Part shown: positions 1 to 64,000 of the stretch, one piece after another
Layout: every line of letters begins with the position of its first letter
Position numbering within the stretch: the first letter of the stretch is position 1
Assembly: GCA_016936575.1 (NCBI GenBank)
Contig: JAFGXQ010000045.1
Coordinates: forward strand, 70,664 to 134,663
Direction of reading: 5' to 3'
DNA from: Deltaproteobacteria bacterium
Lineage (GTDB): Bacteria > Myxococcota_A > Polyangia > JAAYKL01
Length of the DNA: 64,000 bases
Program-made: the position numbers and the translations under genes
Notes under the pieces: generated by a model
The model's input: the letters and a program-made list of their open reading frames with translations, nothing else
The model's database searches: none
Told to the model about the DNA's origin: nothing

Positions 1-1835
1 GATTTTATGGTTTCTTCATCGGCGGGGTGTTCTTCTTTGTACATCTTAAGCGGCATTTTTCCGGTAATCCAGGCCGGATTCATCGGGTATGCCGAAGGTC
101 GGAATACCGCGGAATACAAATGCCACACCACTATGGCCAGTAACGCCAACCAGGCTTCGTAATAATGGATGATTAGCAATACATCGAGCAATCCCTTCGG
201 GAACATGCTCGCGGCGACATTATCTAACATCAGAAAGAAACCGGTCATCGACATAATCGCCGTGCCCCATACCAGGGCCCAGTACTCCGCCTTTTCCACA
301 TAGCTGAAGCGCCCGAACCGCGGATGTTCGCCTTTGCCGGTCACATTGTATTTGACCATCTGCAGCGCCTGAGTGACATCCATCCAGCGAGGCAGCATCC
401 CCTTCATGAAGGAACGGCCTTCCGCCGTGAACAAATAGCCCACATGAACAATGACAGTGAACACAAACACCATCGCCGAACCCCGATGAATCAATCCGCG
501 CATGGGCGCGCCGCCTTCCCATCCGAACAGAATATCCTCCCACCAGCTTCCCGAAAAGCGCAGCGCGAATCCGGTAACGCACAGCACGGTAAACGACAAC
601 ATCAGCAGAGAATGTTGCAGCACTGCCCAGCGGCTCATACGAACCACCTGATGTTTGGCATTGAAATGGTCTGCCAGCAGTTTTCGCAAATCGATGACGA
701 TATACACAATCATCGAACCGATCACCGCGAATATCAATGCGAAGTATATATTTTTCACCAGGTTGGCAATGGGTGTCCGTCCCTCACCGGGAGCCCCGTG
801 CACCGTGGTTTGCGCCATGGCTTCGTGAATATTATTATGACATTTTGAACATGTCTTTTTCAGATTGCTCGGATGAATAGAACTTTCCGGATCACTTTGA
901 GGTAAAATATCGTGATAGCCGTGGCACGACGCGCAATTGGCCACGGTAAGATCCCCCGCCTTGCTTTTCAACCCATGATAGGTGTCCACAAAACTTCTGA
1001 GCCGACCGGTGGGAATATTGAATTTTTCATTCAGCCGCGCGGATTCATGACACGGAGAACAGGTGGCTTCCGCCAATCGGGCGGCGTTCACAGGAGAGCG
1101 GTTGTCGTCGGGCGACAGAATTCCGTGCTCCCCATGACAATCGGTGCAAATCGGCGTATCGGTTTCTCCCCGTGCGGTCAGTTTGCCGTGAATTCCTTTC
1201 CAGTAGGCTTTTGCTTCCTTTTTATGGCATTTTCCGCAGGTATCGGGAATATTGAAGTGATTGATTGACGATGCCGAATCGCCGGGCGACAAAATTCGAT
1301 GTGCGGAATTTCCGGCGGAGTGGCAATCGTTGCATGCGGCAGCCTCGGGTTTCTTACCGTCTTTGGTGGCATGCCCGTGAACACTTTTCAGATATGTTTC
1401 CACCGCATCTGAAAACCAGAGATTATGCTTCTTAATCAACTTCGAATTCTGATGGCATTTCCCGCAGGTGACTGTCATATTCTTGGGGTGAACCTTCGAT
1501 TCGGGATCTGTATGCGGCAAAATTCCGTGTGTGCCGTGGCAATCTTTACACTTGGGTACATCGGCGTCGCCCACTTTACCACGCCCGTGCTCGGTATATG
1601 TCTCGACAGCGTCGTCATGGCAATCTCCGCACGCTACCGCCGCCATCTTCTCGGGATGTTCTCCCTCTTCAAGCACCGCTTCCGTATGACAATCGGTACA
1701 ATCCATGTCCTTATGGATGGAATGGGAATGCGCCTGTTCAATGGACTTCCCGTTGTCGTGGCATTTCAAACATGTCTCATCTGCCGCCGCGTTAAAAGAG
1801 TATAACAACAAAGCGAAAAAGAGATACTTTCTCAT
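1..1835 (-). CDS. Multihaem c-type cytochrome (11 CXXCH motifs) fused to a HydC/FdnI-type (Ni_hydr_CYTB/cytochrome b561-like) membrane dihaem b domain. Architecture is CbcL-like. The C-terminus runs off the window start.
   Basis: Manual minus-strand translation from the ATG at ~1835 gives MRKYLFFALLLYSFNAAADE (signal peptide) followed by 11 CXXCH motifs (CLKCH, CTDCH, CGDCH, CKDCH, CGKCH, CNDCH, CGKCH, CTDCH, CSPCH, CASCH, CSKCH). A hydrophobic domain follows with RMSRWAVLQHSLLMLSFTVLCVTGF (R..R..HW..L..TG-like) and further His-containing TM helices. The ORF track misses it because it has no stop within the window. Confidence 0.8.
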   Translation of the reverse strand, partial: MRKYLFFALLLYSFNAAADETCLKCHDNGKSIEQAHSHSIHKDMDCTDCHTEAVLEEGEHPEKMAAVACGDCHDDAVETYTEHGRGKVGDADVPKCKDCHGTHGILPHTDPESKVHPKNMTVTCGKCHQNSKLIKKHNLWFSDAVETYLKSVHGHATKDGKKPEAAACNDCHSAGNSAHRILSPGDSASSINHFNIPDTCGKCHKKEAKAYWKGIHGKLTARGETDTPICTDCHGEHGILSPDDNRSPVNAARLAEATCSPCHESARLNEKFNIPTGRLRSFVDTYHGLKSKAGDLTVANCASCHGYHDILPQSDPESSIHPSNLKKTCSKCHNNIHEAMAQTTVHGAPGEGRTPIANLVKNIYFALIFAVIGSMIVYIVIDLRKLLADHFNAKHQVVRMSRWAVLQHSLLMLSFTVLCVTGFALRFSGSWWEDILFGWEGGAPMRGLIHRGSAMVFVFTVIVHVGYLFTAEGRSFMKGMLPRWMDVTQALQMVKYNVTGKGEHPRFGRFSYVEKAEYWALVWGTAIMSMTGFFLMLDNVAASMFPKGLLDVLLIIHYYEAWLALLAIVVWHLYSAVFRPSAYPMNPAWITGKMPLKMYKEEHPADEETIK

Positions 1836-1963
1836 TATGCCTAATTCCTTTAGCTGTATTTTTGTACAAGACCGCTGCCGATTATTGTACGGCAAAAACT
1901 GATTTATGCAAACGGGATATGGAATACCAACTTCGACGAAGACAGCGCCAGGTTGCGTAAATG

Positions 1964-3193
1964 TTATCTGGCGCTTTTCAATTTGGAAAGAACGGGATTG
2001 GCGTAAATATCCAGCAACAGTTCACGCTGTTCTTCAGCTACCTGCGACAACCGACGCTCCATCTCGGATTTCGTTTCGACATGCCTATCCAGGACGAACA
2101 CCTCTTCATCTTTTCCTACCGGAACATCAGGAACCGTTCCGTATCGCATCTCGTACGCTACCAGATTACTCGGATGAAGCACATAATTTCGCCATATCTG
2201 CTGGTCAACGGCGTCTGCCACCTGCTCCGGGGTTTCGAACTCCCCTGCTACTACTTCACCAAAATGCACATGGACCGCCCCCTTCCTGCCGGTAATCCCC
2301 TGGCCGATACTCTTCAAGTCCTCGTGCTCTTCTTTCTCGTACACGCCGCCGTCCGCTTTGTGACTCAACTCAATCACTTTGGCAACGTCGCAGGGGTCCC
2401 ATTCATAAGAAATCGAAATCGGCACCAACTGAAGCGAGGAAATGAACCCGGACAGCGTTTCAGTTTTGCGGTCCCGACTCATCGACAACATTTTCATGAT
2501 AGCGGGTTCTGTTTTATCGAGACTGTCTTTCGCTCTGCCTTCCCGCTGGGCTATCCAGATAGACTCTCTTTCCTCCAGCAGTGAAAACCGAATATACTCG
2601 GATAGCTTTTTATACGCAGCCAACATCTGACGCCCGATGGCTGACCGATTCACAATGAAGCTCTTATTCAGACGCATCAAATCCGATGCGAACGGCTTCG
2701 AAAGCAGGTTGTCTCCGATGGCAATCCGAACAGTCTCGTGATCATTGTGATACAACGCATAGCTGACAAACGCCGGGTCCAAAGCAATATCCCGATGATT
2801 ACTCATAAACAGATATGCATTCCCCTGCTTCAGGTCATCGATTCCGCCGACCGAAAAATCACTGGTCGTCGACTCTATCATGCGGTCCATATATTTCTTA
2901 ACAATCTGCTGAAAGGACTTTACATCCGCAACGTTGCACAGTTCCTGCCTCAACGCCGCCTTCACAACCGTACGCGCCAGCGGCGGAATAATGGGTTGCA
3001 TCCTGGGCAGCTTCATTTTGGCCACAGTATCGAGCAGCTCTTTATCTGCGATTAGTCGCGCAAGAACGCCATTTACTTCAGTGTCCGCATATGGCCGAAT
3101 ATCATCATAATTTTCCAACATTCGCTCCTTCGTTTTCGCCGAACCCAAACGAAGGCGAGACCATACCGAAATGATCCCTACGTGTCGCCACAA
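1964..3193 (-). CDS. PlsC/GPAT-family glycerolipid acyltransferase
   Basis: Motif I-like NHRDIALD, motif II-like SFIVNRS, motif III-like REGRAK and motif IV-like LVPISISY, in the canonical order. Complete 409-aa ORF. Confidence 0.55.
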   Translation of the reverse strand: MWRHVGIISVWSRLRLGSAKTKERMLENYDDIRPYADTEVNGVLARLIADKELLDTVAKMKLPRMQPIIPPLARTVVKAALRQELCNVADVKSFQQIVKKYMDRMIESTTSDFSVGGIDDLKQGNAYLFMSNHRDIALDPAFVSYALYHNDHETVRIAIGDNLLSKPFASDLMRLNKSFIVNRSAIGRQMLAAYKKLSEYIRFSLLEERESIWIAQREGRAKDSLDKTEPAIMKMLSMSRDRKTETLSGFISSLQLVPISISYEWDPCDVAKVIELSHKADGGVYEKEEHEDLKSIGQGITGRKGAVHVHFGEVVAGEFETPEQVADAVDQQIWRNYVLHPSNLVAYEMRYGTVPDVPVGKDEEVFVLDRHVETKSEMERRLSQVAEEQRELLLDIYANPVLSKLKSAR

Positions 3194-3319
3194 AAACGCA
3201 CGTCATATTAAAAAACGCGCCTTTTCGAATCATTCACGTCGTGATTTCACCACTTGCGAGCAAACCACATTCTCATGTACGTTACCCACGTATCACGGCG
3301 CAGTCGCAGCGGTTGTGCG

Positions 3320-4834
3320 TTAAATGGATTCTACAACGATTTTATCTTTTTCCGGATCATATACGAAGGTACATCGACTAAGTGCTTGTTTCACTAAAAA
3401 TTTGCGTCCCATAATTGAAATCTGAGTTCCGGGATACACTATTTTGTGTACAACCACCCTGAACTCACAGCACACGAGTCGCTCTCTGGTCTTGGTGGCC
3501 AGCAGCGAGGACAATTCAGTGCGTTTTTTTTGCAATTCTTTCAGTGTGGCCAACACCTTCTCAATGGCGGCCACTTCATTTTCTGATTTTCCGGTGATAT
3601 CGGGCACGCCGTCTTCACATCCCAAAAATCGATTAATCTCCTGAATCGCCTCATTTACCGAAGCGCGCTCAGAGATAATCGCATTTTCGTCTTCTGTACG
3701 CTTTCCCAACTCGATTAGTGTATCCACCTCTTTAGGGCTGCCGATCTCCTTGGCCTCGACCCATTTTGAACACACAATATGCCCGCCTCGGATAATCCCT
3801 TTTCCGGAGGTAACTTTCACATTGTCGCCGGCCAGCACATCGCAGTTGTGCAAATTGTTCGCCACCACTACATCTCCATCGGCTTTCAGCTTCGCGTTTT
3901 GCGCGAACCGGGTGTAAATGGCACCCTTGGCGGTAAAAGACGACTCAATCCCCCCCTGTTTCAGTTCAATATCTCCCCCACTGTAAATAGTCACCTCTTT
4001 CACGGTTTTTCCCACAATTACATTGCCGGACGCACTCACCTCAAACCCGGGCGCCACAGTACCTCGTATTCGAATGGAGCCCGATTCCATGTGAATGTTT
4101 CCTGTATGAAAATCAACGTCTCCCGAATGTTCGAACACTTCGGTGATGCTGAGTACGCTGTGGGCGAATTGGATCATTCCACCGGCAACAGCACGAATTT
4201 CACCGAATTCCGAAATCGACACATTGTCACCAGCCTCGAACACCACATTCTTGCCGGAGCGCGCGGCTACCGCATTCCCAAATACATCGCACCCCGGACG
4301 TCCTTCCGTCGGGAAAGTCATCTTGCCCAGCAACTCACCCTTTTTCACAGTCGCAACAAACCCGCGCTCATGATAATCCACCCGATGATGTTCATCTTCC
4401 TCCCCCACCTGAATATCTGTCTGTATCAGCAGCTTCAGTTCCCCATCCCAACCGTCAATGGGCACAGTGCCTTCAGCCAGCACCAATCGCTCCGACTCGT
4501 CCGCCGATAACACCTTCTGTCGAATCCGGTCAAGCGCGTCTTCCGCAGGCGGAACAACAACAGACGCCGCCTGAAACGCCTGCTCGAGAAGGGGCTGGCT
4601 CAATGGAACACCATCTCCACGCGCATCATACGCCTGTTTCAGGAGAACCTGCATATTGTCATCAGAAACCGTCACCTCGATATGCGCATCCAGGTTTTTC
4701 ACCGCCGCCATGAAAACCCCATGCCCCGCATCCACCAACTCCATATTCTCCGCTGAAACGCCCAACACCGAAGTAGCCTGTTGTAGCGCCGCATCCCTGG
4801 TTTCGGCTTCCACTGTTGCGGTAAACTTATCCAT
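3320..4834 (-). CDS. FapA/DUF342-family protein (beta-helical C-terminal region)
   Basis: 504 aa. The C-terminal half has repetitive G-x-V/I beta-strand repeats (GNVIVGKTVKEVTIYSGGDIELKQGGIESSFTAKGAIY...GDVVVANNLHNCDVLAGDNVKVTSGKGIIRGGHIV) typical of DUF342, followed by a coiled-coil-like tail. Confidence 0.45.
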   Translation of the reverse strand: MDKFTATVEAETRDAALQQATSVLGVSAENMELVDAGHGVFMAAVKNLDAHIEVTVSDDNMQVLLKQAYDARGDGVPLSQPLLEQAFQAASVVVPPAEDALDRIRQKVLSADESERLVLAEGTVPIDGWDGELKLLIQTDIQVGEEDEHHRVDYHERGFVATVKKGELLGKMTFPTEGRPGCDVFGNAVAARSGKNVVFEAGDNVSISEFGEIRAVAGGMIQFAHSVLSITEVFEHSGDVDFHTGNIHMESGSIRIRGTVAPGFEVSASGNVIVGKTVKEVTIYSGGDIELKQGGIESSFTAKGAIYTRFAQNAKLKADGDVVVANNLHNCDVLAGDNVKVTSGKGIIRGGHIVCSKWVEAKEIGSPKEVDTLIELGKRTEDENAIISERASVNEAIQEINRFLGCEDGVPDITGKSENEVAAIEKVLATLKELQKKRTELSSLLATKTRERLVCCEFRVVVHKIVYPGTQISIMGRKFLVKQALSRCTFVYDPEKDKIVVESI

Positions 4835-5143
4835 CCTCCGTCTCCTTTTTCAATGCGCCCCCTCTCCTTCATATATAATATCGGCAACTTCCGAGAGAAC
4901 TTGAGTCATCCCCCACCCTGCGGTCTGATTTGGACAACGGCGAAACACCCGTTGCGCCAAAATACCTCACAACAATTATCGTAACTCCACCGCTAAAGTC
5001 GCTGGAAATAATCGCAGAAAAAAAAAACAGATTTGCTGGTATTCTGGTATTGTAGACAGCAATCATCGCCCTGATTATTCAACGAATTTGTGTTGTTTAC
5101 AGGAGACATGAACTTACTTGGAGTACCACTGATGATTCATAGA

Positions 5144-5827
5144 ATGAATGTACAGGAGGCGGCCGATATCCTTCGAATGCTCCGGCTGAGTATGTGCACA
5201 GCAGTAACGTTCCTTACATTTTCGCTCTCGGCATCCGCGCAGACCACGCAGGCTGAAGCGGCCGTTCCCTCTCCTCCCCTACTTCCCATGCCTGTTCAGA
5301 AACCGACGGCTCAGCACCAAGTGGAAGCTGTGATGGGACGAAATATGGACCGGGAATACCAGCGATATGCCGCAGTTGCGCAATACGCACCGGAACTCGA
5401 TGCCGGGTTCGCTGATTTTCTGTATGACGAGTACACCGCAAAACGCAACTCCGGTATTGTATTGGCCGGAGTCGCCACGCCGCTTGTATTAAGTTTTACC
5501 GCATTGGGTGTAGTTGGACTATATCGTGCCGGTGCACGGGATGAAGGCGGATTCTGCAACCACGAGTACTACGATGAATTCACAGAACAATACGAAACCG
5601 ACTGCAAAGGCGACTATGGAGAAGTGACCGGCATTATCCTCATCTCCACAGTGGGCGGTCTCACAGCAGCCGCGCTGTTCCTGCCGGGGCTGATCAAAAT
5701 CCTAAAATACAATAAACGAATCCGGCGACTGGAACCGCTGGTCGCCGCTCCGACAGCCGCACAGCAGCCGTCCCGATTCACTTTTGGAATGGGCCCTCGT
5801 TCACTCTCTCTGAGCATGCAATTCTAA
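5144..5827 (+). CDS. Hypothetical secreted/membrane protein
   Basis: ORF with a signal-like start (MNVQEAADILRMLRLSMCTAVTFLTFSLSASAQ) and two predicted TM stretches. No recognisable domain. Start placed at the internal Met. Confidence 0.35.
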   Translation: MNVQEAADILRMLRLSMCTAVTFLTFSLSASAQTTQAEAAVPSPPLLPMPVQKPTAQHQVEAVMGRNMDREYQRYAAVAQYAPELDAGFADFLYDEYTAKRNSGIVLAGVATPLVLSFTALGVVGLYRAGARDEGGFCNHEYYDEFTEQYETDCKGDYGEVTGIILISTVGGLTAAALFLPGLIKILKYNKRIRRLEPLVAAPTAAQQPSRFTFGMGPRSLSLSMQF

Positions 5828-5937
5828 TTTTCGATACCGCTTGTGCACAACAATTGGCACAGCAATCGGCACGGCAACGGGTTGCGTGACTGTGTGACAC
5901 ATAGTACACTTGGTGGCTACATCACCAGGAGTGCTTT

Positions 5938-6939
5938 ATGAAACCAGGGGTTCCGATATCAATTTTCTGTCTATTGCTTTGCACACAGCCGACACTGGCT
6001 GATGAACCGGACGATGAGGCATCTGCGGCATTCCAGGAGGGCATTCGGTTGTACGAAGCGGGGGAATACCCTCAATCTGCAACCGCGTTTCGCCGTGCCC
6101 ATTCGCTGAAGGCGAACTGGCGCCTTCTGTACAATATCGGTCAAGCGGAAGCCGCATCGAAGCGACCGGGAATTGCGCTGCAATCGTTTGAAGAATATCT
6201 GACAACGGGCGGCGACGATATACCCGAACAACGACGCGCCGAGGTAATGGAAGAAATTCGACGTTTGCGTGAGCTGGTAGGCGCACTTGAAATTGAAGCG
6301 CCCGAAAGCGCCGTAGTGTATATCGATGATGTCGAACGAGGCACAACGCCGTTGCCCGGATCTATCATGATTTCTGCCGGTGCAACGCACCGGGTTCGCG
6401 TTGTGCATAGCAATAAAGCAATTCTGGATAGGACTGTTCGGCTAAGTGGACGACAAACAAAAACATTACATGTGTCAGAAGATGGGCCAGAAGACGACGC
6501 CGCATCTTCGACAGAAGCCCCCTCCCCTTCTTCTGATACAGAAGCCACAGTGAATGAAGCTGCCGAACCAACCCCTGCGAATCCGTTGCCGAAATCAAAG
6601 CTGAAACCTATCGGAATCGCCATTCTGTCCACCGGCAGCGTGGTGCTTGCAGCGGGTATTGTCACTGGAGGGATAGCGCTTTCGAAGGAAAAGGAACTGA
6701 ACAGCATGTGCAACGGTTCTATCTGCTACGACACAAAGGCTGCCGACACGCTCAATAGCCGCGACAGGTTGGCAGTCGCGACCGATATTCTGATTCCCGT
6801 CGGCGCCGTGCTCGCTACGATAGGAGGTATTTTACTCATTGCGAACGCGAAAAAACAGTCTGAACGGGCTGTGCGAATTCAACCTGCGACCGGTAGCCAT
6901 TTCGCCGGTGTGGCACTGCACGGAGAGTTTTCGCTATGA
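5938..6939 (+). CDS. Signal-peptide protein with TPR-like N-terminus, a PEGA domain and a C-terminal membrane anchor
   Basis: Signal peptide MKPGVPISIFCLLLCTQPTLADE. PEGA-like segment AVVYIDDVERGTTPLPGSIMISAGATHRVRVV. Ser/Pro-rich linker, then a TM helix (IGIAILSTGSVVLAAGIVTGGIAL). Confidence 0.5.
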   Translation: MKPGVPISIFCLLLCTQPTLADEPDDEASAAFQEGIRLYEAGEYPQSATAFRRAHSLKANWRLLYNIGQAEAASKRPGIALQSFEEYLTTGGDDIPEQRRAEVMEEIRRLRELVGALEIEAPESAVVYIDDVERGTTPLPGSIMISAGATHRVRVVHSNKAILDRTVRLSGRQTKTLHVSEDGPEDDAASSTEAPSPSSDTEATVNEAAEPTPANPLPKSKLKPIGIAILSTGSVVLAAGIVTGGIALSKEKELNSMCNGSICYDTKAADTLNSRDRLAVATDILIPVGAVLATIGGILLIANAKKQSERAVRIQPATGSHFAGVALHGEFSL

Positions 6940-7673
6940 TGTTTTCCAAAACAAAAATTGTCTGCCTGATTGTCACCGGATTGCTGTGCGCGTGTCAGGC
7001 AATTCTTGAAAAAGAATACCATATCGTAACCGACTCGGATTCCATTTCGGACACATCGAACGATTCTGACTCCGGGACAGATTCCGAATCAGATCCCGAT
7101 GAGCACGACACCACATCTGACTCTATGGTGGACACGGAAACCGGAAGCGACTCGCTGAGTGCTCCCGGCGAAATAATACTATATGCAACCGACAATGTTC
7201 CCAACTCGCTGGAGGGAAGTCGCAGCGCCGCACGAAGTGTTTGCAGAGATGCTGCCAATGCATTCTTTGGAGAAAATCATACGTATCATATTGAAATGTT
7301 CATTTCCATGTCGGCGGAAGATACAATCGCACTGATGCCGCAAACCTTCGGATTCTCTCATGAGAGTCGAGTAGTGGGACCGAATACGGTAGAGATCGCG
7401 TCTTCGTGGACGGATCTGTTTTCTGGAGATCTGTCAGCCACACTCATGGAGGCGAATGTTACGGGCGGCGAAACCGACACTTATCCGTACTGGTGGAGCG
7501 GCAGCAATTCATCCGGCGGCCTGGCTTCCGCCTGCAGCGGCTGGACCATCACCGACGACACGCAAAATGCCACACTTGGCGCATTGGATTCATATGGCCC
7601 TTCGTGGCTGACGTCAGACACTACCAGTTGCGACGGCTGGTGGCGATTCCTTTGCATCGCCTTTGAGGAATAA
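6936..7673 (+). CDS. Lipoprotein with an acidic D/S/T-rich linker (hypothetical)
   Basis: Start overlaps the upstream stop (ATGA). Signal plus lipobox-like LLCAC, then DSDSISDTSNDSDSGTDSESDPDEHDTTSDS, then a globular domain of unknown function. Confidence 0.5.
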   Translation: MMFSKTKIVCLIVTGLLCACQAILEKEYHIVTDSDSISDTSNDSDSGTDSESDPDEHDTTSDSMVDTETGSDSLSAPGEIILYATDNVPNSLEGSRSAARSVCRDAANAFFGENHTYHIEMFISMSAEDTIALMPQTFGFSHESRVVGPNTVEIASSWTDLFSGDLSATLMEANVTGGETDTYPYWWSGSNSSGGLASACSGWTITDDTQNATLGALDSYGPSWLTSDTTSCDGWWRFLCIAFEE

Positions 7674-7826
7674 CACACCGAAAACACCGGACACCACAGG
7701 TACAGTAGATTATTGCACAATGATCAGAATACCTGATGTTCGGTGACATCAAAACCACAGAGTGATACACTACCCCCTTCAGAATAATTTCCTGTCTCGG
7801 CGTTGCCGGGCAACCGAACGGAATAG

Positions 7827-9023
7827 ATGATGAGGAACAATTTTCTATTACTTATTTTGGCAACAATTTTACTGTGCGGTACCGGATGTGACGACGGAGG
7901 CTCCGATGTGCGCCCCGGAACCGATGGTGACACAGATTCAGATACCGATGGCGATACGGATTCAGATGCGGATTCGGATACGGATGCTGACACGGATAGC
8001 GACACCGACAGTGATACTGACAGTGATGCAGATACCGATGGTGATACCGATGGTGATACCGATAGTGACAGCGATAGTGACAGTGATACCGACGCCGATA
8101 CCGACAGCAACGCCGACCCTGCTTCACTGATCACACCCATTGAACGAAACGGCGCATACGTACTGGAGTTTGAGTACAATGGAAACACATGGCACCTCGA
8201 AGCCCGACCGGACAACGCCGGCCGAATCGTTTCGTTTCAGCTCAATGACGCCGAAATCATCGCCGACAATACCATCGGCGCGTTGTACGGTTCTGACTTT
8301 CTGATCAGCCCTCAATCCAGCTTTGAAAACAGCAACTGGCCGCCGCCGAGCGATATGTACGCCACGCCGTACACCGCAAGTGCCGACGAAGAGAACGGCA
8401 GCATCACGATGCAAAGCGGCAACATCTCGTATGTGGGGGTAGTTTGGTCCATCACCAAAACCTATTCCGTGGACCTCGACGAAAAAGCGATTGTTCTGGA
8501 ATACACCTTTACCAATGAAGGTTCTGCCCCCCAGAGCGGCGCACCGTGGGAAATCACCCGAGTGCGGAGCGGTGGCTTATCGTTCTTCCCCATGGGGAGC
8601 GGTGCCATTACCTCCGGTCCCAGCTGGTTTACCGAATATCCGAACGAAGAATTGAACGGCACGGTTTGGTGCGATCATAGCGAAATTCAATCCTCCGGCG
8701 ACTATAAACTGTTCACCGACGGGTCGGACGGCTGGCTCGCGCACACCGACGGGACGCTGGTATTTGTAAAAACGTTTGACGACATTCCCGACGGATCTGA
8801 AGCACCAGACGAAGGCGAGATTGAACTGTACGGCAACCCCAACTACGAGGAAGTAGAACAGCAGGGCGCGTATGAATCAGTTCCCGCTGGCGAATCCGCT
8901 ACCTGGACAGTGAAATGGTACCTTCGTGACTTGCCGGTCGATGCCTCTGCCTCCGCAGGCGATACCCCCCTGCTCAATTTCGTTGAAGCCATCGCCCTGG
9001 GTGACGGCGGAAACACGTTCTAA
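7827..9023 (+). CDS. Lipoprotein with a (D-T/S-D-G)n linker and a C-terminal domain of unknown function
   Basis: [21 protein letters not shown] lipobox, then about 65 residues of DGDTDSDTD... repeat, then about 300 aa of globular sequence. Confidence 0.55.
7919..8118. repeat. In-frame tandem hexa/dodecanucleotide repeat (GAY-ACN/AGY-GAY-GGY) encoding a (D-T/S-D-G)n linker
   Basis: Visible periodic gataccgat / gacagcgat units. Coding, inside 7827..9023. Confidence 0.7.
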
Positions 9024-9038
9024 GCACACAGCATCCGG

Positions 9039-11987
9039 CTACTGCGAAATGCGTTCCATGGAGCCTACGGGGCCAAGTCCGTCGTTGCCGCCCACAATGT
9101 AGATATGCGAGTTCACGCGAACCGTTCCGTAATAGGATCGAGGAACCACAAAGCCGCCATTAGAGGACATGTAGTTGGTCAGAAATTCGGTACTCGCATC
9201 CGTAATCGGCTCTTCGGTCACGATCTCAAATCGTGTACTGAGAGAACCGAGGGGAGACGGTTCCATATCGACTCCGTCCCCATCAACGCCTTCCTGCTCT
9301 GAATCCACTCCTGGGAACGCGTACAAATACTGATCCACCACGACAGAGCCGCCGGCATAGGTAGTGCGACCATTCGACAAATCCGTATCCTGAACGGTCC
9401 ATTCCCCCAAAGCCGACATATTTACATCGAGAATCGCGGCTTCGATAGTCATCAACCCGCTATTGGGCGCAGGTGACGTGAATGATTCGTCTCCCGCCAC
9501 TGCGAATAGCAGTATCTGGGTGTCTGCCGCCGCCGGCAACGGATCGGGGTTCAGCGGACTGGTTCCCTGAGGCTGCGAAGACGATAGTCCCAAAAACGCC
9601 CGCGGCGTTTGCATTTCTTCAGTGATTGCAGTCGCGTCGCCGAGCGCGCCGTCCGCAAGAACCGAAATGAACTCCACACTGCCGAGATAGTTGTCTGTGC
9701 CGCCGTCTCCCCTCCCCCCTGCAATAATCATATAGCTGCCGGCGTCAGTGACCACAACGGTTCCCGCCGCGCCCTCTCGTGGGGTGGTCAGCGTTGCATC
9801 AAGTGTTTGCCAACGTGACAATGAACCAATTGGCAATGCAGCAACGCCATCGAGGGGAAAGCTCAGTTCATCAACTGCCAACGACCCATCGTCGGTCCAA
9901 CCGGTGTCGGCAACCCCCTCAGCGATCAGGAAGGTGTCTTCCGTCCCGACAATCGCTTCCGCTACCACATTGGTCCGATACACATTATACGTGGCTCCCG
10001 GCACCGGATCCCAAGTAAGCACCACGGTTCCCTGGGTTGCGTCAGTGGTCACCGACGTGCGATATCCAGCGATGGACTCCACTCCATTCACCACACTGGC
10101 GATACGGTACACCCAGATTCCGGCAGCCAGAGTGCCGCCATCAAAGACACTGGCGGAAACGAATCCGGGGGACGGAGCCGTTTCACCGGCATCCTGGTAG
10201 CAAATGAGATCGTCGGAGCCGCTCTCGACAGATGCAATCCAACGCGTGGTTCCCGGCCGCCCGTCTCCGGCGATAGAACGATATACATTGTAACTTGTCG
10301 CTTCCGGCAACCCGTCAAAACAAATTTCCACCGTTCCAGAGGTATTCAAAATCTGTACTTCATTGGAAGCCAACCCTTCTCCGAACGCACCAACGGCAGA
10401 AATCCTATAGTACCAGGTGCCATAAGGTAAATCTCCATCGCTTACCCGCGTCGGAGCAGAAACATCAACCATCGTATCGGATCCCAAAATCGTCGCTGTT
10501 TCAATGCTGTCCAATGCAACGTTATCGGCATCGAGGACGATGCTGGTATCCGTCGCGTTTCCCCCAAACGCATACAATCGATCTTTCAAACGCAGCAATA
10601 CGTGGCCGCTTCGAGGAGTATTCAATGCATTCTCCACTCGCGGTGTATCGGAATCCTGCCATTGCAGCAATGTTCGCCATTCCCCTACTTCGCCGTAAAT
10701 ATTCACCGCGGCGACTTCTGCGTTGCCAAGCACCTCATTGTCTGCATTGAGTCCACCGACAACATACATATGGGTACCGCTCCGCATGTCAAAACCGAAT
10801 GCGGTCCCGTGTCGCTCCCGTGCAGTCGCCAGCGTAGAATCCGGGGCATCGAAATTGCCTGTGAAATGACCGTCTGTGGGGCTCTTTGCTTCAAACGCAT
10901 AAAACGTATCGGATTGCCCATCGGGGTTCACCACTTTCACTGGATACAGCCCCAGCTCCACCGTGTCGGCGGGTATTGAAGTTACCAGCTCGGTGTCTGT
11001 GGCAGTGGTCACCTCCAGGGCGATTTCACCATCCGCGGTCAATAGAGAAACCGTCGCATCCACACTGAAGTACTGCCCCAATACCGTAAACGGTGTACAA
11101 TCTTCATTAAAAGGATGCTGCACAGGATCGATCGCTGAAATCTGGGGTGGAGATACATCCGTCACTTCAAATATGCCGGGTTCTTCGGTATCGGACACCA
11201 ACCATTGCCCGGCCAGCTCATCAGGATTACTTACCCACACATAATAAGCGCCGACCGAAATCTGCGCCGACTCGGATGGAATCGATGCAATGAGGGTGTT
11301 TTCATCGATGAAATTCACTTCAGACGCCAAATACGACACATCGGGGTTCTCCACACTGACCAACGTCACCCACGGGGTATTGACAAAATGTTCGCCGCTG
11401 ATCTGAATCGTTTTATCCGATAAGACATCATCATCCGTTGTGCCCACCCAGGCCAGTGCAGGCTCCACATTGGTTACTATCGGCGGCGGCAGTATTGAAA
11501 TGGAAAGCACCCCATCAAGCGTCGCAAAGGTACCGTCCGCCAACGTAACGGTCACATCATACAGTCCTTGAACTGCGGTCACTTCGGAACCGAAAAGTAC
11601 TGTTGCGGCTTCGCCCGTCTCTATCGATGCCGCACCCAGCGCCACAATCTGATCTCCGAGAGATATCGAAACGGTCATTCCCTCTTCAAATCCCGTACCC
11701 TGTATTGTTAACAACTGCTCCGTCCCCACGCTGATCGCACCCGGAAGAACACTGACCACCGTCAGTAACGCACTGGTATCGCCATTGATACTGTCTGAAT
11801 CCGTATCATCACTGCTATCGGTGCCTTCTGATTCCGTCGCCACTGAGGTGTCATTGATACTGGTATCGGGAGTGGTATCAGAACCGGTATCCCCATCATC
11901 TGATGATTTTTTATCATCTTCGGAGCATCCGAAAACCCACATCATCGAAACAATCAAGACCGCGATTTGTACACCTGATTTTATCAT
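9039..11987 (-). CDS. Large secreted lipoprotein with Kelch-type beta-propeller repeats and IPT/TIG-like Ig domains
   Basis: Kelch-like h-Y-V-x-GG motifs (HMYVVGGLNADN, YMIIAGGRGDGG, HIYIVGGNDG). IPT/TIG-like segments (LTIQGTGFEEGMTVSISLGD...). Acidic S/T/D tract after a lipobox (VFGCSEDD). Start moved to the internal Met (MIKSGVQIAVLIVSMMWVFGC); the ORF may start at 12095. Confidence 0.5.
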   Translation of the reverse strand: MIKSGVQIAVLIVSMMWVFGCSEDDKKSSDDGDTGSDTTPDTSINDTSVATESEGTDSSDDTDSDSINGDTSALLTVVSVLPGAISVGTEQLLTIQGTGFEEGMTVSISLGDQIVALGAASIETGEAATVLFGSEVTAVQGLYDVTVTLADGTFATLDGVLSISILPPPIVTNVEPALAWVGTTDDDVLSDKTIQISGEHFVNTPWVTLVSVENPDVSYLASEVNFIDENTLIASIPSESAQISVGAYYVWVSNPDELAGQWLVSDTEEPGIFEVTDVSPPQISAIDPVQHPFNEDCTPFTVLGQYFSVDATVSLLTADGEIALEVTTATDTELVTSIPADTVELGLYPVKVVNPDGQSDTFYAFEAKSPTDGHFTGNFDAPDSTLATARERHGTAFGFDMRSGTHMYVVGGLNADNEVLGNAEVAAVNIYGEVGEWRTLLQWQDSDTPRVENALNTPRSGHVLLRLKDRLYAFGGNATDTSIVLDADNVALDSIETATILGSDTMVDVSAPTRVSDGDLPYGTWYYRISAVGAFGEGLASNEVQILNTSGTVEICFDGLPEATSYNVYRSIAGDGRPGTTRWIASVESGSDDLICYQDAGETAPSPGFVSASVFDGGTLAAGIWVYRIASVVNGVESIAGYRTSVTTDATQGTVVLTWDPVPGATYNVYRTNVVAEAIVGTEDTFLIAEGVADTGWTDDGSLAVDELSFPLDGVAALPIGSLSRWQTLDATLTTPREGAAGTVVVTDAGSYMIIAGGRGDGGTDNYLGSVEFISVLADGALGDATAITEEMQTPRAFLGLSSSQPQGTSPLNPDPLPAAADTQILLFAVAGDESFTSPAPNSGLMTIEAAILDVNMSALGEWTVQDTDLSNGRTTYAGGSVVVDQYLYAFPGVDSEQEGVDGDGVDMEPSPLGSLSTRFEIVTEEPITDASTEFLTNYMSSNGGFVVPRSYYGTVRVNSHIYIVGGNDGLGPVGSMERISQ

Positions 11988-12174
11988 GAAAGTCACCTCC
12001 ATTGCATCTGTGCTGCACACTTGCAGCAACACCGTCAATACAGCCAGAACCGTGCCACTGACGCGGAGATGCGATATGCTCGATAGAATCATCATTTATT
12101 TTATTGAGACTGAATTTTTTCGACACAATTGTCGAGCCGCTCGATATTTTGGTCGAGCATCGGAATGATTGAAA

Positions 12175-13188
12175 CTATTCTGCGACAGTTACCGGCTGGC
12201 AGCAACCGCTCACGCAATAAAAGCCGGCATCACATGGAGATACATCTGAAACAGTGCACGGTTCAATTCCCGTCGGACATTGATCATCCGGCGTACCATC
12301 GGAATCGTCGCCGTCACCGTAACAGTCCGCAGGCAATTCCGGCTTACCAATGCATATTTCGCAATAGCCGCACTCGTTCAGGCAATTCGCTACGGGCGTG
12401 CATCTCGGGCATTTGCTTTCATCCAAAATATCGGCAAACGTGCACGTTCCAATATTGTCGGCGTCTTTCGCGCCAATCCAAACATAGGCATCGTCACCGT
12501 CGGTCCCCAACCCTTCGAGTTCCGGGAAGGTGCAACACCCGAAGCAGTCACAACCGTTCGGCGTGAACGGTACACAGACATCGGTGCACAATTGGGTTTG
12601 TTCATCCGGGCAAAACTGGGGATTTCCAATTAACGTTTCATTATATTCGCAAACAGCGCCTTCCGGCTCCAGGGGATCACATTCGTGACTCCACCAACAA
12701 TCATCGCTGCCGGTGCCCATGCCGTTTCCATAGTCAAAATAGCAGTCCACATGGCACGTTGATCCGGTTACGCCGCCCACATCCGAGATCAATGCAGGCC
12801 CTTCAGTATTGTCGCACGGCCCCAGGCATTCCGGATCGCGCCAATCGGTCATCCCGTCACTGTCATTATCTTTGCAATCGCCACATTCCAGCAGCCGTCC
12901 GTCACATTGGGTTTCGTAGCACACAAACTGCTTGCCATCGCCGTCCACCAGCAGCTCTCCCCCCTCACCCACCACTACCGTTGAATCCGTACCGTCCTGC
13001 CATCCTTCATCCGTCCCCTGAACCGACGTGTCGTCCTCATCCATACCTGTTCCGGTGGCAGAATCCTGGCGGTGGGTGGTGTCGGTGTCGAGCACTGCAT
13101 TCGCCGAACTGACGTCATCACCGCACCCTAAATTGCTTACAGCCCATACCCCGCACAAAAACAAGCACACTCGTCGTACAGTGAACAT
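12175..13188 (-). CDS. Cysteine-rich secreted lipoprotein with Asp-rich putative Ca-binding motifs
   Basis: Signal plus lipobox (AVSNLGCGDD), about 40 Cys in 337 aa, and DNDSDGMTD / DGDDSDGTPDD motifs resembling thrombospondin type-3-like Ca-binding loops. Confidence 0.5.
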   Translation of the reverse strand: MFTVRRVCLFLCGVWAVSNLGCGDDVSSANAVLDTDTTHRQDSATGTGMDEDDTSVQGTDEGWQDGTDSTVVVGEGGELLVDGDGKQFVCYETQCDGRLLECGDCKDNDSDGMTDWRDPECLGPCDNTEGPALISDVGGVTGSTCHVDCYFDYGNGMGTGSDDCWWSHECDPLEPEGAVCEYNETLIGNPQFCPDEQTQLCTDVCVPFTPNGCDCFGCCTFPELEGLGTDGDDAYVWIGAKDADNIGTCTFADILDESKCPRCTPVANCLNECGYCEICIGKPELPADCYGDGDDSDGTPDDQCPTGIEPCTVSDVSPCDAGFYCVSGCCQPVTVAE

Positions 13189-13415
13189 ACTGACCTCCTC
13201 TGTTTAATTTTGAACTCATTGACAAATTTGCAGCAAATCCGATGCCACAACGGTTTGCATAAAATTTTGAGTGCACGACAGCTGATTCGTCCAGACAGCA
13301 TCATACAATTCTTAATTACAAAAAAACACGGCACCGGTGAAAGGTCGACAAAAACGTCGAATTTCCATTGTGCTCTTCGACCATTTGGACGACAATTACA
13401 CTTGTTTTGCCGGTG

Positions 13416-13904
13416 TCAATGAGCATCTCCCAGATAGATATCATCGAACGTTTCGAATGCGCAAACCGCTTCGACGCTCCCATGCACAAATGTGACCTTG
13501 TCGGCAAATTTTGAGAAACTGGGCTCCACCAGTTCCAAAACATCGTAGTCAGGCTCCACCACCGTAATATGAACCACCCCGGGCTTGCGAAGCAAACGGT
13601 ACAAGAAGCCGCCCAGACCCACATTCGTCACCAGCACGTGGCCGCGAGCGCGTCGAATAAACGGCAAATGAAGGCGCAGTGTCACCGGGTCATTCGTGTC
13701 AATCTGCCGGCCGCCGCGATACAATGCCTGGTAAACATAGTCGCGGTCGTATCTGTCGCGCACCTCGCAAACGCCGCTCACCTCTTCGGGAATAACCACA
13801 ATACCGTGCGCATAGTCGCCGAAATGGGCACCGAACCTAGGGGCATCGGCGATAAATGGAACGGCTTCTTTTCCGATGATATTATTTTCCTGAGCATTGA
13901 ACAT
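13416..13904 (-). CDS. Short spermidine-synthase-like (class I SAM-fold) protein, possibly truncated
   Basis: HVLVTNVGLGGFLYRLLRKPGVVHITVVEPDYDV resembles the SpeE VLIIGGGDGG...V..VEID motif. The ORF ends shortly after FDDIYLGDAH (cf. FDVII-D-S-DP); about 120 aa expected in full-length SpeE are missing. Confidence 0.3.
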   Translation of the reverse strand: MFNAQENNIIGKEAVPFIADAPRFGAHFGDYAHGIVVIPEEVSGVCEVRDRYDRDYVYQALYRGGRQIDTNDPVTLRLHLPFIRRARGHVLVTNVGLGGFLYRLLRKPGVVHITVVEPDYDVLELVEPSFSKFADKVTFVHGSVEAVCAFETFDDIYLGDAH

Positions 13905-14125
13905 GGGTCACCTCTCTGTTGTTTCCTGTTGTTTCCATCCCATTATCCCCCCTTGATAAGACATTTTTTGTCGCATACTACGCTACGACTCTTTTTTTCA
14001 GTTGAGCCGTTATCGGGTCTATGCGCCACATATCTAAAAAGACACACTTGTTCTGTTTTGCGACAACCTGCGCATCGGTCGAATATTGCGACACTTGTGC
14101 GCATTGAGAGAGGTACGGTACAAAG

Positions 14126-15478
14126 ATGAACTTACGATTTTTTCTTTCAATACATTGGCTGGGAGTCCTTCTTGTTGTCTGCGGTTGTTCCTCCGACAAC
14201 AACACCGATGACACCGGAGACACCACGCCCGACACCGCCGACTCGGAAACCGAATCCGATACAGAGCGGAGTACTGAAACCGCAGAACCAACCAGCGATG
14301 ATTCCACCGACACCGACACAACAATCACCGAAATCACGGTCCGCCGTATTGCCGAAGAAAATGAAACCGAAGAGGACGTGACCGCAGACTCCATTGTATG
14401 GTTCGCGGTAATGGACAACGATGAAACCCGCGCGATTCCCTGGACCCCAGACAGCGAATTGGCAATGCGCGTGTCAGTCCAAGGTGACCGGTACGGCATA
14501 GCCTATCAATGCGCCAACAACGCAGGACTGACCGCAATATACACAACCGTTCAGGAACTCACCCAGATCGATATGATTTGTCCGGTTTCTCGTGCAATGG
14601 CGGGATGCGATGCAGATGTAGAAATCGTATGGGACGGATTTGAAGGGAATGGTGCGCTGATCACCACGTGGGGACACGAATACATTGAACACCCTGAGAC
14701 ATCGGGCTATCTGGCCCCCAACAGCGACCGAAGTGAATTCTTCGTAGCCGATACCCAGGACGGCATCCCTATGCATCTGTACTCCAGACCGAGCAATGAC
14801 TTCAGTTGCTCCGATACTGTTGTGATTGACCTTGCGGCAGATGCGAACCTGTACACATCGCACCCGCTCTCTTACGGCGCGCTTTCCCATAATACCGAAC
14901 TGATACCTGATGAAACCCGACATGTTTACTGCACTTCAACCATGCCGGACGGCGCCTACGCGTACACGTGCAAGGTTCCCTCAAACAGCACTCAGTTTTC
15001 GGCAGCATCAGGAGCTGCAATAAATCAAATTGCTATCAGCGGCTGGTGGGATGACGGACACCGACGCTCATATATACAATTGGAAAATCCTCCACCCGCT
15101 GCGGTGGAATTGTTCCTGCTGACCCCCATCGAATTTACAGAAATACAACACGCCGGCAGGACACCGAGTACAGGCATCATCATTTCACAGGACCCTTACG
15201 CACTCGCGTATATCTATACATTGAGATATGAAGACGATGCAGAAATTCACATCATCGCGACGCGAAGCTGGGTCGATGACCAACTGCCGCTTCTCACCCC
15301 CGACTTGACCGGAACATCCGTATCACTCTCAACACTGGGTCAGCTCGAAGCTTCGCAACTCGTCGCCACTTGGAGCAACCTGGGAACCATGCGTGCCATC
15401 AATAAAGTCGCGGGGCATTTCCCCACTGAAAGCAATGGGGAATCTGCAGCAGAAATCACGGCAATTGAGTTTTATTAA
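14126..15478 (+). CDS. Lipoprotein with an acidic T/D/S-rich linker (hypothetical)
   Basis: Lipobox LLVVCGCSSD, then about 70 aa DNNTDDTGDTTPDTADSETESDTE..., then a 350-aa domain with no recognisable motif. Confidence 0.5.
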   Translation: MNLRFFLSIHWLGVLLVVCGCSSDNNTDDTGDTTPDTADSETESDTERSTETAEPTSDDSTDTDTTITEITVRRIAEENETEEDVTADSIVWFAVMDNDETRAIPWTPDSELAMRVSVQGDRYGIAYQCANNAGLTAIYTTVQELTQIDMICPVSRAMAGCDADVEIVWDGFEGNGALITTWGHEYIEHPETSGYLAPNSDRSEFFVADTQDGIPMHLYSRPSNDFSCSDTVVIDLAADANLYTSHPLSYGALSHNTELIPDETRHVYCTSTMPDGAYAYTCKVPSNSTQFSAASGAAINQIAISGWWDDGHRRSYIQLENPPPAAVELFLLTPIEFTEIQHAGRTPSTGIIISQDPYALAYIYTLRYEDDAEIHIIATRSWVDDQLPLLTPDLTGTSVSLSTLGQLEASQLVATWSNLGTMRAINKVAGHFPTESNGESAAEITAIEFY

Positions 15479-15511
15479 GATGCTACTTGCTATACAGAAC
15501 CCGGCTATGTT

Positions 15512-16108
15512 CTATGACGGGTCTTTGCATTGTTCAAGAATGTCTGACTTCAAACCGGGGCAACAGGTATTCGGACCGAAGTAGGAACGCCAGATTAAAT
15601 CAGCGAAGCCTTTGCCCTTGGTGATTTGTCCCATTCGCGCGCCGTTCTGCTTCAGAAGTGTTCCCTGACCGGGAATGTAAATAATCTCCACATAACTGCC
15701 CTTATTTAAATCCTTGGTGAAATACGACAAGAATACGTTAATTTTTTTCTGCAGCTCAGTGGTGTCTTTACCCTGCGGTAAATTTTTCGTGAACGTGTCT
15801 TTCAAGTTGTCAATCAACCGCTTTTTGGGAATGGTTCGCTTCATTGACAGGATCAACGCCTTTACCTCTGACTTGTAGATCACCGACCGCATGCTGCACT
15901 CGCCGCTCTCAGAGTAGGCGCTGAGGCTGTAAATATCCACGAATAGAAATTCGCGGATCGCCGTACCCAGCAATTTGAGAGATTTTCCGGCGACGGCTTT
16001 ATTTTTCGATACTGCTCCCACCGCTGGAGACGGCGGAAACACAGTAACCATAACCAACACTGCCAGCGCGACAATGTACCCTTTTCTTGTGCACCATATT
16101 GCTTTCAT
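15512..16108 (-). CDS. Chalcone-isomerase-like fold protein (bacterial CHI-like/fatty-acid-binding type), secreted
   Basis: Signal peptide. LKLLGTAIREFLFVDIYSLSAY resembles the conserved core of bacterial chalcone-isomerase-like (Chalcone_3) proteins. Start placed at the internal MKAIWC. Confidence 0.35.
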   Translation of the reverse strand: MKAIWCTRKGYIVALAVLVMVTVFPPSPAVGAVSKNKAVAGKSLKLLGTAIREFLFVDIYSLSAYSESGECSMRSVIYKSEVKALILSMKRTIPKKRLIDNLKDTFTKNLPQGKDTTELQKKINVFLSYFTKDLNKGSYVEIIYIPGQGTLLKQNGARMGQITKGKGFADLIWRSYFGPNTCCPGLKSDILEQCKDPS

Positions 16109-16141
16109 GCGGGTTCCTTTATCGTTCAGCAAATCCGCGAC

Positions 16142-17308
16142 CTAATCTTCGCAGATTTTCAGTTGAGAAATAAACCACGGCGCGGGGATAGAACAGTCAC
16201 CGCACATCAATGCCACAATCCAAATCCCTTCGTCGGTAATACCGGTGAACGCGTTGCCGTTGTCATCTGTTAATTCAGAAAGGGTCGCATAGGTACCCGC
16301 ATCGATGGTTTTTCGCCAGATTTCATCTGCCATGTTTTCGAGATTCAGAAAATCGGATTCCAGTGCCGAAATCGTCGTATCGGTGTAGTGTGCAACCATA
16401 ATCCCGGCAATCATCGTGGGTGCGAACTCGCGCCCCATCGCGTTGTTCGTCATGCTGCCGGTCCAATCCAAATACACATCGGCGGTGCCGGGCGGCAAAA
16501 TAATCGGCTCCAGGGAACTGAGATCAGCTTCATAATCCAGTTGCACCGAATCATTGTGAATGGTTACCGTTGAATTGTTCGCATCTTCGCGCACATTGAA
16601 CAACGCGAGCATACGCGCATTTTGACCGAGAATGATGCCCGAAGAAAGCATCACCGAATACGAAAAATCTTCAGGTGGAACATTGACAGGATCCAGCAGA
16701 CTCAGCATGGAGGCTTCATCGAGCGCGGATCCCCCGGGAGAAACCAAATCCAGATAATTGAATGTCGTTGTGCTCTGTTCAGTAAAATACACAGCCGGCG
16801 GATTCGCCAAATCCTGCATTGTCCAATCATCACTATTCAACTTTTCAACCAACTCCTCTTCGTTTGCGGACCAAATGGTCACCAGTGCCATCTGTATATC
16901 GCCCTCGCCATCAAGCGGCTGCCCCAGCATGTCCTGAGTCAGATCATCCCATTGGAACGTAATATCGGTGGAGGGAGTTACCGACGTGGCTTCAATTGTC
17001 ATTTCATTGGTGAACGTGTAATTCTGTGCATCCACCAGTGCATACGACACCACGCCATCTGTGACAGGCACAACATCGCACGAAGGTGGCGGTTCGTCTG
17101 CGTCTGTATCGCTGTCGCTGTCACTGTCTCCGTCGCTATCGACATCCGAGTCGCTGTCAGTATCACCGTCACCATCGGTATCTGTATCGCTGTCACTGTC
17201 ACCATCTGTGCCGCTCTGCTCAGTGTCTGAATTACCGCCGCACGACAACATCGCACCAACGCAGAATATCAACACAAAAACAAACAACCATATTACTGTT
17301 TTCGACAT
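16142..17308 (-). CDS. Lipoprotein with a (D-S/T-D-G)n linker (hypothetical)
   Basis: Lipobox AMLSCGGNSD, then [41 protein letters not shown], then a 300-aa domain. Confidence 0.5.
   Translation of the reverse strand: MSKTVIWLFVFVLIFCVGAMLSCGGNSDTEQSGTDGDSDSDTDTDGDGDTDSDSDVDSDGDSDSDSDTDADEPPPSCDVVPVTDGVVSYALVDAQNYTFTNEMTIEATSVTPSTDITFQWDDLTQDMLGQPLDGEGDIQMALVTIWSANEEELVEKLNSDDWTMQDLANPPAVYFTEQSTTTFNYLDLVSPGGSALDEASMLSLLDPVNVPPEDFSYSVMLSSGIILGQNARMLALFNVREDANNSTVTIHNDSVQLDYEADLSSLEPIILPPGTADVYLDWTGSMTNNAMGREFAPTMIAGIMVAHYTDTTISALESDFLNLENMADEIWRKTIDAGTYATLSELTDDNGNAFTGITDEGIWIVALMCGDCSIPAPWFISQLKICED
17095..17215. repeat. In-frame tandem repeat encoding a (D-S/T-D-G)n linker (minus-strand gene)
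   Basis: Periodic gtcgctgtc / gtatcgctgtcactgtc units inside 16142..17308. Confidence 0.65.
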
Positions 17309-17347
17309 TTTCGTCTCCTTTATCGAAGCGCGCAGAGCGCTGCTTGA

Positions 17348-18766
17348 CTACTGCTCCAGATCCACTGGATGGCCATATAATGTAGGCCGCCAAACCACAT
17401 ATCCGAACGCGGCTTGGCCCAAATCAATTGAACGCACAAGCTGTTCGTCAGCAGCCACCTCGTGCATCAATGCTTTATTACTATACGAAACAAGTGTGTT
17501 GCCATTCGGCAAACGCTGCACATCCCCCAAGGTAGGCGTTCCGAGACCTTCCACACGATACCGCCATATCTCCCGCAACCCGCCGGTATCGCTTGAAAAC
17601 TCGTATTCCAGTGCCTCACTGGTCAGTGTCACATCTGAAAATGAACCACCATTATTGAAAATGAGAATACTGTTGTTGAGCAAATGGTGACCATGCTGAT
17701 ATTTCCACAACCCGTCATTCTGCGTCACCCACGCAACGTCTCCACTTTTATCGAATGCGACAATTTCGCCGTGCTCGTAGTCAGATACCGTAAATAACTG
17801 TTCGGCCATGGAGTAGCGTAACGCATTGCCGTGACACCCGGTTCCCCACGTATCGGCGGTATCGTATATCAAACCGATGTTGCCGTTGGTATCCAACGAC
17901 ATCACACGCGCGCAAACCGCTGAGTTTCCAAATCCGCCTTCCGGAGTGTATTCCAACCAGGCGAACGTGTTGTCATCTACAGGGGTCAAGTCATGCGCGG
18001 CACCCGTCAGCGACGTGAACTGTTTTACTTCCTGGCCATCCATTGACACCAGTTCCACAGCACCGGCGTTTCCCTGATTATTACTCGATACTACCGCCAT
18101 CCATTTGCCGTCGTAGCTCATTCGAGCCCTGGTGCTGTCGCTAAGCGCTGTTGCAGCGTACCACCAAACGATATCGCCGTCGTTGTCTATAATGAATGCC
18201 ATAGGGTTCTGCGAAAAAGAGGCCGCAGTATACGACGCCAAAACGAAAAATCCGGGGGCGACCGACGCTGATTGCGCTACAATGATATCGGCTCGCTGAA
18301 TCACGTTCGTTACCGGTTCAGTCGTGATCACCACATCATGACTGCGATACGTTGTTCCATCAATTACCGCATTCACGCGAACATGGTAGTCAGAAGACCC
18401 CTTCATACCCAGAAGCAATGTTCTGAAATATTCCGCGGTTAACTCCACTGGTGCGGTCATTCCATACTCGCTATCCAACCCGAAGTCGATGGTCGCCGCA
18501 TCGATTTCGTTATCAACATTCGTTGACCATTCCACAATGCCCACTGTTCCGATGGCGTCACTGAGGTTCACAGACACCTCAAACGTGATGTCTCTATCTC
18601 CCGCATCAGTATTGGCATCCGTATTGTCAACTTCAGTTCCGCGGTCGCTATCGTCGGAATCGTCCGAGCGCATACCATCGCCGGCAGCTCTTTCACTGGA
18701 GCAGCTCATCCAGAATACTGCTCCACAAAGTATCGCTAGAAATGTTATGGTTATAGACGCGCGCAT
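17348..18766 (-). CDS. Arylsulfotransferase (ASST)-like beta-propeller lipoprotein with an N-terminal Ig/FN3-like domain
   Basis: Lipobox WMSCSSE and an acidic linker. Propeller region with QHGHHLLNNSILIFNNG and RLPNGNTLVSYS motifs (HH...NGN pattern of the ASST/Arylsulfotran_2 type). Paralog of the adjacent gene. Confidence 0.45.
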   Translation of the reverse strand: MRASITITFLAILCGAVFWMSCSSERAAGDGMRSDDSDDSDRGTEVDNTDANTDAGDRDITFEVSVNLSDAIGTVGIVEWSTNVDNEIDAATIDFGLDSEYGMTAPVELTAEYFRTLLLGMKGSSDYHVRVNAVIDGTTYRSHDVVITTEPVTNVIQRADIIVAQSASVAPGFFVLASYTAASFSQNPMAFIIDNDGDIVWWYAATALSDSTRARMSYDGKWMAVVSSNNQGNAGAVELVSMDGQEVKQFTSLTGAAHDLTPVDDNTFAWLEYTPEGGFGNSAVCARVMSLDTNGNIGLIYDTADTWGTGCHGNALRYSMAEQLFTVSDYEHGEIVAFDKSGDVAWVTQNDGLWKYQHGHHLLNNSILIFNNGGSFSDVTLTSEALEYEFSSDTGGLREIWRYRVEGLGTPTLGDVQRLPNGNTLVSYSNKALMHEVAADEQLVRSIDLGQAAFGYVVWRPTLYGHPVDLEQ

Positions 18767-18787
18767 TTAAAATTCGTTTTGCCTCTA

Positions 18788-20560
18788 CTACATGATAACG
18801 TCAGTCGGAGGCCCGTACAGGGTTGGACGCCACACCACATACCCGAACGCGGTCTGCCCGAAGTTGTATTCCCGCACCATCGTTTGAGAGGAATCCACCT
18901 CATGAATAATGGCCTGGTTGCTATAGGCAACAATTGTGTTGTTATTCGGCAATCGCTGAATATCACCCAGGGTGGGAGTTCCCATATTCGGTACACTGTA
19001 ACTCCATACAAGGCTCATATTTCCTCCGCCACTCATGCTGAACTCCATGCCAACACTGGTCAGATTCACATCGGTAAAAGTACCGGCATTATTGAAGATC
19101 AATAGATTGCCGTTATTCAGCAGCTGGTGCCCGTGCTGCGGTCCCCATGAACCATCATTTTGCGTCAGCCACGAGACATTACCGTTTTTGTCAAATGCAA
19201 CAATCTGATGATGTTCATAGTCGGATACGGTAAATAACCCTTCCGCCTCTGAATACCGCAAGGAATTGCCGTGACAGTTGGCCCCCCAGGTATTTGCGGT
19301 GTCATAAATCAAACTGGTGTTGCCGTTTACATCCAGCGACATCACTCTTGCACATGCGGTCGACATAATGCCGCCGGTGCTTGGTACGTACTCCAGATAT
19401 GCAAAATTGTTGTCGTCAGTCACTGTCAAATCATGCGCGGCGCCTGTCAGAGAGGTAAACTGTTTTACCTCCAACCCGTCCATCGAAATCAGTTCCACCG
19501 ACCCTGCGGTTCCATTGTTGTTGCTCGAAACTACCGCCATCCATTTGCCATCGTAGCTCATACGCGCACGAGTGCTGTCTGCCAGTGATGTGGCGGTGTG
19601 CCACCATACAATGTCGCCGTCCGTATCGGCAATAAATGCCATCGGATTCTGCATCCATGAATTTGCCGAATATGATGCGAGGACCATGAATCCTTCACCG
19701 GGTGTGGTCCCGGCATGACTATCGGTAACCGTTGCGGCCTGTATGGCATTGGTCACCGGCCCGGTCGTGACGTTGTAATCTGGGCTGGTATATGTATTAC
19801 CGTCAATCTCAATTACCACGCGCAAATGGTAGGTGCGTGAGCCTTTCATTCCGAGAAGCAGGGTTCTGAAATCTTGTGCGTGCAAGTCTACCGGCGCTTC
19901 CATTCCGTATGCGGTATCCAGACCGAATTCGATATAGGCGCTGTCGATTTGGTCATCGACATTCGTCGACCATGTGACAATCCCAACGGTGCCGATGGCG
20001 CTGCTGGTAGATGGGTTCACCGTAAATGTAACATCCGTGTCGCTGTCACTGTCAGCATCACTGTCGCTATCTGTATCGCTGTCGCTGTCGGCATCACTGT
20101 CAGTATCACTGTCACTGTCGGTATCGCTGTCGCTGTCAGTATCGCTGTCGGTATCACTGTCACTGTCGGTATCGCTGTCACTATCACTATCGCTATCGGT
20201 ATCGCTGTCGCTGTCGCTATCAGTATCACTATCGCTATCGGTATCACTATCGCTATCGGTATCACTATCGCTATCGGTATCACTATCGCTATCGGTATCA
20301 CTATCGCTATCGCCATCGCTATCAGAATCTCCGTCGCTGTCGGCATCGCCATCGCCATCGCCGTCGGAGTCACTGTCGCTATCGCCGTCAGAGTCGCCAT
20401 CACCGTCAGAATCACTATCCCCATCCGAATCACCATCCGAATCACCATCCGAATCACCATCCACATATACCACGTTACCTTCATCTGTCGTACAGCCCGC
20501 CAGTTGGATTGCCGCCAGTACCGCGCTGAGCCAAAGCACAACGAAAATTGAATATTTCAT
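18788..20560 (-). CDS. ASST-like beta-propeller lipoprotein with a very long (~150 aa) poly(D-S/G/T) linker
   Basis: Lipobox QLAGCTTDE, then [13 protein letters not shown]...[13 protein letters not shown] (~150 aa), then FN3-like and propeller parts with [19 protein letters not shown] and [12 protein letters not shown]. About 60% identical to 17348..18766 over the propeller. Confidence 0.45.
20030..20460. repeat. ~430-nt in-frame tandem repeat array encoding ~150 aa of (D-S/G/T)n, including 5 perfect tandem copies of an 18-nt unit at 20223..20312
   Basis: Unit gtatcactatcgctatcg is repeated five times without mismatch. Degenerate 6/12/18-nt units flank it. Inside 18788..20560. Confidence 0.8.
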
Positions 20561-20653
20561 TCGTCTATTCCTTTCTACGTTCCTCCAAGCCTTCCAGATT
20601 TCGGTTGGAGAAATGCGATAGTTTCTTATTAATTGTATGACACGTTTTCGAAT

Positions 20654-21484
20654 TCAGGGACGCTCCAGATATTCAGTTGTAAAATATAAATCTTTTGTAT
20701 TGGGTATATTTTCTATCTTTTCGATTTTAAAAATTGATTTTCTGCCGTTTTGTTTGTTCGTCATTTCCATATACTTTGATCGATATCTTTTTTTCAACTC
20801 GTCAAGGCATTCAATATTTTTGCTTTTCAGCTCTTTCAGCAGCTCCCCTTCCAAATCAAAATACAGCGCTTTTCGAATGGTATATTCTTCTTTCGCGATC
20901 CAGATTTTCTTTTTTGAATACCCTTCGTCCTCAGCAACGTCTTCATTTTTAGGTTTAACTTCAATCAGCCAACACGAAACACCATCCACCGCTTCTTCCT
21001 TCAGTGTTCTAAACGTGTAGTCTGTCAGCGTCGGTGTGTTCATATCGGCGTATGAAAACTCGCTTCCCATAAATGCCTTGGAACGTTCTGATGTGACAAT
21101 CCGCCGGGTTTTTCTGAGTGCAGGCAGATAAATCCACATATCATCCCCTTTATTTTCATAATCGAACGCAAGCACACCTGTTCCTTTGACGTCCGCCGGC
21201 GATAAGAACCGATATACCCGTTTTTCAGTCTTACCGTTGTCGAATAGTTTGGTAACCATCGCTATCTTGCGCTCTCGCTTTTCGCCTTTTCCGTTCTGAA
21301 TAATCAGCTTCATCACCGCCTCAGAACCATCCAGTTTGCGCGACAATGCAGCGTTTTCCATAATTTCTTTTGCCGTGAGCGTCGCCCCTGCATCTGCATT
21401 CATACCAGCGGAAATCACCAATCCAACAATAACCCCCAACACAAGCATGTTCGAAAACAAATATCGTCCTACTCTCATATCCAT
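20654..21484 (-). CDS. Outer-membrane lipoprotein-sorting (LolA-like, DUF1329-type) protein
   Basis: 276 aa with a signal peptide. It sits immediately downstream of an MMPL/RND exporter, as is typical for LolA-fold partners of MMPL-family exporters. Family assignment is by context and overall composition. Confidence 0.45.
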   Translation of the reverse strand: MDMRVGRYLFSNMLVLGVIVGLVISAGMNADAGATLTAKEIMENAALSRKLDGSEAVMKLIIQNGKGEKRERKIAMVTKLFDNGKTEKRVYRFLSPADVKGTGVLAFDYENKGDDMWIYLPALRKTRRIVTSERSKAFMGSEFSYADMNTPTLTDYTFRTLKEEAVDGVSCWLIEVKPKNEDVAEDEGYSKKKIWIAKEEYTIRKALYFDLEGELLKELKSKNIECLDELKKRYRSKYMEMTNKQNGRKSIFKIEKIENIPNTKDLYFTTEYLERP

Positions 21485-21519
21485 TCTCCTTTTTATAAAA
21501 GCACTTTAAAACAAGTGGT

Positions 21520-23841
21520 CTACGCCGCGCCGGGTAATTCCTCGGTCGAATTTCCACTCTCTGTAGGCTCCAGAAATTTTGGTTTAAATACAATCACCAC
21601 TGCCGGCAGCACCACCAGCGCACCGATAAGACACGAGACAATAGAAACCACCACCAGTAACCCGAAAAACTGTACAGGAAAAAACTGCGACAGAAGCAAC
21701 ACCACAAACCCAACCACCACCGAAAAACCATTGAACAGGATTCCCCGTCCCGCCGAACGCAATGTTATTTTCACCGCATCCATCGGTTCCGCCAGCCTGC
21801 GTTCCTCGCGATAACGCCACAGAAAATGAATGGTGTAATCAATGCCAACACCAATCATAATCGATGAAAGCATCGCGGTAATCAAATTCAATTCAATGCC
21901 CCAATACCCCATCAACCCGAACAATATTGAAACAGCAATTCCCAAAGGAATCATCGAAATCAGCCCCGCAACAACCGATCGCATTACAGCGCCTACCAAC
22001 ACACCACACAGGAGAATAGACAAAAACAAACTCAACAACTGCCCCCGTACGATGTAATCCACCATGTTGGTAATCACATCCAATAAACCGCCCACAATCG
22101 TGAACGGTGCCTGAGGATGGGCATCAATGTACGCCTGTGTGTAATGGACCACATCGGTTGCCGCCCGGGTTCCACTGTCTCGTACCTGCGCAAGGATTTG
22201 CGCATTGCGATAATTGAAGTCTACGAGTTTATTGAAATCCTCAATATCGCCGCTAAGCGAGTACAGCAGAAAGTACTGCGCAATCAAATCTCGTTTGTCC
22301 GGAACTTTATCCGCAGATGCGGCGTTGTCGTTCATTACTCTGTTCATTCCGCGCACCATTGCGGCGATTGATGATGTGGTACCCACCAGTGGATGCTTTT
22401 TCAGATGCCTTTCCAGTTTATCGATTTCCTTCATCACCGCAGGGTCTTTGATGTCGCCCTTGGCAACGATCGACACATTCGCCCACCCTCCGAAATGTTC
22501 ATTCAACATATGGGTGGCGCGCCAAACCGGATCGTTTTTTTTGTAAAAACTCATCGGATTGCTGTCTACAACAATAAATGCCGCACCTGTTGCAAATGCC
22601 ACGAGCAGAACCCCGCTGATGATTAAAATTCCTCTGGATTTTTTTGACGCGACATCCCCTATGAAATTCAACAAGCGACTCATCAATGTCGCCACATCCT
22701 GAATCTTTTTTTCTTTTTTCTTCTTCGATTTCGATTTCGGCAATACTGCCAATACCGCGGGAATAAACACCAAGCTGCCCACCATTGCAAAGGCAACACC
22801 GGCAGCAGCCAGAATTCCCAGCTGCTCTGCCGGAATGATGATATGCGAGAGCAGACAAAGAAGCCCCACCATCGTGGTGATTCCGCTTGCCAGAATGGGT
22901 TGATTTAAATGCTGAACAGTCGCATGGGCAAGCTGCTTCGAATCGAGTTCCTTGTTTTCAGCACGTTCTTCCTGATATCTCGCCATAATGTGAATTCCGT
23001 AATCATTTGCCACAGCAAGAAGGATTACGGGAAGCAACACGGTGACAGTATGAATTTTCCATCCGAGGAACGCGAGCAGACCAAGCGCAAACACGATTGC
23101 CATCACTGTCATAATAAACGGCATCAACACGCCGCGTGCTTCCCGGAAACATAACAGCAAGAAAATAAACATCAGCACCAAACCGACCGGAAGAAAACGA
23201 GACATGTCCTTTCGAATATCTTTCGAAAGCTTCACGCGGGTAACCGGCATCCCACCAATTAACGCATCTCCGGGCCCTTTCGTCTGTTTAATCAGTTGCT
23301 CCAGCTGACCAACCACTTTTTCATCTGAAGCGTCCGTCGCCAGAAAACCGATAAGCACCGTGTGTTTGAAATCCTTCGATACGATGTTCCCGTACACCAA
23401 CTCATTTTCTTTTAAATCATGACGTAGCGTTTCCTTCTGCTTCTCGCTTTTCGGTATACGGCGAATCGCCTGTTCCACCACCAGCTCTCCGCATTCGGCA
23501 CTGATATGTTTGGCGGTGAAAAGAGTGATTACCCGATCGAACTCTTTGATATGTTCAAACTTTTTCGACATTTCCTTCAACCGGTGAATCACGTCGATAT
23601 CGAGAATATCATCGGCAGAAAGCACAATCATGATCATATCGGTTCCACCGAACAGCTTTTCAATTTGGGTCAGATTTTTTCGAGTGGGCAAATCCACAGG
23701 CAGTTGATTCTTCATCTCCGTATCCAACTCAATGTGCCGAAGTTGAAAAGCAGCGGCAACCGTAACTGCAACAAAAATAACGATAATCGGCCAGGGGTGT
23801 GAGGTGACAAAATTTGCAAAACTGTTCTTCCGCTGTTTCAT
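21520..23841 (-). CDS. MMPL/RND-superfamily exporter (two 6-TM bundles, two periplasmic loops)
   Basis: 773 aa. N-terminal TM helix, a large periplasmic domain, a TM block (GLVLMFIFLLLCF...), a second periplasmic domain, then a second TM block ending in VVLPAVVIVFKP. Layout is typical of HpnN/MmpL-like exporters. Confidence 0.65.
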   Translation of the reverse strand: MKQRKNSFANFVTSHPWPIIVIFVAVTVAAAFQLRHIELDTEMKNQLPVDLPTRKNLTQIEKLFGGTDMIMIVLSADDILDIDVIHRLKEMSKKFEHIKEFDRVITLFTAKHISAECGELVVEQAIRRIPKSEKQKETLRHDLKENELVYGNIVSKDFKHTVLIGFLATDASDEKVVGQLEQLIKQTKGPGDALIGGMPVTRVKLSKDIRKDMSRFLPVGLVLMFIFLLLCFREARGVLMPFIMTVMAIVFALGLLAFLGWKIHTVTVLLPVILLAVANDYGIHIMARYQEERAENKELDSKQLAHATVQHLNQPILASGITTMVGLLCLLSHIIIPAEQLGILAAAGVAFAMVGSLVFIPAVLAVLPKSKSKKKKEKKIQDVATLMSRLLNFIGDVASKKSRGILIISGVLLVAFATGAAFIVVDSNPMSFYKKNDPVWRATHMLNEHFGGWANVSIVAKGDIKDPAVMKEIDKLERHLKKHPLVGTTSSIAAMVRGMNRVMNDNAASADKVPDKRDLIAQYFLLYSLSGDIEDFNKLVDFNYRNAQILAQVRDSGTRAATDVVHYTQAYIDAHPQAPFTIVGGLLDVITNMVDYIVRGQLLSLFLSILLCGVLVGAVMRSVVAGLISMIPLGIAVSILFGLMGYWGIELNLITAMLSSIMIGVGIDYTIHFLWRYREERRLAEPMDAVKITLRSAGRGILFNGFSVVVGFVVLLLSQFFPVQFFGLLVVVSIVSCLIGALVVLPAVVIVFKPKFLEPTESGNSTEELPGAA

Positions 23842-23854
23842 TTTATTCTCTTCC

Positions 23855-25402
23855 CTAGAACGATAATTTCATTTCCGCGTATCCGGCGCTCTGCAACTGA
23901 TCGATCATTCCGAACAATGTATCATCAGGCCCCATGTACAATTCCGCACCTACGCTGACCGTCATATCGTCGACCAACTTGTACGCAATTTTCGGGTACA
24001 CCAACCACTCTCCGGTTGAAAAGTTCGCCATACCGAACGCCACGAGAGAAAGTGTGTCGTGCAGCGTTGTCCAGGTGATACGCAACGACGCACCGTGCTG
24101 AATCTTTTCTGTATGGCCGTGAATCAGCTGATTTTTTACCGCCAATTCCCGGTACGCCATATAACTTCGCGTTTCCTCCGGAATGAATCCATAATTCTGA
24201 ATCACGGTATCCAGATGATCCAGGTCCAAATCCATGGCCAGAGAATTGATAAATTCCTCAATGGTGCTGTCACCGTCCGGTACGGTTTCCCAATCAAGTA
24301 CATATCGCCCGATATATTGACCGATAAGCAACACATTACCGATTTCCTTGTCCGCTCCAAGTACATAGTACACATCAGGCTTCGGAACATGAATACGCTG
24401 GTCACGAATGCTCGGTTTCTCGGTGGGGTACCGAAACGCAGCCTCTCCTCGCAGTCCGAATAGAGAAGCAATCGTGGTAGAAAAATCGGCCCCCACCACG
24501 TGATGTTTGTATGCACGACGCGAAACCGTCACCGATGCCGGAACGTCTGTAAGCTGGTACGACTCGAGCGACAGACCCGGCGTTAAAGAAAAGCCGTACA
24601 AATACGAAAGCGACATCTCGAACGATGAGAAAATCAGATGCGTCTTTCCGGCAATCAATCCGTTCAACACATCAAAGTCAGGATACACCGGGTCGCTAAA
24701 AACAATAGCATCTGACAACGCCACTTTCGGCATTACCGACGGAACATATATGGGCATCCACACGACTTCCAAGCGCAATGGGTTCAAGTTCAACCGCGCA
24801 CGCAATCCGATGTTGGCCAAACGCCGGTCGTCTTCTTCAGGCGAGCGAACCCGAATATCGACAGGTGTGATACTATTTGTTGGATTGATGCCATCGGCGC
24901 GTCCCCAAACAACAATCTGTTGACCCAGCCTCAGTTCCAAGCGACTGAGGTATAGATTGACATACGCTTCACGAAGCATAATTGATGTGTCAAACTCGCC
25001 TATCGACTCTCCTCCGCCCGATCGTTCTGTAGGTTGTCCCAGATATGTTTCATCATTCAAGTACCCTCCTTTCAATCGAAGCTCGGCGAAACCGTCCGTC
25101 ATCCGTTCTTTCACCGCCCGTAACTTCAACGCCAGTTCCCCATACCCTGTTTTCAGCTCAGCCCTGGGCTGTCGCGGCATTTTTCCGACAAACACGTCGC
25201 CGCGGATGTAGCCGTTCAAATCGAATGTCAAAGGATTCTGTACGACCGTTTCGGTTGATTCCCCATTGGAATCCACAGGCGATGCAGGGGCGGTATCTGT
25301 TTCATTCCCCGAAACCGCGTCGTCGAACAATCCGGCCGAAGCGATACCGGGTATGTGCGCAAGAATAAGAAATCCAATCAGTGCCTTAATACCATGTTTC
25401 AT
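23855..25402 (-). CDS. Outer-membrane beta-barrel protein (DUF1302-like)
   Basis: Signal peptide. LRLGQQIVVWGRADGINP resembles the DUF1302 conserved block. Alternating amphipathic strands. C-terminal ...AEMKLSF with a terminal Phe (OMP signature). Adjacent to the MMPL exporter. Confidence 0.4.
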   Translation of the reverse strand: MKHGIKALIGFLILAHIPGIASAGLFDDAVSGNETDTAPASPVDSNGESTETVVQNPLTFDLNGYIRGDVFVGKMPRQPRAELKTGYGELALKLRAVKERMTDGFAELRLKGGYLNDETYLGQPTERSGGGESIGEFDTSIMLREAYVNLYLSRLELRLGQQIVVWGRADGINPTNSITPVDIRVRSPEEDDRRLANIGLRARLNLNPLRLEVVWMPIYVPSVMPKVALSDAIVFSDPVYPDFDVLNGLIAGKTHLIFSSFEMSLSYLYGFSLTPGLSLESYQLTDVPASVTVSRRAYKHHVVGADFSTTIASLFGLRGEAAFRYPTEKPSIRDQRIHVPKPDVYYVLGADKEIGNVLLIGQYIGRYVLDWETVPDGDSTIEEFINSLAMDLDLDHLDTVIQNYGFIPEETRSYMAYRELAVKNQLIHGHTEKIQHGASLRITWTTLHDTLSLVAFGMANFSTGEWLVYPKIAYKLVDDMTVSVGAELYMGPDDTLFGMIDQLQSAGYAEMKLSF

Positions 25403-25403
25403 G

Positions 25404-26873
25404 TCAGAACCTGTACGATAATGCGAGCGATGAAAAGTGATAACTGCTCACATATACTCCGCTATTCGCTGTGGCTGAGGGCTGTTCAGGATAGTGGGCA
25501 TCGCAATTGTTGTTATCGGTATACGGCGCCTCACAAAAGCTTCCCGGAACTTGTTGATAAATCTGTCCGTTACTTTCGCTCATTGAAAATGGAATTTCAT
25601 ATACATAGGTGTATGACAGGGACACATCAAATCTTCCCAATATCAATGTTGTGCCCGCGCTCGCACCGAGTCGATGGGTGGCGGGAAAATCCACATAGGC
25701 AAAATTCTTTCTACTCGCTGCTGTTTCATAGAATGTACCTGCACGTATAATAAGACGATTGTCTATCACGTTCATGTCACCCCCAAACCGCACACTGAAC
25801 GTGTTTTTCCAGTGTTTCGGTATGACAATCTCTCCGACTTCAACACTGACCCCCATGACATCAGCGTACAGTCCCTTGCCGTCGATGATGTATTCATCCA
25901 TCTGGGACCAGAACTCATAGCGAACATCAAGTTCCAAGTCGTACAGATCTCTCTTTCCGCGCAAATGAATGTATCTCGCACCTGCCCGCAGCTCCATCGG
26001 AAGGGTCATTGCAAACGTCACGTTGTTATCAGGATTGTCGTTTCTGCTGAGCTCCGGCGCTTCTTCAAGAGAAAGAAACACTGGTGTGAGCGAAAGCTCG
26101 CTGTCCGCGTGTAGATAAGTAGGAATCAGCCGTCCGGAAAACGCCAGTTGAAAAGAAGGCATTGGATGCACCCAGAATCCGAGAATTGCCGAAATCCCGG
26201 TATGGTCTGCGCCTTTCACAGTAGCCGCCATATCAAACAGGCTGGAAACCGGGCTGACCTGCCCGGGAGTCGTATCTCCGTTCACAATTAATTGCAATTC
26301 CAACTGTGCCAAATCCACCCACTGCAGACTGACCCCCACACCGAACACATCCTTGTACCGCCATGCCGCACTGAGGCTGTAATACAGAATTTTTGTATCC
26401 CGCCGTGTCAACATATAGCGCTGACCACCGTCTTGCGAAAATTCCTGCGTGGAAATACCGGCCGGTGCGTAGGTTCCCAACGCAAACGCCCAGCTCTGAA
26501 GGCCGAAATCCGTCGATACGACAATCATCGGCCCGAGCAACTGCCAAGTGTGCTCGTTATTCACAGTGTCAAATGTTACGTAGTCGGGAATACCCTCGCC
26601 GGCCTCGCTCCAGTCCAGTAAAGGCGCACGCCTGAATTGTTCATGCGCGTAACCGAACCGATTACTCAGATATAGTTGCGTGCCGTGTAGAGATGTCAAT
26701 CCCGCGGGGTTATATTCAATGGCGGTGGCATCATCAGCTTTAGCAACAAAGGCACCACCTCGACCAGCGGCCACCGCGCCCTGATCTCCCACCGATATTC
26801 CAGCAGACAACACATCATTCGAAAACATGACGATGATTCCCCCCAACGCGCATAGAACAATAAAAAAAGCCAT
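25404..26873 (-). CDS. FadL/OmpP1/TodX-family outer-membrane hydrophobic-compound channel
   Basis: Signal peptide (MAFFIVLCALGG...), N-terminal ...ADDATAIEYNPAGLT (NPA-type hatch motif of FadL), and a long beta-rich body ending ...LSYRF. Start moved to the internal Met to remove overlap with the upstream gene. Confidence 0.5.
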   Translation of the reverse strand: MAFFIVLCALGGIIVMFSNDVLSAGISVGDQGAVAAGRGGAFVAKADDATAIEYNPAGLTSLHGTQLYLSNRFGYAHEQFRRAPLLDWSEAGEGIPDYVTFDTVNNEHTWQLLGPMIVVSTDFGLQSWAFALGTYAPAGISTQEFSQDGGQRYMLTRRDTKILYYSLSAAWRYKDVFGVGVSLQWVDLAQLELQLIVNGDTTPGQVSPVSSLFDMAATVKGADHTGISAILGFWVHPMPSFQLAFSGRLIPTYLHADSELSLTPVFLSLEEAPELSRNDNPDNNVTFAMTLPMELRAGARYIHLRGKRDLYDLELDVRYEFWSQMDEYIIDGKGLYADVMGVSVEVGEIVIPKHWKNTFSVRFGGDMNVIDNRLIIRAGTFYETAASRKNFAYVDFPATHRLGASAGTTLILGRFDVSLSYTYVYEIPFSMSESNGQIYQQVPGSFCEAPYTDNNNCDAHYPEQPSATANSGVYVSSYHFSSLALSYRF

Positions 26874-26922
26874 CTGAAACTGTCGATGCGGCCGATAGAA
26901 CACAGTCACCCCTTTGCCTCTC

Positions 26923-27918
26923 CTATACCCCTGTACAATCCGCTGACATGGTGTTTCTGAACAACGAAGTAACATCTTCAGCTTCAAAGAAAGCCGATAG
27001 TCGATAACCGATTCGCCCATCCGCTGTCACACAGCTGGGTACGATTTCAGCTGCATCCATAATTCCGCGAAAGGTCGCCCAGTTTCCATTTTGCCCACAG
27101 GCGCTGGCGCAATAGCCCGAAATCGCTTCCACTGAAAACGATTCAAACGGATCTTCCGGCGGTGTCGGAAAACCGGTTTCCGGTAAAGCGCCGTCTTTAC
27201 TGCACAATCCGGCCTTGATACACATACAAATTTGATTGACCGACTCCTGCGGCAGGCACCCTTCAAGATGCCCCGACGAAATCTGACTACAGTTTTCATT
27301 AAAACCGAACGTAACATGCAGATCATGAATCGGCGTGCTGTTCGCGGGAGACAACAACGGCGCACACATCAGAGGATCAGTCTGCGGCCCCAAATGAAAA
27401 TATAACGTCTGTGCCTCGGTGTTTCTGAATCTGCACTGATAACCGTTTGACGGAATGACATCAACGCCGATATTCAACGATTCATCCATAAAACAATACG
27501 ACTCAATCGTCGAAAAATCATCGTTTGAATATCCGGTAGAAGGCGTGCGCCAGGCCGGGCCCACACTCAATTGCAGCCTGGAGAAGGCCGCGAGTTCGTC
27601 GTCATCGGCTTCTGCAATGTCAACCACGAACAGCACATTCAGCAGGTAATTCGAAATCTCGTATTCCCACATGCTGTCGAGTGTCACGTTCAGCCTGGCC
27701 GGTTGGTCAACGGTTAAACGGGTAAATCGATAGGCCCGGCCTGTCACGTCCTCGGGCGTGCAGTTGCACTGAGTATTCTCCCCTGTCGCATCGCCTTGGA
27801 TAAAGACATCCGGAGCCGGCGGCTCAATAATGTCCACACAAGCAACAACGGTCATCATCGCAACGGCCAATGTAGTTGTCAGCCTATACGCCTGCGACGT
27901 TCTCACCGCTCTCTTCAT
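26923..27918 (-). CDS. Hypothetical secreted lipoprotein (Cys-containing)
   Basis: Internal start MKRAVRTSQAYRLTTTLAVAMMTVVAC (signal plus lipobox). No recognisable domain. Confidence 0.35.
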   Translation of the reverse strand: MKRAVRTSQAYRLTTTLAVAMMTVVACVDIIEPPAPDVFIQGDATGENTQCNCTPEDVTGRAYRFTRLTVDQPARLNVTLDSMWEYEISNYLLNVLFVVDIAEADDDELAAFSRLQLSVGPAWRTPSTGYSNDDFSTIESYCFMDESLNIGVDVIPSNGYQCRFRNTEAQTLYFHLGPQTDPLMCAPLLSPANSTPIHDLHVTFGFNENCSQISSGHLEGCLPQESVNQICMCIKAGLCSKDGALPETGFPTPPEDPFESFSVEAISGYCASACGQNGNWATFRGIMDAAEIVPSCVTADGRIGYRLSAFFEAEDVTSLFRNTMSADCTGV

Positions 27919-27955
27919 GTGAAATACATGCTTACAGATTCGCACAAGGGTCATC

Positions 27956-28756
27956 CTATTCTGCGCACTCCGCACTTGCTGCTACGACTTCTGTCAACTG
28001 AAGACCTGAAACGACCTGACCAGTTACATTACTTGCGGTAAGATGCATGCAGAACAACTCGCCGTCATGTTCGCATTCTTCACATGCAAATCCCATCGTC
28101 GGCGCAGTGTTGCAAATCTTTTCAGGCGTGGGGTCTGTAAACATGATTGTAAACAGTTCGTAAATATCTCTGAAATCAACTGTGGCTTTGAGGGTACCAT
28201 CGATAAATGCATCTCCTCCGTTCACCAGAGACCCTGAAATACTCAAATCATGAATGGTTGCTACTTCGAAGGCACCATTTCCTTCAATAACGGTTTCCAG
28301 ATTTGTCGGACCAATCAGAAAATCGGGATTGTCCGCAATCGTGCCGCTGCACGAGGCCGTGGCACTACACATATCCTGCACACCGTCATTCATCGTTCCC
28401 ATCGAAGTCGTCAGCGCGGATTGAGCGATTTCTACAACGGTAAAGGCAAATATCGGAACATATCCGCCCAACTCCGCCCCCACACCGGACGGTGTCCAGT
28501 TTGCAGCCGGAATTTCATCCAGGGCATAGGTATTCGCCAAAATAACACTAACGTCTTCCAGGGGCGTTGCATCTAAAGTTTCGCTGGGGGTATCTGATTC
28601 CGAATCCACATCGGTTCCGCTGTCAGATGCAGTGTCACTATCGTTCGTGTCGATATTATCAGAATCATCGGCCTCATCCCCGGTTTTGTCGCCACAACTC
28701 AGCAGTAGCAGACAAAACAACCCTACCAATCCGGACAATTTCAATTGCGTTTCCAT
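27956..28756 (-). CDS. Lipoprotein with an acidic D/S/T linker (hypothetical)
   Basis: LLLLSCGDKTGDEADDSDNIDTNDSDTASDSGTDVDSESDTPSE, then a 200-aa domain with six Cys. Confidence 0.5.
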   Translation of the reverse strand: METQLKLSGLVGLFCLLLLSCGDKTGDEADDSDNIDTNDSDTASDSGTDVDSESDTPSETLDATPLEDVSVILANTYALDEIPAANWTPSGVGAELGGYVPIFAFTVVEIAQSALTTSMGTMNDGVQDMCSATASCSGTIADNPDFLIGPTNLETVIEGNGAFEVATIHDLSISGSLVNGGDAFIDGTLKATVDFRDIYELFTIMFTDPTPEKICNTAPTMGFACEECEHDGELFCMHLTASNVTGQVVSGLQLTEVVAASAECAE

Positions 28757-28789
28757 GTTACTTTTTCCTCCATTTGTTCTTCGCCGGTT

Positions 28790-29812
28790 CTATACCCAGA
28801 TGCCTGCCACTGTGGCCATTGTGAACCCCGACGCGGCACTTCCCAGCATGAGTTTTTCATCCTTTTGCGGTTCTCTTTGAGAAAGCAGATAATCAAACAC
28901 CACACCAATCGTGGCGCTGGCGTTATTTCCGTACAAGTGATGCGTGTATACTCCCCTATCCAATTCTGCACCGATTTTCGACAGAACCTTCCGCGTCATG
29001 AATTCGCTGGGTTGATGAAATAAGTAATGCGCAACCTCGTTGGGATCCCATCCCAATTTCTTCAACACCTCCATCAGACGAGGTGCAATATACTTATGAA
29101 GTTTCATCAGTTCCGTCGATGATGAACTGAATGTGCCGTGAATCGGCACCTGGCAGAGAGACCAGTGGTTAGGCAGAGAATGCGTGTCGGTACTGACAAC
29201 CCGAACACATCCGTTTGACCAGGGATTTTTGCTCACCAGAAAACAAGCTGCTGCGTTTCCGATGGTCAAACCGGCGGCTTTGTACTGCAAATCGGTAAGT
29301 GTTTGAATATCGAACGACAAAAACTCCCGCGAGAGTTCAGCTGTACAAACCAACGCAGTCTCGTAGTCATCGTGCATATTCAGGTACGCACAGGCGACCT
29401 GCACAGCTTCCAAATGTCCCACGCACGCACTGGTTACGTCAAAAGCATGCGTCTGTGTGATGCCAAGATTCGCACACACTTCCATTGCCGTAGCAGGCTC
29501 AAAGTACTCTCTTGCCACCCCACCGAAAATCACCAAATCCACATCGTCCAAAGCAGTGCTGTTTCTCTCGAGGCAGTTAGCAGCTGCCTTTGCCGCATAC
29601 GCCGCGACCCTTGACTCAGGATTGAAATCCAGGTAGCGCACCTGAGTATTACATTTGCTCAAAATCTTTTTGGTTGCCGCTTCAATGGCTGTCCACGCAA
29701 GCTTATTTCCCTTGTAGTTTTGTTTGACCAAATCGATAATCGCAGCATTGTCATATCGTGTATCAGGTACATGAATTCCCGGCTTAGATAAATATAGTTC
29801 TGGCATCGTCAT
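28790..29812 (-). CDS. 3-oxoacyl-ACP synthase III (FabH/KAS III)-like condensing enzyme
   Basis: Thiolase-fold length and layout. Active-site Cys context DVTSACVGHLEA, His in VAHYLFHQPS, Asn in YGNNASATIG (Cys-His-Asn triad order of KAS III). Start placed at MTMPELY. Confidence 0.55.
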   Translation of the reverse strand: MTMPELYLSKPGIHVPDTRYDNAAIIDLVKQNYKGNKLAWTAIEAATKKILSKCNTQVRYLDFNPESRVAAYAAKAAANCLERNSTALDDVDLVIFGGVAREYFEPATAMEVCANLGITQTHAFDVTSACVGHLEAVQVACAYLNMHDDYETALVCTAELSREFLSFDIQTLTDLQYKAAGLTIGNAAACFLVSKNPWSNGCVRVVSTDTHSLPNHWSLCQVPIHGTFSSSSTELMKLHKYIAPRLMEVLKKLGWDPNEVAHYLFHQPSEFMTRKVLSKIGAELDRGVYTHHLYGNNASATIGVVFDYLLSQREPQKDEKLMLGSAASGFTMATVAGIWV

Positions 29813-30023
29813 TGAATTGTTCCTGTATGTGTTTCCAGAAATCGTCCATGCAAGACAGCTCAGCATGTAAAGCCGTCTTAATCGAAGATTTAAACAATGG
29901 TGCGAACGAAGCGAGGAAAGGGGTTGATATAAATGAACCTTTTTTACTTATTCTTTTTACAGAGGAAAATGATTGCAGCTTATTTGAAAAATTTCGTTCA
30001 TCTCAAATCATTTCAACATTCTG

Positions 30024-31103
30024 TCACAAAAAAGTCTGATAAAATTCGGCGTAGTCACATCGAATCTGCTCTTCTGTTAAGCCAAACTTTTCCAGATTGT
30101 ATGCATGTTTGCTTTCGAATGCGCGTTGTTTCTGAGCGGTGTTATCAATCACCGTTCGCAATTCAGCAGATATTTCTCCACCTACAAACGGAATGATTTC
30201 GTCCATCAGTCCGTCGAAATCCTTCATCAAACGATCAAACGTCACAACCTTGACATTGGAACGATTAATTCTTCCGCTTTCCCAATCCCGCTGAAAACGC
30301 AAACTGAGTTCGAGTAACGCGGCATACAGCCGCTTGATAAAATGCGTTCGTTTTTCCTCGGGTAAACTCCAGAACCCGAATGCGCCGTCCAAAACGCCGG
30401 TAACCAGACTGAGACCGGACGGCACAGTCGAGAGCGGATCTCTTGCCATGTATAAAATTTTCGCATCCGGAAACCGATTCAAGAAGGAAGGCAGACGAAT
30501 GCCAAGTGAAAACAGCTTCCCTACAATGCGTTCTTTCTTTTCACTCACCAACACGCGGCGCCAACATTTCTCAATCCATTTAAAGTCGCGTTTGGCCGTA
30601 TCCCGCAGGTCCGGATCAAACATATCTCTCAAGTCCTTTTTCGACCAAGATAAGAAGAATCCGTAAATGAAAAAGCCGTCAAAGTAGCGAAACATCAGCG
30701 CCGGATCATCGGTTTCCACAGATGTCAGATTCGTCTTGTGCGCAGCATGGGCGTGATGTTTTGCAGGACTGAACTTCTCCATAATCGGAAGAAACGGCTT
30801 CAGCAAAGTCTGCAGCGTTAAAGAGGGATAGATCATCTTCCACAGTCTGGAACCCGTCCCGAACCCGTTATCAGTTAAAAACCGCTGCAGGAACGTTGTT
30901 CCGCTTCGAGGATTTCCCACTATCACAATCGGACTCGCAACTCGTTTTTTACGAAGCGACGGAAAAAACAAATGGTCGAGCACCATAAATACCGATACTG
31001 TCGCATGCAGCAGAAAAATGCCTGAAAATATAAAAACAGGAGAGATTACCTTACGAAATGCGCGTATCAATGCTTTGTGCACCAGAAACATTCTTGAAAT
31101 CAT
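30024..31103 (-). CDS. PAPS-dependent sulfotransferase family protein (with N-terminal hydrophobic segment)
   Basis: 5'-PSB motif IVIVGNPRSGTTFL (cf. PKSGTT) and a 3'-PB-like region (ILYMARDPLSTVPS). N-terminal TM-like stretch. Confidence 0.55.
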   Translation of the reverse strand: MISRMFLVHKALIRAFRKVISPVFIFSGIFLLHATVSVFMVLDHLFFPSLRKKRVASPIVIVGNPRSGTTFLQRFLTDNGFGTGSRLWKMIYPSLTLQTLLKPFLPIMEKFSPAKHHAHAAHKTNLTSVETDDPALMFRYFDGFFIYGFFLSWSKKDLRDMFDPDLRDTAKRDFKWIEKCWRRVLVSEKKERIVGKLFSLGIRLPSFLNRFPDAKILYMARDPLSTVPSGLSLVTGVLDGAFGFWSLPEEKRTHFIKRLYAALLELSLRFQRDWESGRINRSNVKVVTFDRLMKDFDGLMDEIIPFVGGEISAELRTVIDNTAQKQRAFESKHAYNLEKFGLTEEQIRCDYAEFYQTFL

Positions 31104-31515
31104 TGTTCGGTTTTTCCTTTTTTAGTTCATCCAACAGAAACAAAATTATCACATCTCTTTAGTGCACTGTTCCGCCGCAACAGGGTTGGCTTTTATTTTG
31201 TAAAATCCGAAAAATATCTTCAGAAGGAGAATATTCGCGTCACCCTCGGTGCGATAGATTCGCAATTCTCGATACAGCGCCTTATTCGACGAACCTGACT
31301 TCATAAAAAAAATAAACACCGTTACCAATTCAGGTTACTCGTCTTGATTCGAATCTATGAGGGCCTGTGCCGAAATGCTGTAGTCGTGTGGGACTAAACT
31401 CGCGTCATTCGCAGGAAGCGCTGCAGCCGACTTGCGTAAAATCAGCGATGACAAAACTCAGGATAGCGAAGAACGTTAAAACCCGAGCTATGGAGACTTG
31501 ATTTCGACGGGCGTT

Positions 31516-33165
31516 CTAAGGTGCCAGAGTGAGTTGGCCTTCATCGAGTGAAATCTGGTAGTAGCCGTGGTCGTCCCAGGCCAGTTTCTGACCATTTTGA
31601 GTAAGTGTTCCGCCATCCACGGTAACACGCAGACATTTTCCGGACGGAAAATTATCGGGCAGGTTCCACGACCAACTATGGCCGTCACCGCTGCTCGACG
31701 GACTCACAGACGAAAATGTTTTTTGTCCAATCCAATATGCCCCCACATTCACCACGCTGTCTATCCATACATCTCCGTATGATTTCATTTCGTTGACACC
31801 CGATACCATAGAACTGATTGGAATCGCGTTATACGCACCGTCTCCATATCCAGTGAACCCGTGCACGCAGTAAACTGCCCATCCGCCTTGATTACGCGCG
31901 TTGTTTGCCGGCACGCCGAACGTATACGCGTCCGCCCCCGCCGCTGGAATATATGACGGCAGATTAAAGGGATTTGAGTTGTCATTCGGCATAATAATAG
32001 CGCCGGCCACACCGCGGTTGATGATATACCGCGTACTTGCGGGAGAAGAACAAACCGTGCTCCCCTCTGGCGCCGCCATCGTATAGATTTCGATGTCCAG
32101 CGCGCTCTCCAGCAACTGCTCCGCGGTGTCAATCGACGAAGTATTACATGTGTGATCAGTGGTGTGATTTCCGATTTCGTGCCCACCGGCAACCGCATCG
32201 TGCCAAATCGATGCATTCTCGTCGTTCCAATTGGTCACAAGGTAGAATGTGTAGTGAACCCCCAGGCCTGAGAGCGTCCCCCATTCCTGAATGGTTGATT
32301 GGGTTCCATCATCGAGAGAATAGCTCACCGCCGCAGAATATCCCGCCCAATTCAACACCTGCAAATTGCCGGCCGCTCCAGAGGGCTTCGCCTGTCCACT
32401 GCTTCCCACATCCGGAAGTCCGCAATCATACACAACCCCCGGGTCTGAATCTGAATCGGAATCAGCATCGGAATCGGCGTCTGTATCGCTATCGCTGTCT
32501 GTATCGCTATCGCTGTCTGTATCGCTATCGCTGTCTGTGTCAGTGTCACTGTCAGTATCGGTATCGCCGTCTGTTGTACCGCCGGCATTGCAGCAAATGG
32601 CGGCCCAACCGTTTTCCGGACTGGGCACACATGGCGTTGCGCCGACAATTTCGCCTCCCAAACCGCCCCAGGTCGGATCACCGGTACACGCCCATTCGCT
32701 CGATACACATTCATACGCGCAGTCAGCATCTGAGTCGGTATCGCCATCGGAATCCGTGTCACTATCTGAATCCGTGTCACTATCCGAATCCGAATCGGCG
32801 TCGGAGTCGGTATCAGTGTCTGTATCTGCATCACTATCTGAATCCGTGTCACTATCCGAGTCTGTATCAGTGTCTGAATCCGTATCGCTGTCCGAGTCGC
32901 TGTCAGCGTCTGAATCTGTATCGCTGTCGGAATCCGTATCGCTATCCGAGTCGCTGTCAGCGTCTGAATCTCCGTCACCATCGGCATCGGCATCACTGTC
33001 TGAATCAGAGTCACCGTCGGAATCCCCGTCGGAATCCCCGTCTCCGTCGGAATCACTGTCGGAGTCCGCATCCGCGTCAGTCAAATCGACCGAAGCATCC
33101 TCTTGTCCGCATGCCATCAAAAACAATTGCGCCCCGAAAATAATAATATACAAATACTTGCTCAT
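31516..33165 (-). CDS. Lipoprotein with two poly(D-S/T/G) tracts and a polysaccharide deacetylase (CE4/NodB-like) domain
   Basis: Lipobox [10 protein letters not shown]. About 120-aa and about 45-aa acidic repeat tracts. CE4 motifs SYSLDDGT (TFDDG-like) and [11 protein letters not shown] (H-x-x-x-x-H metal site). Confidence 0.5.
32442..32574. repeat. In-frame tandem repeat (second acidic tract of the CE4 lipoprotein), including 3 perfect copies of an 18-nt unit at 32481..32534
   Basis: Unit ctgtatcgctatcgctgt is repeated three times exactly. Confidence 0.75.
32712..33075. repeat. ~360-nt in-frame tandem repeat encoding ~120 aa of (D-S/A/G/T)n (first acidic tract of the CE4 lipoprotein)
   Basis: Periodic gtcagcgtctgaatc / gtatcgctgtccgagtc units. 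Confidence 0.7.
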
Positions 33166-33490
33166 ATCGCTCCGTATCCCCATTCAGATTCAAAGGATTA
33201 GTCCGTTCAAAACATACTTTTCGTGCCAACCCATAGGCAACCATCCAAACAGTACCGCCACCATCTACAACGGCTCAAAGGGATTGCGCGCACGCACAAA
33301 ATGACCAGATTTGGACATTGAAGAGAAAAACTGTACACAACACGAAGGCGTGAATTCTCACATTTAAAAGAAGTGAAACTGAGGCCCAACGACAACAGTT
33401 CTGATTTCATTGACCCATGAATACTGACGTTATTATTTGGCATGAAAGTTGAGTAGAAACATCCAAAACTCAAACGCAGGAGCATTTCCT

Positions 33491-34414
33491 ATGAGAAACC
33501 GGTCAGCAAAAGTATTTTGCTTTTATTTCATATTTTTACTGGGAGGCTGTGACATCGCCCCACATCAATCCTCATTTTCTGATTGCAGACATGTCAGCGC
33601 TGGGTACACGCATTCCTGCTGTGTGCACAGCACCGGCAAGATCACCTGTTGGGGTTCCAACACCTATGGAGAATCGTCGCCGCCGCGGTTTACAGATTAC
33701 GTACAGGTACAAGCCGACGAATACTATACCTGCGCTTTACGCGAAACTGGTGAAATTTTATGTTTCGGCGATAATATATTAAGAATTAACGGCGAAGAAC
33801 AATTCACTCTACACAATCTGGATGCACCGACGCAGGGCGGATTCGTTCAAATAGATATTAACGCATTCAATGGCTGTGCACTTCACGAAACCAGCACCAT
33901 TTCGTGCTGGGGAGATACAAACAGCGGCACGCCGGTCTCATCGCCTGAGGGAAACAACTTCACTCAGGTTTCTGTTGGCGGCAATCAAAGCTGCGCCCTG
34001 CACGGCGACTCTACGGTACAATGCTGGCCCGACCAAATCGACCGCGATGACGTGCCGCCATCCTCCCATTTCTATTCACAGATTTCGATGGGCAGCACCC
34101 ACGGTTGCGCACTGACCAGTGACGCATTTACAATTTGCTGGGGAAACGATTTCGACGGACAAGGGGATTCCCCCGGACACTGGCTCGGTCACCCGGTTAC
34201 ACAAGTTGCGGCAGGCGGCTTCCATTCGTGCGAACTGTATGCCGAAGGACTGGTGGAGTGCTGGGGAAATAACGATTGGGAACAATGTGATGTTCCGGGG
34301 GTTGACGATTTTGTCCAAATCAGCGCCGGTAGTTTTCATACCTGCGGAATCCGCAAGTCCGGACGTGTATTGTGTTGGGGAGAAAATGACAAAGGTCAGT
34401 CATCACCTCCGTGA
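33491..34414 (+). CDS. RCC1-repeat (regulator of chromosome condensation-like) beta-propeller lipoprotein
   Basis: Six to seven repeats of the G-x-x-H-(S/T)-C-A-L...CWG-x-N-x-x-GQ type (HSCCVHSTGKITCWGSNTYGES, NGCALHETSTISCWGDTNSG, FHSCELYAEGLVECWGNNDWEQ, FHTCGIRKSGRVLCWGENDKGQ). Signal plus lipobox (FLLGGCD). Confidence 0.55.
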   Translation: MRNRSAKVFCFYFIFLLGGCDIAPHQSSFSDCRHVSAGYTHSCCVHSTGKITCWGSNTYGESSPPRFTDYVQVQADEYYTCALRETGEILCFGDNILRINGEEQFTLHNLDAPTQGGFVQIDINAFNGCALHETSTISCWGDTNSGTPVSSPEGNNFTQVSVGGNQSCALHGDSTVQCWPDQIDRDDVPPSSHFYSQISMGSTHGCALTSDAFTICWGNDFDGQGDSPGHWLGHPVTQVAAGGFHSCELYAEGLVECWGNNDWEQCDVPGVDDFVQISAGSFHTCGIRKSGRVLCWGENDKGQSSPP

Positions 34415-34422
34415 ATGCGGAA

Positions 34423-34959
34423 TCAGCGTCTCTTTCGACCGAGGGTGATGATCAGCACTTCGCCGCTTTCGTCCACTTCCACCTTTTCAATGCGGGAAGC
34501 CGCGTAACGCTCCTTGCGTTTGGAGTCGTCAAGCGTGTATACGACCAGACCGTTAATGCGCTTTGCCACCAGCCGACTCACCAGATCTTTCATCTGACCT
34601 AAATCGGAAAGCTTTACTTTCCCCGTGTCGACATCCACGATGTAGATTTCATCCACATAAAACCGCTTTTTCTCAGGGTCGTATGCGATAACCCCGCGCA
34701 CATCGACCTTTCCTTTCACTTTGCGATTTAAAAACGAGGCGCGAAACTTAAGTCGTATCCCAACCTCACTACCTTCAAAATATACTTTCGGTTTGTAGAA
34801 TTTGGCTTTGGCCACTACGACACTTTTTTCAACCGGAAATTTTTTTTCCACCTTCTGCTGTACTTTGGCCAGCGGCACCTCAACATGGTGAACACAACCG
34901 CTCGCGACAAGCACCAGCAGCACCCCGATAATTTTAATACAGTGCTTCAATTCAGTCAT
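34423..34959 (-). CDS. Small lipoprotein (possible DUF1439/YceB-like)
   Basis: Signal plus lipobox LVASGC. 178 aa, Lys-rich. Family guess only. Confidence 0.3.
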   Translation of the reverse strand: MTELKHCIKIIGVLLVLVASGCVHHVEVPLAKVQQKVEKKFPVEKSVVVAKAKFYKPKVYFEGSEVGIRLKFRASFLNRKVKGKVDVRGVIAYDPEKKRFYVDEIYIVDVDTGKVKLSDLGQMKDLVSRLVAKRINGLVVYTLDDSKRKERYAASRIEKVEVDESGEVLIITLGRKRR

Positions 34960-35056
34960 AACCGTTCTCTTTGCAGATGTTTATTTTTCAATTGTTCCGC
35001 CTTTTTTTCAGGAGTACAAATATACGACAATATTTGTCGCAATGGAAGTGGATGCA

Positions 35057-36055
35057 ATGGCAGATAAAACCAAGTATAGACGGCTGTTCGATTTACACAA
35101 ACGCTTTATGTTCCATGGGCGGATAACCATCAAAACAATGATGGACGACTACGGCATCAACCGCCGCACCGCTAATAGAGATATCAACGACCTTATCAGC
35201 CTGGGGGTACAGCTGGAAAACGAGGTGCTTGAAAACGGCCTGAAAGTATGGTTTCTACCCGCATCGCAACGAAAAATCACCATTCCGTTCAACCTCACCG
35301 ATGTGGCGGCGCTGTTTCTGGGGCGAGGCCTGTTTGACTTTTCGAGAGGCACCCTTCTCGGCGACTCACTAGATAAAATATATGAGACAATAGAGACGCA
35401 AATCACCCGAGAAAAGGACCTCATTCGTCTGGGAAATCTGAAAAAGAAGGTTTACAGCGTCAATGACGGCCCCAAAGAGCTGTCCGATACCAACATCGAA
35501 GAACTCGATGAGGTTCTCACCGGACTGCTGGATGAAAAACTCATTCAGTTTGAATACACTTCTTCCACCGGACGAAAAAGTGTTCTTCGGGCCATTCCCT
35601 ACACACTGGTCACGTATAAAATGGGGCTGTACCTGCTGGCCAGACCCACTGAATCCGATTCGGACGCGATTCGAATCTACGCCATCGAACGCATGAACAA
35701 TACAGAGGCCATTCGGGGTACCAGTTACCGCCTTCCAACCAATTACGCGCCGGAGCAATATTTCCGCGACGCTTTATTTATTCAGCGGGGCAGTCCCGAG
35801 AAAATCGAATTGATTTTCGATGCGGGTTCCGCGCCGTTTGTCGCGATTCGCCGGTTTCACCATTCGCAAGAAGTGAACCGTTTGCCCGACGGGCGCACTC
35901 AGATGACACTGCATGTGCCGGCGGGAACAACGGACTTTGAAATTGTAAACTGGATCATTTCATTTCACGAGCATGTTACGGTGATTTCTCCACCCCACCT
36001 GAAAGAAGCCGTACGAAACAAGCTTGCAGCCGCGTTGAAGCAATACGATAATTAA
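35057..36055 (+). CDS. WYL-domain transcriptional regulator (HTH + WYL + C-terminal WCX-like)
   Basis: N-terminal DeoR/HTH_11-like segment (TIKTMMDDYGINRRTANRDINDLISLGV), central WYL signature (IPYTLVTYKMGLYLLA), C-terminal extension. Confidence 0.55.
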   Translation: MADKTKYRRLFDLHKRFMFHGRITIKTMMDDYGINRRTANRDINDLISLGVQLENEVLENGLKVWFLPASQRKITIPFNLTDVAALFLGRGLFDFSRGTLLGDSLDKIYETIETQITREKDLIRLGNLKKKVYSVNDGPKELSDTNIEELDEVLTGLLDEKLIQFEYTSSTGRKSVLRAIPYTLVTYKMGLYLLARPTESDSDAIRIYAIERMNNTEAIRGTSYRLPTNYAPEQYFRDALFIQRGSPEKIELIFDAGSAPFVAIRRFHHSQEVNRLPDGRTQMTLHVPAGTTDFEIVNWIISFHEHVTVISPPHLKEAVRNKLAAALKQYDN

Positions 36056-36109
36056 CTTTCATTCCCGAATGCTAAACCCGAAGGCATTTCGTCCGATATT
36101 TCATGTAGA

Positions 36110-36661
36110 ATGCGTGCGAACATTTACATTGGAGCATCTTTTTTATGCGGTATCATAGCTCTCGGGTGCGAAACCGGCGGCTGCTACTACACCTGCTGCC
36201 GGGCCGAAGATGATTGCAGCGCTTCATGCACCCAGAATGTGAACAGTGCCGAGGAATGTACCGTTCATGCGCAACGGGAGTGCAGCGAAGAGCAGGATGG
36301 CTATATCATTCGCGTGGAATGGGCGACGGTCAGCGAAGTGTTCTGTGAAAGCTGCAGCAGCTCCGCATGTGCGCCGAACTGGTGGACTGCCGACAAAAAT
36401 ATCGAAGCTGGGGAACAGACGACAGATCTGCAGGACACCGAAACAACAAGTGACATCGAGGAAGAATCATCGGATAACGTAAATATCCCCGAAGCAAGTG
36501 CCGCTGAAACATCGTCTGAAGACGCAACGGGCACATCAACCGAGAATACAAAGGAGCAAGAGACTCTCTCCTCTGACAGCGACCCATCTGTCGACCCAAC
36601 CACAAATGCGGCCACCGAAACGTCGAACGACAGTATTCAAAACATCGAATCCGATAACTAA
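36110..36661 (+). CDS. Small Cys-rich lipoprotein with an acidic S/T/E/D-rich C-terminal tail
   Basis: Lipobox IIALGCETGGC. 12 Cys in the first 90 aa. The tail is TETTSDIEEESSDN...SSDSDPSVDPTTNAATETSNDS. Confidence 0.4.
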   Translation: MRANIYIGASFLCGIIALGCETGGCYYTCCRAEDDCSASCTQNVNSAEECTVHAQRECSEEQDGYIIRVEWATVSEVFCESCSSSACAPNWWTADKNIEAGEQTTDLQDTETTSDIEEESSDNVNIPEASAAETSSEDATGTSTENTKEQETLSSDSDPSVDPTTNAATETSNDSIQNIESDN

Positions 36662-36858
36662 GTCCCTAAAAAAATTCGTTTTTCGGGAATACTCCCCCAT
36701 GTTGCGGTGTTTCGCTCCAAACGCCGGTCGCGGCATGTGGGAACGCAGTCCGATTTTCATTAAATGAACGGTTGACCTTAAATGCGCTTCAGAATAGGTT
36801 AGCGGGCGATGTCAATTTTAACCCGATAAATTTCGGTACTCGTAGGGAGTTTGCGTTA

Positions 36859-37356
36859 ATGAAAATTCAGAGTGAAGCATTTGTGGCCATCGATTACACG
36901 CTGAAAGATGACCAGGGCAATGTGGTTGATAAATCCGAAGAAAACAGTCCATTGGGGTTCATATTCGGGCGCGGTCAGATTATTCCGGGCCTGGAAAAAG
37001 CATTGGAGGGAATGTCAAAAGATGAAACCGCCCAGGTCGTTGTGGCTCCCGAAGACGGGTACGGCCCGGTGAACGAAGAATTGTTCCAGGAAATCCCCAA
37101 AGCCAACTTCCCCAATACAGAGAATCTTGAACCTGGACAGCAGTTTCAGGCCAACACCCCTCATGGTCCAATGCGATTTGTAGTTCATGAAATTAAAGAA
37201 GAAGACATAGTCGTAAATTTAAATCATCCGTTAGCTGGCCAAAGTTTGCATTTTGATGTAAAAGTCGCCGAAGTTCGAGAAGCGACCGAAGAAGAATTGG
37301 CCCCACCGGTCCACAGTCACTGTGGAGATGGTAGCCACGGCTGCTGCGGTTGTTGA
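36859..37356 (+). CDS. slyD: FKBP-type peptidyl-prolyl cis-trans isomerase SlyD-like with a C-terminal His/Cys-rich metal-binding tail
   Basis: VAIDYTLKDDQGNVVD...FIFGRGQIIPGLEKALEGM (FKBP core). An insert-in-flap region follows. C-terminal HSHCGDGSHGCCGC. Start placed at MKIQSE. Confidence 0.55.
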   Translation: MKIQSEAFVAIDYTLKDDQGNVVDKSEENSPLGFIFGRGQIIPGLEKALEGMSKDETAQVVVAPEDGYGPVNEELFQEIPKANFPNTENLEPGQQFQANTPHGPMRFVVHEIKEEDIVVNLNHPLAGQSLHFDVKVAEVREATEEELAPPVHSHCGDGSHGCCGC

Positions 37357-37440
37357 TAAAACAGTTCATTTGGCGAGTCGCGGATAGCGGTCTCGCTGCT
37401 TGAGTTTCAAGTATTTAGGAAGGAAAGAGTAGGAAACGAG

Positions 37441-39036
37441 ATGAAAAAAATACTAGCATTTGTATTTGTTGCGGCTTCTGTAGCCATGTTCGCCGTGGGT
37501 TGCGGCCCGAAAAAAAATGGTGGAGATTCGAAACCGGCAGAAGTAAAAGAAGAAGTGACCATCGACCTCTTCGTGATGTCTCAATGCCCCTATGGTGTTC
37601 AAGCAGTTGACGGATTTTATCCGTTACTGGAGAAGTTCGGCGGTCAGGTCGGCCTTAATGTAAATTATATCGGACAGAAAAAACCCGATGGTTCTCTCTC
37701 CAGTATGCACGGAGAAAAAGAAGTTCAGGGTGATATCAGTCAACTCTGCGCCAAAGAGATCGCGCCTTCAAAAAAAGAATACTGGGCATACATGACCTGC
37801 GTGAACGAAAAATGGCGGGAAATCCCCCAACACGATGCAGAATGCGCCACAACCGCCAAACTCGATGCCGCCAAATTCAAAGCATGCACAGAAGGCGAAC
37901 AAGGCAAAAAACTGCTTTCTGCCAGCTTTGACTTGGCCAAAACCAAAGGCGCCACCGGCAGCCCCTCAATCTTCATCGGTGAAGAGCGCTACAGCGGAAA
38001 TCGTTCCGACAAAGCGTTGGAGCAGTACATCTGCAATAAATTCGGCAAAGAAAAAGGTCTGAATTACTGCAATAACATGGAGCCTCCGGCAGAAGTGAAA
38101 CTGATTGCCATCACCGACAAGCGCTGCGGCGCGCCCTGCGACACCAGCAAAATGATCCAGAGCCTCAACGGTATCTTCATGGGCCTCAAACCCACCGTTA
38201 TGGATTGGTCCGACGCAGAAGCACAGAAAATCGCAAAAGCCGCCAATGTTACCAAACTTCCCGCCCTGCTGTTCGACGGCAGTGTTGAAAAAGACGATGG
38301 TGGATTCAAACACATGCAGCGCTGGCTCACCAAAACCGGCGACTACTATTTGGTTAAAGTAAAAGCCGATTTCGACCCCAATGCTGAAATCTGTGACAAC
38401 AAAAAAGATGACACCGGCAACGGTCTGGTCGATTGCGATGACGAGAGCTGCAAAAACACCCTCACCTGCCGTCCCCAGACTGAGAAAACCCTCGAAGTGT
38501 TCGTAATGAGCCAATGCCCCTTCGGCGCCATGGCCGTAAATGCGATGGGCGAGGTTCTCGAGGCATTCGGCAGCGACATGGACTTCCAGCTCCATTTCAT
38601 CGGCAACATGGCCGGGGACAAAATCTCCTCCATGCACGGTCAATCGGAAGTGGATGAAAATATTCGTTGGGCATGTGCGAAAAAACTGTATCCCAACAAC
38701 AACGATTACCTGAAATACGTATGGTGTCGTGCGGAAGACTACAAAAACCCCGATTGGAAAAAATGTGCGACCGGCCCCATCAAGGCCGCCGCCATCGAGA
38801 AATGCTTTAACGAAGAAGGCACTGAGCTGCTGAAAGAAGATATCGCGATTGCCAACGGTCTGGGCATCGGCGCCAGCCCCACCTGGATTGTAAACGGCAC
38901 CACCAAATTCAGCGGTGTAACCCCCAAAGCGATTCAGGACAACTTCTGCAAAGCCAATGCCGGCCTCAAAGGCTGTGATAAACCGCTTTCCAATGATCGC
39001 GCCAGCAAGGCACCGGCCGGTTCCTGTGGCGGTTGA
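37441..39036 (+). CDS. Lipoprotein with two tandem thioredoxin-fold GILT/DsbA-like domains
   Basis: Lipobox FAVGCG. Duplicated module (DLFVMSQCPYGVQAV...SSMHGEKEVQGD...C and EVFVMSQCPFGAMAV...SSMHGQSEVDEN...C). The layout resembles the GILT family (..LVPYGNA...CQHGEEEC..). Confidence 0.4.
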   Translation: MKKILAFVFVAASVAMFAVGCGPKKNGGDSKPAEVKEEVTIDLFVMSQCPYGVQAVDGFYPLLEKFGGQVGLNVNYIGQKKPDGSLSSMHGEKEVQGDISQLCAKEIAPSKKEYWAYMTCVNEKWREIPQHDAECATTAKLDAAKFKACTEGEQGKKLLSASFDLAKTKGATGSPSIFIGEERYSGNRSDKALEQYICNKFGKEKGLNYCNNMEPPAEVKLIAITDKRCGAPCDTSKMIQSLNGIFMGLKPTVMDWSDAEAQKIAKAANVTKLPALLFDGSVEKDDGGFKHMQRWLTKTGDYYLVKVKADFDPNAEICDNKKDDTGNGLVDCDDESCKNTLTCRPQTEKTLEVFVMSQCPFGAMAVNAMGEVLEAFGSDMDFQLHFIGNMAGDKISSMHGQSEVDENIRWACAKKLYPNNNDYLKYVWCRAEDYKNPDWKKCATGPIKAAAIEKCFNEEGTELLKEDIAIANGLGIGASPTWIVNGTTKFSGVTPKAIQDNFCKANAGLKGCDKPLSNDRASKAPAGSCGG

Positions 39037-39200
39037 TATTGACCGTCCGATAGCTTCGCGGCGATTCCCTCGCCTCCCGCTCTCCACAGCAACTTGATAT
39101 CCGCCGATTAAACCTGTCGTTTTTAACTGATATTTGCACTGGTTTATGTTTAAACCAACATGAATCCTTTGTAACAGCATATGCATGAACTGGAGACGTT

Positions 39201-39959
39201 ATGACCAACCGAAACGACATCGTATCATTTTTAGACGACTATCTGGCAATCAACCAAATCAGCGATAAATCAATGAACGGCCTACAAGTGGAAGGTGCGA
39301 CCGAAATTACCAAAGTGGCCCTGGCAACAGACGCGGCTCTGGCCACCTATGAGAAAGCATCCGCTCAACACGCGGAGATGCTTATTGTTCATCACGGTTT
39401 TATATGGGGCGGAATCAGATACATTACCGGCCGCAATTTTGAGCACATCAAGTATCTAATAAACAACGATTTAAATCTTTACGCGGCGCATCTGCCGTTG
39501 GACATGCATCCGGAAGTCGGAAACAACGCGCTGCTGGCAAACATGGTCGGATTGAAACGAATCAAACCGTTTGGCGAATATATGGGTACGAGTGTGGGGT
39601 TTGCGGGATTGCTGCCGGAGCCCATGTCACTTGCCCAATTAGAAACGCTGTACTCCACCAAACTGAATACCACCGCGCAGACCATTGCATTCGGACCTGA
39701 CCAGATTTCATCGGTGGCAATCGTTTCAGGCGGTGGTGCTTCCACGTTGGGCGAGGCGATAGCGAAGGGTTTTGACTGTTTGATAACGGGCGAAGGTTCG
39801 CACGACAAATATCACGAAGCCCGAGAAGGAAACATTCACCTGATGTATTTGGGGCACTACAAAACAGAAACCTGCGGTGTCATCGCCCTGGGTGATAAAT
39901 TGAAAGAAGAGTTTCCAAAGCTGGAAACCGTATTTATTGACGAGCCGACCGGATATTAA
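39201..39959 (+). CDS. Nif3-family dinuclear metal-centre protein (YqfO/YbgI-like)
   Basis: N-terminal ...DKSMNGLQV..., MLIVHHGFIW, and C-terminal GHYKTETCGV, all typical of NIF3. Confidence 0.6.
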   Translation: MTNRNDIVSFLDDYLAINQISDKSMNGLQVEGATEITKVALATDAALATYEKASAQHAEMLIVHHGFIWGGIRYITGRNFEHIKYLINNDLNLYAAHLPLDMHPEVGNNALLANMVGLKRIKPFGEYMGTSVGFAGLLPEPMSLAQLETLYSTKLNTTAQTIAFGPDQISSVAIVSGGGASTLGEAIAKGFDCLITGEGSHDKYHEAREGNIHLMYLGHYKTETCGVIALGDKLKEEFPKLETVFIDEPTGY

Positions 39960-40150
39960 CAGGCTCCCCCCTGCCCTCGCATACAATTCACCGTTTATTA
40001 ATGAATTTCGCCCAATAGACATCCCGCGCTGCAAACCGTCAATCGCCCGATTCCCTGAACAATTTCACCATTCCACTTGTGCAGCCGCGGCTGAAGCGTA
40101 AAAAAAAACGTCGCGACCCATGCGACCTACACTGTCATCTTGCCCGGAAA

Positions 40151-40259
40151 CCGTAGCGACACACGTGACCTCATCGTGATCTCCAAAAATATCCGTGGTG
40201 ACACACGTGACCCCATCGTTATTTTTCACTAAAATTATCGTGGCACATGTACCCCCTCC
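40151..40259. repeat. Intergenic imperfect direct repeats (~30 nt, 2.5 copies, 42-nt period), each carrying a CACGTG core
   Basis: ccgtagcgacacacgtgacctcatcgtgat (40151..40180), ccgtggtgacacacgtgaccccatcgttat (40193..40222) and a degenerate third copy atcgtggcacatgtaccccctcc (40237..40259). They lie between the convergent Nif3 and meaB genes. Confidence 0.6.
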
Positions 40260-40364
40260 ATTCATTCCACAGAAAAATGGTAGGACAAGCGGTAAAACAC
40301 CGTTATTTTCATATTAAAAGTCAAACGCTGAGAATGACATTGAAGGGCGAAGGATATTTCGTCT

Positions 40365-41369
40365 TTACTCGGTTTTCCATGCCGCGAGAATTGTTTGAAT
40401 AGCCTCGACGAGGGTTGTTTTGCCGGAAAGAAAAGCATCTTCTGTAGCGGAAAGGGCTTGCTTGACATTGTCATCGGCAAAAAAACGGGCCTGCAGTTGC
40501 GAGGCCAGACGCAACCGCAGCCATTGGCGTTGCTGTTTTTGACGGCGGTCAGTGAATGTGCCGCGGGATGTAGTGGCTTCAACGAACTGCTGCACAACTG
40601 CCCATGCGGTTTCCATACCGCTATGTTCAAGCGCTGAGCACACATCCACCGACGTTTTCCAACCCGACGTCGCAGCGCGCATAAACTCAATGGATTGCTG
40701 ATATTCGTTACGTGCGGCATCGGCTGACATGCGGTTTTCGCCGTCGGCTTTGTTGATTAGAATGTGATCAGCCAATTCCATAATTCCGCGCTTCATTCCC
40801 TGCAGATTGTCTCCCGCATTCGGTAACATAAGCAGTAAAAAGAAATCCACCAAATCCCGCACGGTCACTTCGTTCTGCCCAACCCCTACCGTCTCTACCA
40901 GAACCACATCAAACCCCGCAGCCTCACACAATAAAATGGTCTCTGTGGTGTTGGCCGCCACTCCCCCCAATGCACCCTTTGATGGAACCGGGCGAATAAA
41001 ACAATCCCGATTCCGCACCAGTGTTTCCATACGCGTCTTATCACCGAGAATTGAACCGCCCGAAATCGAGCTGCTTGGGTCTACCGCAATCACGGCTACT
41101 TTTTTTCCAATCGACAAGAGGTAACTACCGAATGCTTCGATAAACGTGCTCTTTCCCACTCCAGGTACACCGGTGATTCCAATGCGCACAGTGTTTCGCG
41201 GCACAGACACAAATCGACCCAACAATTCACCCGCCAGCTCCATGTGGTCCAGATGACTGCTTTCCACCAATGTGATGGCGCGCCCCAGCGCTGTGCGATC
41301 GCCTTCAAGAACGCCTTGCACCAGCTGTTCAATAGATAACGACGGTCGCTTCGCAGAGGGGAAGGTCAT
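40365..41369 (-). CDS. meaB: Methylmalonyl-CoA mutase-associated GTPase MeaB/ArgK
   Basis: P-loop GITGVPGVGKST, NKAD guanine-specificity motif (ILINKADG), and position directly downstream of the mutase genes. Confidence 0.75.
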   Translation of the reverse strand: MTFPSAKRPSLSIEQLVQGVLEGDRTALGRAITLVESSHLDHMELAGELLGRFVSVPRNTVRIGITGVPGVGKSTFIEAFGSYLLSIGKKVAVIAVDPSSSISGGSILGDKTRMETLVRNRDCFIRPVPSKGALGGVAANTTETILLCEAAGFDVVLVETVGVGQNEVTVRDLVDFFLLLMLPNAGDNLQGMKRGIMELADHILINKADGENRMSADAARNEYQQSIEFMRAATSGWKTSVDVCSALEHSGMETAWAVVQQFVEATTSRGTFTDRRQKQQRQWLRLRLASQLQARFFADDNVKQALSATEDAFLSGKTTLVEAIQTILAAWKTE

Positions 41370-41373
41370 CGGC

Positions 41374-43551
41374 TCACTCGTGCCCGAGGCGTTGTGACAG
41401 ACTGGCAAGAATTTTCAATGCGGCATTAGGGATCACGGTTCCCGGGCCGAACACTTCAGCAGCGCCGTTGTCTTTCAAGAACGCCACATCGGCAGGCGGA
41501 ATCACGCCGCCGGCAATGATCATGATGTCTTCGCGTTGGTACCGCTTCAGTTCCTCCACCAGAGCAGTCAGTAAGGTCTTGTGTCCTCCAGCCAAAGAGC
41601 TCATCCCAATCACATGCACATCGTTTTCAACTGCCTGCTGTGCGGTTTCTGCCGGTGTCTGAAACAGAATACCCACGTCCACATCAAATCCGAAATCCGC
41701 GAAGGCTGTTGCGATTACTTTGGCACCGCGATCATGTCCGTCCTGCCCCATCTTTGCCACCAGCAACCTCGGACGACGCCCCTCCTGTACTTCAAATGCT
41801 TCGACGCTACTGCGGATACGATCAATCACTTCTTTTTCCATAAACTCTCCTCCATACACCCCTTTTACTGCCTGTACCTGCGCCTGATGACGTCCAAACA
41901 CTTTCTCCATCGCACCGGTAATCTCGCCCAGCGTCGCCCGCGCCCGGGCTGCAGCAACACTTAATTCAAGTAAATTTCCATCACTCGACTCCGCACAACG
42001 GGTAATGGCCGAAAGCGCATCTTCCACGGCCTGTGCATCACGTTGTGCACGCAGCTGCTTCAATCGCGCCACCTGAGCGTCCCGCACTTCGGTGTTGTCG
42101 ACCTCCAGGCTTTCAATTTCTTCTTCCTCTTCAAGCGAATATAGATTCACGCCAACGATGGGTTCCACTCCGCTGTCGATGCGTGCCTGCCGCCGTGCCG
42201 CCGCCTCTTCGATGCGCATTTTGGGCACGCCGGTCTCAATCGCCTTGGCCATGCCGCCCAGCTTCTCGATTTCAACAATGTGCCGCCACGCCTGTTTCAT
42301 AATTTGATCGGTCAGGTATTCCACATAGTACGAACCGCCGAAGGGATCTACCGTGTTGCAGATACCGGTCTCTTCCTGCAGGTACAACTGTGTGTTTCGC
42401 GCGATACGCGCAGATCGTTCTGTCGGTAGCGAAAGCGCTTCATCGAGTGAATTGGTATGCAGTGACTGCGTTCCGCCGAATGCCGCCGCCATGGCCTCCA
42501 CACAGGTCCTCGCGATATTGTTGTATGGGTCCTGAGCAGTCAAACTCCAGCCCGATGTTTGAGTATGGGTGCGCAATGCCATCGATTTCGGATTTCGTGC
42601 CCCCAAAGACTTCACCAATTTTGCCCACAGTACCCGTGCGGCGCGCATTTTGGCAATCTCCAGAAAAAAATCTTTTCCCGTGGCCCAGAAAAACGAAATA
42701 CGCGGTGCAAACACATCAATATCAACCCCGGCTTGAATGCCGGTGCGCAGATATTCCAGCCCGTCGGCCAAGGTGTACGCCATTTCTAAATCGGGCGTGG
42801 CACCCGCTTCCTGCATATGATACCCGGATACCGAAATATTGTTGAATTTAGGCATGTATGCCGACGTGTACTTAAAAATGTCGGCGATAATTCTCATGGA
42901 CGGCGCGGGAGGATAAATATACGTATTTCGTACCATGTACTCTTTTAAGATATCGTTCTGAATTGTGCCGGTCAGCTGTTCGAGCGCCACCCCCTGCTCC
43001 ATGGCTGCCACAATATAAAACGCCATAATGGGCAGAACCGCCCCGTTCATGGTCATCGACACACTCATGCGATCGAGTGGAATCTGATCGAACAAAATAT
43101 TCATGTCCAAAATTGAATCGACCGCCACCCCGGCTTTTCCCACATCGCTGATCACCCGCTCATGCTCGGAATCGTAGCCGCGGTGCGTGGCCAAATCGAA
43201 TGCAATGGACAGCCCCATCTGCCCGGCGGCGAGATTCTTTTTGTAAAATTCGTTACTTTTTTCGGCGGTTGAAAAACCGGCATATTGCCGCACTGTCCAA
43301 GGCCGAGTGACGTACATCGAGGCATACGGTCCCCTTAAATACGGAGGAATTCCCGCAGTGAACCCCAGGTGAGAAATACCGGTGATATCATTCTGAGAAA
43401 ATATTTTTCGCTCATTCTCCCCTTCCTCCGTCGAAGTGGAAAATCCGACGACTGTTTCTTTCGTGACCGTTTGCATCGCTTTTTTTAATGACGCATACGA
43501 AATACCGGAAAGCGCTGTGCGCGAAGTTGACCTACTCATGGACGCCTCCAT
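41374..43551 (-). CDS. mutB: Methylmalonyl-CoA mutase large (alpha) subunit with C-terminal B12-binding domain
   Basis: Length and TIM-barrel region motifs. C-terminal cobalamin-binding motif ([23 protein letters not shown]...[10 protein letters not shown]). Start trimmed to the internal Met to limit overlap with mutA. Confidence 0.75.
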
Positions 43552-45646
43552 TCTCGTCAGCGGCCCCTTCTCCGCAAATCCTGTGTACCAGTTGCGACAA
43601 CAGTTCATAATGATCCGACCCCAAATAAATGAAGTGCTTCATTCCCGCGTCGCGTAACGCCGACTCCAACGCCCCGGGGCGGCCGGCCAACACCAACTCC
43701 GCGTTGCTTTTCTTTTTCAACTCGGTGGCCAGCAAAACAGCCGATTCGGCATAGGCTTCGTCAGTCGAACATAATACAAACACATGCGCCGTCATCGATA
43801 CGGCGGCATCCACCAGAGCAGATACCTCGTCGCAAGCGGCCGATTCAATTATCCTGAACCCGGCGGCATTGAAAAACGACCTCGAAAAATCCGTCCGCGG
43901 CTTGCTCTGCCGCAGTGTTCCCAGGCGCAACAATCCGACAGTGCAAGGCTCCAGCGATGTCTCCGCAAAGATTCGAACCCGACGGCGAAGCTGTTCATAG
44001 GCATACGTCAGTCTCCGCTTCGGAATCGGAGACACCTTTACCGGTTCCCCTTGCTTCACCGCGTGGTTTACTTCACTAAAAATTGCCCCGGATTGAAGCG
44101 CATTAACCGCAACCGCAATTACATTGTCATCATCGAGGGACAATCCAATCGAATGGCTCTGCCGAACAGAACCATCAACCTTCGCCCGCGCTGCATCTCG
44201 GGCAGGGACCTTCTCATATGCATTATCCGCCGCATCAAACGCCACAAAATCATTTACACCGATCATTTTTCGCTTTCGACGATTCAACGCTGACTGCTGA
44301 GTATTCCATGTCTCAGCGATTGCTGCCTGAACATATTCATTTTTCAGCGCGGCAACGATGCCGCCTTCTTTATCAATTTGCCCCACGCGGCGCCATGCGG
44401 CTTCCGCGATGGCATCTGTCAGGTACTCCACATAATAACTTCCACCACATGGGTCTGCCACATCGCCGAGCTTGCACTCCTGCTGCAGTACTACCTGAGT
44501 ATTTCGCGCAATCCGCTGCGCGAAAGCCCCACCGCCGAACCAGGATTCATCAAACGGTGCGGTATGCACACTTCTCGCGCCGCCCAACGCACCGCTCATG
44601 GTTGCGGTTATGCCCCTCAACGTATTTATCAACGGTTCATCCACCGAAGCATAAAAACGCGATGTACGCGCACGAATAACAATGTCATCCGGAACCTCTC
44701 CCCCCAACGATTTCACCAGCCCGGCGAATAACAGCCTCAATGCCCGTTGTTTGGCAATGTCTTCAAAGAAATCGCCTCCCACCGACAACTGAAACACCAT
44801 CTGGCCAGCAGCAGCATTCAATGAAATTCCACGCTCCGACAACGCTGCCAGATAGGCCGCGGCTTCACTAAGGCAGCATGCCAGTTCCATAGAAGCGCTG
44901 CTTCCACCTGCCTGATATACGGTGCCGTCGATTAGAATCACGCGGAGCCGTGGTGTCACTTCTTCTGCCCAGCGAATCAATACCGCGGTCTCATCGAACA
45001 GCGCGGTTTCGTCACACGGCACAGTTCCCGTCGCAGCCAATTGACTCAAGGGCGAAAACCCGAGTCCACCAGCCAGTTCGCCTGGTTCGCGCTGATGCAT
45101 AAGACAAACCGCGTGCAACAGAGAGGCGGCAGCGATTCCCGCACTTTGACAATACAACCGAATCGGCAAATTAAATAATTCTGCCGGCAGCGCTTCAGCC
45201 ATATCGCTGACAGTTTGAATGGAAACACCGACATCAGCAGTCTGGTCGGACACATCAACTCCGGCTGCCGACGATTGCTCCAACACCAATTGAATTTCAG
45301 TCAATCCAACAGCCAAATCTTTTTTTACCTGAGCCGCAAACGACGCGGGCGAGGCACATTGGTAGACCTGACCGATGTGCCAGTGCTCATGCTCAGCCTG
45401 ACCGTGTCTTCGTCCCGTACGCACAACAGAAGGGGCCGTCTGTTCAACCGCCTGATTTTCTTCAGTAAATATTGAATCCAGCGTTATTCCATCGAGATTG
45501 GTCCGTACAAGTAATTTATCGTATGGAGCCCCTTTCAGACCCTTTGTTACGGCGTCTTTCCATTCTGAGAAAGTCGACCTGGCAAAAGAGGTTATATTTG
45601 GTTCGGTTTCATTTTCTGCAATTGGTTTTAAATGTTTCAGTGTCAT
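43532..45646 (-). CDS. mutA: Methylmalonyl-CoA mutase small (beta) subunit-like protein
   Basis: About 700-aa mutase-fold protein lacking the canonical B12 His motif, immediately upstream of mutB with overlapping ends. Start placed at MTLKHLKP. Confidence 0.6.
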
Positions 45647-45820
45647 CGTTCTTTCTTCTATCGAAAAACAGAAAAATTGGAACTCACATAACACCTATTC
45701 CGCGCTGTGTTGTCAATTCTACAATGATGTGCTATTCGAGTTTTTATGAAGTTTTTTAATTTGACTGCACATAAAAAACGCCTACGTTAATGGGTAAATG
45801 ACTTTCAATGGAGCGAGAAT

Positions 45821-46735
45821 TTGAGTTTCGAACACCTAACTCCAACCGAAGTACCTGAAGCGATCGAATCTATTGCATCTTCTCGCATCATCCGTGCCGG
45901 AGCCGACAGATTACAGGGACAAATCCTGAACGGCAAGTATCGTCTCACATCCATTCTCTCCAAGGGCGGTGCGGGATCGGTGTACCTCGCCAGAAACGTG
46001 GAATCCGGTTCACTCGTTGCCATTAAAATACTTCGTTCCGATCTCAATCTGGTTCCCCGGGTTCGAGAACGGTTCCTGACGGAATCCAGAGCCGCTGCCC
46101 GTATTCGACACCCTGCAGTGGTACACGCCATCGAGTTGGGAGAAACCGCGGAAGGGGCACTCTTTTTCGTAATGGATTACGTTCCCGGCCCCCCACTTCG
46201 CAAGCTGCTGAATAGTCATACACTGACCATACAACAATCTGTTTTGATTGCTGCGGCAACCGCAGAAGGATTGAAAGCAGCTCATACTCAGGATGTTGTA
46301 CACCGCGACTTGAAACCGGAAAACATTTTAATTCCCCGAAACAAAAACGCCGGAAGCGTGGTAAAAATCGTCGATTTCGGCATTGCCAGGCTTCTGAATA
46401 CCCCGCGTATCACCACCACAGAACACATTCTGGGAACACCCAGCTATCTGTCGCCCGAACAGGCCGAAGGCCTAAGCATCGATCGTCGAACAGACATCTA
46501 TTCGCTGGGCATCATCATGTACGAAATGCTGACCGGTAGCGTACCATTTCAGGGCGATACCACCGAAGAACTGCTTGATGCACAGATACGGCGAATTCCC
46601 ACCCCCATACACAATCGAGTATTGAAACCCCTTCCTCACCCCCTTGAACAGCTCGTCATGGGATGTCTGCAGAAAAATCCGGACCACCGCCCCAACAGCA
46701 TGGACGAAGTATTGGCCATTCTTTCGATTGTGTAA
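45821..46735 (+). CDS. Eukaryotic-type Ser/Thr protein kinase (kinase domain only)
   Basis: GGAGSVYLA (Gly loop), AIKIL (VAIK Lys), HRDLKPENILI (catalytic loop), DFGIA (DFG) and SPE-like motifs. Confidence 0.8.
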   Translation: MSFEHLTPTEVPEAIESIASSRIIRAGADRLQGQILNGKYRLTSILSKGGAGSVYLARNVESGSLVAIKILRSDLNLVPRVRERFLTESRAAARIRHPAVVHAIELGETAEGALFFVMDYVPGPPLRKLLNSHTLTIQQSVLIAAATAEGLKAAHTQDVVHRDLKPENILIPRNKNAGSVVKIVDFGIARLLNTPRITTTEHILGTPSYLSPEQAEGLSIDRRTDIYSLGIIMYEMLTGSVPFQGDTTEELLDAQIRRIPTPIHNRVLKPLPHPLEQLVMGCLQKNPDHRPNSMDEVLAILSIV

Positions 46736-46749
46736 TGTTCAAAGCGAAC

Positions 46750-47139
46750 TCATTCGGCGGACTTGTTTAGGATTTGTTCAATTTTTTCTACGTAGGTATT
46801 CAATTCGAAGACCGGCTTTTTCAATACATTGGTGTCCTGGATACCCAATTTTTGCAATGGGGCACTCACTCGATAATCCAATGTTCCGGTTTGGATAAGA
46901 AATTTCATGTGACCGCATATTTCATGTGCAGCCAGCATGAAATCCTCACCATTCATCTCGGGCATACGAATATCGACGACAGCAATATCAAAGCACGCAC
47001 CCGATTTCAGCAATTGCAGTGCGGAAATCGCACTTTCAGCGGTCTGTACTTCAAAGTCGCAGTCTTCTAAATACTGTTCAAGGCTGTCTCGGACAACCGC
47101 TTCGTCGTCCACTACAAGTATGCGTTTTTCTTCTGTCAT
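46750..47139 (-). CDS. Stand-alone response-regulator receiver (CheY-like) domain protein
   Basis: ILVVDDEAVVRDSL..., phospho-acceptor Asp in DIAVVDIRMPEMNG, and the K in VLKKP. Confidence 0.75.
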   Translation of the reverse strand: MTEEKRILVVDDEAVVRDSLEQYLEDCDFEVQTAESAISALQLLKSGACFDIAVVDIRMPEMNGEDFMLAAHEICGHMKFLIQTGTLDYRVSAPLQKLGIQDTNVLKKPVFELNTYVEKIEQILNKSAE

Positions 47140-47201
47140 ATTTTCTCATCCCCCGGATTCGCAATAATCCATTGATTGCGTTTATTTCACATAAATAATC
47201 C

Positions 47202-49667
47202 CTATTTGATACCCAGTCGAATCTCCTGTATCGCACTTTTCAACATGGCCCGCTCCTGTGACGTGGCCGCAGTCATCAGCGCATGTTCCAACACCGGCAA
47301 CGAGGCTGTCGAATCTCGTTGAACCAGTCCGGAAATCGCTAAAAACCGCACATGCATATTTCTATCATTAATAATTCGTGTCTCCAGCGCAACACGCGCG
47401 CGATCGTCCATAATCGGAATCAATTCCTTCACCGCCTTATATCGGACCGTCGCACTTTTCGAATTTGTATAAAAAACCAAATCCTCGACGGTGGTTTTCG
47501 CAACCGACATCGGCACAGTGTATGTGCTTTCCTCTGCGCCCGCGACGCCCGGTTGTGCCTCCGCGCCCGCATGTTGCGACTGTTTCACCGTGGACTTTTC
47601 ACTTATGCGTTCAGCCTGTGTAGCTGCCAATCGTTCCTGCTCAGCAGCGGCACGTTCCTCCCGCTCTCGGCGTTTGGCTTCTTGGGCTTCTTCTCGGGCG
47701 AGGCGCTTGGCCTCCTCAGCCTCTTCACGTGCGATTCGCTTGGCTTCTATCTCTTCTTCCTTTTTCAGCCGCGCCAACTCTTTCTCTCTCTCCCGCTCCT
47801 GACGCGCCAGTTCCTGCTCCGCTTTCTTACGTTCTTTTTCTGCACGGCGCTCTTCCTCTTCGGCTTTCCGTTTCTCTATGGCCGCACGCTTTTGTTCCTC
47901 GCGTTCAAGCCGCTTCTGCTCCGCGAGCGCTTTTTTCTCTTCAGCTTTTCTTCTGGCGTCTTCAGCCTTCTGACGTTTTTCCTCTTCCCGCTGTGCTTTC
48001 AATTCCGCCAGGCGTTGTTTTTCTGCTTCCTTCTTCGCCAGTGCCGCCAGCCGCTGTTCTTCTTTCAGTCGTTCCCTCGCCTCTTGGGCCTTCTGTCTCT
48101 CTGCGGCAGCAACCGCTCGCTCCTCTTCAGCCTTTTTATGTGCGTCTTCGGCAGCGATGCGTTGTTCCTCTTCCAGTCGCTCTTTTTCAGCCAGTTTTTT
48201 GGCTTTGTCCGCCCTTCGCGCGGCTTCCGTCTCTTTCCTTCTGGCTTCTTCCTCTTGTCGCTGCATTTCTTTTTCGCGCGCCGCCGCTTCCGTTGCCAAT
48301 CGGCGCTCTTCAGCTTTCTGTTTTAACTCTTCTTCGCGTTTCGCGTTCGCCTCATCTCGTTTTCGCTTTTCTTCTTCACGCTTCGCTGCGAGCGCCGCTT
48401 TGCGTTCTTCGTCTTCACGCCGCTTTTCTTCAAGCGCGGCCTGTCTTTGTGCGTCCTGTTCCTTTTTTAATGCAAGCTTACGTTCCTTCGCCTCCTCGAC
48501 TTTCCGCATTGCCTCTTCCTGAGCAAAACGTTTCTTTTCAGCACGTTCCTTCTTGGCGGCTTCCAACGCAGCACGCTTTTCTGCAAGTTCCTGTTTTCGT
48601 TTTTCCGCAGCGGCTTCACGCGCCGCAGCGCGCTCTTGACGTTCCGCCTCCCTAGCGAGTTTTCGCTCTTCAGCTTCCTTCTCGCGCTGCTCTTTTTCCA
48701 ACCGTCGTTTTTCAGCTGCCTCGAACGCCGCCTGTTCTTTTTCAGCCTTTTTCTTTTCGGCCTCGGTCATCTCCACCGCAACAGGCTCTTCGATTTGCCC
48801 CGTGTCCGCTTCTGCAACTTTTTGTCCCTCATCCGTCTCGTTCTCCGACGTCCCGTTTTGTTTCGCTTCCTGCTCCTCCTTCATCGAAGGAGGTAGTTCA
48901 TCGGCTTCCTCTTCTCCCCTTCGCTCCGCAAAAATTTCGTCGGCAAGACTCTTATCGGTAACAACATCTTCACCTTTTAAAATAGATTTAATCCGATCTG
49001 TCTCCGCAACGATTCGATACGCCATATCACGGGTGATCTCAGTACCGCCGACGGCCATATATTCCTTGTATTTTTTATACGCCCAATCCCACTGTTTCGC
49101 CTTTGACGCACAAAGCGCCGACTCCAATAACAACGTATAATCCTGATTGTACTGATAGGCTGTATCGTAACTCTTGTACGCGGTTACATAGTCTTCTATT
49201 TCAATGGCTTCTTCCGCTTCAATCACCGCCACCGTTGAGCGAAGCCACTGGCCCGCCACGCTTGCGCCGACGACATCTCCGTCAGCGGCATCAATTCGTT
49301 CGATTTCCCCGCGCAGCGATTCAGTCTGCGTCTTGTCCAGCTTCTTGGAATCCACCAATGCCTGGTACCGCTTTCTGGCTTCTTTGTAGTCTTTGGCTAA
49401 AAACGCAAAATGAGCCAATGCGATTTCATACTTGATGAGAGGCTCTTTCTGACTGGCCGCGGTTACTTCAGCGACCGCACCGTCAAAGTCACGCGCCTGC
49501 GCCTTCTCGAGCCCCAAACGCCAATGGGCAGTTGCGGACATTGTGGAGTCCACCGATTGAACCGGAACATTCTGTTTGGAGCATCCCCATACGAAGAAAC
49601 ATACACACACAACAAATATCAACCGTACATTTGATTTCTCGCGCAATCCCATTTTGGACTCCTTCAC
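47202..49667 (-). CDS. Lipoprotein/membrane-anchored protein with a TPR-like N-terminal region, a ~470-aa E/K/R/A-rich single-alpha-helix-like segment and C-terminal HEAT/PBS-type repeats
   Basis: Signal plus lipobox FVWGCS. Helical repeat region with W/Y-containing pairs. Then KKKAEKEQAAFEAAEKRRLEKEQREKEAEERKLAREAER... for about 470 residues. C-terminal ATVRYKAVKELIPIMDDRARVALETRIINDRNMHVRFLAISGL. Confidence 0.6.
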   Translation of the reverse strand: MKESKMGLREKSNVRLIFVVCVCFFVWGCSKQNVPVQSVDSTMSATAHWRLGLEKAQARDFDGAVAEVTAASQKEPLIKYEIALAHFAFLAKDYKEARKRYQALVDSKKLDKTQTESLRGEIERIDAADGDVVGASVAGQWLRSTVAVIEAEEAIEIEDYVTAYKSYDTAYQYNQDYTLLLESALCASKAKQWDWAYKKYKEYMAVGGTEITRDMAYRIVAETDRIKSILKGEDVVTDKSLADEIFAERRGEEEADELPPSMKEEQEAKQNGTSENETDEGQKVAEADTGQIEEPVAVEMTEAEKKKAEKEQAAFEAAEKRRLEKEQREKEAEERKLAREAERQERAAAREAAAEKRKQELAEKRAALEAAKKERAEKKRFAQEEAMRKVEEAKERKLALKKEQDAQRQAALEEKRREDEERKAALAAKREEEKRKRDEANAKREEELKQKAEERRLATEAAAREKEMQRQEEEARRKETEAARRADKAKKLAEKERLEEEQRIAAEDAHKKAEEERAVAAAERQKAQEARERLKEEQRLAALAKKEAEKQRLAELKAQREEEKRQKAEDARRKAEEKKALAEQKRLEREEQKRAAIEKRKAEEEERRAEKERKKAEQELARQEREREKELARLKKEEEIEAKRIAREEAEEAKRLAREEAQEAKRREREERAAAEQERLAATQAERISEKSTVKQSQHAGAEAQPGVAGAEESTYTVPMSVAKTTVEDLVFYTNSKSATVRYKAVKELIPIMDDRARVALETRIINDRNMHVRFLAISGLVQRDSTASLPVLEHALMTAATSQERAMLKSAIQEIRLGIK

Positions 49668-49757
49668 ATACTAAAAACGATTTAATGAATCTTAGTATAG
49701 CACAACACCCAGCGCACCCCAACGCGGGAGAACGCAAAGCACGACACTTTTTTCATT

Positions 49758-50111
49758 CTACTTTGAAAGGTAATCCTGAAGGGCCCGGAACTGCGCTTCC
49801 AGCTCTCCCACCAGCTCAGACACAATACCCAATTCGCCATTCTTTCCAGCCTTTTCAATTTCGTAGGCAATTTGACGCATTCGCAACGCGGACACGTTGC
49901 TAGACGCCCCTTTGATAGTGTGCCCCTGGCGCACAATCTGGTCCTGATCACCACTGGACTGCGCATGTTTCAATGTTTCAATCTGATGAGGTGTATCCTC
50001 GAGATATACACTGACCACTTCGCTCACCAATTCCTCGTCATCACACAACCGCGAAAGAAGCGCTTCCTTGTCAAAAATTTTTGTATCGGTAATATTTGTC
50101 ATTTCTATCAT
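49758..50111 (-). CDS. Histidine phosphotransfer (Hpt) domain protein
   Basis: HTIKGASSNVSALRM motif (H-x-x-KG-x-S). Small helical protein. Start placed at the internal MIEM. Confidence 0.65.
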   Translation of the reverse strand: MIEMTNITDTKIFDKEALLSRLCDDEELVSEVVSVYLEDTPHQIETLKHAQSSGDQDQIVRQGHTIKGASSNVSALRMRQIAYEIEKAGKNGELGIVSELVGELEAQFRALQDYLSK

Positions 50112-50252
50112 TTTTCCCCCCAAGTGAACGACGAATGTACAAATTTTCAACACCGGTTCACCGTATAAAGATACTATCGCCCTGCTGTAATGCAAGCCCT
50201 GAACCCACAGGGGAATCGGTCAAAACAGCTGATATCGATACAATCTCAATAG

Positions 50253-52121
50253 TTACTGCATGTTAGCGTGTACCGTCGAATCCATGACCGGTTCTAATTG
50301 ATAGTCGAACAACACCGGTTTTCTTCCGTCGCTCTTGATGGTTTCGCTGACTGTCGCCAAAATCGCCTGGTGCGACTCTGTTGCTTTCCCCGAGTCAATC
50401 AGTGCCGCAACCTCAGATACCCGAGCACCGTAAATGGATGTCAACAGCACCTGCAGATAGGATTGTACCGAATTGAAAAACGGTACCGGATAAAACGCCA
50501 GTTGTTTGGCTTGGGCATTATAAACCATCCCGTGTCCGGCGAAACCGATTTCGAGTAACTTCTTGCATACCTGCTGTTCCTCCTTATTCGATGAAGCTGT
50601 GCCGCTTAGCCACCGCGCTGCCAATGCAATCCCCCGTTCTGAGACTCCCGCATCATCAATTCGTCCCATCTCCCGCTCCATAGACACAATCCATGCCGTC
50701 GTCACCTGCACAAGAATCGAAATCAACTGCGACCATTGCTTTCGATACAACTGTTTCAAACCAATCTGCTTGCCATTCTCTGTGTCAATCACTGTCCACT
50801 CCGCAGGCAACAGTGATGATGCCAGCTCTTGCGACACTCGATTCAACAGCGCCGAATCCACACTCAGCACCACTAGGGGCATCACCGTATTCAGGGAACG
50901 GGCATCCTCCTCCAACTGTGCACTAAAACGGTTCAAATCAACAATGACCTTTTCAGCAGGCAGATGCCCCACAGAGTGAATATGCCGAACAGCCGACAAG
51001 TCGCTGAAGCGAGCATGCCCCGCCGCAATCCAAGTATCTCGAACTTCAATCGACGGAATCATCGGTTTTCCCTTGTTCAGTGGCATATTTTCCGAATGCA
51101 TCGCAGTCAGCGAATCGTACAGCTCCTCGTAATGTGCCGTAAACCAATCGGTGAATTCATTCGCGGGAAGATACGGTCTGGCCAGTTGAAACTCAAACGC
51201 TTGCTTCACACCGTAGACATCAAGATCCGTCTCGAACGCACCGAAAAGAATCCGCCACGGACCGGCCTTCCCGTCCAACACCCGCTGGTCAATACCGAAC
51301 GTGTCGATATTTCCCTCCCCGGTAATTTGAGAAAGAACCGACAGAAGTTCTCGATCCGTTCGCGCAACCATAGACGCCGCATCTGAAAAAAGCCGTGACA
51401 ACGCTGCGAAGAATTCCTTGAATCTAGGATGTGCAACGTATGAAGAAACCGTCAGTCTGCCGTTGTCTCGTTCAACCAATCCGAACGGGCTGAGCAGCTC
51501 CTTTGAATTGATCAGAGTAGACAGGTTTTCAAATTCCCGCGACGTGAAGTCCATGGGCCAAAATATCGTCCCGGTATTTCGGGGTGGAATCGAGGCGACA
51601 GCATTGCATTGAAGCGCTTTAGAGAACCGACACCATGGCCCGGCATATCGATCAAATATCGCCCGCTCTACCGGTTCACCGGATTTCCGCAGTTGTTCTT
51701 CCCATATCAGATTGGAACTGTTTACCTGAAGTTTATAGATGTCGTCCACTACCTTTGCCGCCTGCTGCATGACCTGCAACAGCGGTTGCGCGGACGCAAC
51801 TGTCTCGAGAGAATGTGTGATGGTGCGAACATCCGCCGATTCAAGTTCGTGCTGCAGCATTTGAAAGCGCTCCCGGGACTGCTCAGTATCCAGGGCTATA
51901 TTCTCTCGCGCAGAATCAATATTTTTTTTTGTTGAAGGCGACGCTTGAAACAAAGTGTCATCCTCAACCAAACGACGCGGTTCCGTTTTTCCCGGCACCG
52001 CATCGGGAATTCTCTCCTCTGCGAAAAAATTGCAGCTGCTCAACGCAACAACAATAAGCAATGAAAAAAACAAGAGCGCGTTCGATTTCAATCGGCCTGG
52101 ATACATCATCTTGGACAGCAT
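50253..52121 (-). CDS. Hypothetical lipoprotein (~620 aa)
   Basis: Internal start MLSKMMYPGRLKSNALLFFSLLIVVALSSC (signal plus lipobox). No recognisable catalytic motif. Confidence 0.4.
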   Translation of the reverse strand: MLSKMMYPGRLKSNALLFFSLLIVVALSSCNFFAEERIPDAVPGKTEPRRLVEDDTLFQASPSTKKNIDSARENIALDTEQSRERFQMLQHELESADVRTITHSLETVASAQPLLQVMQQAAKVVDDIYKLQVNSSNLIWEEQLRKSGEPVERAIFDRYAGPWCRFSKALQCNAVASIPPRNTGTIFWPMDFTSREFENLSTLINSKELLSPFGLVERDNGRLTVSSYVAHPRFKEFFAALSRLFSDAASMVARTDRELLSVLSQITGEGNIDTFGIDQRVLDGKAGPWRILFGAFETDLDVYGVKQAFEFQLARPYLPANEFTDWFTAHYEELYDSLTAMHSENMPLNKGKPMIPSIEVRDTWIAAGHARFSDLSAVRHIHSVGHLPAEKVIVDLNRFSAQLEEDARSLNTVMPLVVLSVDSALLNRVSQELASSLLPAEWTVIDTENGKQIGLKQLYRKQWSQLISILVQVTTAWIVSMEREMGRIDDAGVSERGIALAARWLSGTASSNKEEQQVCKKLLEIGFAGHGMVYNAQAKQLAFYPVPFFNSVQSYLQVLLTSIYGARVSEVAALIDSGKATESHQAILATVSETIKSDGRKPVLFDYQLEPVMDSTVHANMQ

Positions 52122-52394
52122 GACAAACTTGAGAATAAAAAACAAAAAAAGGGAGTGCGAATCACCAACGCAAACCAAAGTGAACCGCACTCCCGGAACT
52201 GGGCACATCGCGTAGGATAAAGGAGGAGACCACGCGATACATAAAATATAGCACCCCCGATTTCACTTGCCAGCGGCTCCCTGGCGTTTTGTATTCGCTC
52301 CCGCTTTTTCATCGTGTAGGTAACGAAAATGTCAACATAATTCAGAAAACAGAAAATAATCCAGGCGTAATACACGACCGCCTGCAGGTATGCG

Positions 52395-53150
52395 CTAAAG
52401 CAAAAACGGTATGACCGCTTTGCGTTCAGCGGGGTATTCGGGGAATGTATTTTTGTACCACTTATGATTGGAGATTGCGCGAGGGATCAGGTTCGCTGCG
52501 GTGAACACGGCGAATGCCGCACCCGCCGGGCTCCAGGTAAGAATGGCGAAGCCGCACCATTCCACCAACTCTCCGAAATACGCAGGCATCGAAACGAATC
52601 GAAACAATCCGCCGTAAGGTATTTTGTAGCCGGACTCTCCCGGCGCACGTAGCCGAATCAGAATATTGTCGCTCTGACGATTGATGAACATCCCAACAAA
52701 AAAAATTGCCGTGCCGACTATAAACGGAATACTGTACAGCCAACTGATGTCACGTACCGGCCCCACAAAAAAAAGCCACGCACCGTTCAGAAATCCATTC
52801 CATACATTAAAAAACATGGCCATCGCCACGACGGAAACCGGCATCTTTCGGTTGTTTCCTTTTCGCTTAAACGGAAACACGTAGGTGCGATACATATAAT
52901 GCGTTTGCCAAATCAGCAAACAAACCACCACCGTCACATTGTTGAGCCTATCGCTGAACAGATACATCAGCGTGATGGTCAGCACCGCCGGCGACTCCAT
53001 GACCACCCACCCCACCGTGCTTGAAATCAGCGGTCCCCACCCGTTTCTCGAAAACCTCCCATACGGTGCGGTGACAAACCGCAGCATGATTGCCACCAAT
53101 GCCGCAATACCCAGCAGCGACCACAACAAGACCGTGAACAGCTGTTCCAT
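52395..53150 (-). CDS. 3-oxo-5-alpha-steroid 4-dehydrogenase (steroid 5-alpha-reductase/ICMT-like) family membrane protein
   Basis: C-terminal YKIPYGGLFRFVSMPAYFGELVEW and ...KWYKNTFPEYPAERKAVIPF match the family signature. Multi-TM. Confidence 0.6.
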   Translation of the reverse strand: MEQLFTVLLWSLLGIAALVAIMLRFVTAPYGRFSRNGWGPLISSTVGWVVMESPAVLTITLMYLFSDRLNNVTVVVCLLIWQTHYMYRTYVFPFKRKGNNRKMPVSVVAMAMFFNVWNGFLNGAWLFFVGPVRDISWLYSIPFIVGTAIFFVGMFINRQSDNILIRLRAPGESGYKIPYGGLFRFVSMPAYFGELVEWCGFAILTWSPAGAAFAVFTAANLIPRAISNHKWYKNTFPEYPAERKAVIPFLL

Positions 53151-53154
53151 CAAG

Positions 53155-54135
53155 TTATCCTTTCTGCGACCGATGCCACGCCACCGTATCGGCAATCGTC
53201 TCTTCAAACGCCCTCGGCGTGATTCCTAACATCGTTTTCATTTTGTCGCTAGACAGGTTACCGTGCGTATGCAATGCGCGAACGGACTCCCGGGTAAAAA
53301 CCGGCGTTCTGCCCATCAGATTCGCAAAACCTTCATAAACCGGCGCAGTGAGGCGTGCCAGCCACAATGGACACACAAACCACGGCACCGGCACTTGGGA
53401 AACGGCGCAAACCGCAGCGGCAAATTGCGACACACTGCGATAATGCCCTCCGACAATAAATACACTTCCGGTTTCAGCCACATCGACCGCACGAAGCATT
53501 ACCCGCGCAACGTCGCGGACATCCACCCAGTTGGAACCGCCTGCAACCAACGCTCCCATACGACGTGACATCAACTGCCGGACCACACCTCCGAGCGACG
53601 ATGGCTTGTGATCTGACGGCCCCACAACTCCGGTCGGACACACCACCACTGCATGCGTCCCCTCTGATGCGGCCTGCAGGATGATTTTCTGAGCCGCCGC
53701 TTTGCTGCGATCGTACATGGGAGCACGGGAATCTGAGACGAGCGGAGACAACTCATTCAACACCTCATCCTGAGTGTCTGCGAACGCGTGAATCGTGCTG
53801 CAATAAACCAGCTTCAGCTGTTTATGCGATCGGCACGCATCCACCACGGTCCGGGTTCCCTCCACATTCACCCGCCACATCCGCGCTGTGTCATTTTCCT
53901 GTAGAGGTAACACGCCCGCCAAATGAAACACGGCGTCGGAACCGGAAAATGCCTCGATTAGAAAATCAACGTCCAGAATGTCTCCATATTTCACCTGAAT
54001 GGGCAATGCAGATACATACGGTGTTTCTTTGCGCAACAGGGCGACGACTTCCCAATTGTTATCGAGTAAATGCCGAATCAGATTGATTCCGATATGGCCG
54101 GCCGCACCGGTGACTACCGCTTTCATGCCTGCCAT
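53155..54135 (-). CDS. NAD(P)-dependent epimerase/dehydratase (extended SDR) family protein
   Basis: N-terminal VTGAAGHIGINL Rossmann motif. Catalytic YDRSK (Y-x-x-x-K). About 326 aa. Confidence 0.65.
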   Translation of the reverse strand: MAGMKAVVTGAAGHIGINLIRHLLDNNWEVVALLRKETPYVSALPIQVKYGDILDVDFLIEAFSGSDAVFHLAGVLPLQENDTARMWRVNVEGTRTVVDACRSHKQLKLVYCSTIHAFADTQDEVLNELSPLVSDSRAPMYDRSKAAAQKIILQAASEGTHAVVVCPTGVVGPSDHKPSSLGGVVRQLMSRRMGALVAGGSNWVDVRDVARVMLRAVDVAETGSVFIVGGHYRSVSQFAAAVCAVSQVPVPWFVCPLWLARLTAPVYEGFANLMGRTPVFTRESVRALHTHGNLSSDKMKTMLGITPRAFEETIADTVAWHRSQKG

Positions 54136-54469
54136 TGTAGAGGGAAACCCGATAAGAGGGCAAAAAAAAATCCTCCAAAGTGCCGTAGGTTAAGCGGTGA
54201 CCCGCTGACGCTGCAAGTGGGTTCCATATCGCTGCTTAAGGCTTCCAATCGAATGGCTTGCACACCGCAACGAGAGCTGAATCCCTATTTTCTGGTACAG
54301 CTGGGTCACATATCGCAGCGTTACGTACACTTCAGAGGACTCACACTATAAATTTGGCCACAGAATCGGTTTTGCGCAAGCGCAAAAAAGACTCATTTTT
54401 TTTCGGTGCCAAGTAGTATCGGAACCTTGAATGCTGTACATATTTGAATGTTTTGATAAAAGGCGGATC

Positions 54470-54922
54470 ATGGAACGAAAACAGCACATTCATTTAGAAC
54501 GAAATTATTTAATCGCCAGCGCCGCAGCCATCTTCACGGCATTCTTATGTATCAATCTTTATCCGGACTATCACGGCGGCCCGCAAATCGGCCGGTCCGG
54601 ATTGCTGGCACTTTCGGCTGCGATGATTGCAATGATGATCTATATTGTACACAAAGCATTAACCGATAAAAAAAATAGCGAAGAACAGAAAAACGAGGAA
54701 CCGGTCAGCGATCCGGCGCGACTTAAAAAGATGTTCTTCCTTTGGTCGGGGTTCACTGTCTTGCTCAGTGCTTCCCTAGTACGTTATCCTATATATTTTT
54801 ATATTAAAGAGAACCAACCATTCGATACCCAAGGCATCGTCAGCCTTGTGCTCGGCGTCGTGCTGACTATCGGAACCGTGCTCCACGTTGCTATTCGTGT
54901 GAAACAGTACCGAAAACTTTGA
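54470..54922 (+). CDS. Hypothetical small membrane protein (4 TM)
   Basis: Hydrophobic helices. No recognisable motif. Confidence 0.3.
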   Translation: MERKQHIHLERNYLIASAAAIFTAFLCINLYPDYHGGPQIGRSGLLALSAAMIAMMIYIVHKALTDKKNSEEQKNEEPVSDPARLKKMFFLWSGFTVLLSASLVRYPIYFYIKENQPFDTQGIVSLVLGVVLTIGTVLHVAIRVKQYRKL

Positions 54923-54966
54923 CCCCGCTGCAAAATCACCTTACCAGCGGTATCCGTTGACACCCG

Positions 54967-55479
54967 GTGAAGAATCACTACCATTGCCCCATGTCAAGCG
55001 ACTCATCACCATCTCCTGAGCAGGCCATTTTACCAGATATCAGATTGTCTATTTGCCACACGGCGCTGGCCGGCGGTTTTCTGCTGCTGAATATTCAAAA
55101 CCCCTACAAACTGGAAAACATCATGTACCTCATCATCATGAGCGCCATGCCCATCGTGGCGGTCATCAGTTGGTACTTTTTCGTCAAACGGCTTCAAGTG
55201 TGGAAAAAAATTCCACCGGAGATACGAAACCGGATTACCCGTACGCCGGCGGCACTGAAAAACCGGGCGTTCTCTCACATGCTCATGTCTCTGCTGGCCG
55301 CATCGCTGACAGCGCTCGGGTACATCGGTCACCTCATCAGTCCCCTGCAGGAACAGTACAACAAAGTTATCGAAATCATTGTGCTGTCTCTCGATGGGCT
55401 CATCGGTGTGGTTGCGATTGCCGTGCTTGCGCGAACGGTGCGCGATTTGTTCACCTTCTTCGCTGCCCAACGTTCATAA
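54967..55479 (+). CDS. Hypothetical small membrane protein (4 TM)
   Basis: Hydrophobic helices. Similar size to, and adjacent to, the previous membrane protein. Confidence 0.3.
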   Translation: MKNHYHCPMSSDSSPSPEQAILPDIRLSICHTALAGGFLLLNIQNPYKLENIMYLIIMSAMPIVAVISWYFFVKRLQVWKKIPPEIRNRITRTPAALKNRAFSHMLMSLLAASLTALGYIGHLISPLQEQYNKVIEIIVLSLDGLIGVVAIAVLARTVRDLFTFFAAQRS

Positions 55480-55604
55480 CCCCATTTTTCCATTTTTTTT
55501 GTTTTCACCTCCGAATCTTCTACTCTCTGCTGTAGAGGCAAACATTCGAAATCGACTACAGAGGCAAAAAGCAGACGATTTCAATTAGTCCCGGGAGGAA
55601 AACA

Positions 55605-57104
55605 ATGGCACTGCATACATATGGATTGCCGGAACGATGGTTCTGCGCATTGATTTTTATTGGATTCGGCTGTTCTACGGTGGTAGGCCCCGAAAACGCC
55701 GAGGAAGAACCCACCCCATCAGTGGATACATATTCGATGGATATGCCCACAGGTGTTCAACAAACCACATCAATTGACGAATCCGATGCGGCCACGCGAA
55801 CAGCCGATTCACAATCTGACGCCGACAAAGATAAACCTGATGCAAGTGCCGATCCGAACATCGACAACGAAATATCGATCCTGGACAGCTGTTCCTCAGA
55901 TTTGCCAAACGTGATTTATGTGGATGCCCATAACATTCAAAGTCAGGACGGCTTGAGTTGGCAGACAGCGTATTCAAAAATTCAACCGGCAATCGACACG
56001 GCGAACGCTATTGCCGCGAAGTGTGGCCGACACGTTGCGGTCTGGGTGAAGGCAGGTCACTACTATCTGTACGAAGCCGATGCGCCATACGGCGTTCTGG
56101 TTCGTGAAAAAGTTCATCTGTATGGCGGATTCACCGGGAATGAATCAACGGCAAATGACCGGGAAATCAAAACTTCTCCAACCATTCTGGACGCGCGAGC
56201 GAATGAAACGGCCGACCTGCGCCTGCCCCATGTAGCGGTTCTGGAGGATGCTTCGGTTCTGGACGGTGTTGTACTGACCGGCGGCTATGCGGGCGGTACC
56301 GGATTGGCGGGAATGGGCGGTGCACTGATGATTTCAAATGCATCGGTGCAACTGAGAAATGTGAACTTCATCGGGAATGTCAGTGCCTTGTCGGGAGGGG
56401 CGGTAGTTATAAAAGACAGCGACGTCTCAATAGAAAACTGTCATTTTGAATCAAACTTCACCGATGGTGACGGCGGGGCGGTACACGCAGAAAACGCAAC
56501 GATTGCCTGCACTCAGAGTACGTTCCTCGACAACCGAGCTGCCGGATACGGCGGGGCAGTTGTTGCACAGAACACCACGATGACCTTCGAAAAAAATATT
56601 TTCACCGGCAACAACGCGACCGGGGGGGGTGCCGTATCCGCCGGGGAAAGCACTTTCACTGCGACCAACTCGCTGTTTGCCGACAATACCGGATTCTTCG
56701 GCGGCGCGGTATATCTGCTCAATTACCAGATCCTATCAGTGCTCAACTGCACGTTCGCCGACAATTACGCCCAGGACAGCGGAGCTTCCCTGCTACTGGA
56801 AATCGGCAATGAAACGGTTTCGAGCGCTATTGTGAATAGCATCTTCGCAGGCGGGTACCCGAATGAACTGGCGTTGAACGATTATGCGGACGGCGATTCA
56901 GAAATATCGATTCTATGGAACGCGATTGAGGGTGGATACGCCGGAGAAGGCAATATCGATGCAGCCCCGATTTTTGAGGCAGACTCTTACATGCTTACCG
57001 AAGGTTCCCCCTGTGTGAACGCAGCGCTTGACGAAATGGCTCCCCATGATGATATTAACGGCAAACCAAGAACCAGCGCAGACATGGGCGCATATGAACT
57101 GTAG
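55605..57104 (+). CDS. Lipoprotein with right-handed parallel beta-helix repeats (Pmp/polymorphic-membrane-protein-like GGA-I/V motifs)
   Basis: Lipobox IGFGCS. Repeated GGAL/GGAV/GGAVS strands (MGGALMISNASV, SGGAVVIKDSDV, DGGAVHAENATI, YGGAVVAQNTTM, GGGAVSAGESTF, FGGAVYLLNYQI). Confidence 0.5.
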   Translation: MALHTYGLPERWFCALIFIGFGCSTVVGPENAEEEPTPSVDTYSMDMPTGVQQTTSIDESDAATRTADSQSDADKDKPDASADPNIDNEISILDSCSSDLPNVIYVDAHNIQSQDGLSWQTAYSKIQPAIDTANAIAAKCGRHVAVWVKAGHYYLYEADAPYGVLVREKVHLYGGFTGNESTANDREIKTSPTILDARANETADLRLPHVAVLEDASVLDGVVLTGGYAGGTGLAGMGGALMISNASVQLRNVNFIGNVSALSGGAVVIKDSDVSIENCHFESNFTDGDGGAVHAENATIACTQSTFLDNRAAGYGGAVVAQNTTMTFEKNIFTGNNATGGGAVSAGESTFTATNSLFADNTGFFGGAVYLLNYQILSVLNCTFADNYAQDSGASLLLEIGNETVSSAIVNSIFAGGYPNELALNDYADGDSEISILWNAIEGGYAGEGNIDAAPIFEADSYMLTEGSPCVNAALDEMAPHDDINGKPRTSADMGAYEL

Positions 57105-57115
57105 AGGATGACAAT

Positions 57116-57706
57116 ATGAACGTGAAATCAGCAATGATAGTTGGATTGGCGGTGGCTGGACTCAGCGGATGTAACGCGAAAAAAAATGATATTGAAGACC
57201 TGGGGCGCGCCAACGCGCCGGCTCAGTCAACTCAGACCCCAGCGCCGACCGGCCAGATGCCTTCGGGAATGGTGGAGACCGCAAGCACAGGAAAAGTTCA
57301 TAGCGGCACCATTCTGGAAACCATTGACGTATCCAACTACACCTACATTCGATTCAAGGACAATCAGAATCTAGAACATTGGGCTGCAGTGCTGAAGGGC
57401 AAGTTCGAAAAAGGACAGCCGGTATCAATTGTGGAATCCATCGTGCAAAAGAACTTCAACAGCCCTTCACTGAATCGAACATTTGAAACCATTATTTTCG
57501 GAAACGTGAAAGGCGCCGGAGCACCTACCGCCGATATGGCGCCGCAGGGAGCGCTGCCCGCCGGGCATCCCCCCATCGATGGTTCGAAAGCCGCTCCCGA
57601 AGCCGCTCTGCCGGAAGGTCACCCCCCGGTGGAAGGCAATGCCCCCAAAACCTCTCTCCCCGAAGGCCACCCACCCATCAGCAACATCGCCGACACTGCC
57701 GAATAA
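57116..57706 (+). CDS. Lipoprotein with a C-terminal triple L-P-x-G-H-P-P repeat (putative metal-binding)
   Basis: Lipobox GLSGCN. N-terminal small beta-rich domain. C-terminus LPAGHPPIDG...LPEGHPPVEG...LPEGHPPIS. Confidence 0.45.
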   Translation: MNVKSAMIVGLAVAGLSGCNAKKNDIEDLGRANAPAQSTQTPAPTGQMPSGMVETASTGKVHSGTILETIDVSNYTYIRFKDNQNLEHWAAVLKGKFEKGQPVSIVESIVQKNFNSPSLNRTFETIIFGNVKGAGAPTADMAPQGALPAGHPPIDGSKAAPEAALPEGHPPVEGNAPKTSLPEGHPPISNIADTAE

Positions 57707-57795
57707 AGAAGCCGATCTCTTAGCGCAATCTATTTTCAAGCGAAACAGATAAAGATGAAGAACGTTTTCACATCTTTTAACAAGAGGAAACCTCA

Positions 57796-58146
57796 ATGAA
57801 CCCGGTAATCATCACTATTTGTATGCTGGTCTGCAGTAATATTTTCATGACATTCGCATGGTACGGCCATTTGAAAGAGCTAAACAACAAAACGTGGATC
57901 GTGGCTGCGTTAATCAGTTGGGGAATTGCGCTGTTTGAATATCTTCTGCAGGTACCTGCGAATCGAATTGGCTACAAGGTGCTGACAGTCGGTGAGCTGA
58001 AAATTATTCAGGAAGTAATTACACTGAGTATTTTCGTACCGTTCTCATATTTCTATTTAAAGGAACCCCTGAAAATCGATTATTTGTGGGCGGGTATCTG
58101 CCTGGTCGGCGCTGTATACTTCATGTTCAGAAGTCGGTTCGCATAA
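57796..58146 (+). CDS. Small DMT/EamA-like 4-TM membrane protein
   Basis: 116 aa, four hydrophobic helices, and an EamA-like half-transporter size. Confidence 0.35.
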   Translation: MNPVIITICMLVCSNIFMTFAWYGHLKELNNKTWIVAALISWGIALFEYLLQVPANRIGYKVLTVGELKIIQEVITLSIFVPFSYFYLKEPLKIDYLWAGICLVGAVYFMFRSRFA

Positions 58147-58195
58147 AATACACACCCACATCTTGCGCACCGCACGCATATAGCCTCTGAAACGG

Positions 58196-58945
58196 TCAGA
58201 TACCTGAACCGTCGGTGAAATTCATGCCGCAATAGGCAGGGCCGGTTCGTTCTCCCTCGCGTAGATGACGCCAACGCCCCGCGCGAGCATCTTCTCCGGG
58301 CAACACCGGGGTGGTGCAGCAGCCGCATCCGATACTCGGATACCCCAGCGCGTGCAGGGAATGTACAGGTACATGGTGTTTGAGCAGATAGGCATCGATG
58401 TCTTCCTGGCTCCAATCTACAAGAGGGTAAACCGAATACCCTGAAAAGCGCGGATCCTCAGCAACAACCTCGATGCTCCCCCTTGCCTGCCCTTCCGCCC
58501 TGCGAAGTCCCCCCACAACAGCCGTTTTCTTCTGTTGTTTCATGTATCGCAGAAACGGTTTGCCTTTGCGCAAATCGCAGCACACGGGCTGACCCTCACT
58601 GGTCTTGAATAATTTGCAGCGATACTGTTCTTCCTGCTGCTCCGGGGTAAGCGTCGGGTACAATGTGACAATCGGCAGCGCGTAACTTTCAATAAATTGA
58701 TCGCGCAGTAGCAGCGTTTCATGAAAATGATACCCTGTATCTACAAACAGAATTTTATTCTTCAACCCCAATGTATGAAACATATGCATTAAAACCGAAG
58801 CGGTTTTTTGCATACTGGAAAGGAGCACCAGCCCGTCACCGAACTGTTCCACCGCGAACGAAATCCGTCCCGCAGCATCTCGCTCTTCCATCGATGTATT
58901 CATTTGTTTCAGATTCAGCGTCATCTGCGTTGTCCAACCATCCAA
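58196..58945 (-). CDS. cysH: Phosphoadenylyl-sulfate/adenylyl-sulfate reductase (CysH family, Fe-S cluster type)
   Basis: PAPS-reductase fold (ILFVDTGYHFHETL), and the C-terminal GYPSIGCGCCTTPVLPGEDARAGRW block characteristic of bacterial APS-reductase-type CysH (CC...C-x-x-C). Confidence 0.7.
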   Translation of the reverse strand: MDGWTTQMTLNLKQMNTSMEERDAAGRISFAVEQFGDGLVLLSSMQKTASVLMHMFHTLGLKNKILFVDTGYHFHETLLLRDQFIESYALPIVTLYPTLTPEQQEEQYRCKLFKTSEGQPVCCDLRKGKPFLRYMKQQKKTAVVGGLRRAEGQARGSIEVVAEDPRFSGYSVYPLVDWSQEDIDAYLLKHHVPVHSLHALGYPSIGCGCCTTPVLPGEDARAGRWRHLREGERTGPAYCGMNFTDGSGI

Positions 58946-60724
58946 TTACGAATCGAGTTTCACACACCCGATTCGAGAAAGTCGCTTCATGGAAATCGCC
59001 TGTGTCGGGCACACACGGAGACATTTTCCACAGCGAATGCAATCCTGATTATCAATATATATAAAGGTGGTATCTTTTGACAGCTCCGCTTCAAACACTT
59101 TGGTGGGAAACCCGTCGTCATCGCAATAAATCTGTGCCGCCTTTTTGATACACTCCCTTGGCGCCGCCTGGATACACCAATCGCAATGGATACATAAATC
59201 CTGATCGATTTCAAACTTGTACTGACACAGATAACATCTGGTCGCGGCCACTTGCGCAATCTCAGGGGTAAACCCAGTCTCCACCTCTGCCTGGTTTTCA
59301 AATCGCCCCACTACATCAAGCATCGGCATCGGAAGCGCCCACTGGATGTCGTGGTCCCGAAATCGTCCGGTTTCTCCATCACAATCAGTGGTTTCCACCC
59401 GCACCCCCTCCACGTAGCGCGTTTGTCCCATCAGATGCGTGTCCACCACTTGCGCGGTCTTCTTCCCGGATGCCACCGCGGTAATCACGTCGGCACTGGT
59501 TCCCTCAAAATCTCCTGTGGCGAACAAATTCTCCTTCGAAGTACGAATTCCATCGAGTTCAATACCGTTTGGCAAAATGCGTGGATCGGACCGCTGCCCA
59601 ATAGCCAGAATCAACACGTCACAAGGAATCTCAACTTCGCTTTCATTCAGAGTTTCGATTGCCGGCTTGCGACGAGTATCGCCCGCCTTCACCACGTTGC
59701 GCTCACAAACGAGTATTCCTCGGGAACCGTCTGTTTTCCATCGTTTGGGAGACAGCAGCGTACGCACAGCCACGTCTTCTTCGCGCATGGCTTTGAATTC
59801 ATTTTTGTCAGCCGCCATGGAAGCTTCTGTCCGCCGATACACAATGGATACCGCGGAATCCGCAGAAACCAAACGCCGTGCGGCGCGGGCACAATCCACT
59901 GCAGTGAACCCGCCGCCGACAACTACCACATTGCCCGACAGCGCGGGCAGTTCCCCCCGATTGTAGCGTTTCATGAAGTCAAGACCGGTAAATCGTTGTG
60001 TCTCATCATCACCCACGCCGTCAATGGTTGTCTGATTACTTAGGGTTGTACCGGTGGCAACAATTACCGCATCGTTCTCTTCAATCAGGATGCTCATTTC
60101 AGACGCGCCGACCGCGCATCCGGTCTGAATGGTCACTCCTCCGTCCTGAATGAGCGCGATTTCCGCAGCTACAATGTCTCGGGGCAATCGAAACGCGGGA
60201 ATCCCGTCCACCAGCATACCCCCGGGAAGGGGTTCCTTCTCCAGTACGGTCACTTGATGTCCCAACCGATTCAACTCCCGCGCCGCAGTGAGTCCGGCGG
60301 GCCCAGCCCCCACGATGGTCACCTTCTTGCCGGAGGGTCCAAAATGGGGCGCCAACGGCGTCTGAGTGTTTGCGATGTGATCCGCCGCATACCGCTTGAG
60401 ATGACAAATCTGAACCGGTCCTTCCACATTCGTCCAATTGTGGCGACACTCGTCTTCACACACCCGTGTACAGATTCGTCCAAGAACACCGGGAAACACG
60501 TTGTCTTCCAGATTGATGCGATACGCCGCGTCATGTTCCCCTCTGGCAATGTGTTCAATGTACCCGGGCACATTGGTTTTGGCCGGGCACGCTTCCTGAC
60601 ACGGTATCGCTTTGCCAATCGTTTTCAAATCAAGCGGGGATGTCCCCACACCGGTCTGCACCGAATTCTCTTTGGGCTTTTGCGCTTTTTGATATTCAAA
60701 TCTCACCGTACACCGCCTTTTCAA
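58946..60724 (-). CDS. GltD-like FAD/NAD(P)H oxidoreductase with N-terminal Fe-S region and C-terminal 2x[4Fe-4S] ferredoxin domain (likely electron donor to sulfite reductase)
   Basis: N-terminal Cys clusters (AIPCQEACPAKTNVP...GRICTRVCEDEC). Two dinucleotide folds (VTIVGAGPAGLTAA; VVVVGGGFTAVDCA). C-terminal CIHCDWC...CIRCGKCLRVCP. Confidence 0.6.
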   Translation of the reverse strand: MKRRCTVRFEYQKAQKPKENSVQTGVGTSPLDLKTIGKAIPCQEACPAKTNVPGYIEHIARGEHDAAYRINLEDNVFPGVLGRICTRVCEDECRHNWTNVEGPVQICHLKRYAADHIANTQTPLAPHFGPSGKKVTIVGAGPAGLTAARELNRLGHQVTVLEKEPLPGGMLVDGIPAFRLPRDIVAAEIALIQDGGVTIQTGCAVGASEMSILIEENDAVIVATGTTLSNQTTIDGVGDDETQRFTGLDFMKRYNRGELPALSGNVVVVGGGFTAVDCARAARRLVSADSAVSIVYRRTEASMAADKNEFKAMREEDVAVRTLLSPKRWKTDGSRGILVCERNVVKAGDTRRKPAIETLNESEVEIPCDVLILAIGQRSDPRILPNGIELDGIRTSKENLFATGDFEGTSADVITAVASGKKTAQVVDTHLMGQTRYVEGVRVETTDCDGETGRFRDHDIQWALPMPMLDVVGRFENQAEVETGFTPEIAQVAATRCYLCQYKFEIDQDLCIHCDWCIQAAPRECIKKAAQIYCDDDGFPTKVFEAELSKDTTFIYIDNQDCIRCGKCLRVCPTQAISMKRLSRIGCVKLDS

Positions 60725-62276
60725 AATAACCGAGCCCCACCCGATTCACACAGTCGGTCAAAAATTCATCAGATATGCGTACCGCGACAAACGCATTCAG
60801 CACCAATCGCAGCATCTCCTCGCAATCACTCAATTTAAATTCTCCCAACTTCTGTCCAAAGGCAGTCTGCGAACCGCCGAGCAGAACTTCGTACCCTTCC
60901 ACAGAACCGGACTCTTCCCGAATGCGCATGCCCCGAAAGCCGATATCGGCAATACGGTAAGGTGAACACGAGTTGGGGCAACCGGTGATATTGATGACAC
61001 CGCTTTGCGCAATCGATTCATATCGAGGCTCTCCGACCACGCGCTGCACAATATCAAACAATGCCCGCGTCTGAGTGACCGCCTTGGGGCAATACGTGGT
61101 CCCCACACAACTGACAATATCACTGAGAGTGAAGCTGCCGGACGTTTGATACCCCAATGCACGGATTTCGCTCTCCAACGCTTTCACATCGCTCGGCGCA
61201 ACCCCCTGAAACTGCAGATTCTGCCGATTAGATGTGTATACCCGCTGATTGGCATATCGCTCCGACAACTCGGCCATCCGGTAAAATGTCGAAAAAGAAA
61301 GCTCCCCTTTGGGAACAATCACCCGCACCGTGTGCTGTCCATCTGTCCCTTGTGGGGAATCGTCGAGAAGCGGCCGCAGTGAGAACGGAACGCCTTCATC
61401 TGTGACTGGTTCAACGATGATATCATCCGAGGACACATTTTCTGTATGCAGATTACTTATTACTTCCGTTCGGCAGAAATCGATGCCCTTGCGATGCACC
61501 ACAAATTTCAGACGCGACTTGGCGCGATTGAACCGATCTCCATGCTCTCGAAACAGTATCGCCACCGCACGACACACCTGTTTTACTTTGTTGTGCGGCA
61601 CGAAACCGAACAGTGATTCGGCCACGAACGGCTTCCACCCCATACCGCCGCCGATAACCACCTTATACCCCGGAACACCGTTGTGAATGACACCGGAAAG
61701 CCCCACACAGTTGATATGGGGTTGGGCGCAATCGGCACCACACCCCGAAAAATTTATTTTAAACTTTCGAGGCAGATCATCCAGGTCGCGGCACATACCC
61801 AAAAACTCAGCCATCTCAACCGCCGCAGCGCGGGCATCCAATCGTCGGTACGCGCAAGTTTCCGCCAATGGGCACGCGGTCACGTTGCGAGTCACATCGC
61901 CGCAACCGTGTTTGGTCGAGTTCCCGTATTCACCCAGCTCCCGAAGCATGTCTGCCAGGTTTCCCACCTTCAGCCAATGAAACTGCAGCGCCTGCCGTGT
62001 GGTCACATTCACAATACCCTGCCCGTATTTCTCGGCAATTCCGGCGATATTCTTGGCCTGGGCACTGGTAATCACGCCTCCGGGAATCACAATTCGCGCC
62101 ATATGATTTCCCGGCTGTCTGCTTTTGTAAATACCGTACCACTTTGCAATACTGCTGTCGTCCGCCTGCATGGCCCCTTTTTTGGCCATCTCATCAAAAT
62201 CCAGGAAGAGGCCGGCGGCCTTGATATCTTCGTCTTCACTACGACGAGTGAACGTCAGTTTTTTAGGCATTGCCAC
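60696..62276 (-). CDS. Assimilatory sulfite/nitrite reductase haemoprotein (sirohaem-[4Fe-4S], CysI/Sir family)
   Basis: Two NIR_SIR ferredoxin-like halves, plus the sirohaem-cluster Cys motif TGCPNSCSP...C. Confidence 0.65.
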   Translation of the reverse strand: MAMPKKLTFTRRSEDEDIKAAGLFLDFDEMAKKGAMQADDSSIAKWYGIYKSRQPGNHMARIVIPGGVITSAQAKNIAGIAEKYGQGIVNVTTRQALQFHWLKVGNLADMLRELGEYGNSTKHGCGDVTRNVTACPLAETCAYRRLDARAAAVEMAEFLGMCRDLDDLPRKFKINFSGCGADCAQPHINCVGLSGVIHNGVPGYKVVIGGGMGWKPFVAESLFGFVPHNKVKQVCRAVAILFREHGDRFNRAKSRLKFVVHRKGIDFCRTEVISNLHTENVSSDDIIVEPVTDEGVPFSLRPLLDDSPQGTDGQHTVRVIVPKGELSFSTFYRMAELSERYANQRVYTSNRQNLQFQGVAPSDVKALESEIRALGYQTSGSFTLSDIVSCVGTTYCPKAVTQTRALFDIVQRVVGEPRYESIAQSGVINITGCPNSCSPYRIADIGFRGMRIREESGSVEGYEVLLGGSQTAFGQKLGEFKLSDCEEMLRLVLNAFVAVRISDEFLTDCVNRVGLGYFEKAVYGEI

Positions 62277-62282
62277 TCCTCT

Positions 62283-63203
62283 CTAATCCTCATAAAACAA
62301 CAACGTGGACGTATACCGTTCAGCGGTATCAGGAAGAACCACCGCAATTTGTCTGCCTCGGTTCTCCGGACGCGCGGCAATACGATACGCCGCCGCCATC
62401 GCCGCGCCGGAAGAGATGCCCACAAGCAGGCATTCATCGCGCGCCAGCTGCTTGGCGGTTTCTATCGCATCGGCACTGGAAACCGGAATCACTACATCAA
62501 TCACAGCGGTGTCCAACGTTTTGGGAATAAAGCCGGCGCCGATTCCCTGAATCATATGCGGGCCTGCGGGCTCTCCGGACAATACGGCAGATTCGGCGGG
62601 CTCAACCGCCACCACATGAACATCGGCGTTTTTTTCCTTCAGATACTTTCCCGCTCCTGATATGGTTCCACCGGTTCCCACGCCGGCGACAAAAATGTCC
62701 ACCTGACCGCTCAATGCGTCCCATATTTCGGGGCCGGTGTTCCGATAATGCACATCGGGATTGGCGGGGTTCTCGAACTGTCGCGGCATGAAAGCCCCCA
62801 GTTCGCTGCAAAGCGATTCCGCCTCTGAAATGGCTCCCCGCATTCCGTCCCGACCTTCGGTCAGCACCAATTTCGCTCCCAGTGCACGCAGCAGCTTTCT
62901 GCGCTCAATACTCATCGATTCAGGCATCACCAAAACCACCGGATATCCCCGTTGTCTTCCTACTACAGCCAATCCAATACCGGTATTTCCCGATGTGGGT
63001 TCCACAATCGTCATTCCGGCGGCCAATGATCCGTCCTGTTCGGCCGCATCAATCATCGACAGCGCAATACGATCTTTTACCGATGAGCCGGGATTGCTGC
63101 ATTCCAACTTTCCAAAAATCGCGCACGGTGACGCATTCCGGGAAATCGGTACCAGCGGTGTGTTTCCGATCAGAGATAATATCGGGCGAGGTGCGCGTTC
63201 CAT
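62283..63203 (-). CDS. cysK: Cysteine synthase (O-acetylserine sulfhydrylase), PLP-dependent
   Basis: IGNTPLVPI, PLP-Lys context SVKDRIALSMI, and the GNTGIGLA/GTGGT glycine-rich loops. Start placed at the internal MERAPRPIL. Confidence 0.75.
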   Translation of the reverse strand: MERAPRPILSLIGNTPLVPISRNASPCAIFGKLECSNPGSSVKDRIALSMIDAAEQDGSLAAGMTIVEPTSGNTGIGLAVVGRQRGYPVVLVMPESMSIERRKLLRALGAKLVLTEGRDGMRGAISEAESLCSELGAFMPRQFENPANPDVHYRNTGPEIWDALSGQVDIFVAGVGTGGTISGAGKYLKEKNADVHVVAVEPAESAVLSGEPAGPHMIQGIGAGFIPKTLDTAVIDVVIPVSSADAIETAKQLARDECLLVGISSGAAMAAAYRIAARPENRGRQIAVVLPDTAERYTSTLLFYED

Positions 63204-63327
63204 CTTTTCTCCTGTCTTTATATATACCGACAGCTGTGGAACTGACGGCATCGAACAGTGGAATACTGGTACTCATATACTTTAATAAAACAGAATGCAA
63301 TTGAATGTTTTTTTTTTCAGGGTCTGC

Positions 63328-64000
63328 CTAAAGACCGGGCGCTTCGGGAAACCACTGAAGCTCACGACGCAGAGAAACCACATCCCCGACCACGATGAGC
63401 ACCGGCCTCGGAAACTCGGAATATGCCGACGATTCGCAATTCGCTGCTTCCGCCACCGTCGTCTCGTACACGGTCTGCTCGGGAAGTGTGCCTCTTGATA
63501 TCAGCGCCACCGGGCAATGCCCTGGTTTGCCGTGCTGAATCAGCTTCTGTGCTATTTCAGACAGGCGATGCGCCCCCATCAGAAAAACCACCGTTCCAGC
63601 GCTGTCGGCAATCCCCGCCCAATTGATTCGGCTTTCGGTCTTGGACGGCGCTTCATGGCCGGTCACCACTTGAAAAAACGAAGCGCAATGTCTGTCTGTC
63701 ACCGGAATCCCGGCGTATGCCAACGCGGCGACCGCAGAAGTGACTCCAGAGATTATTTCATACGGAACCTGCGCCTCCCGCAGGGCGCGCATTTCCTCTG
63801 TTACCCGACCGAACACACATGGGTCGCCCCCTTTCAGCCGGCACACTATCTTTCCCTCCAGTGCCAACTGAACCATCAGCGCGTTAATATCTTCCTGGCG
63901 ATGCAGCCGGCAGCCCGCGCGCTTCGAGGTATCGAACAGCTCTTTTTCCCGAGCATCGACATTTGACAGCATCGCAGGATTCACCAACCCGTCGTGCAGA
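63328..64000 (-). CDS. cobA: Uroporphyrinogen-III C-methyltransferase (SUMT; CobA/CysG C-domain); N-terminus lies beyond the window end
   Basis: VCRLKGGDPCVFGRVTEE, VPYEIISGVTSAVAALAYAGIPVTDR and KRAG... blocks. The reading frame stays open to position 64000. Confidence 0.7.
   Translation of the reverse strand, partial: LHDGLVNPAMLSNVDAREKELFDTSKRAGCRLHRQEDINALMVQLALEGKIVCRLKGGDPCVFGRVTEEMRALREAQVPYEIISGVTSAVAALAYAGIPVTDRHCASFFQVVTGHEAPSKTESRINWAGIADSAGTVVFLMGAHRLSEIAQKLIQHGKPGHCPVALISRGTLPEQTVYETTVAEAANCESSAYSEFPRPVLIVVGDVVSLRRELQWFPEAPGL

What the first reader, a model, noticed from the sequence alone, without database searches (positions are those of the whole stretch)
1..1835. CbcL-like 11-haem cytochrome c fused to a HydC/FdnI-type dihaem cytochrome b, missed by the ORF track
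The gene runs off the left edge on the minus strand, so the provided track lists only spurious plus-strand ORFs here (324..848, 912..1268, 1425..1805). Translation shows a signal peptide, 11 CXXCH motifs and then a cytochrome b561/Ni_hydr_CYTB-type 4-helix domain. This c+b fusion is the architecture of Geobacter CbcL, an inner-membrane quinol oxidase feeding periplasmic or extracellular electron transfer, but with 11 rather than 9 haems. A PlsC-family acyltransferase gene lies directly upstream.
Basis: partly seen in the sequence, partly recalled or inferred. Interest (0 to 1): 0.55.

Follow-up and report, generated by a model that had tools for sequence, protein, structure and literature searches.

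The report
CbcL-like 11-haem membrane cytochrome gene
The gene is real and encodes an inner-membrane protein that joins an 11-haem periplasmic cytochrome c to a two-haem cytochrome b, a known design for passing electrons between the membrane quinone pool and the periplasm, so it is a sound but fairly ordinary find.

Summary
Window 1-1835, minus strand, is one open frame of 611 codons. It has a Sec signal peptide, 11 CXXCH motifs, a linker helix and a four-helix FdnI/HydC-type cytochrome b domain. All four haem-b histidines are present. No stop or frameshift separates the two parts. Only 5 codons and the stop codon lie beyond the window edge; the public protein is 616 aa.

The CbcL comparison also holds. 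The protein aligns colinearly with a Desulfuromonas CbcL orthologue at 27% identity (E 2e-55). CbcL haems 1-9 match haems 3-11 here.

It is not a CbcL orthologue. It belongs to a very large, well conserved 11-haem clade with five helices and no C-terminal sixth helix. That clade is found in Zixibacteria, Ignavibacteria, Acidobacteriota, Marinimicrobia and other phyla. A 2018 survey already described the CbcL/MtrH/MtoC family as spanning 15 phyla and 3-23 haems, and it lists other 11-haem members.

In other phyla the gene often sits among multihaem cytochrome clusters. Here and in its closest relative it stands alone.

The likely function is to link the menaquinone pool with periplasmic cytochromes. 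The direction of electron flow is not settled. I rate it a new member of a known kind, of modest interest.

The parts
1..1835 (-). Coding sequence of the bc-type fusion cytochrome: codons 1-611 of 616. The last 5 codons and the stop lie beyond the left edge of the window.
   Evidence: Open frame. 100% identical to the 616-aa public protein P0001. The gene was called on two independent assemblies.
1782..1835 (-). Signal peptide, residues 1-18 (MRK, then a hydrophobic core, then AAA|DE).
   Evidence: Read directly from the sequence. No signal-peptide predictor was available.
786..1781 (-). Periplasmic 11-haem cytochrome c domain, residues 19-350. It has 11 CXXCH motifs plus 12 invariant and 1 nearly invariant further histidines, and no invariant methionine.
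   Evidence: Motif count. Pfam Cytochrome_C7, Cytochrom_c3_2, Paired_CXXCH_1 and MtrC/MtrF II-IV domain, all above their cutoffs. Invariant columns in 35 homologues.
696..773 (-). Linker transmembrane helix (about residues 355-380). It carries the chain from the periplasm to the cytoplasmic start of the b domain.
   Evidence: Hydropathy. A long helix at 355-391 in the model.
99..641 (-). FdnI/HydC-type four-helix dihaem cytochrome b domain, residues 399-579. Haem ligands are H408, H450, H557 and H572. The conserved cytoplasmic-loop motif is FGRFSYVEKAEYWALVWG (residues 507-524).
   Evidence: PF01292 at 48.9 bits against a cutoff of 30.1. Family profile against FdnI 1kqf_C, E 1.2e-6, with the four histidines aligned. 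Foldseek best match 1kqf_C.
1..98 (-). Hydrophilic cytoplasmic C-terminal tail (residues 580-611 of 616). There is no sixth transmembrane helix.
   Evidence: Sequence. 51 of 54 clade members lack a C-terminal helix, whereas 20 of 22 CbcL/MtoC-type proteins have one.
1845..1851 (-). Purine-rich AAAGGAA, a likely ribosome-binding site 10-16 nt upstream of the ATG at 1835.
   Evidence: Read from the sequence printed. Inference only.
1884..1912 (-). Sigma-70-like promoter match (TTTGCA, 17 nt spacer, TACAAT) in the 128-bp gap between the acyltransferase gene and the cytochrome gene.
   Evidence: Consensus scan on L002 9924-9952, converted to window coordinates. The number of such sites in the region is not above the shuffled expectation, so this is weak.
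1964..3118 (-). Upstream neighbour: an acyltransferase-family gene (PF01553), same strand. It has no evident functional link to the cytochrome.
   Evidence: The order FapA, acyltransferase, cytochrome is kept in the 80%-identical relative.

Best explanation
The gene encodes an inner-membrane bc-type cytochrome of the CbcL/MtrH/MtoC kind. After Sec export and haem attachment, an 11-haem chain sits in the periplasm; all 11 haems are probably bis-histidine ligated. One helix returns the chain to the cytoplasm. A four-helix FdnI-type domain then holds two b haems stacked across the membrane.

By analogy with FdnI, the quinone site should lie at the cytoplasmic face beside the inner b haem, at the strongly conserved FGRFSYVEKAEYW loop. 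The protein therefore wires the menaquinone pool to periplasmic electron carriers with no FeS, flavin or molybdopterin subunits.

My preferred direction, as for Geobacter CbcL, is menaquinol oxidation with electrons passed outward to periplasmic cytochromes. In that direction protons are released on the cytoplasmic side, so the step conserves no energy but can reach low-potential acceptors.

Shown here: the domains, the haem ligands, homology to CbcL and the topology logic. Inferred: the position of the quinone site, the direction of flow and the redox partners.
For: - The fusion is intact, with 11 CXXCH motifs and five helices.
- PF01292 scores above its cutoff.
- The four FdnI haem-ligand histidines are aligned and invariant.
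- The best PDB structural match is FdnI.
- The protein aligns colinearly with a Desulfuromonas CbcL orthologue (27% identity, E 2e-55); CbcL haems 1-9 match haems 3-11 here.
- It is 29-31% identical over its full length to 11-, 17- and 19-haem CbcL/MtoC-type proteins.
- The c domain has 12 invariant extra histidines and no invariant methionine, which fits pure electron transfer.
- 38 of 65 relatives have other multihaem cytochrome genes within 6 kb. These include DmsE/GSU2203-like decahaems, a GSU2204-family protein (521 bits, cutoff 350) and a second bc fusion.
- For Geobacter CbcL, the literature reports that it is required for low-potential acceptors, that its c domain has a midpoint of -194 mV and reduces PpcA, and that quinol oxidation is argued to occur on the cytoplasmic side (PMC9129911; bioRxiv 10.1101/2022.08.31.506072).
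Against: - No partner cytochrome, porin or terminal reductase gene lies in the 64-kb window or in the 10 kb to its left. The closest relative is equally solitary. Nothing local therefore shows an extracellular electron-transfer role in this organism.
- Identity to CbcL is only 27%, and the sixth helix of CbcL is absent.
- Relatives in Fe(II) oxidisers (MtoC) are thought to run in the opposite direction, and no sequence feature is known that tells the directions apart (PMC6295460).
- The c domain of the model is only moderately confident (mean pLDDT 70; residues 253-301 below 50) and contains no haems.
Confidence: 0.6

Rival explanations
1. Same protein, opposite direction. It takes electrons from the periplasm (reduced periplasmic cytochromes fed by hydrogenase or formate dehydrogenase, or electrons taken up from Fe(II), humics or a syntrophic partner). 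It then reduces menaquinone at the cytoplasmic face, taking up cytoplasmic protons. This is the direction in which FdnI works, and it would build proton-motive force as half of a redox loop.
For: The b domain is FdnI-like in fold and ligands. FdnI itself works in this direction (established knowledge of formate dehydrogenase-N). The homologous MtoC proteins occur in Fe(II) oxidisers (PMC6295460). In some relatives the neighbours are HmcB/HmcC-like and HmcA-like modules, typical of periplasm-to-membrane electron entry in sulfate reducers. The source MAG is labelled Deltaproteobacteria.
Against: No hydrogenase, formate dehydrogenase or uptake-conduit gene lies near the gene here. The only genetically tested relative, CbcL, is a quinol oxidase. 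Several relatives sit beside proteins with ImcH-like architecture, and Zhong and Shi found ImcH homologues only in Fe(III) reducers (PMC6295460).
Confidence: 0.28
2. The protein is the membrane anchor and electron wire of a specific periplasmic enzyme encoded elsewhere in the genome, such as a reductase or dehydrogenase that docks on the haem domain. It would not be a general feeder of periplasmic or extracellular electron transfer.
For: FdnI/HydC-type b subunits normally anchor a dedicated enzyme. The same type of b domain also occurs in 220-290-aa proteins, which may be stand-alone b subunits or gene fragments. The gene is solitary here, so its partner must be encoded elsewhere.
Against: No catalytic-subunit gene recurs next to the clade in 65 loci; the recurrent neighbours are other cytochromes. 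Eleven haems are far more than a docking wire would need.
Confidence: 0.09
3. The open frame is a decaying or non-functional remnant, or an assembly chimera that joins a cytochrome c gene to a cytochrome b gene.
For: None found. The only pointer is that the gene has no local partners.
Against: Two independent assemblies carry the identical gene. An 80%-identical full-length orthologue comes from another sample. Hundreds of species-level genomes encode a relative, and in the 54-65 fetched loci examined all but one copy keeps 11 haem motifs. All haem ligands are intact.
Confidence: 0.02

Closest known systems
Geobacter sulfurreducens CbcL (GSU0274) and its Desulfuromonadales orthologues
   Same: Single polypeptide: signal peptide, N-terminal periplasmic multihaem c domain, linker helix, C-terminal FdnI/HydC-type dihaem b domain. 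Homologous over both domains (27% identity, E 2e-55 against the D. thiophila orthologue). The nine CbcL haem motifs align one-to-one with motifs 3-11 here. Overall length is nearly the same (616 against 613-619 aa).
   Different: Two additional N-terminal haems. Five rather than six helices, with no C-terminal helix. Shorter cytoplasmic loops. The b-domain signature is FGRFSYVEKAEYW rather than RWTYWEKFDF. Function and operating potential are untested.
CbcL/MtrH/MtoC family as surveyed by Zhong and Shi 2018 (PMC6295460), including its 11-haem members (e.g. Opitutus terrae Oter_2603) and 19-haem members (Caldithrix, Ignavibacteria)
   Same: Same architecture. The survey reports 15 phyla, 3-23 CXXCH motifs, 416-1034 aa, and frequent neighbouring cytochrome and MtrAB/MtoAB genes. 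The haem-motif spacing here (24, 23, 27, 28, 44, 32, 30, 29, 42, 28) closely follows that of the listed 11-haem proteins (e.g. 26, 20, 30, 28, 44, 28, 30, 25, 30, 28).
   Different: All listed 11-haem entries have six predicted helices, including one at the C-terminus. None shows this clade's spacing of 32, 30, 29, 42, 28. The Ignavibacteria entries in the survey are only the 19-haem type, although the 11-haem gene lies next to that type in Ignavibacteria loci. In the 81 fetched loci, b-domain identity between the two classes has a median of 28%, against 55% within this clade.
E. coli formate dehydrogenase-N gamma subunit FdnI (PDB 1KQF chain C)
   Same: Four-helix dihaem b fold. The four histidine ligands lie on helices 1, 2 and 4. 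Both termini are cytoplasmic. It is the best sequence-profile and structural match in the PDB.
   Different: FdnI is a separate subunit fed by an FeS subunit and a molybdoenzyme. Here the b domain is fused, through an extra helix, to a multihaem cytochrome c. Identity is about 18-20%.
ANME archaeal Mco candidates: a VhtC-type cytochrome b gene followed by a 7- or 11-haem cytochrome c gene (PMC9012536)
   Same: The same functional idea: a hydrogenase-type cytochrome b paired with a 7- to 11-haem cytochrome instead of a hydrogenase, proposed to act as a membrane carrier:cytochrome c oxidoreductase.
   Different: The ANME genes are separate, archaeal and use methanophenazine. No sequence comparison was made here.

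Membership tests
CbcL/MtrH/MtoC bc-type fusion cytochromes (broad family) | One polypeptide with an N-terminal multihaem c domain (CXXCH motifs) followed by a C-terminal membrane domain. | tested here: met
   11 CXXCH motifs at residues 22-333, then five helices, with no stop in the frame.
CbcL/MtrH/MtoC bc-type fusion cytochromes (broad family) | The membrane domain is a HydC/FdnI-type b cytochrome with conserved haem-ligand histidines. | tested here: met
   PF01292 at 48.9 bits against a cutoff of 30.1. H408, H450, H557 and H572 align to FdnI His18, 57, 155 and 169 and are invariant. Foldseek best match is 1kqf_C.
CbcL/MtrH/MtoC bc-type fusion cytochromes (broad family) | Detectable full-length sequence homology to bona fide members. 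| tested here: met
   E 2e-55 and 27% identity over 573 columns against the rebuilt D. thiophila CbcL. E 1e-89 to 3e-79 against 19-haem and truncated 11-haem CbcL/MtoC-type proteins. G. sulfurreducens CbcL itself could not be retrieved. The D. thiophila protein was accepted as an orthologue because its haem-motif positions are identical to the Desulfuromonas acetoxidans entry in Table S2 of PMC6295460.
CbcL/MtrH/MtoC bc-type fusion cytochromes (broad family) | Six transmembrane helices (stated for most members, with a few exceptions of four or five). | tested here: not met
   Five helices and a hydrophilic C-terminus. 51 of 54 clade members lack the C-terminal helix. The survey itself lists four- and five-helix exceptions, so this is a typical feature rather than a strictly defining one.
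CbcL proper (orthologues of GSU0274) | Nine haem motifs at conserved positions, and at least about 57% identity among orthologues. | tested here: not met
   11 motifs and 27% identity. The identity range for orthologues comes from PMC6295460.
CbcL proper (orthologues of GSU0274) | Required for reduction of extracellular acceptors below about -0.1 V; acts as a menaquinol oxidase. | not testable with these tools
   This needs genetics and electrochemistry.
FdnI / formate dehydrogenase gamma subunit (TIGR01583) | Scores above the equivalog cutoff, and is encoded with FdnG/FdnH-type partners. | tested here: not met
   41.8 bits against a cutoff of 115.85. No FdnGH-type genes lie nearby. The names 'formate dehydrogenase gamma subunit' given by JGI to homologues are over-annotations.
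MtrA/DmsE decahaem cytochromes (TIGR03508) | Scores above the subfamily cutoff. | tested here: not met
   55.5 bits against a cutoff of 192.2. This is only generic multihaem similarity.

The most novel reading that the evidence does not exclude
This protein represents a distinct and never characterised five-helix, 11-haem clade of bc-fusion cytochromes. Earlier CbcL/MtrH/MtoC surveys appear not to have listed it. It may be a principal link between the quinone pool and periplasmic cytochromes in many uncultivated sediment and ocean lineages (Zixibacteria, Ignavibacteria, Acidobacteriota, Marinimicrobia, Krumholzibacteria, Gemmatimonadota and others). In several of these lineages it is paired in tandem with a 17-19-haem six-helix paralogue. 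If so, it would be a useful marker of electron exchange with the environment in those groups, and its operating potential or direction may differ from that of CbcL.
Probability: 0.4. Interest if true: 0.45.

Novelty: new member of a known kind. Interest (0 to 1): 0.3.

Why it matters
How electrons leave or enter the quinone pool is the least understood step of extracellular electron transfer outside Shewanella and Geobacter. This gene adds one more orphan example of the CbcL-type solution. On its own it does not change the picture.

The wider clade is more useful than this single gene:
- It is very abundant: more than 7,600 homologous 90%-identity clusters, and at least 585 species-level genomes matched.
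- It is unusually well conserved across phyla (46-58% identity).
- It is fixed at 11 haems.
- As far as I could find, it has not been studied experimentally.

That makes it a reasonable target for someone working on electron transfer in uncultivated FCB-group bacteria and Acidobacteriota.

Tried and rejected
1. Retrieving G. sulfurreducens CbcL. The machine-read alignment in the supplement of PMC9129911 is garbled. A database search with three fragments taken from it returned only C-terminal fragments of Geobacteraceae and Desulfuromonas CbcL. I then rebuilt a full CbcL orthologue from a frameshifted pair of gene calls in a D. thiophila genome. About 12 residues around the frameshift are unreliable.

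3. Foldseek against the PDB found nothing significant for the 11-haem domain; only the b domain matched. Sequence hits of the c domain to MtrA (6r2q_A), GSU1996 (3ov0) and a 2026 'cytochrome c' entry (28pb_A) are short-range multihaem similarity and were not pursued.

4. I considered a catalytic haem domain of the NrfA/HAO type. I rejected it because there is no CXXCK or other atypical motif, and there are enough invariant histidines for 11 bis-His haems.

5. I looked for partner genes across the whole window (CXXCH scan; Pfam on 38 ORFs) and beyond its left edge. None was found.

6. The small ORF downstream of the gene (117-123 aa) has no family match and is absent in the closest relative. 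It is probably not a partner.

7. The promoter and terminator scans gave nothing above the shuffled expectation.
Full report
**1. What is in the sequence**

The reverse strand of window 1-1835 translates into 611 codons without a stop, starting at the ATG at 1835. A purine-rich AAAGGAA lies 10-16 nt upstream of that ATG.

The product has 11 CXXCH motifs, at residues 22, 46, 69, 96, 124, 168, 200, 230, 259, 301 and 329. There are no atypical haem motifs and only one further cysteine.

The N-terminus (MRK, hydrophobic core, AAA|DE) reads as a Sec signal peptide. Five hydrophobic helices follow the haem region, at about 355-380, 403-425, 445-467, 518-540 and 548-575.

The mechanical ORF tool does not list ORFs that run off an end of the window.

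The full protein is public and 616 aa long, so the window lacks only five codons and the stop. It comes from contig JAFGTB010000154.1 of MAG GCA_016934495.1 ('Deltaproteobacteria bacterium') and is annotated generically as 'cytochrome b/b6 domain-containing protein'. A second, independent assembly carries the identical gene.

**2. The two domains**

Pfam places Ni_hydr_CYTB (PF01292) at residues 399-579, at 48.9 bits against a cutoff of 30.1. Several multihaem families (c7, c3, paired CXXCH, MtrC/MtrF domain II/IV) cover the N-terminal part.

NCBIfam hits to FdnI, DmsE-type decahaems and NrfH are all far below their cutoffs, so the protein belongs to none of those named families.

A profile built from 35 homologues finds E. 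coli FdnI (1kqf_C) as its best PDB match, E 1.2e-6. The four FdnI haem ligands (His18, 57, 155, 169) align with H408, H450, H557 and H572. These four histidines are invariant in the 35 sequences.

An AlphaFold2 model was made (mean pLDDT 70; the b domain mostly 80-90). Its best Foldseek match in the PDB is again FdnI, with TM-score 0.77 normalised to FdnI and rmsd 3.5 Å.

The c domain has 12 invariant and one nearly invariant non-motif histidines, and no invariant methionine. That is enough for bis-histidine ligation of all 11 haems, which argues for an electron wire rather than a catalytic haem site.

The topology makes sense. FdnI starts in the cytoplasm, so a periplasmic cytochrome domain needs one extra helix to connect to it, and that helix is present. 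One more invariant histidine, H464, sits in the second b-domain helix. Its role is unexplained.

**3. Relation to CbcL**

I could not obtain the G. sulfurreducens protein directly. Fragment hits led instead to a Desulfuromonas thiophila genome, where the cbcL gene is split by a frameshift into calls of 434 and 179 aa.

The rejoined 613-aa protein has haem motifs at 32, 57, 81, 104, 128, 156, 184, 227 and 255. These positions are identical to the Desulfuromonas acetoxidans CbcL entry in Table S2 of Zhong and Shi. It also has a hydrophobic C-terminal sixth helix.

The window protein aligns with it colinearly from residue 69 to 602 (27% identity, E 2e-55). Each of the nine CbcL motifs aligns with motifs 3-11 here. 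The extra two haems are therefore an N-terminal extension.

The b-domain signature differs: FGRFSYVEKAEYWALVWG here, against RWTYWEKFDF(L/I)AVFWG in CbcL. The sixth helix is absent here.

**4. The family it belongs to**

A homology search returned more than 7,600 clusters. The best 120 are all 616-708 aa long, 53-59% identical (one is 80%), and carry the same domains.

A scan of species-representative genomes with two conserved peptides found at least 585 encoding loci. The best 80 come from Zixibacteria, Ignavibacteria, Eisenbacteria, Latescibacterota, Fibrobacteraceae-labelled MAGs, Acidobacteriota (Thermoanaerobaculia, Holophagae, Aminicenantes, Polarisedimenticola), Gemmatimonadota, Marinimicrobia, Krumholzibacteria, Myxococcales, Phycisphaerae and Methylomirabilota. 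All but one (a single-cell genome) are MAGs.

Two classes of bc fusion separate cleanly in those loci:

| Feature | This clade | CbcL/MtoC-type class |
|---|---|---|
| Proteins sampled | 54 | 22 |
| Haem motifs | 11 in 53 of 54 | mostly 17-19 |
| C-terminal helix | absent in 51 of 54 | present in 20 of 22 |
| Median b-domain identity within class | 55% | 47% |

The median b-domain identity between the two classes is 28%.

An exhaustive search with the b domain alone gave 255 representatives (50% clusters) at E ≤ 1e-30 and 1,175 at E ≤ 1e-10. Their lengths run from about 220 to 906 aa. The same b domain therefore also occurs with other haem counts, and perhaps alone, although some short hits may be gene fragments.

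**5. What was already known**

Zhong and Shi (2018, PMC6295460) defined the CbcL/MtrH/MtoC family. They report 15 phyla, 416-1034 aa, 3-23 CXXCH motifs, mostly six helices, conserved b-haem histidines, and frequent linkage to cytochrome and MtrAB/MtoAB genes.

Their Table S2 lists about ten 11-haem proteins, including Opitutus terrae Oter_2603 and entries from Dadabacteria, Planctomycetes and Verrucomicrobia. Their motif spacing closely parallels that of the window protein, but all have a C-terminal helix.

By positions alone, none of their entries matches the five-helix clade. Their Ignavibacteria entries are only of the 19-haem type, which in my loci is the immediate neighbour of the 11-haem gene.

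So the architecture, including 11 haems, is known. This particular subclade seems not to have been catalogued or studied. I found no paper describing it, within the limits of the open-access library searched.

**6. Genomic context**

In this window there is no other ORF of 100 aa or more with even one CXXCH motif. Pfam annotation of 38 further ORFs shows nothing respiratory near the gene.

The 10 kb beyond the left edge holds a small unannotated ORF, a convergent peptidase M3 gene, a PAS histidine kinase gene and a tRNA synthetase gene.

The 80%-identical relative from another sample keeps the order FapA, acyltransferase, cytochrome, convergent peptidase M3, and is equally solitary.

Elsewhere the picture differs. 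38 of 65 loci have further multihaem cytochrome genes within 6 kb, and at least 13 have a second bc fusion with 9-19 haem motifs, usually 17-19, often directly adjacent. Recurrent neighbours are:
- a DmsE/GSU2203-like decahaem (below the family cutoffs);
- a GSU2204-family protein (521 bits against a cutoff of 350);
- HmcB/HmcC-like FeS and membrane subunits with a 13-haem protein;
- a three-helix, six-haem protein with an NrfH-like core, whose architecture recalls ImcH (not tested against ImcH).

This is guilt by association for a role in periplasmic or extracellular electron transfer. It applies to the clade as a whole, not specifically to this organism.

**7. Mechanism**

Shown here:
- a Sec-exported 11-haem domain;
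- a linker helix;
- an FdnI-type dihaem b domain with all its ligands;
- homology to CbcL.

Inferred:
- The quinone site lies at the cytoplasmic face beside the inner b haem, as in FdnI. From my memory of the FdnI structure, the inhibitor HQNO binds near His169 and the loop Asn110-Gly112-Gln113. That loop aligns with the clade's most conserved stretch, FGRFSYVEKAEYW.
- If the enzyme oxidises menaquinol there, protons are released to the cytoplasm and electrons cross outward. The step then conserves no energy and is assisted by the membrane potential. This is how CbcL's low-yield, low-potential role is explained (bioRxiv 10.1101/2022.08.31.506072).
- If it runs the other way, it is an FdnI-like energy-conserving quinone reductase.

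I favour export (about 0.6 against 0.28), on the CbcL precedent and the clade's neighbours. Nothing in this window decides the question.

**8. Verdict**

The ORF-track 'miss' is an edge artefact.

The protein is a divergent member of a known kind, already present in public databases under a generic name. It is not a new architecture, so interest is modest (0.3).

The residual novelty lies in the uncharacterised, very widespread five-helix 11-haem clade and its frequent tandem pairing with a 17-19-haem paralogue.

Noticed in passing
L007 7986-12829; likewise L008, L010, L015, L016, L021, L025, L028 and L062: In Ignavibacteria, Zixibacteria and other MAGs, the 11-haem five-helix gene is immediately followed (gaps of 4-130 bp) by a 19-haem, 860-960-aa, six-helix bc fusion of the CbcL/MtoC type. 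This is a conserved tandem of two different quinone-linked multihaem cytochromes.
   Followed up: partly
L004 3043-12243; L006, L012 and L017 are similar: Zixibacteria clusters read: TetR-like regulator, 11-haem bc fusion, three-helix six-haem NrfH-core protein (ImcH-like architecture), DmsE/GSU2203-like decahaem, a roughly 520-aa protein with no family match (sitting where a porin would be expected), and a 5-12-haem protein with an N-terminal cysteine that looks like a lipoprotein signal (one member inspected). This looks like a complete inner-to-outer-membrane electron conduit island. The porin and ImcH identities were not tested.
   Followed up: partly
L013 4444-7136; also L005, L053 and L075: A GSU2204-family CXXCH-containing protein (521 bits, cutoff 350), paired with a GSU2203-like decahaem, lies next to the 11-haem bc gene in several phyla. 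The function of this pair appears to be unstudied.
   Followed up: no
L083 4697-6540 (Desulfuromonas thiophila genome contig ctg38524c): The cbcL orthologue is split into gene calls of 434 and 179 aa by a frameshift near position 5960-6000. This is either an assembly error or a genuine pseudogene. About 4 kb downstream on the same locus there is a separate cytochrome c plus Ni_hydr_CYTB gene pair (10392-12073), an unfused version of the same idea.
   Followed up: no
window residue H464 of the protein (nt 444-446, minus strand): A fifth histidine in the b domain (second helix, 14 residues after the haem ligand H450) is invariant in the clade. It aligns with a histidine in the 19-haem and 11-haem CbcL/MtoC-type proteins, but not with one in FdnI, and not cleanly with one in CbcL. 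Its role is unknown.
   Followed up: partly
search result (e.g. P0152 274 aa, P0161 272 aa, P0165 906 aa): The b domain of this clade also occurs, at 40-55% identity, in proteins of about 220-290 aa (possibly stand-alone b subunits, or fragments) and in proteins of 760-906 aa (more haems). This suggests modular gain and loss of haem domains.
   Followed up: no
window 17348-20560 and 30024-31103: Two tandem arylsulfotransferase-family (ASST) genes, plus a sulfotransferase-family gene about 10 kb away, all on the minus strand.
   Followed up: no
window 20654-27020: A cluster of LolA-like/DUF1329, MMPL-family transporter, DUF1302 and FadL/TodX-type outer-membrane protein genes. This is a recurring set for moving hydrophobic compounds across the envelope.
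   Followed up: no
window 52395-54135: Adjacent genes for a 3-oxo-5-alpha-steroid 4-dehydrogenase-family membrane protein and a 3-beta-hydroxysteroid dehydrogenase/epimerase-family protein. This is an unusual pair for a bacterium labelled as a deltaproteobacterium.
   Followed up: no
window 58946-63251: A GltD-like FAD/FeS oxidoreductase, a NIR_SIR sulfite/nitrite reductase and a PLP-dependent cysteine synthase-like gene lie in a row. This is probably assimilatory sulfite reduction leading to cysteine.
   Followed up: no
window 9039-12095: A gene for a 1018-aa protein with TIG/IPT and Kelch repeats. Several neighbouring ORFs (12175-17308) have no family match.
   Followed up: no
L002 11980-12333 (just beyond the left edge of the window): A 117-123-aa ORF is called downstream of the cytochrome gene in both assemblies. 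It has no Pfam match and is absent from the 80%-identical relative's locus, where the peptidase M3 gene ends 21 bp after the cytochrome gene. It is probably spurious or lineage-specific.
   Followed up: yes

What the first reader, a model, noticed from the sequence alone, without database searches (positions are those of the whole stretch)
6936..33183. Lineage-specific family of lipoproteins tethered by poly(Asp-Ser/Thr/Gly) linkers
At least ten unrelated secreted proteins start with signal peptide, lipobox Cys and then an acidic low-complexity tract of 15 to 150 residues (DSD/DTD/DGD units) before the functional domain. They are 6936..7673, 7827..9023, 9039..11987, 12175..13188, 14126..15478, 16142..17308, 17348..18766, 18788..20560, 27956..28756 and 31516..33165. 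36110..36661 carries a similar C-terminal tract. The functional domains include CE4, ASST-like, Kelch/IPT and unknown folds. The density is striking. It suggests a generic polyanionic spacer that projects lipid-anchored enzymes away from the membrane, binds divalent cations, or is O-glycosylated as Ser-Asp repeats are in Gram-positive Sdr proteins.
Basis: seen in the sequence. Interest (0 to 1): 0.6.

Follow-up and report, generated by a model that had tools for sequence, protein, structure and literature searches.

The report
Polyanionic Asp-repeat leashes on lipoproteins
Ten lipid-anchored secreted proteins of an uncultured anaerobic myxobacterium carry a floppy, highly negative (Asp-x)n leash between the lipid anchor and the enzyme; this is a local variant of the long low-complexity tethers that lipoproteins of the whole class Polyangia carry, and leash length looks tuned for each protein.

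Summary
All ten ORFs have a signal peptide, a lipobox Cys at residue 19-23, an acidic D/S/T/G tract of 29-149 residues, and then a globular part. Four proteins carry near-perfect (Asp-x)n dipeptide repeats. Six carry degenerate acidic tracts.

The window comes from a Zodletone-spring MAG (Myxococcota, class Polyangia). The ten proteins are not a homologous family: they represent nine unrelated domain types that share one architecture.

AlphaFold2 predicts both tracts tested to be disordered. Codon scrambling shows that selection acts on the protein.

Homologues of two of the domain families, and 80 loci from 39 other Polyangia MAGs, show that long low-complexity linkers after the lipobox are the rule in this class. 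About 60% of predicted lipoproteins have one, up to 190 aa. Most are Gly-rich and uncharged. The Asp flavour is a dialect seen in a few lineages.

Spacer length is kept per positional orthologue: 153/150/131/145 aa against 37/33/20 aa. It is bimodal across the ASST-like family, whatever the composition.

The best reading is a disordered spacer or tether. The negative charge probably stiffens it, but other lineages do without it. Cation binding and glycosylation remain untested. This is a new variant of a known kind, of moderate interest.

The parts
6936..7673 (+). Lipoprotein of 245 aa with an unknown globular part. Cys20. Degenerate acidic tract at 7026-7160 (45 aa, net charge -15).
   Evidence: The start overlaps the stop of 5938-6939 (ATGA). 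No Pfam match.
7827..9023 (+). Lipoprotein of 398 aa with a DUF4380-like domain. Cys21. Tract at 7911-8126 (72 aa, net charge -31). Strict (D-x)n run at 7923-8108.
9039..11987 (-). Lipoprotein of 982 aa with IPT/TIG and Kelch repeats. Cys21. Degenerate acidic tract at 11772-11924 (51 aa, net charge -15).
12175..13188 (-). Lipoprotein of 337 aa whose globular part is Cys-rich (32 Cys). Cys22 (NLGC). Acidic tract at 12979-13065 (29 aa, net charge -9).
   Evidence: No Pfam match.
14126..15478 (+). Lipoprotein of 450 aa with an unknown domain. Cys21. Acidic tract rich in T/D/E/S at 14189-14395 (69 aa, net charge -21).
16142..17308 (-). Lipoprotein of 388 aa with an unknown domain, a conserved neighbour of the ASST-like genes. 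Cys23. Tract at 17087-17233 (49 aa, net charge -22). Strict run at 17093-17206. Spacer is 52 aa here, and 52 and 44 aa in the orthologues.
17348..18766 (-). ASST-like lipoprotein 'b' of 472 aa with a short leash. Cys22. Tract at 18584-18688 (35 aa, net charge -9). Spacer is 37 aa.
   Evidence: residues 20-55 have pLDDT below 50; fold matches E. coli ASST
18788..20560 (-). ASST-like lipoprotein 'a' of 590 aa with a long leash. Cys23. Tract at 20021-20467 (149 aa, 72 Asp, net charge -72). Strict run at 20030-20461. Spacer is 153 aa.
   Evidence: residues 23-172 have pLDDT of roughly 37-53 and no secondary structure
27956..28756 (-). Lipoprotein of 266 aa with an unknown domain, part of the conserved cluster. 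Cys21. Degenerate acidic tract at 28565-28693 (43 aa, net charge -15).
31516..33165 (-). CE4 polysaccharide-deacetylase lipoprotein of 549 aa. Cys19. First tract at 32710-33102 (131 aa, net charge -64). A 6-Cys module at 32587-32709. Second, inter-domain tract at 32434-32586 (51 aa, net charge -22). The CE4 domain follows.
15512..29866 (-). Conserved gene cluster that holds five of the lipoproteins, four of them tract-bearing. Gene order: KAS III, 27956-like, 26923-like, FadL-like, DUF1302, MMPL/RND, LolA-like, ASST-a, ASST-b, 16142-like, Chalcone_3-like.
   Evidence: Pfam. The same genes occur in the same order in L003 (JAFGWT) and L004 (JBNKCR), and rearranged in L014 (JBNLED).

Best explanation
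The tracts are intrinsically disordered, polyanionic tethers.

Inferred steps:
- After Sec export and lipidation of Cys+1, the N-terminus is fixed in a membrane.
- That membrane is probably the outer one. None of the ten has Lys at +2, which is the inner-membrane retention signal in M. xanthus.
- The following 30-150 residues cannot fold, because every second residue is Asp and the others are Ser, Thr, Gly or Ala.
- The chain therefore acts as a hydrated, self-repelling leash. It holds the folded enzyme away from the anchoring membrane. It also serves as an inter-domain linker.

Shown here:
- The architecture.
- The disorder predicted by AlphaFold2.
- Protein-level maintenance of the composition.
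- The class-wide presence of equivalent uncharged linkers.
- The conservation of spacer length per orthologue.

Leash length, not sequence, looks like the selected property. The upstream ASST-like gene of the tandem pair (the only one in JBNKCR) keeps a spacer of about 130-150 aa, and the downstream gene a spacer of about 20-40 aa.

The Asp flavour is a lineage dialect. By polyelectrolyte physics it should make the leash more extended and stiffer than the Gly-rich version used by most Polyangia. A disordered linker next to the lipid anchor may also help Lol-dependent extraction, as shown for E. coli.

The tracts change length through duplication and loss among imperfect 6/12/18-nt repeats.
For: Position and architecture. 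A tract follows the lipobox in all ten proteins. A second tract lies between the 6-Cys module and the CE4 domain. The orthologues in JAFGWT and JBNKCR use the same tract on both sides of an inserted 6-Cys module.

Disorder. AlphaFold2 gives pLDDT below 50 for residues 20-55 of the protein at 17348. It gives roughly 37-53 for residues 23-172 of the protein at 18788, with no secondary structure. The domains score above 90.

Protein-level selection:
- Asp GAT/GAC usage is 0.59/0.41 in the tracts and 0.61/0.39 in other genes.
- Ser uses both the AGY and TCN codon boxes.
- There are 8-16 different hexamers per tract for DS/DT.
- TRF matches are only 69-86% for most arrays.
- Asp alternates strictly: 10 DD against 120 DxD.

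Generality in Polyangia:
- In the ASST-like family, 65 of 72 lipobox-bearing homologues have a linker of at least 20 aa. Forty are Gly-rich and eight are Asp-rich.
- In the CE4 family, 46 of 53 have one. Thirty-five are Gly-rich and none is Asp-rich. Cultured Sorangium strains are among them.
- In 80 loci from 39 other Polyangia MAGs, 195 of 315 lipoprotein-like ORFs have such linkers.
- Pooled net charge is -0.05 per residue there and -0.34 here.

Length conservation:
- ASST-a spacers are 153/150/131/145 aa.
- ASST-b spacers are 37/33/20 aa.
- 16142-like spacers are 52/52/44 aa.
- 26923-like spacers are 10/27/14 aa.
- These values hold across genomes whose domains are only 38-58% identical.
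- In 71 ASST-like database homologues, spacer length is bimodal: 24 are below 80 aa, 45 are 100-179 aa and 2 lie between.

Precedent. In E. coli, disordered N-terminal linkers are needed for proper outer-membrane targeting. They can be replaced by GS repeats of adequate length (bioRxiv 10.1101/2021.01.05.425367).
Against: - No localisation, expression or biophysical data exist for this uncultured organism.
- The lipoprotein calls rest on a sequence rule, not on SignalP or LipoP.
- Length conservation has exceptions. The single ASST-like gene of JAFGQN has a 37-aa spacer, although its domain groups with the long-leash genes. The 16142-like spacers are 20 and 13 aa in JBNLED.
- The strict avoidance of Asp-Asp and the exclusion of Lys, Arg and Pro go beyond what a plain spacer needs. 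This may point to an added charge-specific or modification-related role.
- The exact repeat number in the longest tracts rests on one short-read assembly.
- My ORF-based lipoprotein scan of high-GC loci contains some false positives.
Confidence: 0.62

Rival explanations
1. Cation or mineral interaction. The (Asp-x)n tracts bind Ca2+, Mg2+ or Ba2+. They form a polyanionic brush that buffers cations or blocks mineral nucleation on the cell surface in a barite-depositing spring.
For: - Net charge reaches -72 per tract, with every second residue Asp. From my own knowledge, this resembles the (Asp-Y)n motifs of biomineralisation proteins and polyaspartate scale inhibitors.
- The source spring is barite-depositing, with about 0.3 mM Ba (PMC4582958).
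- The globular parts are also very acidic, with pI at or below 4.4. Cytoplasmic proteins in the window are not.
Against: - Other Polyangia MAGs from the same spring (JAFGIS, JAFGPX) use Gly-rich linkers with D at 0.02-0.04. JAFGQN uses only weakly acidic ones.
- Orthologous positions in relatives hold uncharged linkers of the same length class.
- No Pfam calcium-binding repeat was detected, for example TSP_3.
- The DxDxDG matches follow trivially from the repeat.
Confidence: 0.12
2. Scaffold for post-translational modification. The Ser and Thr residues flanked by Asp are O-glycosylated or phosphorylated, as the SD repeats of staphylococcal adhesins are glycosylated by SdgA/SdgB. The modification, not the bare peptide, gives protease resistance or hydration.
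For: - Ser plus Thr make up about 30-40% of the tracts, in a regular D-S/T register.
- SD repeats are glycosylated in S. aureus (PMC3794999).
- Ser/Thr-rich disordered regions of streptococcal membrane proteins are glycosylated (PMC12041528, listed).
Against: - No glycosyltransferase or secreted kinase is encoded in the 64-kb window.
- Many x positions are Gly or Ala, which cannot be modified.
- Relatives use Gly-rich linkers.
- The rest of the genome could not be searched.
Confidence: 0.15
3. Sorting signal. The acidic residues after Cys+1 act like the Bacteroidota lipoprotein export signal and send the proteins to the cell surface.
For: - Five of the ten have two adjacent acidic residues within +2..+6: DDGGS, SEDDK, GDDVS, TTDEG and GQEDA.
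- The LES is a short acidic motif at +2..+6 (PMC5080379).
Against: - The LES depends on position and is 3-5 residues long. The bulk of these tracts starts at +8 to +21 and runs for up to 150 residues.
- Across Polyangia lipoproteins, an acidic pair within +2..+7 is equally frequent with and without a linker, at 17% each.
- The tract is also used between domains, far from the Cys.
Confidence: 0.07
4. Neutral low-complexity drift. Any hydrophilic filler is tolerated after the lipobox. The Asp flavour reflects repeat expansion plus mutational bias (GGY to GAY or AGY in lower-GC genomes), with no adaptive value of its own.
For: - G+D is nearly constant at 0.35-0.38 in three of the four groups compared (0.46 in the two JBNKCR linkers), so Asp replaces Gly about one for one.
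- The strongest Asp dialects are in genomes of 48-51% GC.
- Exact repeats of 42-72 nt show recent duplication.
Against: - JBNLED has 63% GC and still has D at 0.26.
- Strict D-x alternation is not what point mutation of GG-rich linkers would give: DD 10 against DxD 120 here, GG 1133 against GxG 713 in Gly-rich linkers.
- Spacer lengths are kept per orthologue and are bimodal across the family.
- Synonymous scrambling with constant amino-acid composition indicates purifying selection on composition.
Confidence: 0.15
5. Artefact. The tracts are untranslated or misassembled, for example because the true starts lie downstream or the repeats are collapsed or chimeric.
For: - An independent Logan contig ends inside the longest repeat.
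- Reverse-strand frames are also open through the repeats.
- Four of the ten exact sequences were not found in the protein collection.
Against: - All ten show in-frame continuity of signal peptide, lipobox, tract and domain.
- SD-like motifs sit at most of the upstream starts only.
- The gene calls on record for the NCBI record and the Logan contig include the tracts.
- The Logan contig is 100% identical over 12.8 kb covering five tracts.
- Orthologues in four other MAGs show the same architecture.
- The longest exact repeat is 72 nt, shorter than the k=87 suggested by the 'k87' contig names of the sister Zodletone MAGs.
Confidence: 0.03

Closest known systems
Intrinsically disordered N-terminal linkers of E. 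coli outer-membrane lipoproteins such as RcsF (El Rayes et al., bioRxiv 10.1101/2021.01.05.425367). LpoB, Pal and NlpD are further examples from my own knowledge.
   Same: - The linker sits directly after the lipidated Cys.
- It is disordered.
- Length matters rather than sequence. A GS repeat of adequate length substitutes, and shorter ones mislocalise.
   Different: - The linkers here are far longer, up to about 150 aa.
- They are strongly polyanionic, built from dipeptide repeats, and reused between domains.
- Dependence on Lol is untested.
Ser-Asp (SD) dipeptide repeat regions of staphylococcal Clf/Sdr adhesins (PMC3794999)
   Same: - Both are long alternating Asp-Ser dipeptide runs with scrambled synonymous codons.
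- Both lie between the cell anchor and the functional domain and act as a stalk (stalk role from my own knowledge).
   Different: - Sdr proteins are Gram-positive.
- Their repeat lies C-terminal of the ligand domain, next to an LPXTG sortase anchor.
- It is glycosylated by SdgA/SdgB.
- Here the anchor is an N-terminal lipid, x also includes Thr, Gly and Ala, and no glycosyltransferase was found.
Gly/Ser/Thr/Ala-rich tethers of lipoproteins in Sorangium and other Polyangia (documented here; I found no paper describing them)
   Same: - They occupy the same position in the same protein families (CE4, ASST-like).
- They fall in the same length classes.
   Different: - They are nearly uncharged (-0.05 per residue against -0.34).
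- They are rich in Gly-Gly and have no dipeptide register.
Bacteroidota lipoprotein export signal and Sus-like surface lipoproteins (PMC5080379)
   Same: - Acidic residues follow Cys+1.
- Lipid-anchored carbohydrate-active enzymes are involved. A CE4 is found here, and a glycoside-hydrolase-like domain (my reading of the sequence; no Pfam run) on an Asp leash in JBNLED.
   Different: - The LES is a short motif of 3-5 residues fixed at +2..+6.
- No such positional enrichment is seen in Polyangia.
Low-complexity tethers of other lipoproteins: Neisseria AAEAP (H.8) linkers of Laz and Lip, Mycoplasma Vlp/Vsa repeat lipoproteins, and the Asp/Gly-rich stretches after haloarchaeal lipoboxes. All are from my own knowledge and none was tested here.
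   Same: A lipobox is followed by a repetitive low-complexity segment that projects or shields.
   Different: - The compositions differ.
- The Mycoplasma repeats are perfect DNA repeats used for size variation, and those proteins lack enzyme domains.
- None of these is a strict (Asp-x)n repeat.

Membership tests
Bacterial lipoproteins (signal peptidase II substrates, PROSITE PS51257-type) | An N-terminal n-region containing Lys or Arg, an uncharged hydrophobic h-region, and a lipobox [LVI..][ASTVI..][GAS]C with the Cys at about residue 15-35. | tested here: met
   Cys lies at residue 19-23 in all ten. Eight of the ten pass my PS51257-like regular expression. The protein at 7827 passes only with Cys allowed at -4. 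The proteins at 12175 and 18788 fail only at position -4, with N and Q. SignalP and LipoP were not available.
Bacterial lipoproteins (signal peptidase II substrates) | Actual lipidation by Lgt, LspA and Lnt, and membrane anchoring. | not testable with these tools
   The organism is uncultured and no proteomic data were available.
Disordered N-terminal lipoprotein linkers (E. coli RcsF type) | A disordered segment of more than about 20 residues directly after Cys+1. | tested here: met
   Spacers are 37-153 aa in the four proteins measured, and the tracts of all ten are 29-149 aa. AlphaFold2 gives pLDDT below about 53 and no secondary structure over the tracts of two proteins.
Disordered N-terminal lipoprotein linkers (E. 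coli RcsF type) | Length matters rather than sequence. | tested here: met
   Orthologous spacers keep their length class (153/150/131/145 against 37/33/20) while composition and sequence differ. Length is bimodal across 71 homologues. This evidence is comparative, not experimental.
Disordered N-terminal lipoprotein linkers (E. coli RcsF type) | The linker is required for efficient LolCDE-dependent targeting to the outer membrane. | not testable with these tools
   This needs genetics and fractionation.
Staphylococcal SD-repeat (Sdr/Clf) proteins | A long Ser-Asp dipeptide repeat region. | tested here: met
   Strict (D-x)n runs span 38-144 residues, with x mostly Ser or Thr.
Staphylococcal SD-repeat (Sdr/Clf) proteins | A C-terminal LPXTG sortase anchor, with the repeat lying between the ligand-binding domain and the wall anchor. 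| tested here: not met
   The tract is N-terminal, directly after a lipobox. No sequence ends in an LPXTG motif. The organism is a diderm myxobacterium.
Staphylococcal SD-repeat (Sdr/Clf) proteins | Glycosylation of the repeat by dedicated SdgA/SdgB-type glycosyltransferases. | tested here: inconclusive
   No glycosyltransferase was found among the window proteins scanned with Pfam. The rest of the genome could not be reached.
Bacteroidota lipoprotein export signal (LES) | A position-specific motif C-X-K-(D/E)2-X, or S-D-D-D-D, at +2..+6. It is enriched in surface lipoproteins. | tested here: not met
   Only five of the ten have an acidic pair at +2..+6. Across Polyangia loci the acidic pair is equally frequent with and without a linker, at 17% each. 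The tracts extend far beyond +6.
Thrombospondin type 3 / DxDxDG calcium-binding repeats | A match to the TSP_3 profile, or DxDxDG loops within a structured repeat. | tested here: not met
   No TSP_3 or other calcium-binding Pfam hit at E up to 0.01. The DxDxDG strings (3-11 per tract) follow from the dipeptide repeat. AlphaFold2 predicts no structure.
Contingency-type variable repeat lipoproteins (Mycoplasma Vlp/Vsa type) | Near-perfect tandem DNA repeats that allow frequent slippage, and a mature protein made mostly of repeats. | tested here: not met
   TRF matches are 69-86% for most arrays, and the longest exact repeats are 14-72 nt. All ten proteins carry a substantial globular part of 170-910 aa, with a Pfam domain in five.

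The most novel reading that the evidence does not exclude
The (Asp-x)n leashes are more than spacers. Many copies on the cell surface would form a dense polyaspartate-like brush. That brush would bind Ba2+ and Ca2+ or block barite and carbonate nucleation on the envelope of a bacterium living in a barite-depositing, sulfidic spring. Alternatively, the strict D-S/T register could be the recognition code of an undescribed periplasmic O-modification system. In either case the charge pattern itself would be the adaptive trait.
Probability: 0.12. Interest if true: 0.7.

Novelty: new variant of a known kind. Interest (0 to 1): 0.45.

Why it matters
Disordered linkers next to the lipid anchor were only recently shown to matter for lipoprotein sorting, and only in E. 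coli. Polyangia take this feature to an extreme. About 60% of the predicted lipoproteins scanned carry leashes of 20 to 190 residues.

Here the same orthologues carry either uncharged Gly-rich leashes or strongly anionic (Asp-x)n leashes of the same length class. This is a natural experiment that separates the roles of length and charge.

The two conserved length classes (about 20-60 and about 100-160 aa) point to a ruler that sets how far an enzyme sits from the membrane. A tandem pair of ASST-like enzymes with one long and one short leash is seen in three genomes. This could be tested in culturable Sorangium or Myxococcus.

There are also practical consequences:
- The start of one gene is placed inside the signal peptide in the NCBI record.
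- Short-read assemblies break in these tracts.
- Tryptic proteomics will miss the tracts, because they contain almost no Lys or Arg.

Tried and rejected
- Salt-in halophily as the cause of acidity: rejected. Cytoplasmic proteins in the window have ordinary pI values of 5-10.
- A pure DNA microsatellite: rejected, because of scrambled synonymous codons and imperfect repeats.
- Wrong start codons: rejected.
- LES-like sorting motif: no positional enrichment.
- TSP3 or calcium-binding repeat: no Pfam hit.
- GC content as the sole driver of the Asp flavour: rejected by JBNLED, which has 63% GC and D at 0.26.
- Habitat as the sole driver: rejected, because Gly-rich linkers occur in other Zodletone Polyangia.
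- Strain-level length variants: the 90% clusters of the six proteins found in the collection are singletons. The other four exact sequences are not in the collection.
- Right-flank extension: the protein at 62283-63251 is not on record.
- Left-flank extension: 6.7 kb holds no further (Asp-x) protein.
- Pfam at E up to 1 for the unknown domains and the 6-Cys module: nothing significant.
- Literature searches found no description of Asp-rich or Gly-rich lipoprotein tethers in Myxococcota or haloarchaea.
- HMMER's composition correction would probably have erased the signal.

Full report
**Source**

Exact look-ups place the window on contig JAFGTB010000154.1 (277,734 bp) of assembly GCA_016934495.1, labelled 'Deltaproteobacteria bacterium'. 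The accession JAFGTB is one of six Myxococcota MAGs from Zodletone spring, Oklahoma. All six are assigned to class Polyangia, and five of the six to a new order, JAFGXQ01 (bioRxiv 10.1101/2021.07.06.451402). The spring is anoxic, sulfidic and barite-depositing (PMC4582958).

Yes. All ten ORFs are present at the stated coordinates. Each begins with a hydrophobic signal sequence and a lipobox Cys at residue 19-23. An acidic tract of 29-149 residues follows, with net charge -9 to -72, and then a globular part.

There are two grades of tract.
- Four proteins (7827, 16142, 18788, 31516) carry five near-perfect (Asp-x)n runs with x mostly Ser, Thr, Gly or Ala. These are the only such runs in the six-frame translation of the 64 kb. 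None appeared in 100 shuffles.
- The other six carry degenerate D/S/T/E-rich linkers.

Asp alternates strictly. Among 189 Asp in the window linkers there are 10 Asp-Asp pairs and 120 Asp-x-Asp.

It adds a DUF4380-like domain. Five proteins have no family.

Only 17348 and 18788 are related to each other, at 66% identity over 413 aa. The remaining eight are unrelated, so this is a shared architecture and not a family.

About 18 lipoproteins are predicted in the window. Ten have a tract, and all ten lie within 26 kb. The 6.7 kb left of the window adds none.

**Are the tracts translated?**

Several lines of evidence say yes.
- Signal peptide, tract and domain lie in one frame in all ten.
- Most upstream starts have SD-like motifs, and the first downstream candidate starts do not.
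- The start at 6936 overlaps the stop of the preceding gene.
- The gene calls on record for the NCBI record and the Logan contig include the tracts.
- Orthologues elsewhere have the same layout.

An independent Logan assembly is 100% identical over window 7348-20132 but stops inside the longest repeat. The exact repeat count there depends on one assembly. The longest exact repeat is 72 nt.

**Nature of the tracts**

AlphaFold2 with family alignments gives pLDDT below 50 for residues 20-55 of the short-leash ASST-like protein. It gives roughly 37-53 for residues 23-172 of the long-leash one, with no secondary structure. The domains score above 90. The folded part matches E. coli arylsulfate sulfotransferase (Foldseek E about 1e-16).

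At the DNA level the repeats are imperfect, with 69-86% matches for most arrays.
- Asp codon usage equals that of other genes.
- Ser is encoded from both the AGY and TCN boxes.
- Each tract uses 8-16 different hexamers for Asp-Ser and Asp-Thr.

The amino-acid pattern is therefore maintained by selection on the protein. Exact repeats of 42-72 nt show that duplication continues.

The globular parts are themselves very acidic (pI at or below 4.4). Cytoplasmic proteins in the window are ordinary, which rules out salt-in halophily.

**Comparison with relatives**

This comparison is the decisive evidence. Homologues of the ASST-like domain are lipoproteins of Polyangia MAGs.
- Of 72 with a lipobox, 65 have a low-complexity linker of at least 20 aa.
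- Forty are Gly-rich and eight are Asp-rich.

Homologues of the CE4 domain include cultured Sorangium strains. Their sequence reads C-[SG]-DDGGGG..., followed by about 80-100 aa of Gly/Ser/Thr.
- Of 53 with a lipobox, 46 have such a linker.
- Thirty-five are Gly-rich and none is Asp-rich.

In 80 loci from 39 Polyangia MAGs, 195 of 315 lipoprotein-like ORFs have linkers of at least 20 aa. Medians run 30-100 aa and the maximum is 190 aa. Pooled, these linkers hold G at 0.30 and D at 0.04, with a net charge of -0.05 per residue. The window linkers hold D at 0.30 and a net charge of -0.34 per residue.

The Asp dialect recurs in three other MAGs:
- JAFGWT, from the same spring;
- JBNKCR, at 48% GC;
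- the more distant JBNLED, at 63% GC.

Other Zodletone Polyangia (JAFGIS, JAFGPX) use Gly-rich linkers. So a long tether is a trait of the class. The polyanionic flavour is a trait of certain lineages. Neither the protein family, nor GC content alone, nor habitat alone explains it.

**Length is conserved where sequence is not**

Window 15.5-29.9 kb is a conserved gene cluster. Its order is KAS III, two lipoproteins, FadL-like, DUF1302, MMPL/RND, LolA-like, ASST-a, ASST-b, a 16142-like lipoprotein and a Chalcone_3-like protein. JAFGWT and JBNKCR hold it in the same order, and JBNLED holds the same genes rearranged.

Spacer lengths from Cys+1 to the first domain residue, by positional orthologue:

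| Protein | Spacer lengths (aa) |
|---|---|
| ASST-a | 153 / 150 / 131 / 145 |
| ASST-b | 37 / 33 / 20 |
| 16142-like | 52 / 52 / 44 (20 and 13 in JBNLED) |
| 26923-like | 10 / 27 / 14 |

These values hold although the ASST domains are only 38-58% identical between these genomes. In two genomes part of the long spacer is a small 6-Cys module.

The tandem paralogues are more alike within a genome (66% here, 50% in JBNLED) than between genomes. This implies either gene conversion or repeated duplication. The long-then-short order is still kept.

Across 71 lipobox-bearing database homologues, spacer length is bimodal. Twenty-four are below 80 aa, 45 are 100-179 aa and only two fall between. Gly-rich and Asp-rich spacers occur in both classes.

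There are exceptions. The single JAFGQN gene has a 37-aa spacer, although its domain groups with the long-leash genes.

**Mechanism**

My best explanation (confidence about 0.6) is a disordered tether whose length is the selected property. It positions each lipid-anchored enzyme at a set distance from the membrane, and it doubles as an inter-domain linker.

Placement in the outer membrane is inferred only weakly. None of the ten has Lys at +2, the inner-membrane signal in M. xanthus, and one has Ala at +7, the matrix signal (PMC3222651; residues).

The charge should make the chain more expanded and stiffer than a Gly-rich chain. This follows from established polyelectrolyte behaviour of disordered proteins and is an inference here. 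At about 0.35 nm per residue, 150 residues have a contour length of roughly 50 nm. The real reach is shorter.

In E. coli, a disordered linker next to the anchor is needed for normal outer-membrane targeting. GS repeats of adequate length can replace it. The same may apply here.

**Rivals**

- Cation or mineral binding stays open. The (Asp-x)n register and the barium-rich habitat suggest it. Uncharged linkers in orthologues and in neighbouring organisms weaken it.
- Modification of Ser and Thr stays open. It has the precedent of SD repeats. No enzyme for it was found in the window.
- A sorting motif like the LES is not supported.
- Neutral drift is contradicted by the D-x register, by the conservation of length and by JBNLED.
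- Artefact is excluded as far as sequence can show.

**Comparison with known systems**

The closest system by mechanism is the disordered N-terminal linker of E. coli outer-membrane lipoproteins. The closest by sequence is the SD repeat of staphylococcal Sdr/Clf adhesins, whose defining LPXTG context is not met here. Nine literature searches on these topics found no description of Asp-rich or Gly-rich lipoprotein tethers in Myxococcota (for example).

I rate this as a new variant of a known kind. A specialist would not be astonished by low-complexity linkers. The points worth following up are:
- how widespread the tethers are in Polyangia;
- the strict polyanionic dipeptide version;
- the two conserved leash lengths.

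Noticed in passing
window 15512-29866 (minus strand); also L003, L004, L014: A conserved cluster of 11 genes: KAS III, two lipoproteins, FadL-like, DUF1302, MMPL/RND, LolA-like (PF17131), one or two ASST-like lipoproteins, a 16142-like lipoprotein and a Chalcone_3-like protein. A sulfotransferase lies next to it at 30024-31103. It looks like a transport system for a hydrophobic or amphiphilic compound. The DUF1302, DUF1329/LolA-like and RND parts recall AmeABCD of Castellaniella (PMC6394551). Its substrate is unknown.
   Followed up: partly
window 32587-32709 (residues 153-193 of the CE4 protein); L003 ASST-a, L004 ASST, L005:3727-4329 (four tandem copies), L018:1272-5780: A small 6-Cys module (C-x-Y/H-x-C ... 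C ... GG ... C ... CC) flanked by Asp-x tracts moves between unrelated lipoproteins. It has no Pfam match. It may be a binding module.
   Followed up: partly
window 17348-18766 and 18788-20560; L014:8121-11302: The tandem ASST-like paralogues are more similar within a genome (66% here, 50% in JBNLED) than to their positional counterparts in other genomes. This suggests gene conversion or repeated duplication. The long-then-short leash order is kept all the same.
   Followed up: partly
window 17348-18766: The NCBI gene call (P0007, 453 aa) starts at the Met inside the lipobox region (..FWMSC). This removes the signal peptide. The start 19 codons upstream gives a normal lipoprotein precursor.
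   Followed up: yes
window 20021-20467; L002 end: The Logan short-read contig of run SRR13394436 ends inside the longest Asp-x repeat (window position 20132). Such tracts break low-k assemblies, and their repeat counts should be checked with long reads.
   Followed up: yes
window 12175-13188: A lipoprotein with 32 Cys in 267 residues and motifs such as CGDCKDNDSDGMTDWRDPEC. It has no Pfam family. It may be a metal- or calcium-binding Cys-rich repeat of the myxobacterial type.
   Followed up: no
window 36110-36661 and 5938-6939: Acidic S/T/E/D-rich low-complexity segments also occur away from lipoboxes. One is the C-terminal 90 residues of a Cys-rich lipoprotein. Another lies between the TPR-containing N-terminal part and the C-terminal hydrophobic segment of the protein at 5938-6939.
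   Followed up: partly
window 3-1895 (minus strand, cut by the window start): A multihaem cytochrome (c7, c3 and MtrC-like domains) is fused to a cytochrome b561/Ni_hydr_CYTB membrane domain. It may be an electron conduit across the membrane.
   Followed up: no
window 37441-39036: A lipoprotein with two GILT/DsbA-like thioredoxin modules and a basic (not acidic) short linker after the lipobox. It shows that not all lipoproteins of this genome use the Asp dialect.
   Followed up: no
(pooled linkers of all loci): The sum Gly+Asp is 0.35-0.38 in three of the four groups compared (window, JBNLED and the pooled Gly-rich genomes), as if Asp replaced Gly one for one. It is 0.46 in the two JBNKCR linkers. 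GGY and GAY codons differ by one transition. The register differs, however (GG-rich against strict D-x).
   Followed up: partly

What the first reader, a model, noticed from the sequence alone, without database searches (positions are those of the whole stretch)
15512..33183. 17.6-kb co-directional gene array: candidate system that makes and exports a sulfated lipid or metabolite
All genes from 15512 to 33183 are on the minus strand with short gaps. In transcription order they are a CE4 polysaccharide deacetylase lipoprotein, a 412-nt spacer, a PAPS-type sulfotransferase and a FabH-like KAS III. Two lipoproteins follow, then a FadL-like OM channel, a DUF1302-like OM barrel, an MMPL/RND exporter and a DUF1329/LolA-like protein. 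Two tandem ASST-like periplasmic propellers come next, then another lipoprotein and a chalcone-isomerase-like (fatty-acid-binding fold) protein. The set combines a cytoplasmic acyl-condensing enzyme, a cytoplasmic sulfotransferase, periplasmic PAPS-independent aryl-sulfotransferase-like proteins, and a complete trans-envelope lipid export route (IM MMPL, periplasmic LolA-fold carrier, OM barrels). By parts list it resembles the mycobacterial sulfolipid locus (Stf0 sulfotransferase, acyl-forming enzymes, MmpL8 exporter). Gene content and order are entirely different, however, and I do not recognise this combination as a described pathway. A PAPS-supplying sulfate-assimilation cluster sits about 25 kb away in the same window.
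Basis: partly seen in the sequence, partly recalled or inferred. Interest (0 to 1): 0.72.

Follow-up and report, generated by a model that had tools for sequence, protein, structure and literature searches.

The report
Candidate envelope-spanning sulfate relay gene cluster
This gene array probably makes a lipid-like carrier, loads it with sulfate inside the cell, exports it and lets periplasmic enzymes pass the sulfate on; this could explain how bacteria with two membranes sulfate molecules outside the cytoplasm.

Summary

Related genomes show that the sulfotransferase (ST), a head-to-head ketosynthase, ASST-type propellers and an HAE3/LolA-like/DUF1302 transport set recur together across at least eight phylum- or class-level groups. 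The CE4 deacetylase never travels with them. The sulfur genes at 58-64 kb are the reductive branch (cysH, sulfite reductase, cysK), not a PAPS supply.

The ketosynthases linked to this ST are nearest to OleA (window type, with the OleA/PpyS catalytic Glu) or to the pyrone-forming MxnB/CorB (other phyla). The ST-linked ASSTs are closer to Cpz4 than to E. coli AssT and keep the catalytic histidines.

Best reading (about 0.5): an envelope-spanning version of caprazamycin's two-step sulfation. A lipophilic enol or pyrone carrier is sulfated from PAPS, exported, and used as donor by periplasmic lipoprotein ASSTs. The parts are analogous to Cpz6/Cpz8/Cpz4, mostly not orthologous. I found no description of this cluster in the literature searched. 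The acceptor is unknown.

The parts
30024..31103 (-). Membrane-anchored PAPS-dependent sulfotransferase (Sulfotransfer_3; Stf1/Stf9-like)
   Evidence: Pfam hit. The P-loop GNPRSGTT and the RDP motif are invariant in 16 homologues from several phyla at 58-74% identity. The nearest solved structures are 2z6v and 2zq5. An N-terminal hydrophobic segment spans residues 18-47. About 2000 homologue clusters exist.
28790..29866 (-). Head-to-head type ketosynthase (FabH fold, OleA/PpyS-like). The likely start is 29812.
   Evidence: Pfam and NCBIfam hits. The nearest solved structure is X. campestris OleA (E 3.5e-15), ahead of FabH. C148, H284, N314 and E123 are invariant in 21 homologues; E123 corresponds to OleA E117 and PpyS E105 (PMC4578411).
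27956..28756 (-). LipoC: lipoprotein of unknown fold with an acidic linker
   Evidence: No Pfam hit. It has a lipobox. It is conserved next to KAS or the transport genes in L003, L094, L095, L096 and L098.
26923..27975 (-). LipoB: Cys-rich lipoprotein of unknown fold. The likely start is 27918.
   Evidence: No Pfam hit. It has a lipobox. It is conserved only in the closest relatives L094 and L095.
25404..27020 (-). FadL/TodX-type outer-membrane channel. The likely start is 26909.
   Evidence: Toluene_X, E 1.4e-17. It is conserved in L003, L094, L095 and L096.
23855..25402 (-). DUF1302-like outer-membrane barrel
   Evidence: Pfam DUF1302, 30.9 bits against a cut-off of 23.2, over part of the model only. 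A DUF1302-like neighbour of the ST occurs in 42 of 80 loci.
21520..23841 (-). HAE3-type RND/MMPL inner-membrane transporter
   Evidence: MMPL, E 1.9e-45. The best NCBIfam model is TIGR00921 (HAE3): 319 bits, just under its 352-bit cut-off. HpnN and BstA score lower.
20654..21484 (-). LolA_like/DUF1329 periplasmic lipid-carrier-fold protein
   Evidence: LolA_like, E 8.9e-55. It stays adjacent to the MMPL gene in L003, L024, L083, L094-L096 and L098.
18788..20560 (-). ASST1: lipoprotein ASST-type propeller with a roughly 170-residue acidic D/S/T/G linker
   Evidence: Pfam hits. Equivalents of H252, H356, N358 and H436 are present; R374 is replaced by Tyr.
17348..18766 (-). ASST2: lipoprotein ASST-type sulfotransferase (beta-sandwich plus six-bladed propeller)
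   Evidence: The AF2 model has pLDDT 86.8. Best Foldseek matches are E. coli AssT (E 5e-16) and Cpz4 9kf4 (E 2e-10). The catalytic His is kept in 120 of 120 homologues.
16142..17308 (-). LipoA: lipoprotein of unknown fold with an invariant C-terminal CxxC-x-PAP motif; a constant neighbour of the ASSTs
   Evidence: No Pfam or PDB hit. It lies next to an ASST in L096, L097, L098 and L004. The single-sequence AF2 model failed with pLDDT 33.
15512..16132 (-). Secreted chalcone-isomerase-like (fatty-acid-binding fold) protein
   Evidence: Chalcone_3, E 1.4e-21. It has a signal peptide. It is conserved in L003 (47% identity) and L098 (49%).
31516..33183 (-). CE4 deacetylase lipoprotein. It is adjacent but not a conserved member of the system.
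   Evidence: Polysacc_deac_1, E 8.4e-9. No homologue appears in any of the roughly 95 related loci, apart from copies of the same genome.

Best explanation
The genes from 31103 down to 15512 encode an envelope-spanning two-step sulfuryl relay.

1. Inferred: the cytoplasmic OleA/PpyS-type ketosynthase joins two acyl chains head to head. The product is a lipophilic beta-keto, enol or 4-hydroxy-pyrone-type compound.
2. Inferred from motifs: the membrane-anchored ST sulfates this carrier from PAPS at the inner face of the inner membrane.
3. Inferred from families: the HAE3 RND pump, the LolA-like periplasmic carrier and the DUF1302 and FadL barrels move the sulfated lipid into the periplasm and outer membrane. 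They may also return the spent carrier. The CHI-like protein and lipoA-C are accessory lipid-binding or partner proteins.
4. Inferred from conserved catalytic residues and homology to Cpz4 and AssT: the two lipoprotein ASST-type enzymes take the sulfuryl group onto their catalytic histidine. They then pass it to an unknown extracytoplasmic acceptor, in a compartment that PAPS cannot reach.

Shown here: the domain identities, cellular locations, catalytic-residue conservation, and the recurrent co-location of these families in many phyla.

Not shown: any chemistry, the carrier's structure, the acceptor, or co-transcription.
For: ST neighbourhoods:
- Among 42 ST loci with at least 5 kb on both sides, 34 carry ASSTs (up to 6 copies), 24 a FabH-like KS, 22 both, 22 transport genes and 14 PAPS-pathway genes.
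- The KS lies within 400 nt of the ST on the same strand in 27 loci.
- These loci come from Marinimicrobia, KSB1, Ignavibacteria, Bacteroidota, Fibrobacterota, Alpha- and Gammaproteobacteria and Myxococcota.

Window-type set in other genomes:
- KS, ASST, lipoA, CHI and transport genes recur in different orders in L098, L094, L095 and L097.
- L096 holds the full set including the ST.

Ketosynthases:
- The ST-adjacent KS of other phyla is nearest to the pyrone-forming MxnB (E 1e-53) and CorB (E 4.5e-52) (PMC5724707, PMC5506619).
- The window KS is nearest to OleA and keeps the head-to-head catalytic Glu (PMC4578411).

ASSTs:
- The profile of ST-linked ASSTs hits Cpz4 (9kf4) at E 1.8e-39, against 7e-22 for E. 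coli AssT.
- The catalytic His set is kept in 88-100% of 256 family members.
- The ASSTs are lipoproteins here and T9SS-tailed elsewhere, so they are extracytoplasmic.

Precedent: Cpz6 pyrones relay sulfate from PAPS through Cpz8 to Cpz4 (PMC4924298, PMC6731281, PMC13426309).
Against: - No biochemical or expression data exist, and all carriers found are MAGs.
- In the closest relatives the ST is unlinked to the KS-to-ASST operon. It sits on other contigs in JAFGQN, JAFGWT and JBNLED or stands alone.
- Both window ASSTs have Tyr where AssT has the sulfate-binding Arg374, and this position is variable in their subfamily.
- The window KS is closer to OleA than to known pyrone synthases, so the product may carry no sulfatable hydroxyl.
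- The ST and the KS are not orthologues of Cpz8 (Sulfotransfer_4) and Cpz6 (type III PKS).
- No acceptor-related gene is conserved.
- Intergenic gaps of 157-211 nt and 412 nt allow separate transcription. The promoter and terminator scans were uninformative.
Confidence: 0.5

Rival explanations
1. The KS and ST make a sulfated lipid that is itself the end product, such as an outer-membrane sulfolipid, surfactant or signal. The HAE3/LolA-like/barrel route exports it. The ASST-like propellers only remodel it, or serve as the periplasmic propeller subunit of the transporter.
For: The ST is membrane-anchored, a lipid-condensing enzyme is present, and there is a complete lipid route. AmeABCD-type HAE3 cassettes do include a periplasmic propeller. 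In L003 the ST follows the transport genes directly, with no KS or ASST nearby. R374 is replaced in the window ASSTs.
Against: The ASSTs accompany the ST in 14 loci that have no transport gene nearby. They occur in up to 6 copies. The nucleophilic His is kept in 120 of 120 window-type homologues. They are homologous to Cpz4 rather than to the COG4447 propellers. L097 holds KS, ASST and lipoA with no transporter.
Confidence: 0.2
2. Two independent modules happen to be adjacent in this window. The KS-to-CHI operon makes and exports a non-sulfated dialkyl pyrone, resorcinol or ketone lipid. That lipid, or other phenols, is sulfated in the periplasm by the ASSTs using environmental aryl sulfates. 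The ST works on something unrelated.
For: In the nearest relatives the operon starts at the KS downstream of greA and recG, with the ST elsewhere in the genome. The closest ST homologues (74-78% identity) sit in unrelated contexts. Known ASSTs use phenolic sulfate donors (PMC13426309).
Against: The ST, KS and ASST are directly adjacent in many other phyla, and the full set is together again in L096. PAPS genes cluster with the ST and ASSTs, for example in L024. All three relatives with the operon also encode the ST (L074, L007, L006).
Confidence: 0.17
3. It is an uptake or tolerance system for hydrophobic or aromatic compounds, similar to AmeABCD plus FadL/TodX. Periplasmic sulfation acts as detoxification.
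For: FadL/TodX channels import hydrophobic molecules. DUF1302/DUF1329/HAE3 cassettes are linked to monoterpene tolerance and to aromatic or fatty-acid catabolic islands.
Against: No catabolic genes lie in the array. A biosynthetic KS and a PAPS-dependent ST are the conserved partners. PAPS-synthesis genes are co-located in other loci.
Confidence: 0.08

Closest known systems
Caprazamycin / A-90289 two-step sulfation (Cpz6 type III PKS, Cpz8 PAPS-dependent ST, Cpz4 ASST-type transferase; Tang et al. 2013, cited in PMC4924298, PMC6731281, PMC13426309)
   Same: It combines the same three roles: a condensing enzyme, a PAPS-dependent ST and a PAPS-independent ASST-type enzyme. The ASSTs are true homologues of Cpz4. 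The ST-linked KS enzymes belong to head-to-head or pyrone-forming groups.
   Different: The ST is Sulfotransfer_3, not Sulfotransfer_4. The KS has a FabH/OleA fold and is not a type III PKS. The ASSTs are exported lipoproteins. A dedicated trans-envelope lipid transport set is included. There are no antibiotic genes and the acceptor is unknown. The cluster is found in diderm environmental phyla, not in Streptomyces.
AmeABCD-type HAE3 RND cassette (DUF1302 outer-membrane protein, DUF1329/LolA-like, COG4447 propeller, HAE3 pump; PMC6394551, bioRxiv 10.1101/072470)
   Same: It has a DUF1302-like barrel, an HAE3-type RND protein, a LolA-like/DUF1329 protein and a periplasmic propeller in one operon.
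   Different: The propellers are ASST-type enzymes, not Ycf48/BNR-like. There is an extra FadL channel. The cassette is linked to biosynthetic KS and ST genes rather than to catabolic islands.
E. coli periplasmic arylsulfate sulfotransferase AssT (PDB 3elq)
   Same: It shares the two-domain fold (Foldseek E 5e-16, TM about 0.6) and the equivalents of His252, His356, Asn358 and His436.
   Different: Sequence identity is 11-13%. Arg374 is replaced by Tyr. The window proteins are lipoproteins with acidic linkers. There are no dsbL or dsbI partner genes; lipoA is the constant neighbour instead.
OleA / PpyS / MxnB-CorB head-to-head ketosynthases
   Same: The window KS has the Cys-His-Asn triad plus the OleA E117 / PpyS E105 glutamate. 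The KS of other phyla is 1e-53 from MxnB.
   Different: There are no oleBCD genes and no PKS/NRPS assembly line. The product is unknown.
Mycobacterial sulfolipid-1 locus (Stf0, Pks2, PapA1/2, MmpL8)
   Same: By parts list only: a PAPS-dependent ST, lipid-forming enzymes and an MMPL-family exporter.
   Different: The ST is a different type (nearest to Stf9 and Stf1). The RND protein is HAE3 rather than HAE2. There is no PKS and no PapA. The organism is a diderm with outer-membrane barrels and ASSTs.

Membership tests
Caprazamycin-type two-step sulfation (Cpz6/Cpz8/Cpz4) | ASST-type PAPS-independent transferase homologous to Cpz4, with the catalytic histidine | tested here: met
   The A2 profile hits 9kf4 (Cpz4) at E 1.8e-39. 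The model of the window ASST2 matches 9kf4 at E 1.9e-10. The His436 equivalent is present in both window copies and in 120 of 120 homologues.
Caprazamycin-type two-step sulfation (Cpz6/Cpz8/Cpz4) | PAPS-dependent ST of the Cpz8/LipE family (Sulfotransfer_4) | tested here: not met
   The LipE/Cpz8 N-terminus, taken from the supplement of PMC6731281, matches PF17784 at E 3.8e-22. The window ST matches Sulfotransfer_3 and Sulfotransfer_1. Only the P-loop aligns between the two.
Caprazamycin-type two-step sulfation (Cpz6/Cpz8/Cpz4) | Type III PKS that makes a 4-hydroxy-pyrone carrier | tested here: not met
   The window KS matches ACP_syn_III and Thiolase_N only. Its nearest structure is OleA. A functional analogue is plausible, because head-to-head KS enzymes include pyrone synthases, but this is unproven.
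Caprazamycin-type two-step sulfation (Cpz6/Cpz8/Cpz4) | A sulfated small-molecule intermediate demonstrated as the sulfate donor | not testable with these tools
   This needs biochemistry.
AmeABCD-type HAE3 cassette | HAE3-family RND permease | tested here: inconclusive
   TIGR00921 is the best model, at 319.4 bits, but this is below its 351.9-bit cut-off.
AmeABCD-type HAE3 cassette | DUF1302 outer-membrane protein and DUF1329/LolA-like periplasmic protein | tested here: met
   DUF1302 scores 30.9 bits (cut-off 23.2), LolA_like 185.6 bits and DUF1329 38.9 bits.
AmeABCD-type HAE3 cassette | COG4447 / Ycf48-like BNR propeller | tested here: not met
   The only propellers in the array are ASST-type.
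E. coli-type arylsulfate sulfotransferase (AssT) | N-terminal beta-sandwich plus six-bladed propeller; His436 nucleophile with His252, His356 and Asn358 | tested here: met
   
E. coli-type arylsulfate sulfotransferase (AssT) | Arg374, which coordinates the sulfuryl group | tested here: not met
   It is Tyr in both window copies (motif SDY in place of SSR).
E. coli-type arylsulfate sulfotransferase (AssT) | Measured aryl-sulfate sulfotransfer activity | not testable with these tools
   This needs an enzyme assay.
OleA (OleABCD olefin / beta-lactone pathway) | Cys-His-Asn triad plus the trans-subunit Glu117 | tested here: met
   C148, H284, N314 and E123 are invariant in 21 family members. The alignment to 3row places E123 on the YLEP glutamate.
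OleA (OleABCD olefin / beta-lactone pathway) | Neighbouring oleB, oleC and oleD genes | tested here: not met
   No alpha/beta-hydrolase, AMP-ligase or SDR hit occurs among the array proteins.
Mycobacterial sulfolipid-1 locus | Stf0-type ST, Pks2, PapA acyltransferases and an HAE2 MmpL | tested here: not met
   The nearest solved STs are 2z6v and 2zq5, with no other mycobacterial ST among the hits at E 0.1 or better. No PKS or PapA domains are present. HAE3 scores above the MMPL/actII and MmpL3 models.

The most novel reading that the evidence does not exclude
This cluster family may be a general way for diderm bacteria to carry activated sulfate out of the cytoplasm. A lipid pyrone or enol sulfate would be made from PAPS, exported by an HAE3/LolA-like/barrel route, and used by periplasmic or surface ASST enzymes. 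That would identify the long-missing natural donor of the ASST family. It would also imply widespread extracytoplasmic sulfation of surface or environmental molecules by Marinimicrobia, KSB1, Ignavibacteria, Bacteroidota, Myxococcota and some Proteobacteria.
Probability: 0.4. Interest if true: 0.85.

Novelty: new variant of a known kind. Interest (0 to 1): 0.74.

Why it matters
PAPS is confined to the cytoplasm. How bacteria sulfate molecules in the periplasm or on the cell surface is unknown, and so is the natural donor of periplasmic ASST enzymes. A 2026 review states that the physiological roles and natural substrates of these enzymes remain poorly understood (PMC13426309).

A conserved cluster that couples a PAPS-dependent ST, a carrier-forming ketosynthase, a lipid export route and extracytoplasmic Cpz4-like ASSTs turns this into a testable model.

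The ST family has about 2000 sequence clusters. It is abundant in ocean Marinimicrobia and in sediment phyla, so the chemistry could matter for marine organic-sulfur cycling. It would also assign a function to several DUF-type envelope proteins (DUF1302, DUF1329/LolA_like, CHI-like, lipoA-C).

Tried and rejected
Attempts that gave nothing:
- LipoA, lipoB and lipoC match no Pfam or NCBIfam family.
- A profile search of the PDB with lipoA found nothing.
The single-sequence model was useless, with pLDDT 33.
- Rfam found no RNA element in 15-34 kb, including the 412-nt spacer.
- The promoter and terminator scans were no better than shuffled sequence, so co-transcription is untested.
- The metagenome scan with the LolA-like protein gave only 7 loci, mostly short.
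- Cluster look-up found only MAG sources and no cultured host.
- Six literature searches found no description of this cluster.

Ideas considered and dropped:
- Mycobacterial SL-1-like locus: the ST and RND types are wrong and there is no PKS or PapA.
- OleABCD olefin pathway: there are no oleBCD genes.
- Sterol or hopanoid sulfate export: the HpnN and BstA hits are weak, and the ST family is common in phyla not known to make sterols or hopanoids.
- Aryl-polyene or flexirubin-type cluster: the other aryl-polyene genes are absent and the DarB hit is weak (E 4.7e-5).
- CE4 plus ASST acting as an N-deacetylase/N-sulfotransferase pair: CE4 is not conserved with the set.
- SD-repeat adhesins: the NCBIfam MSCRAMM hits are compositional matches to the acidic linkers.

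Full report
**Observation**

The window is contig JAFGTB010000154.1 of the MAG GCA_016934495.1, labelled 'Deltaproteobacteria bacterium'. Between 15512 and 33183 there are 13 ORFs, all on the minus strand.

In transcription order they are:
- a CE4 deacetylase lipoprotein
- a 412-nt gap
- a Sulfotransfer_3/1 protein (ST)
- a FabH-like ketosynthase (KS)
- two lipoproteins with no family match (lipoC, lipoB)
- a FadL/Toluene_X channel
- a DUF1302-like barrel
- an MMPL protein
- a LolA_like/DUF1329 protein
- two Arylsulfotrans/Arylsulfotran_2 proteins (ASST1, ASST2)
- a third unknown lipoprotein (lipoA)
- a Chalcone_3 (CHI-like) protein

The RND protein scores best against the HAE3 model TIGR00921, at 319 bits, just under its cut-off. 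It scores lower against the mycobacterial MmpL models.

Only the ST and the KS lack export signals. The ST has an N-terminal hydrophobic anchor. CE4, lipoA, lipoB, lipoC, ASST1 and ASST2 have lipoboxes, and the remaining proteins have signal peptides.

The sulfur genes at 58-64 kb are a cysH-like reductase, a sulfite reductase, cysK and a siroheme-type methylase. This is the reductive branch, not a PAPS supply.

**Is it one system?**

The ST belongs to a large and highly conserved family of about 2000 clusters. Members share 55-80% identity across Myxococcota, KSB1, Fibrobacterota, Ignavibacteria, Bacteroidota, Marinimicrobia and Alpha- and Gammaproteobacteria.

I fetched 80 genomic loci around ST homologues and clustered their ORFs. 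The families found, out of 80 loci, were:

| Neighbour of the ST | Loci |
|---|---|
| ASST-type proteins | 64 |
| DUF1302-like barrel | 42 |
| ~199-aa secreted protein with no family | 42 |
| FabH-like KS | 41 |
| MMPL | 17 |
| LolA-like | 14 |
| PAPS-pathway genes (cysC, cysD, cysN/C, sat-cysC, cysQ) | 18 |

Among the 42 loci with at least 5 kb on both sides of the ST, 34 have ASSTs (1-6 copies), 24 have a KS, 22 have both and 22 have transport genes. The KS lies within 400 nt of the ST on the same strand in 27 loci.

The KSB1 locus L024 reads: ASST, ASST, FadL-like, ASST, KS, ST, two unknown genes, DUF1302, MMPL, LolA-like, sat-cysC, cysC.

Searching from the window's own KS and ASST gave the complementary picture:
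- In the closest relatives (L094 and L095, Zodletone MAGs) the order KS, lipoC, lipoB, FadL, DUF1302, MMPL, LolA, ASST is the same as in the window. The operon starts after greA and recG, and the ST of those MAGs is on another contig (L074, L007).
- A Polyangia MAG (L098) has ASST, ASST, lipoA, CHI, KS, lipoC, DUF1302, MMPL and LolA in a different order. Its ST is elsewhere (L006).
- L097 has only KS, ASST and lipoA.
- L003 has lipoA, CHI, lipoC, FadL, DUF1302, MMPL, LolA and ST.
- The distant L096 carries the whole set: lipoC, ASST, lipoA, MMPL, FadL, KS, DUF1302, LolA and an ST of the same family at 56% identity.

CE4 appears in none of these loci. The functional unit is therefore ST through CHI (31103-15512). 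It is modular, and the ST is sometimes encoded elsewhere in the genome. The closest ST homologues (74-78% identity) can also stand alone.

**What the enzymes look like**

*ST.* It has the PAPS P-loop (GNPRSGTT) and an RDP motif, both invariant across phyla. Its nearest solved relatives are the mycobacterial 2z6v and 2zq5.

*Window KS.* It is nearest to X. campestris OleA (E 3.5e-15) rather than to FabH. Its family keeps Cys148, His284 and Asn314 invariant. It also keeps Glu123, which aligns with OleA Glu117 and PpyS Glu105, the base that defines head-to-head condensation (PMC4578411).

*ST-adjacent KS in other phyla.* This is a different lineage. It is nearest to MxnB (4v2p, E 1e-53) and CorB (4yuc, E 4.5e-52), the pyrone-ring-forming head-to-head ketosynthases (PMC5724707, PMC5506619). 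In the Ketobacter-type loci a fatty-acyl-AMP ligase fused to an ACP sits beside KS, ST and ASST.

*ASSTs.* A profile of the ST-linked ASSTs hits PDB 9kf4 at E 1.8e-39, against 7e-22 for E. coli AssT. 9kf4 is Cpz4, the caprazamycin sulfotransferase. An AF2 model of the window ASST2 (pLDDT 86.8) matches AssT over both domains (E 5e-16, TM about 0.6), and then Cpz4 (E 2e-10).

Mapped onto AssT, His252, His356, Asn358 and the nucleophile His436 are present in both window copies. They are kept in 97-100% of 120 window-type homologues and in 88-94% of 136 ST-locus ASSTs. Arg374 is kept in 72% of the ST-locus ASSTs. It is Tyr in the window proteins and variable in their subfamily.

**Mechanism**

The triad of a condensing enzyme, a PAPS-dependent ST and an ASST-type enzyme is the logic of caprazamycin's two-step sulfation. 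There, Cpz6 pyrones are sulfated by Cpz8 from PAPS and then serve as donors for Cpz4 (PMC4924298, PMC6731281, PMC13426309).

Here the ASSTs are outside the cytoplasm. They are lipoproteins in this window and carry T9SS tails in L008. A lipid transport set of the AmeABCD kind lies between the cytoplasmic and periplasmic enzymes.

The most economical reading is a trans-envelope sulfuryl relay. The KS makes a lipophilic enol or pyrone carrier. The ST sulfates it. The HAE3, LolA-like and barrel proteins export it. The ASSTs pass the sulfate to an unknown acceptor. FadL and the CHI-like protein may recycle the spent carrier.

All chemical steps are inferred. My confidence is about 0.5.

**Rivals**

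1. The sulfated lipid is itself the exported end product (0.2).
2. Two unrelated modules are adjacent by chance (0.17).
3. It is an uptake or detoxification system (0.08).

The first leaves the conserved, catalytically intact, multi-copy ASSTs unexplained. ASSTs accompany the ST even in 14 loci that have no transporter nearby. The second is weakened by the direct ST-KS-ASST adjacency in many phyla and by L096.

**Comparison and novelty**

The system works like the Cpz relay but is not a member of it. The Cpz8/LipE N-terminus is Sulfotransfer_4, whereas the window ST is Sulfotransfer_3. The KS is not a type III PKS. Only the ASST is homologous.

The system is not the mycobacterial SL-1 locus, not OleABCD, and not a canonical AmeABCD cassette. 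Six full-text searches found no description of this cluster.

I rate it a new variant of a known kind, with interest of about 0.74. It offers a concrete and testable answer to what the natural donor of periplasmic ASSTs is, and to how diderm bacteria sulfate molecules outside the cytoplasm.

Noticed in passing
window 17114-17203, 20033-20462, 32467-33067: Long acidic D-S/D-T/D-G low-complexity linkers follow the lipobox cysteine in CE4 (two blocks), ASST1 (about 170 residues), lipoA and lipoC. They are encoded by imperfect 6/18/36-nt tandem repeats. They cause compositional hits to staphylococcal SD-repeat adhesin models. Their function is unknown; they may be periplasm-spanning tethers.
   Followed up: partly
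window 16142-17308 (lipoA); L096:3163-4080 and 6603-7613; L097:11716-12858; L098:11470-12558: LipoA is a family-less lipoprotein that nearly always sits next to the ASST. It has an invariant C-terminal C-x-x-C-x-x-PAP motif. It may be a redox or partner protein, as dsbL and dsbI are for E. coli AssT.
   Followed up: partly
window 52395-54135: Adjacent genes encode a steroid 5-alpha-reductase-like membrane protein (Steroid_dh, E 2e-53) and a 3-beta-HSD/epimerase-like protein. This may be sterol or polyprenol modification in a myxobacterium-like MAG.
   Followed up: no
window 58196-63987: This is a reductive sulfate-assimilation set: a cysH-like protein, an Fe-S flavoprotein, a sulfite reductase, cysK and a siroheme-type methylase. 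It has no sat, cysC or cysDN. It would compete for PAPS or APS rather than supply it.
   Followed up: yes
window 40365-45694: Two methylmalonyl-CoA mutase subunits and MeaB are encoded here. I found no evident link to the cluster.
   Followed up: no
window 33449-36055: Directly upstream of the array lie an RCC1-repeat protein (plus strand), a DUF1439 protein (minus strand) and a WYL/WCX/HTH regulator (plus strand). They are not conserved with the cluster.
   Followed up: no
L096:14551-15565 and 7798-9130: In the 1.56-Mb contig that carries the full set, the ST and the FadL gene are each split across two reading frames. These may be assembly indels or pseudogenes. A weak DHHA1-domain protein lies between LolA and ST at 13551-14531 (E 3.9e-5, below the cut-off). 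It could be an NrnA-like pAp phosphatase.
   Followed up: partly
L079:10565-11158 and 41 other ST loci: A roughly 199-aa secreted protein with no Pfam match lies immediately downstream of the ST in 42 of 80 loci, mostly Marinimicrobia. It may be a lipid-binding counterpart of the CHI-like or LolA-like proteins.
   Followed up: no
L036:13121-15238 and L044:12710-: In the Ketobacter-type gammaproteobacterial loci, a fatty-acyl-AMP ligase fused to an ACP lies next to KS, ST and ASST. This points to fatty-acid-derived substrates for the KS.
   Followed up: partly
L024:11626-, L009:11572-, L011:15871-, L016:11207-12712: A conserved protein of about 505 aa with internal repeats and no Pfam match accompanies the ST-KS-ASST sets in KSB1 and Cytophagia loci. 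A small TPR protein also accompanies them in L024 and L009.
   Followed up: no
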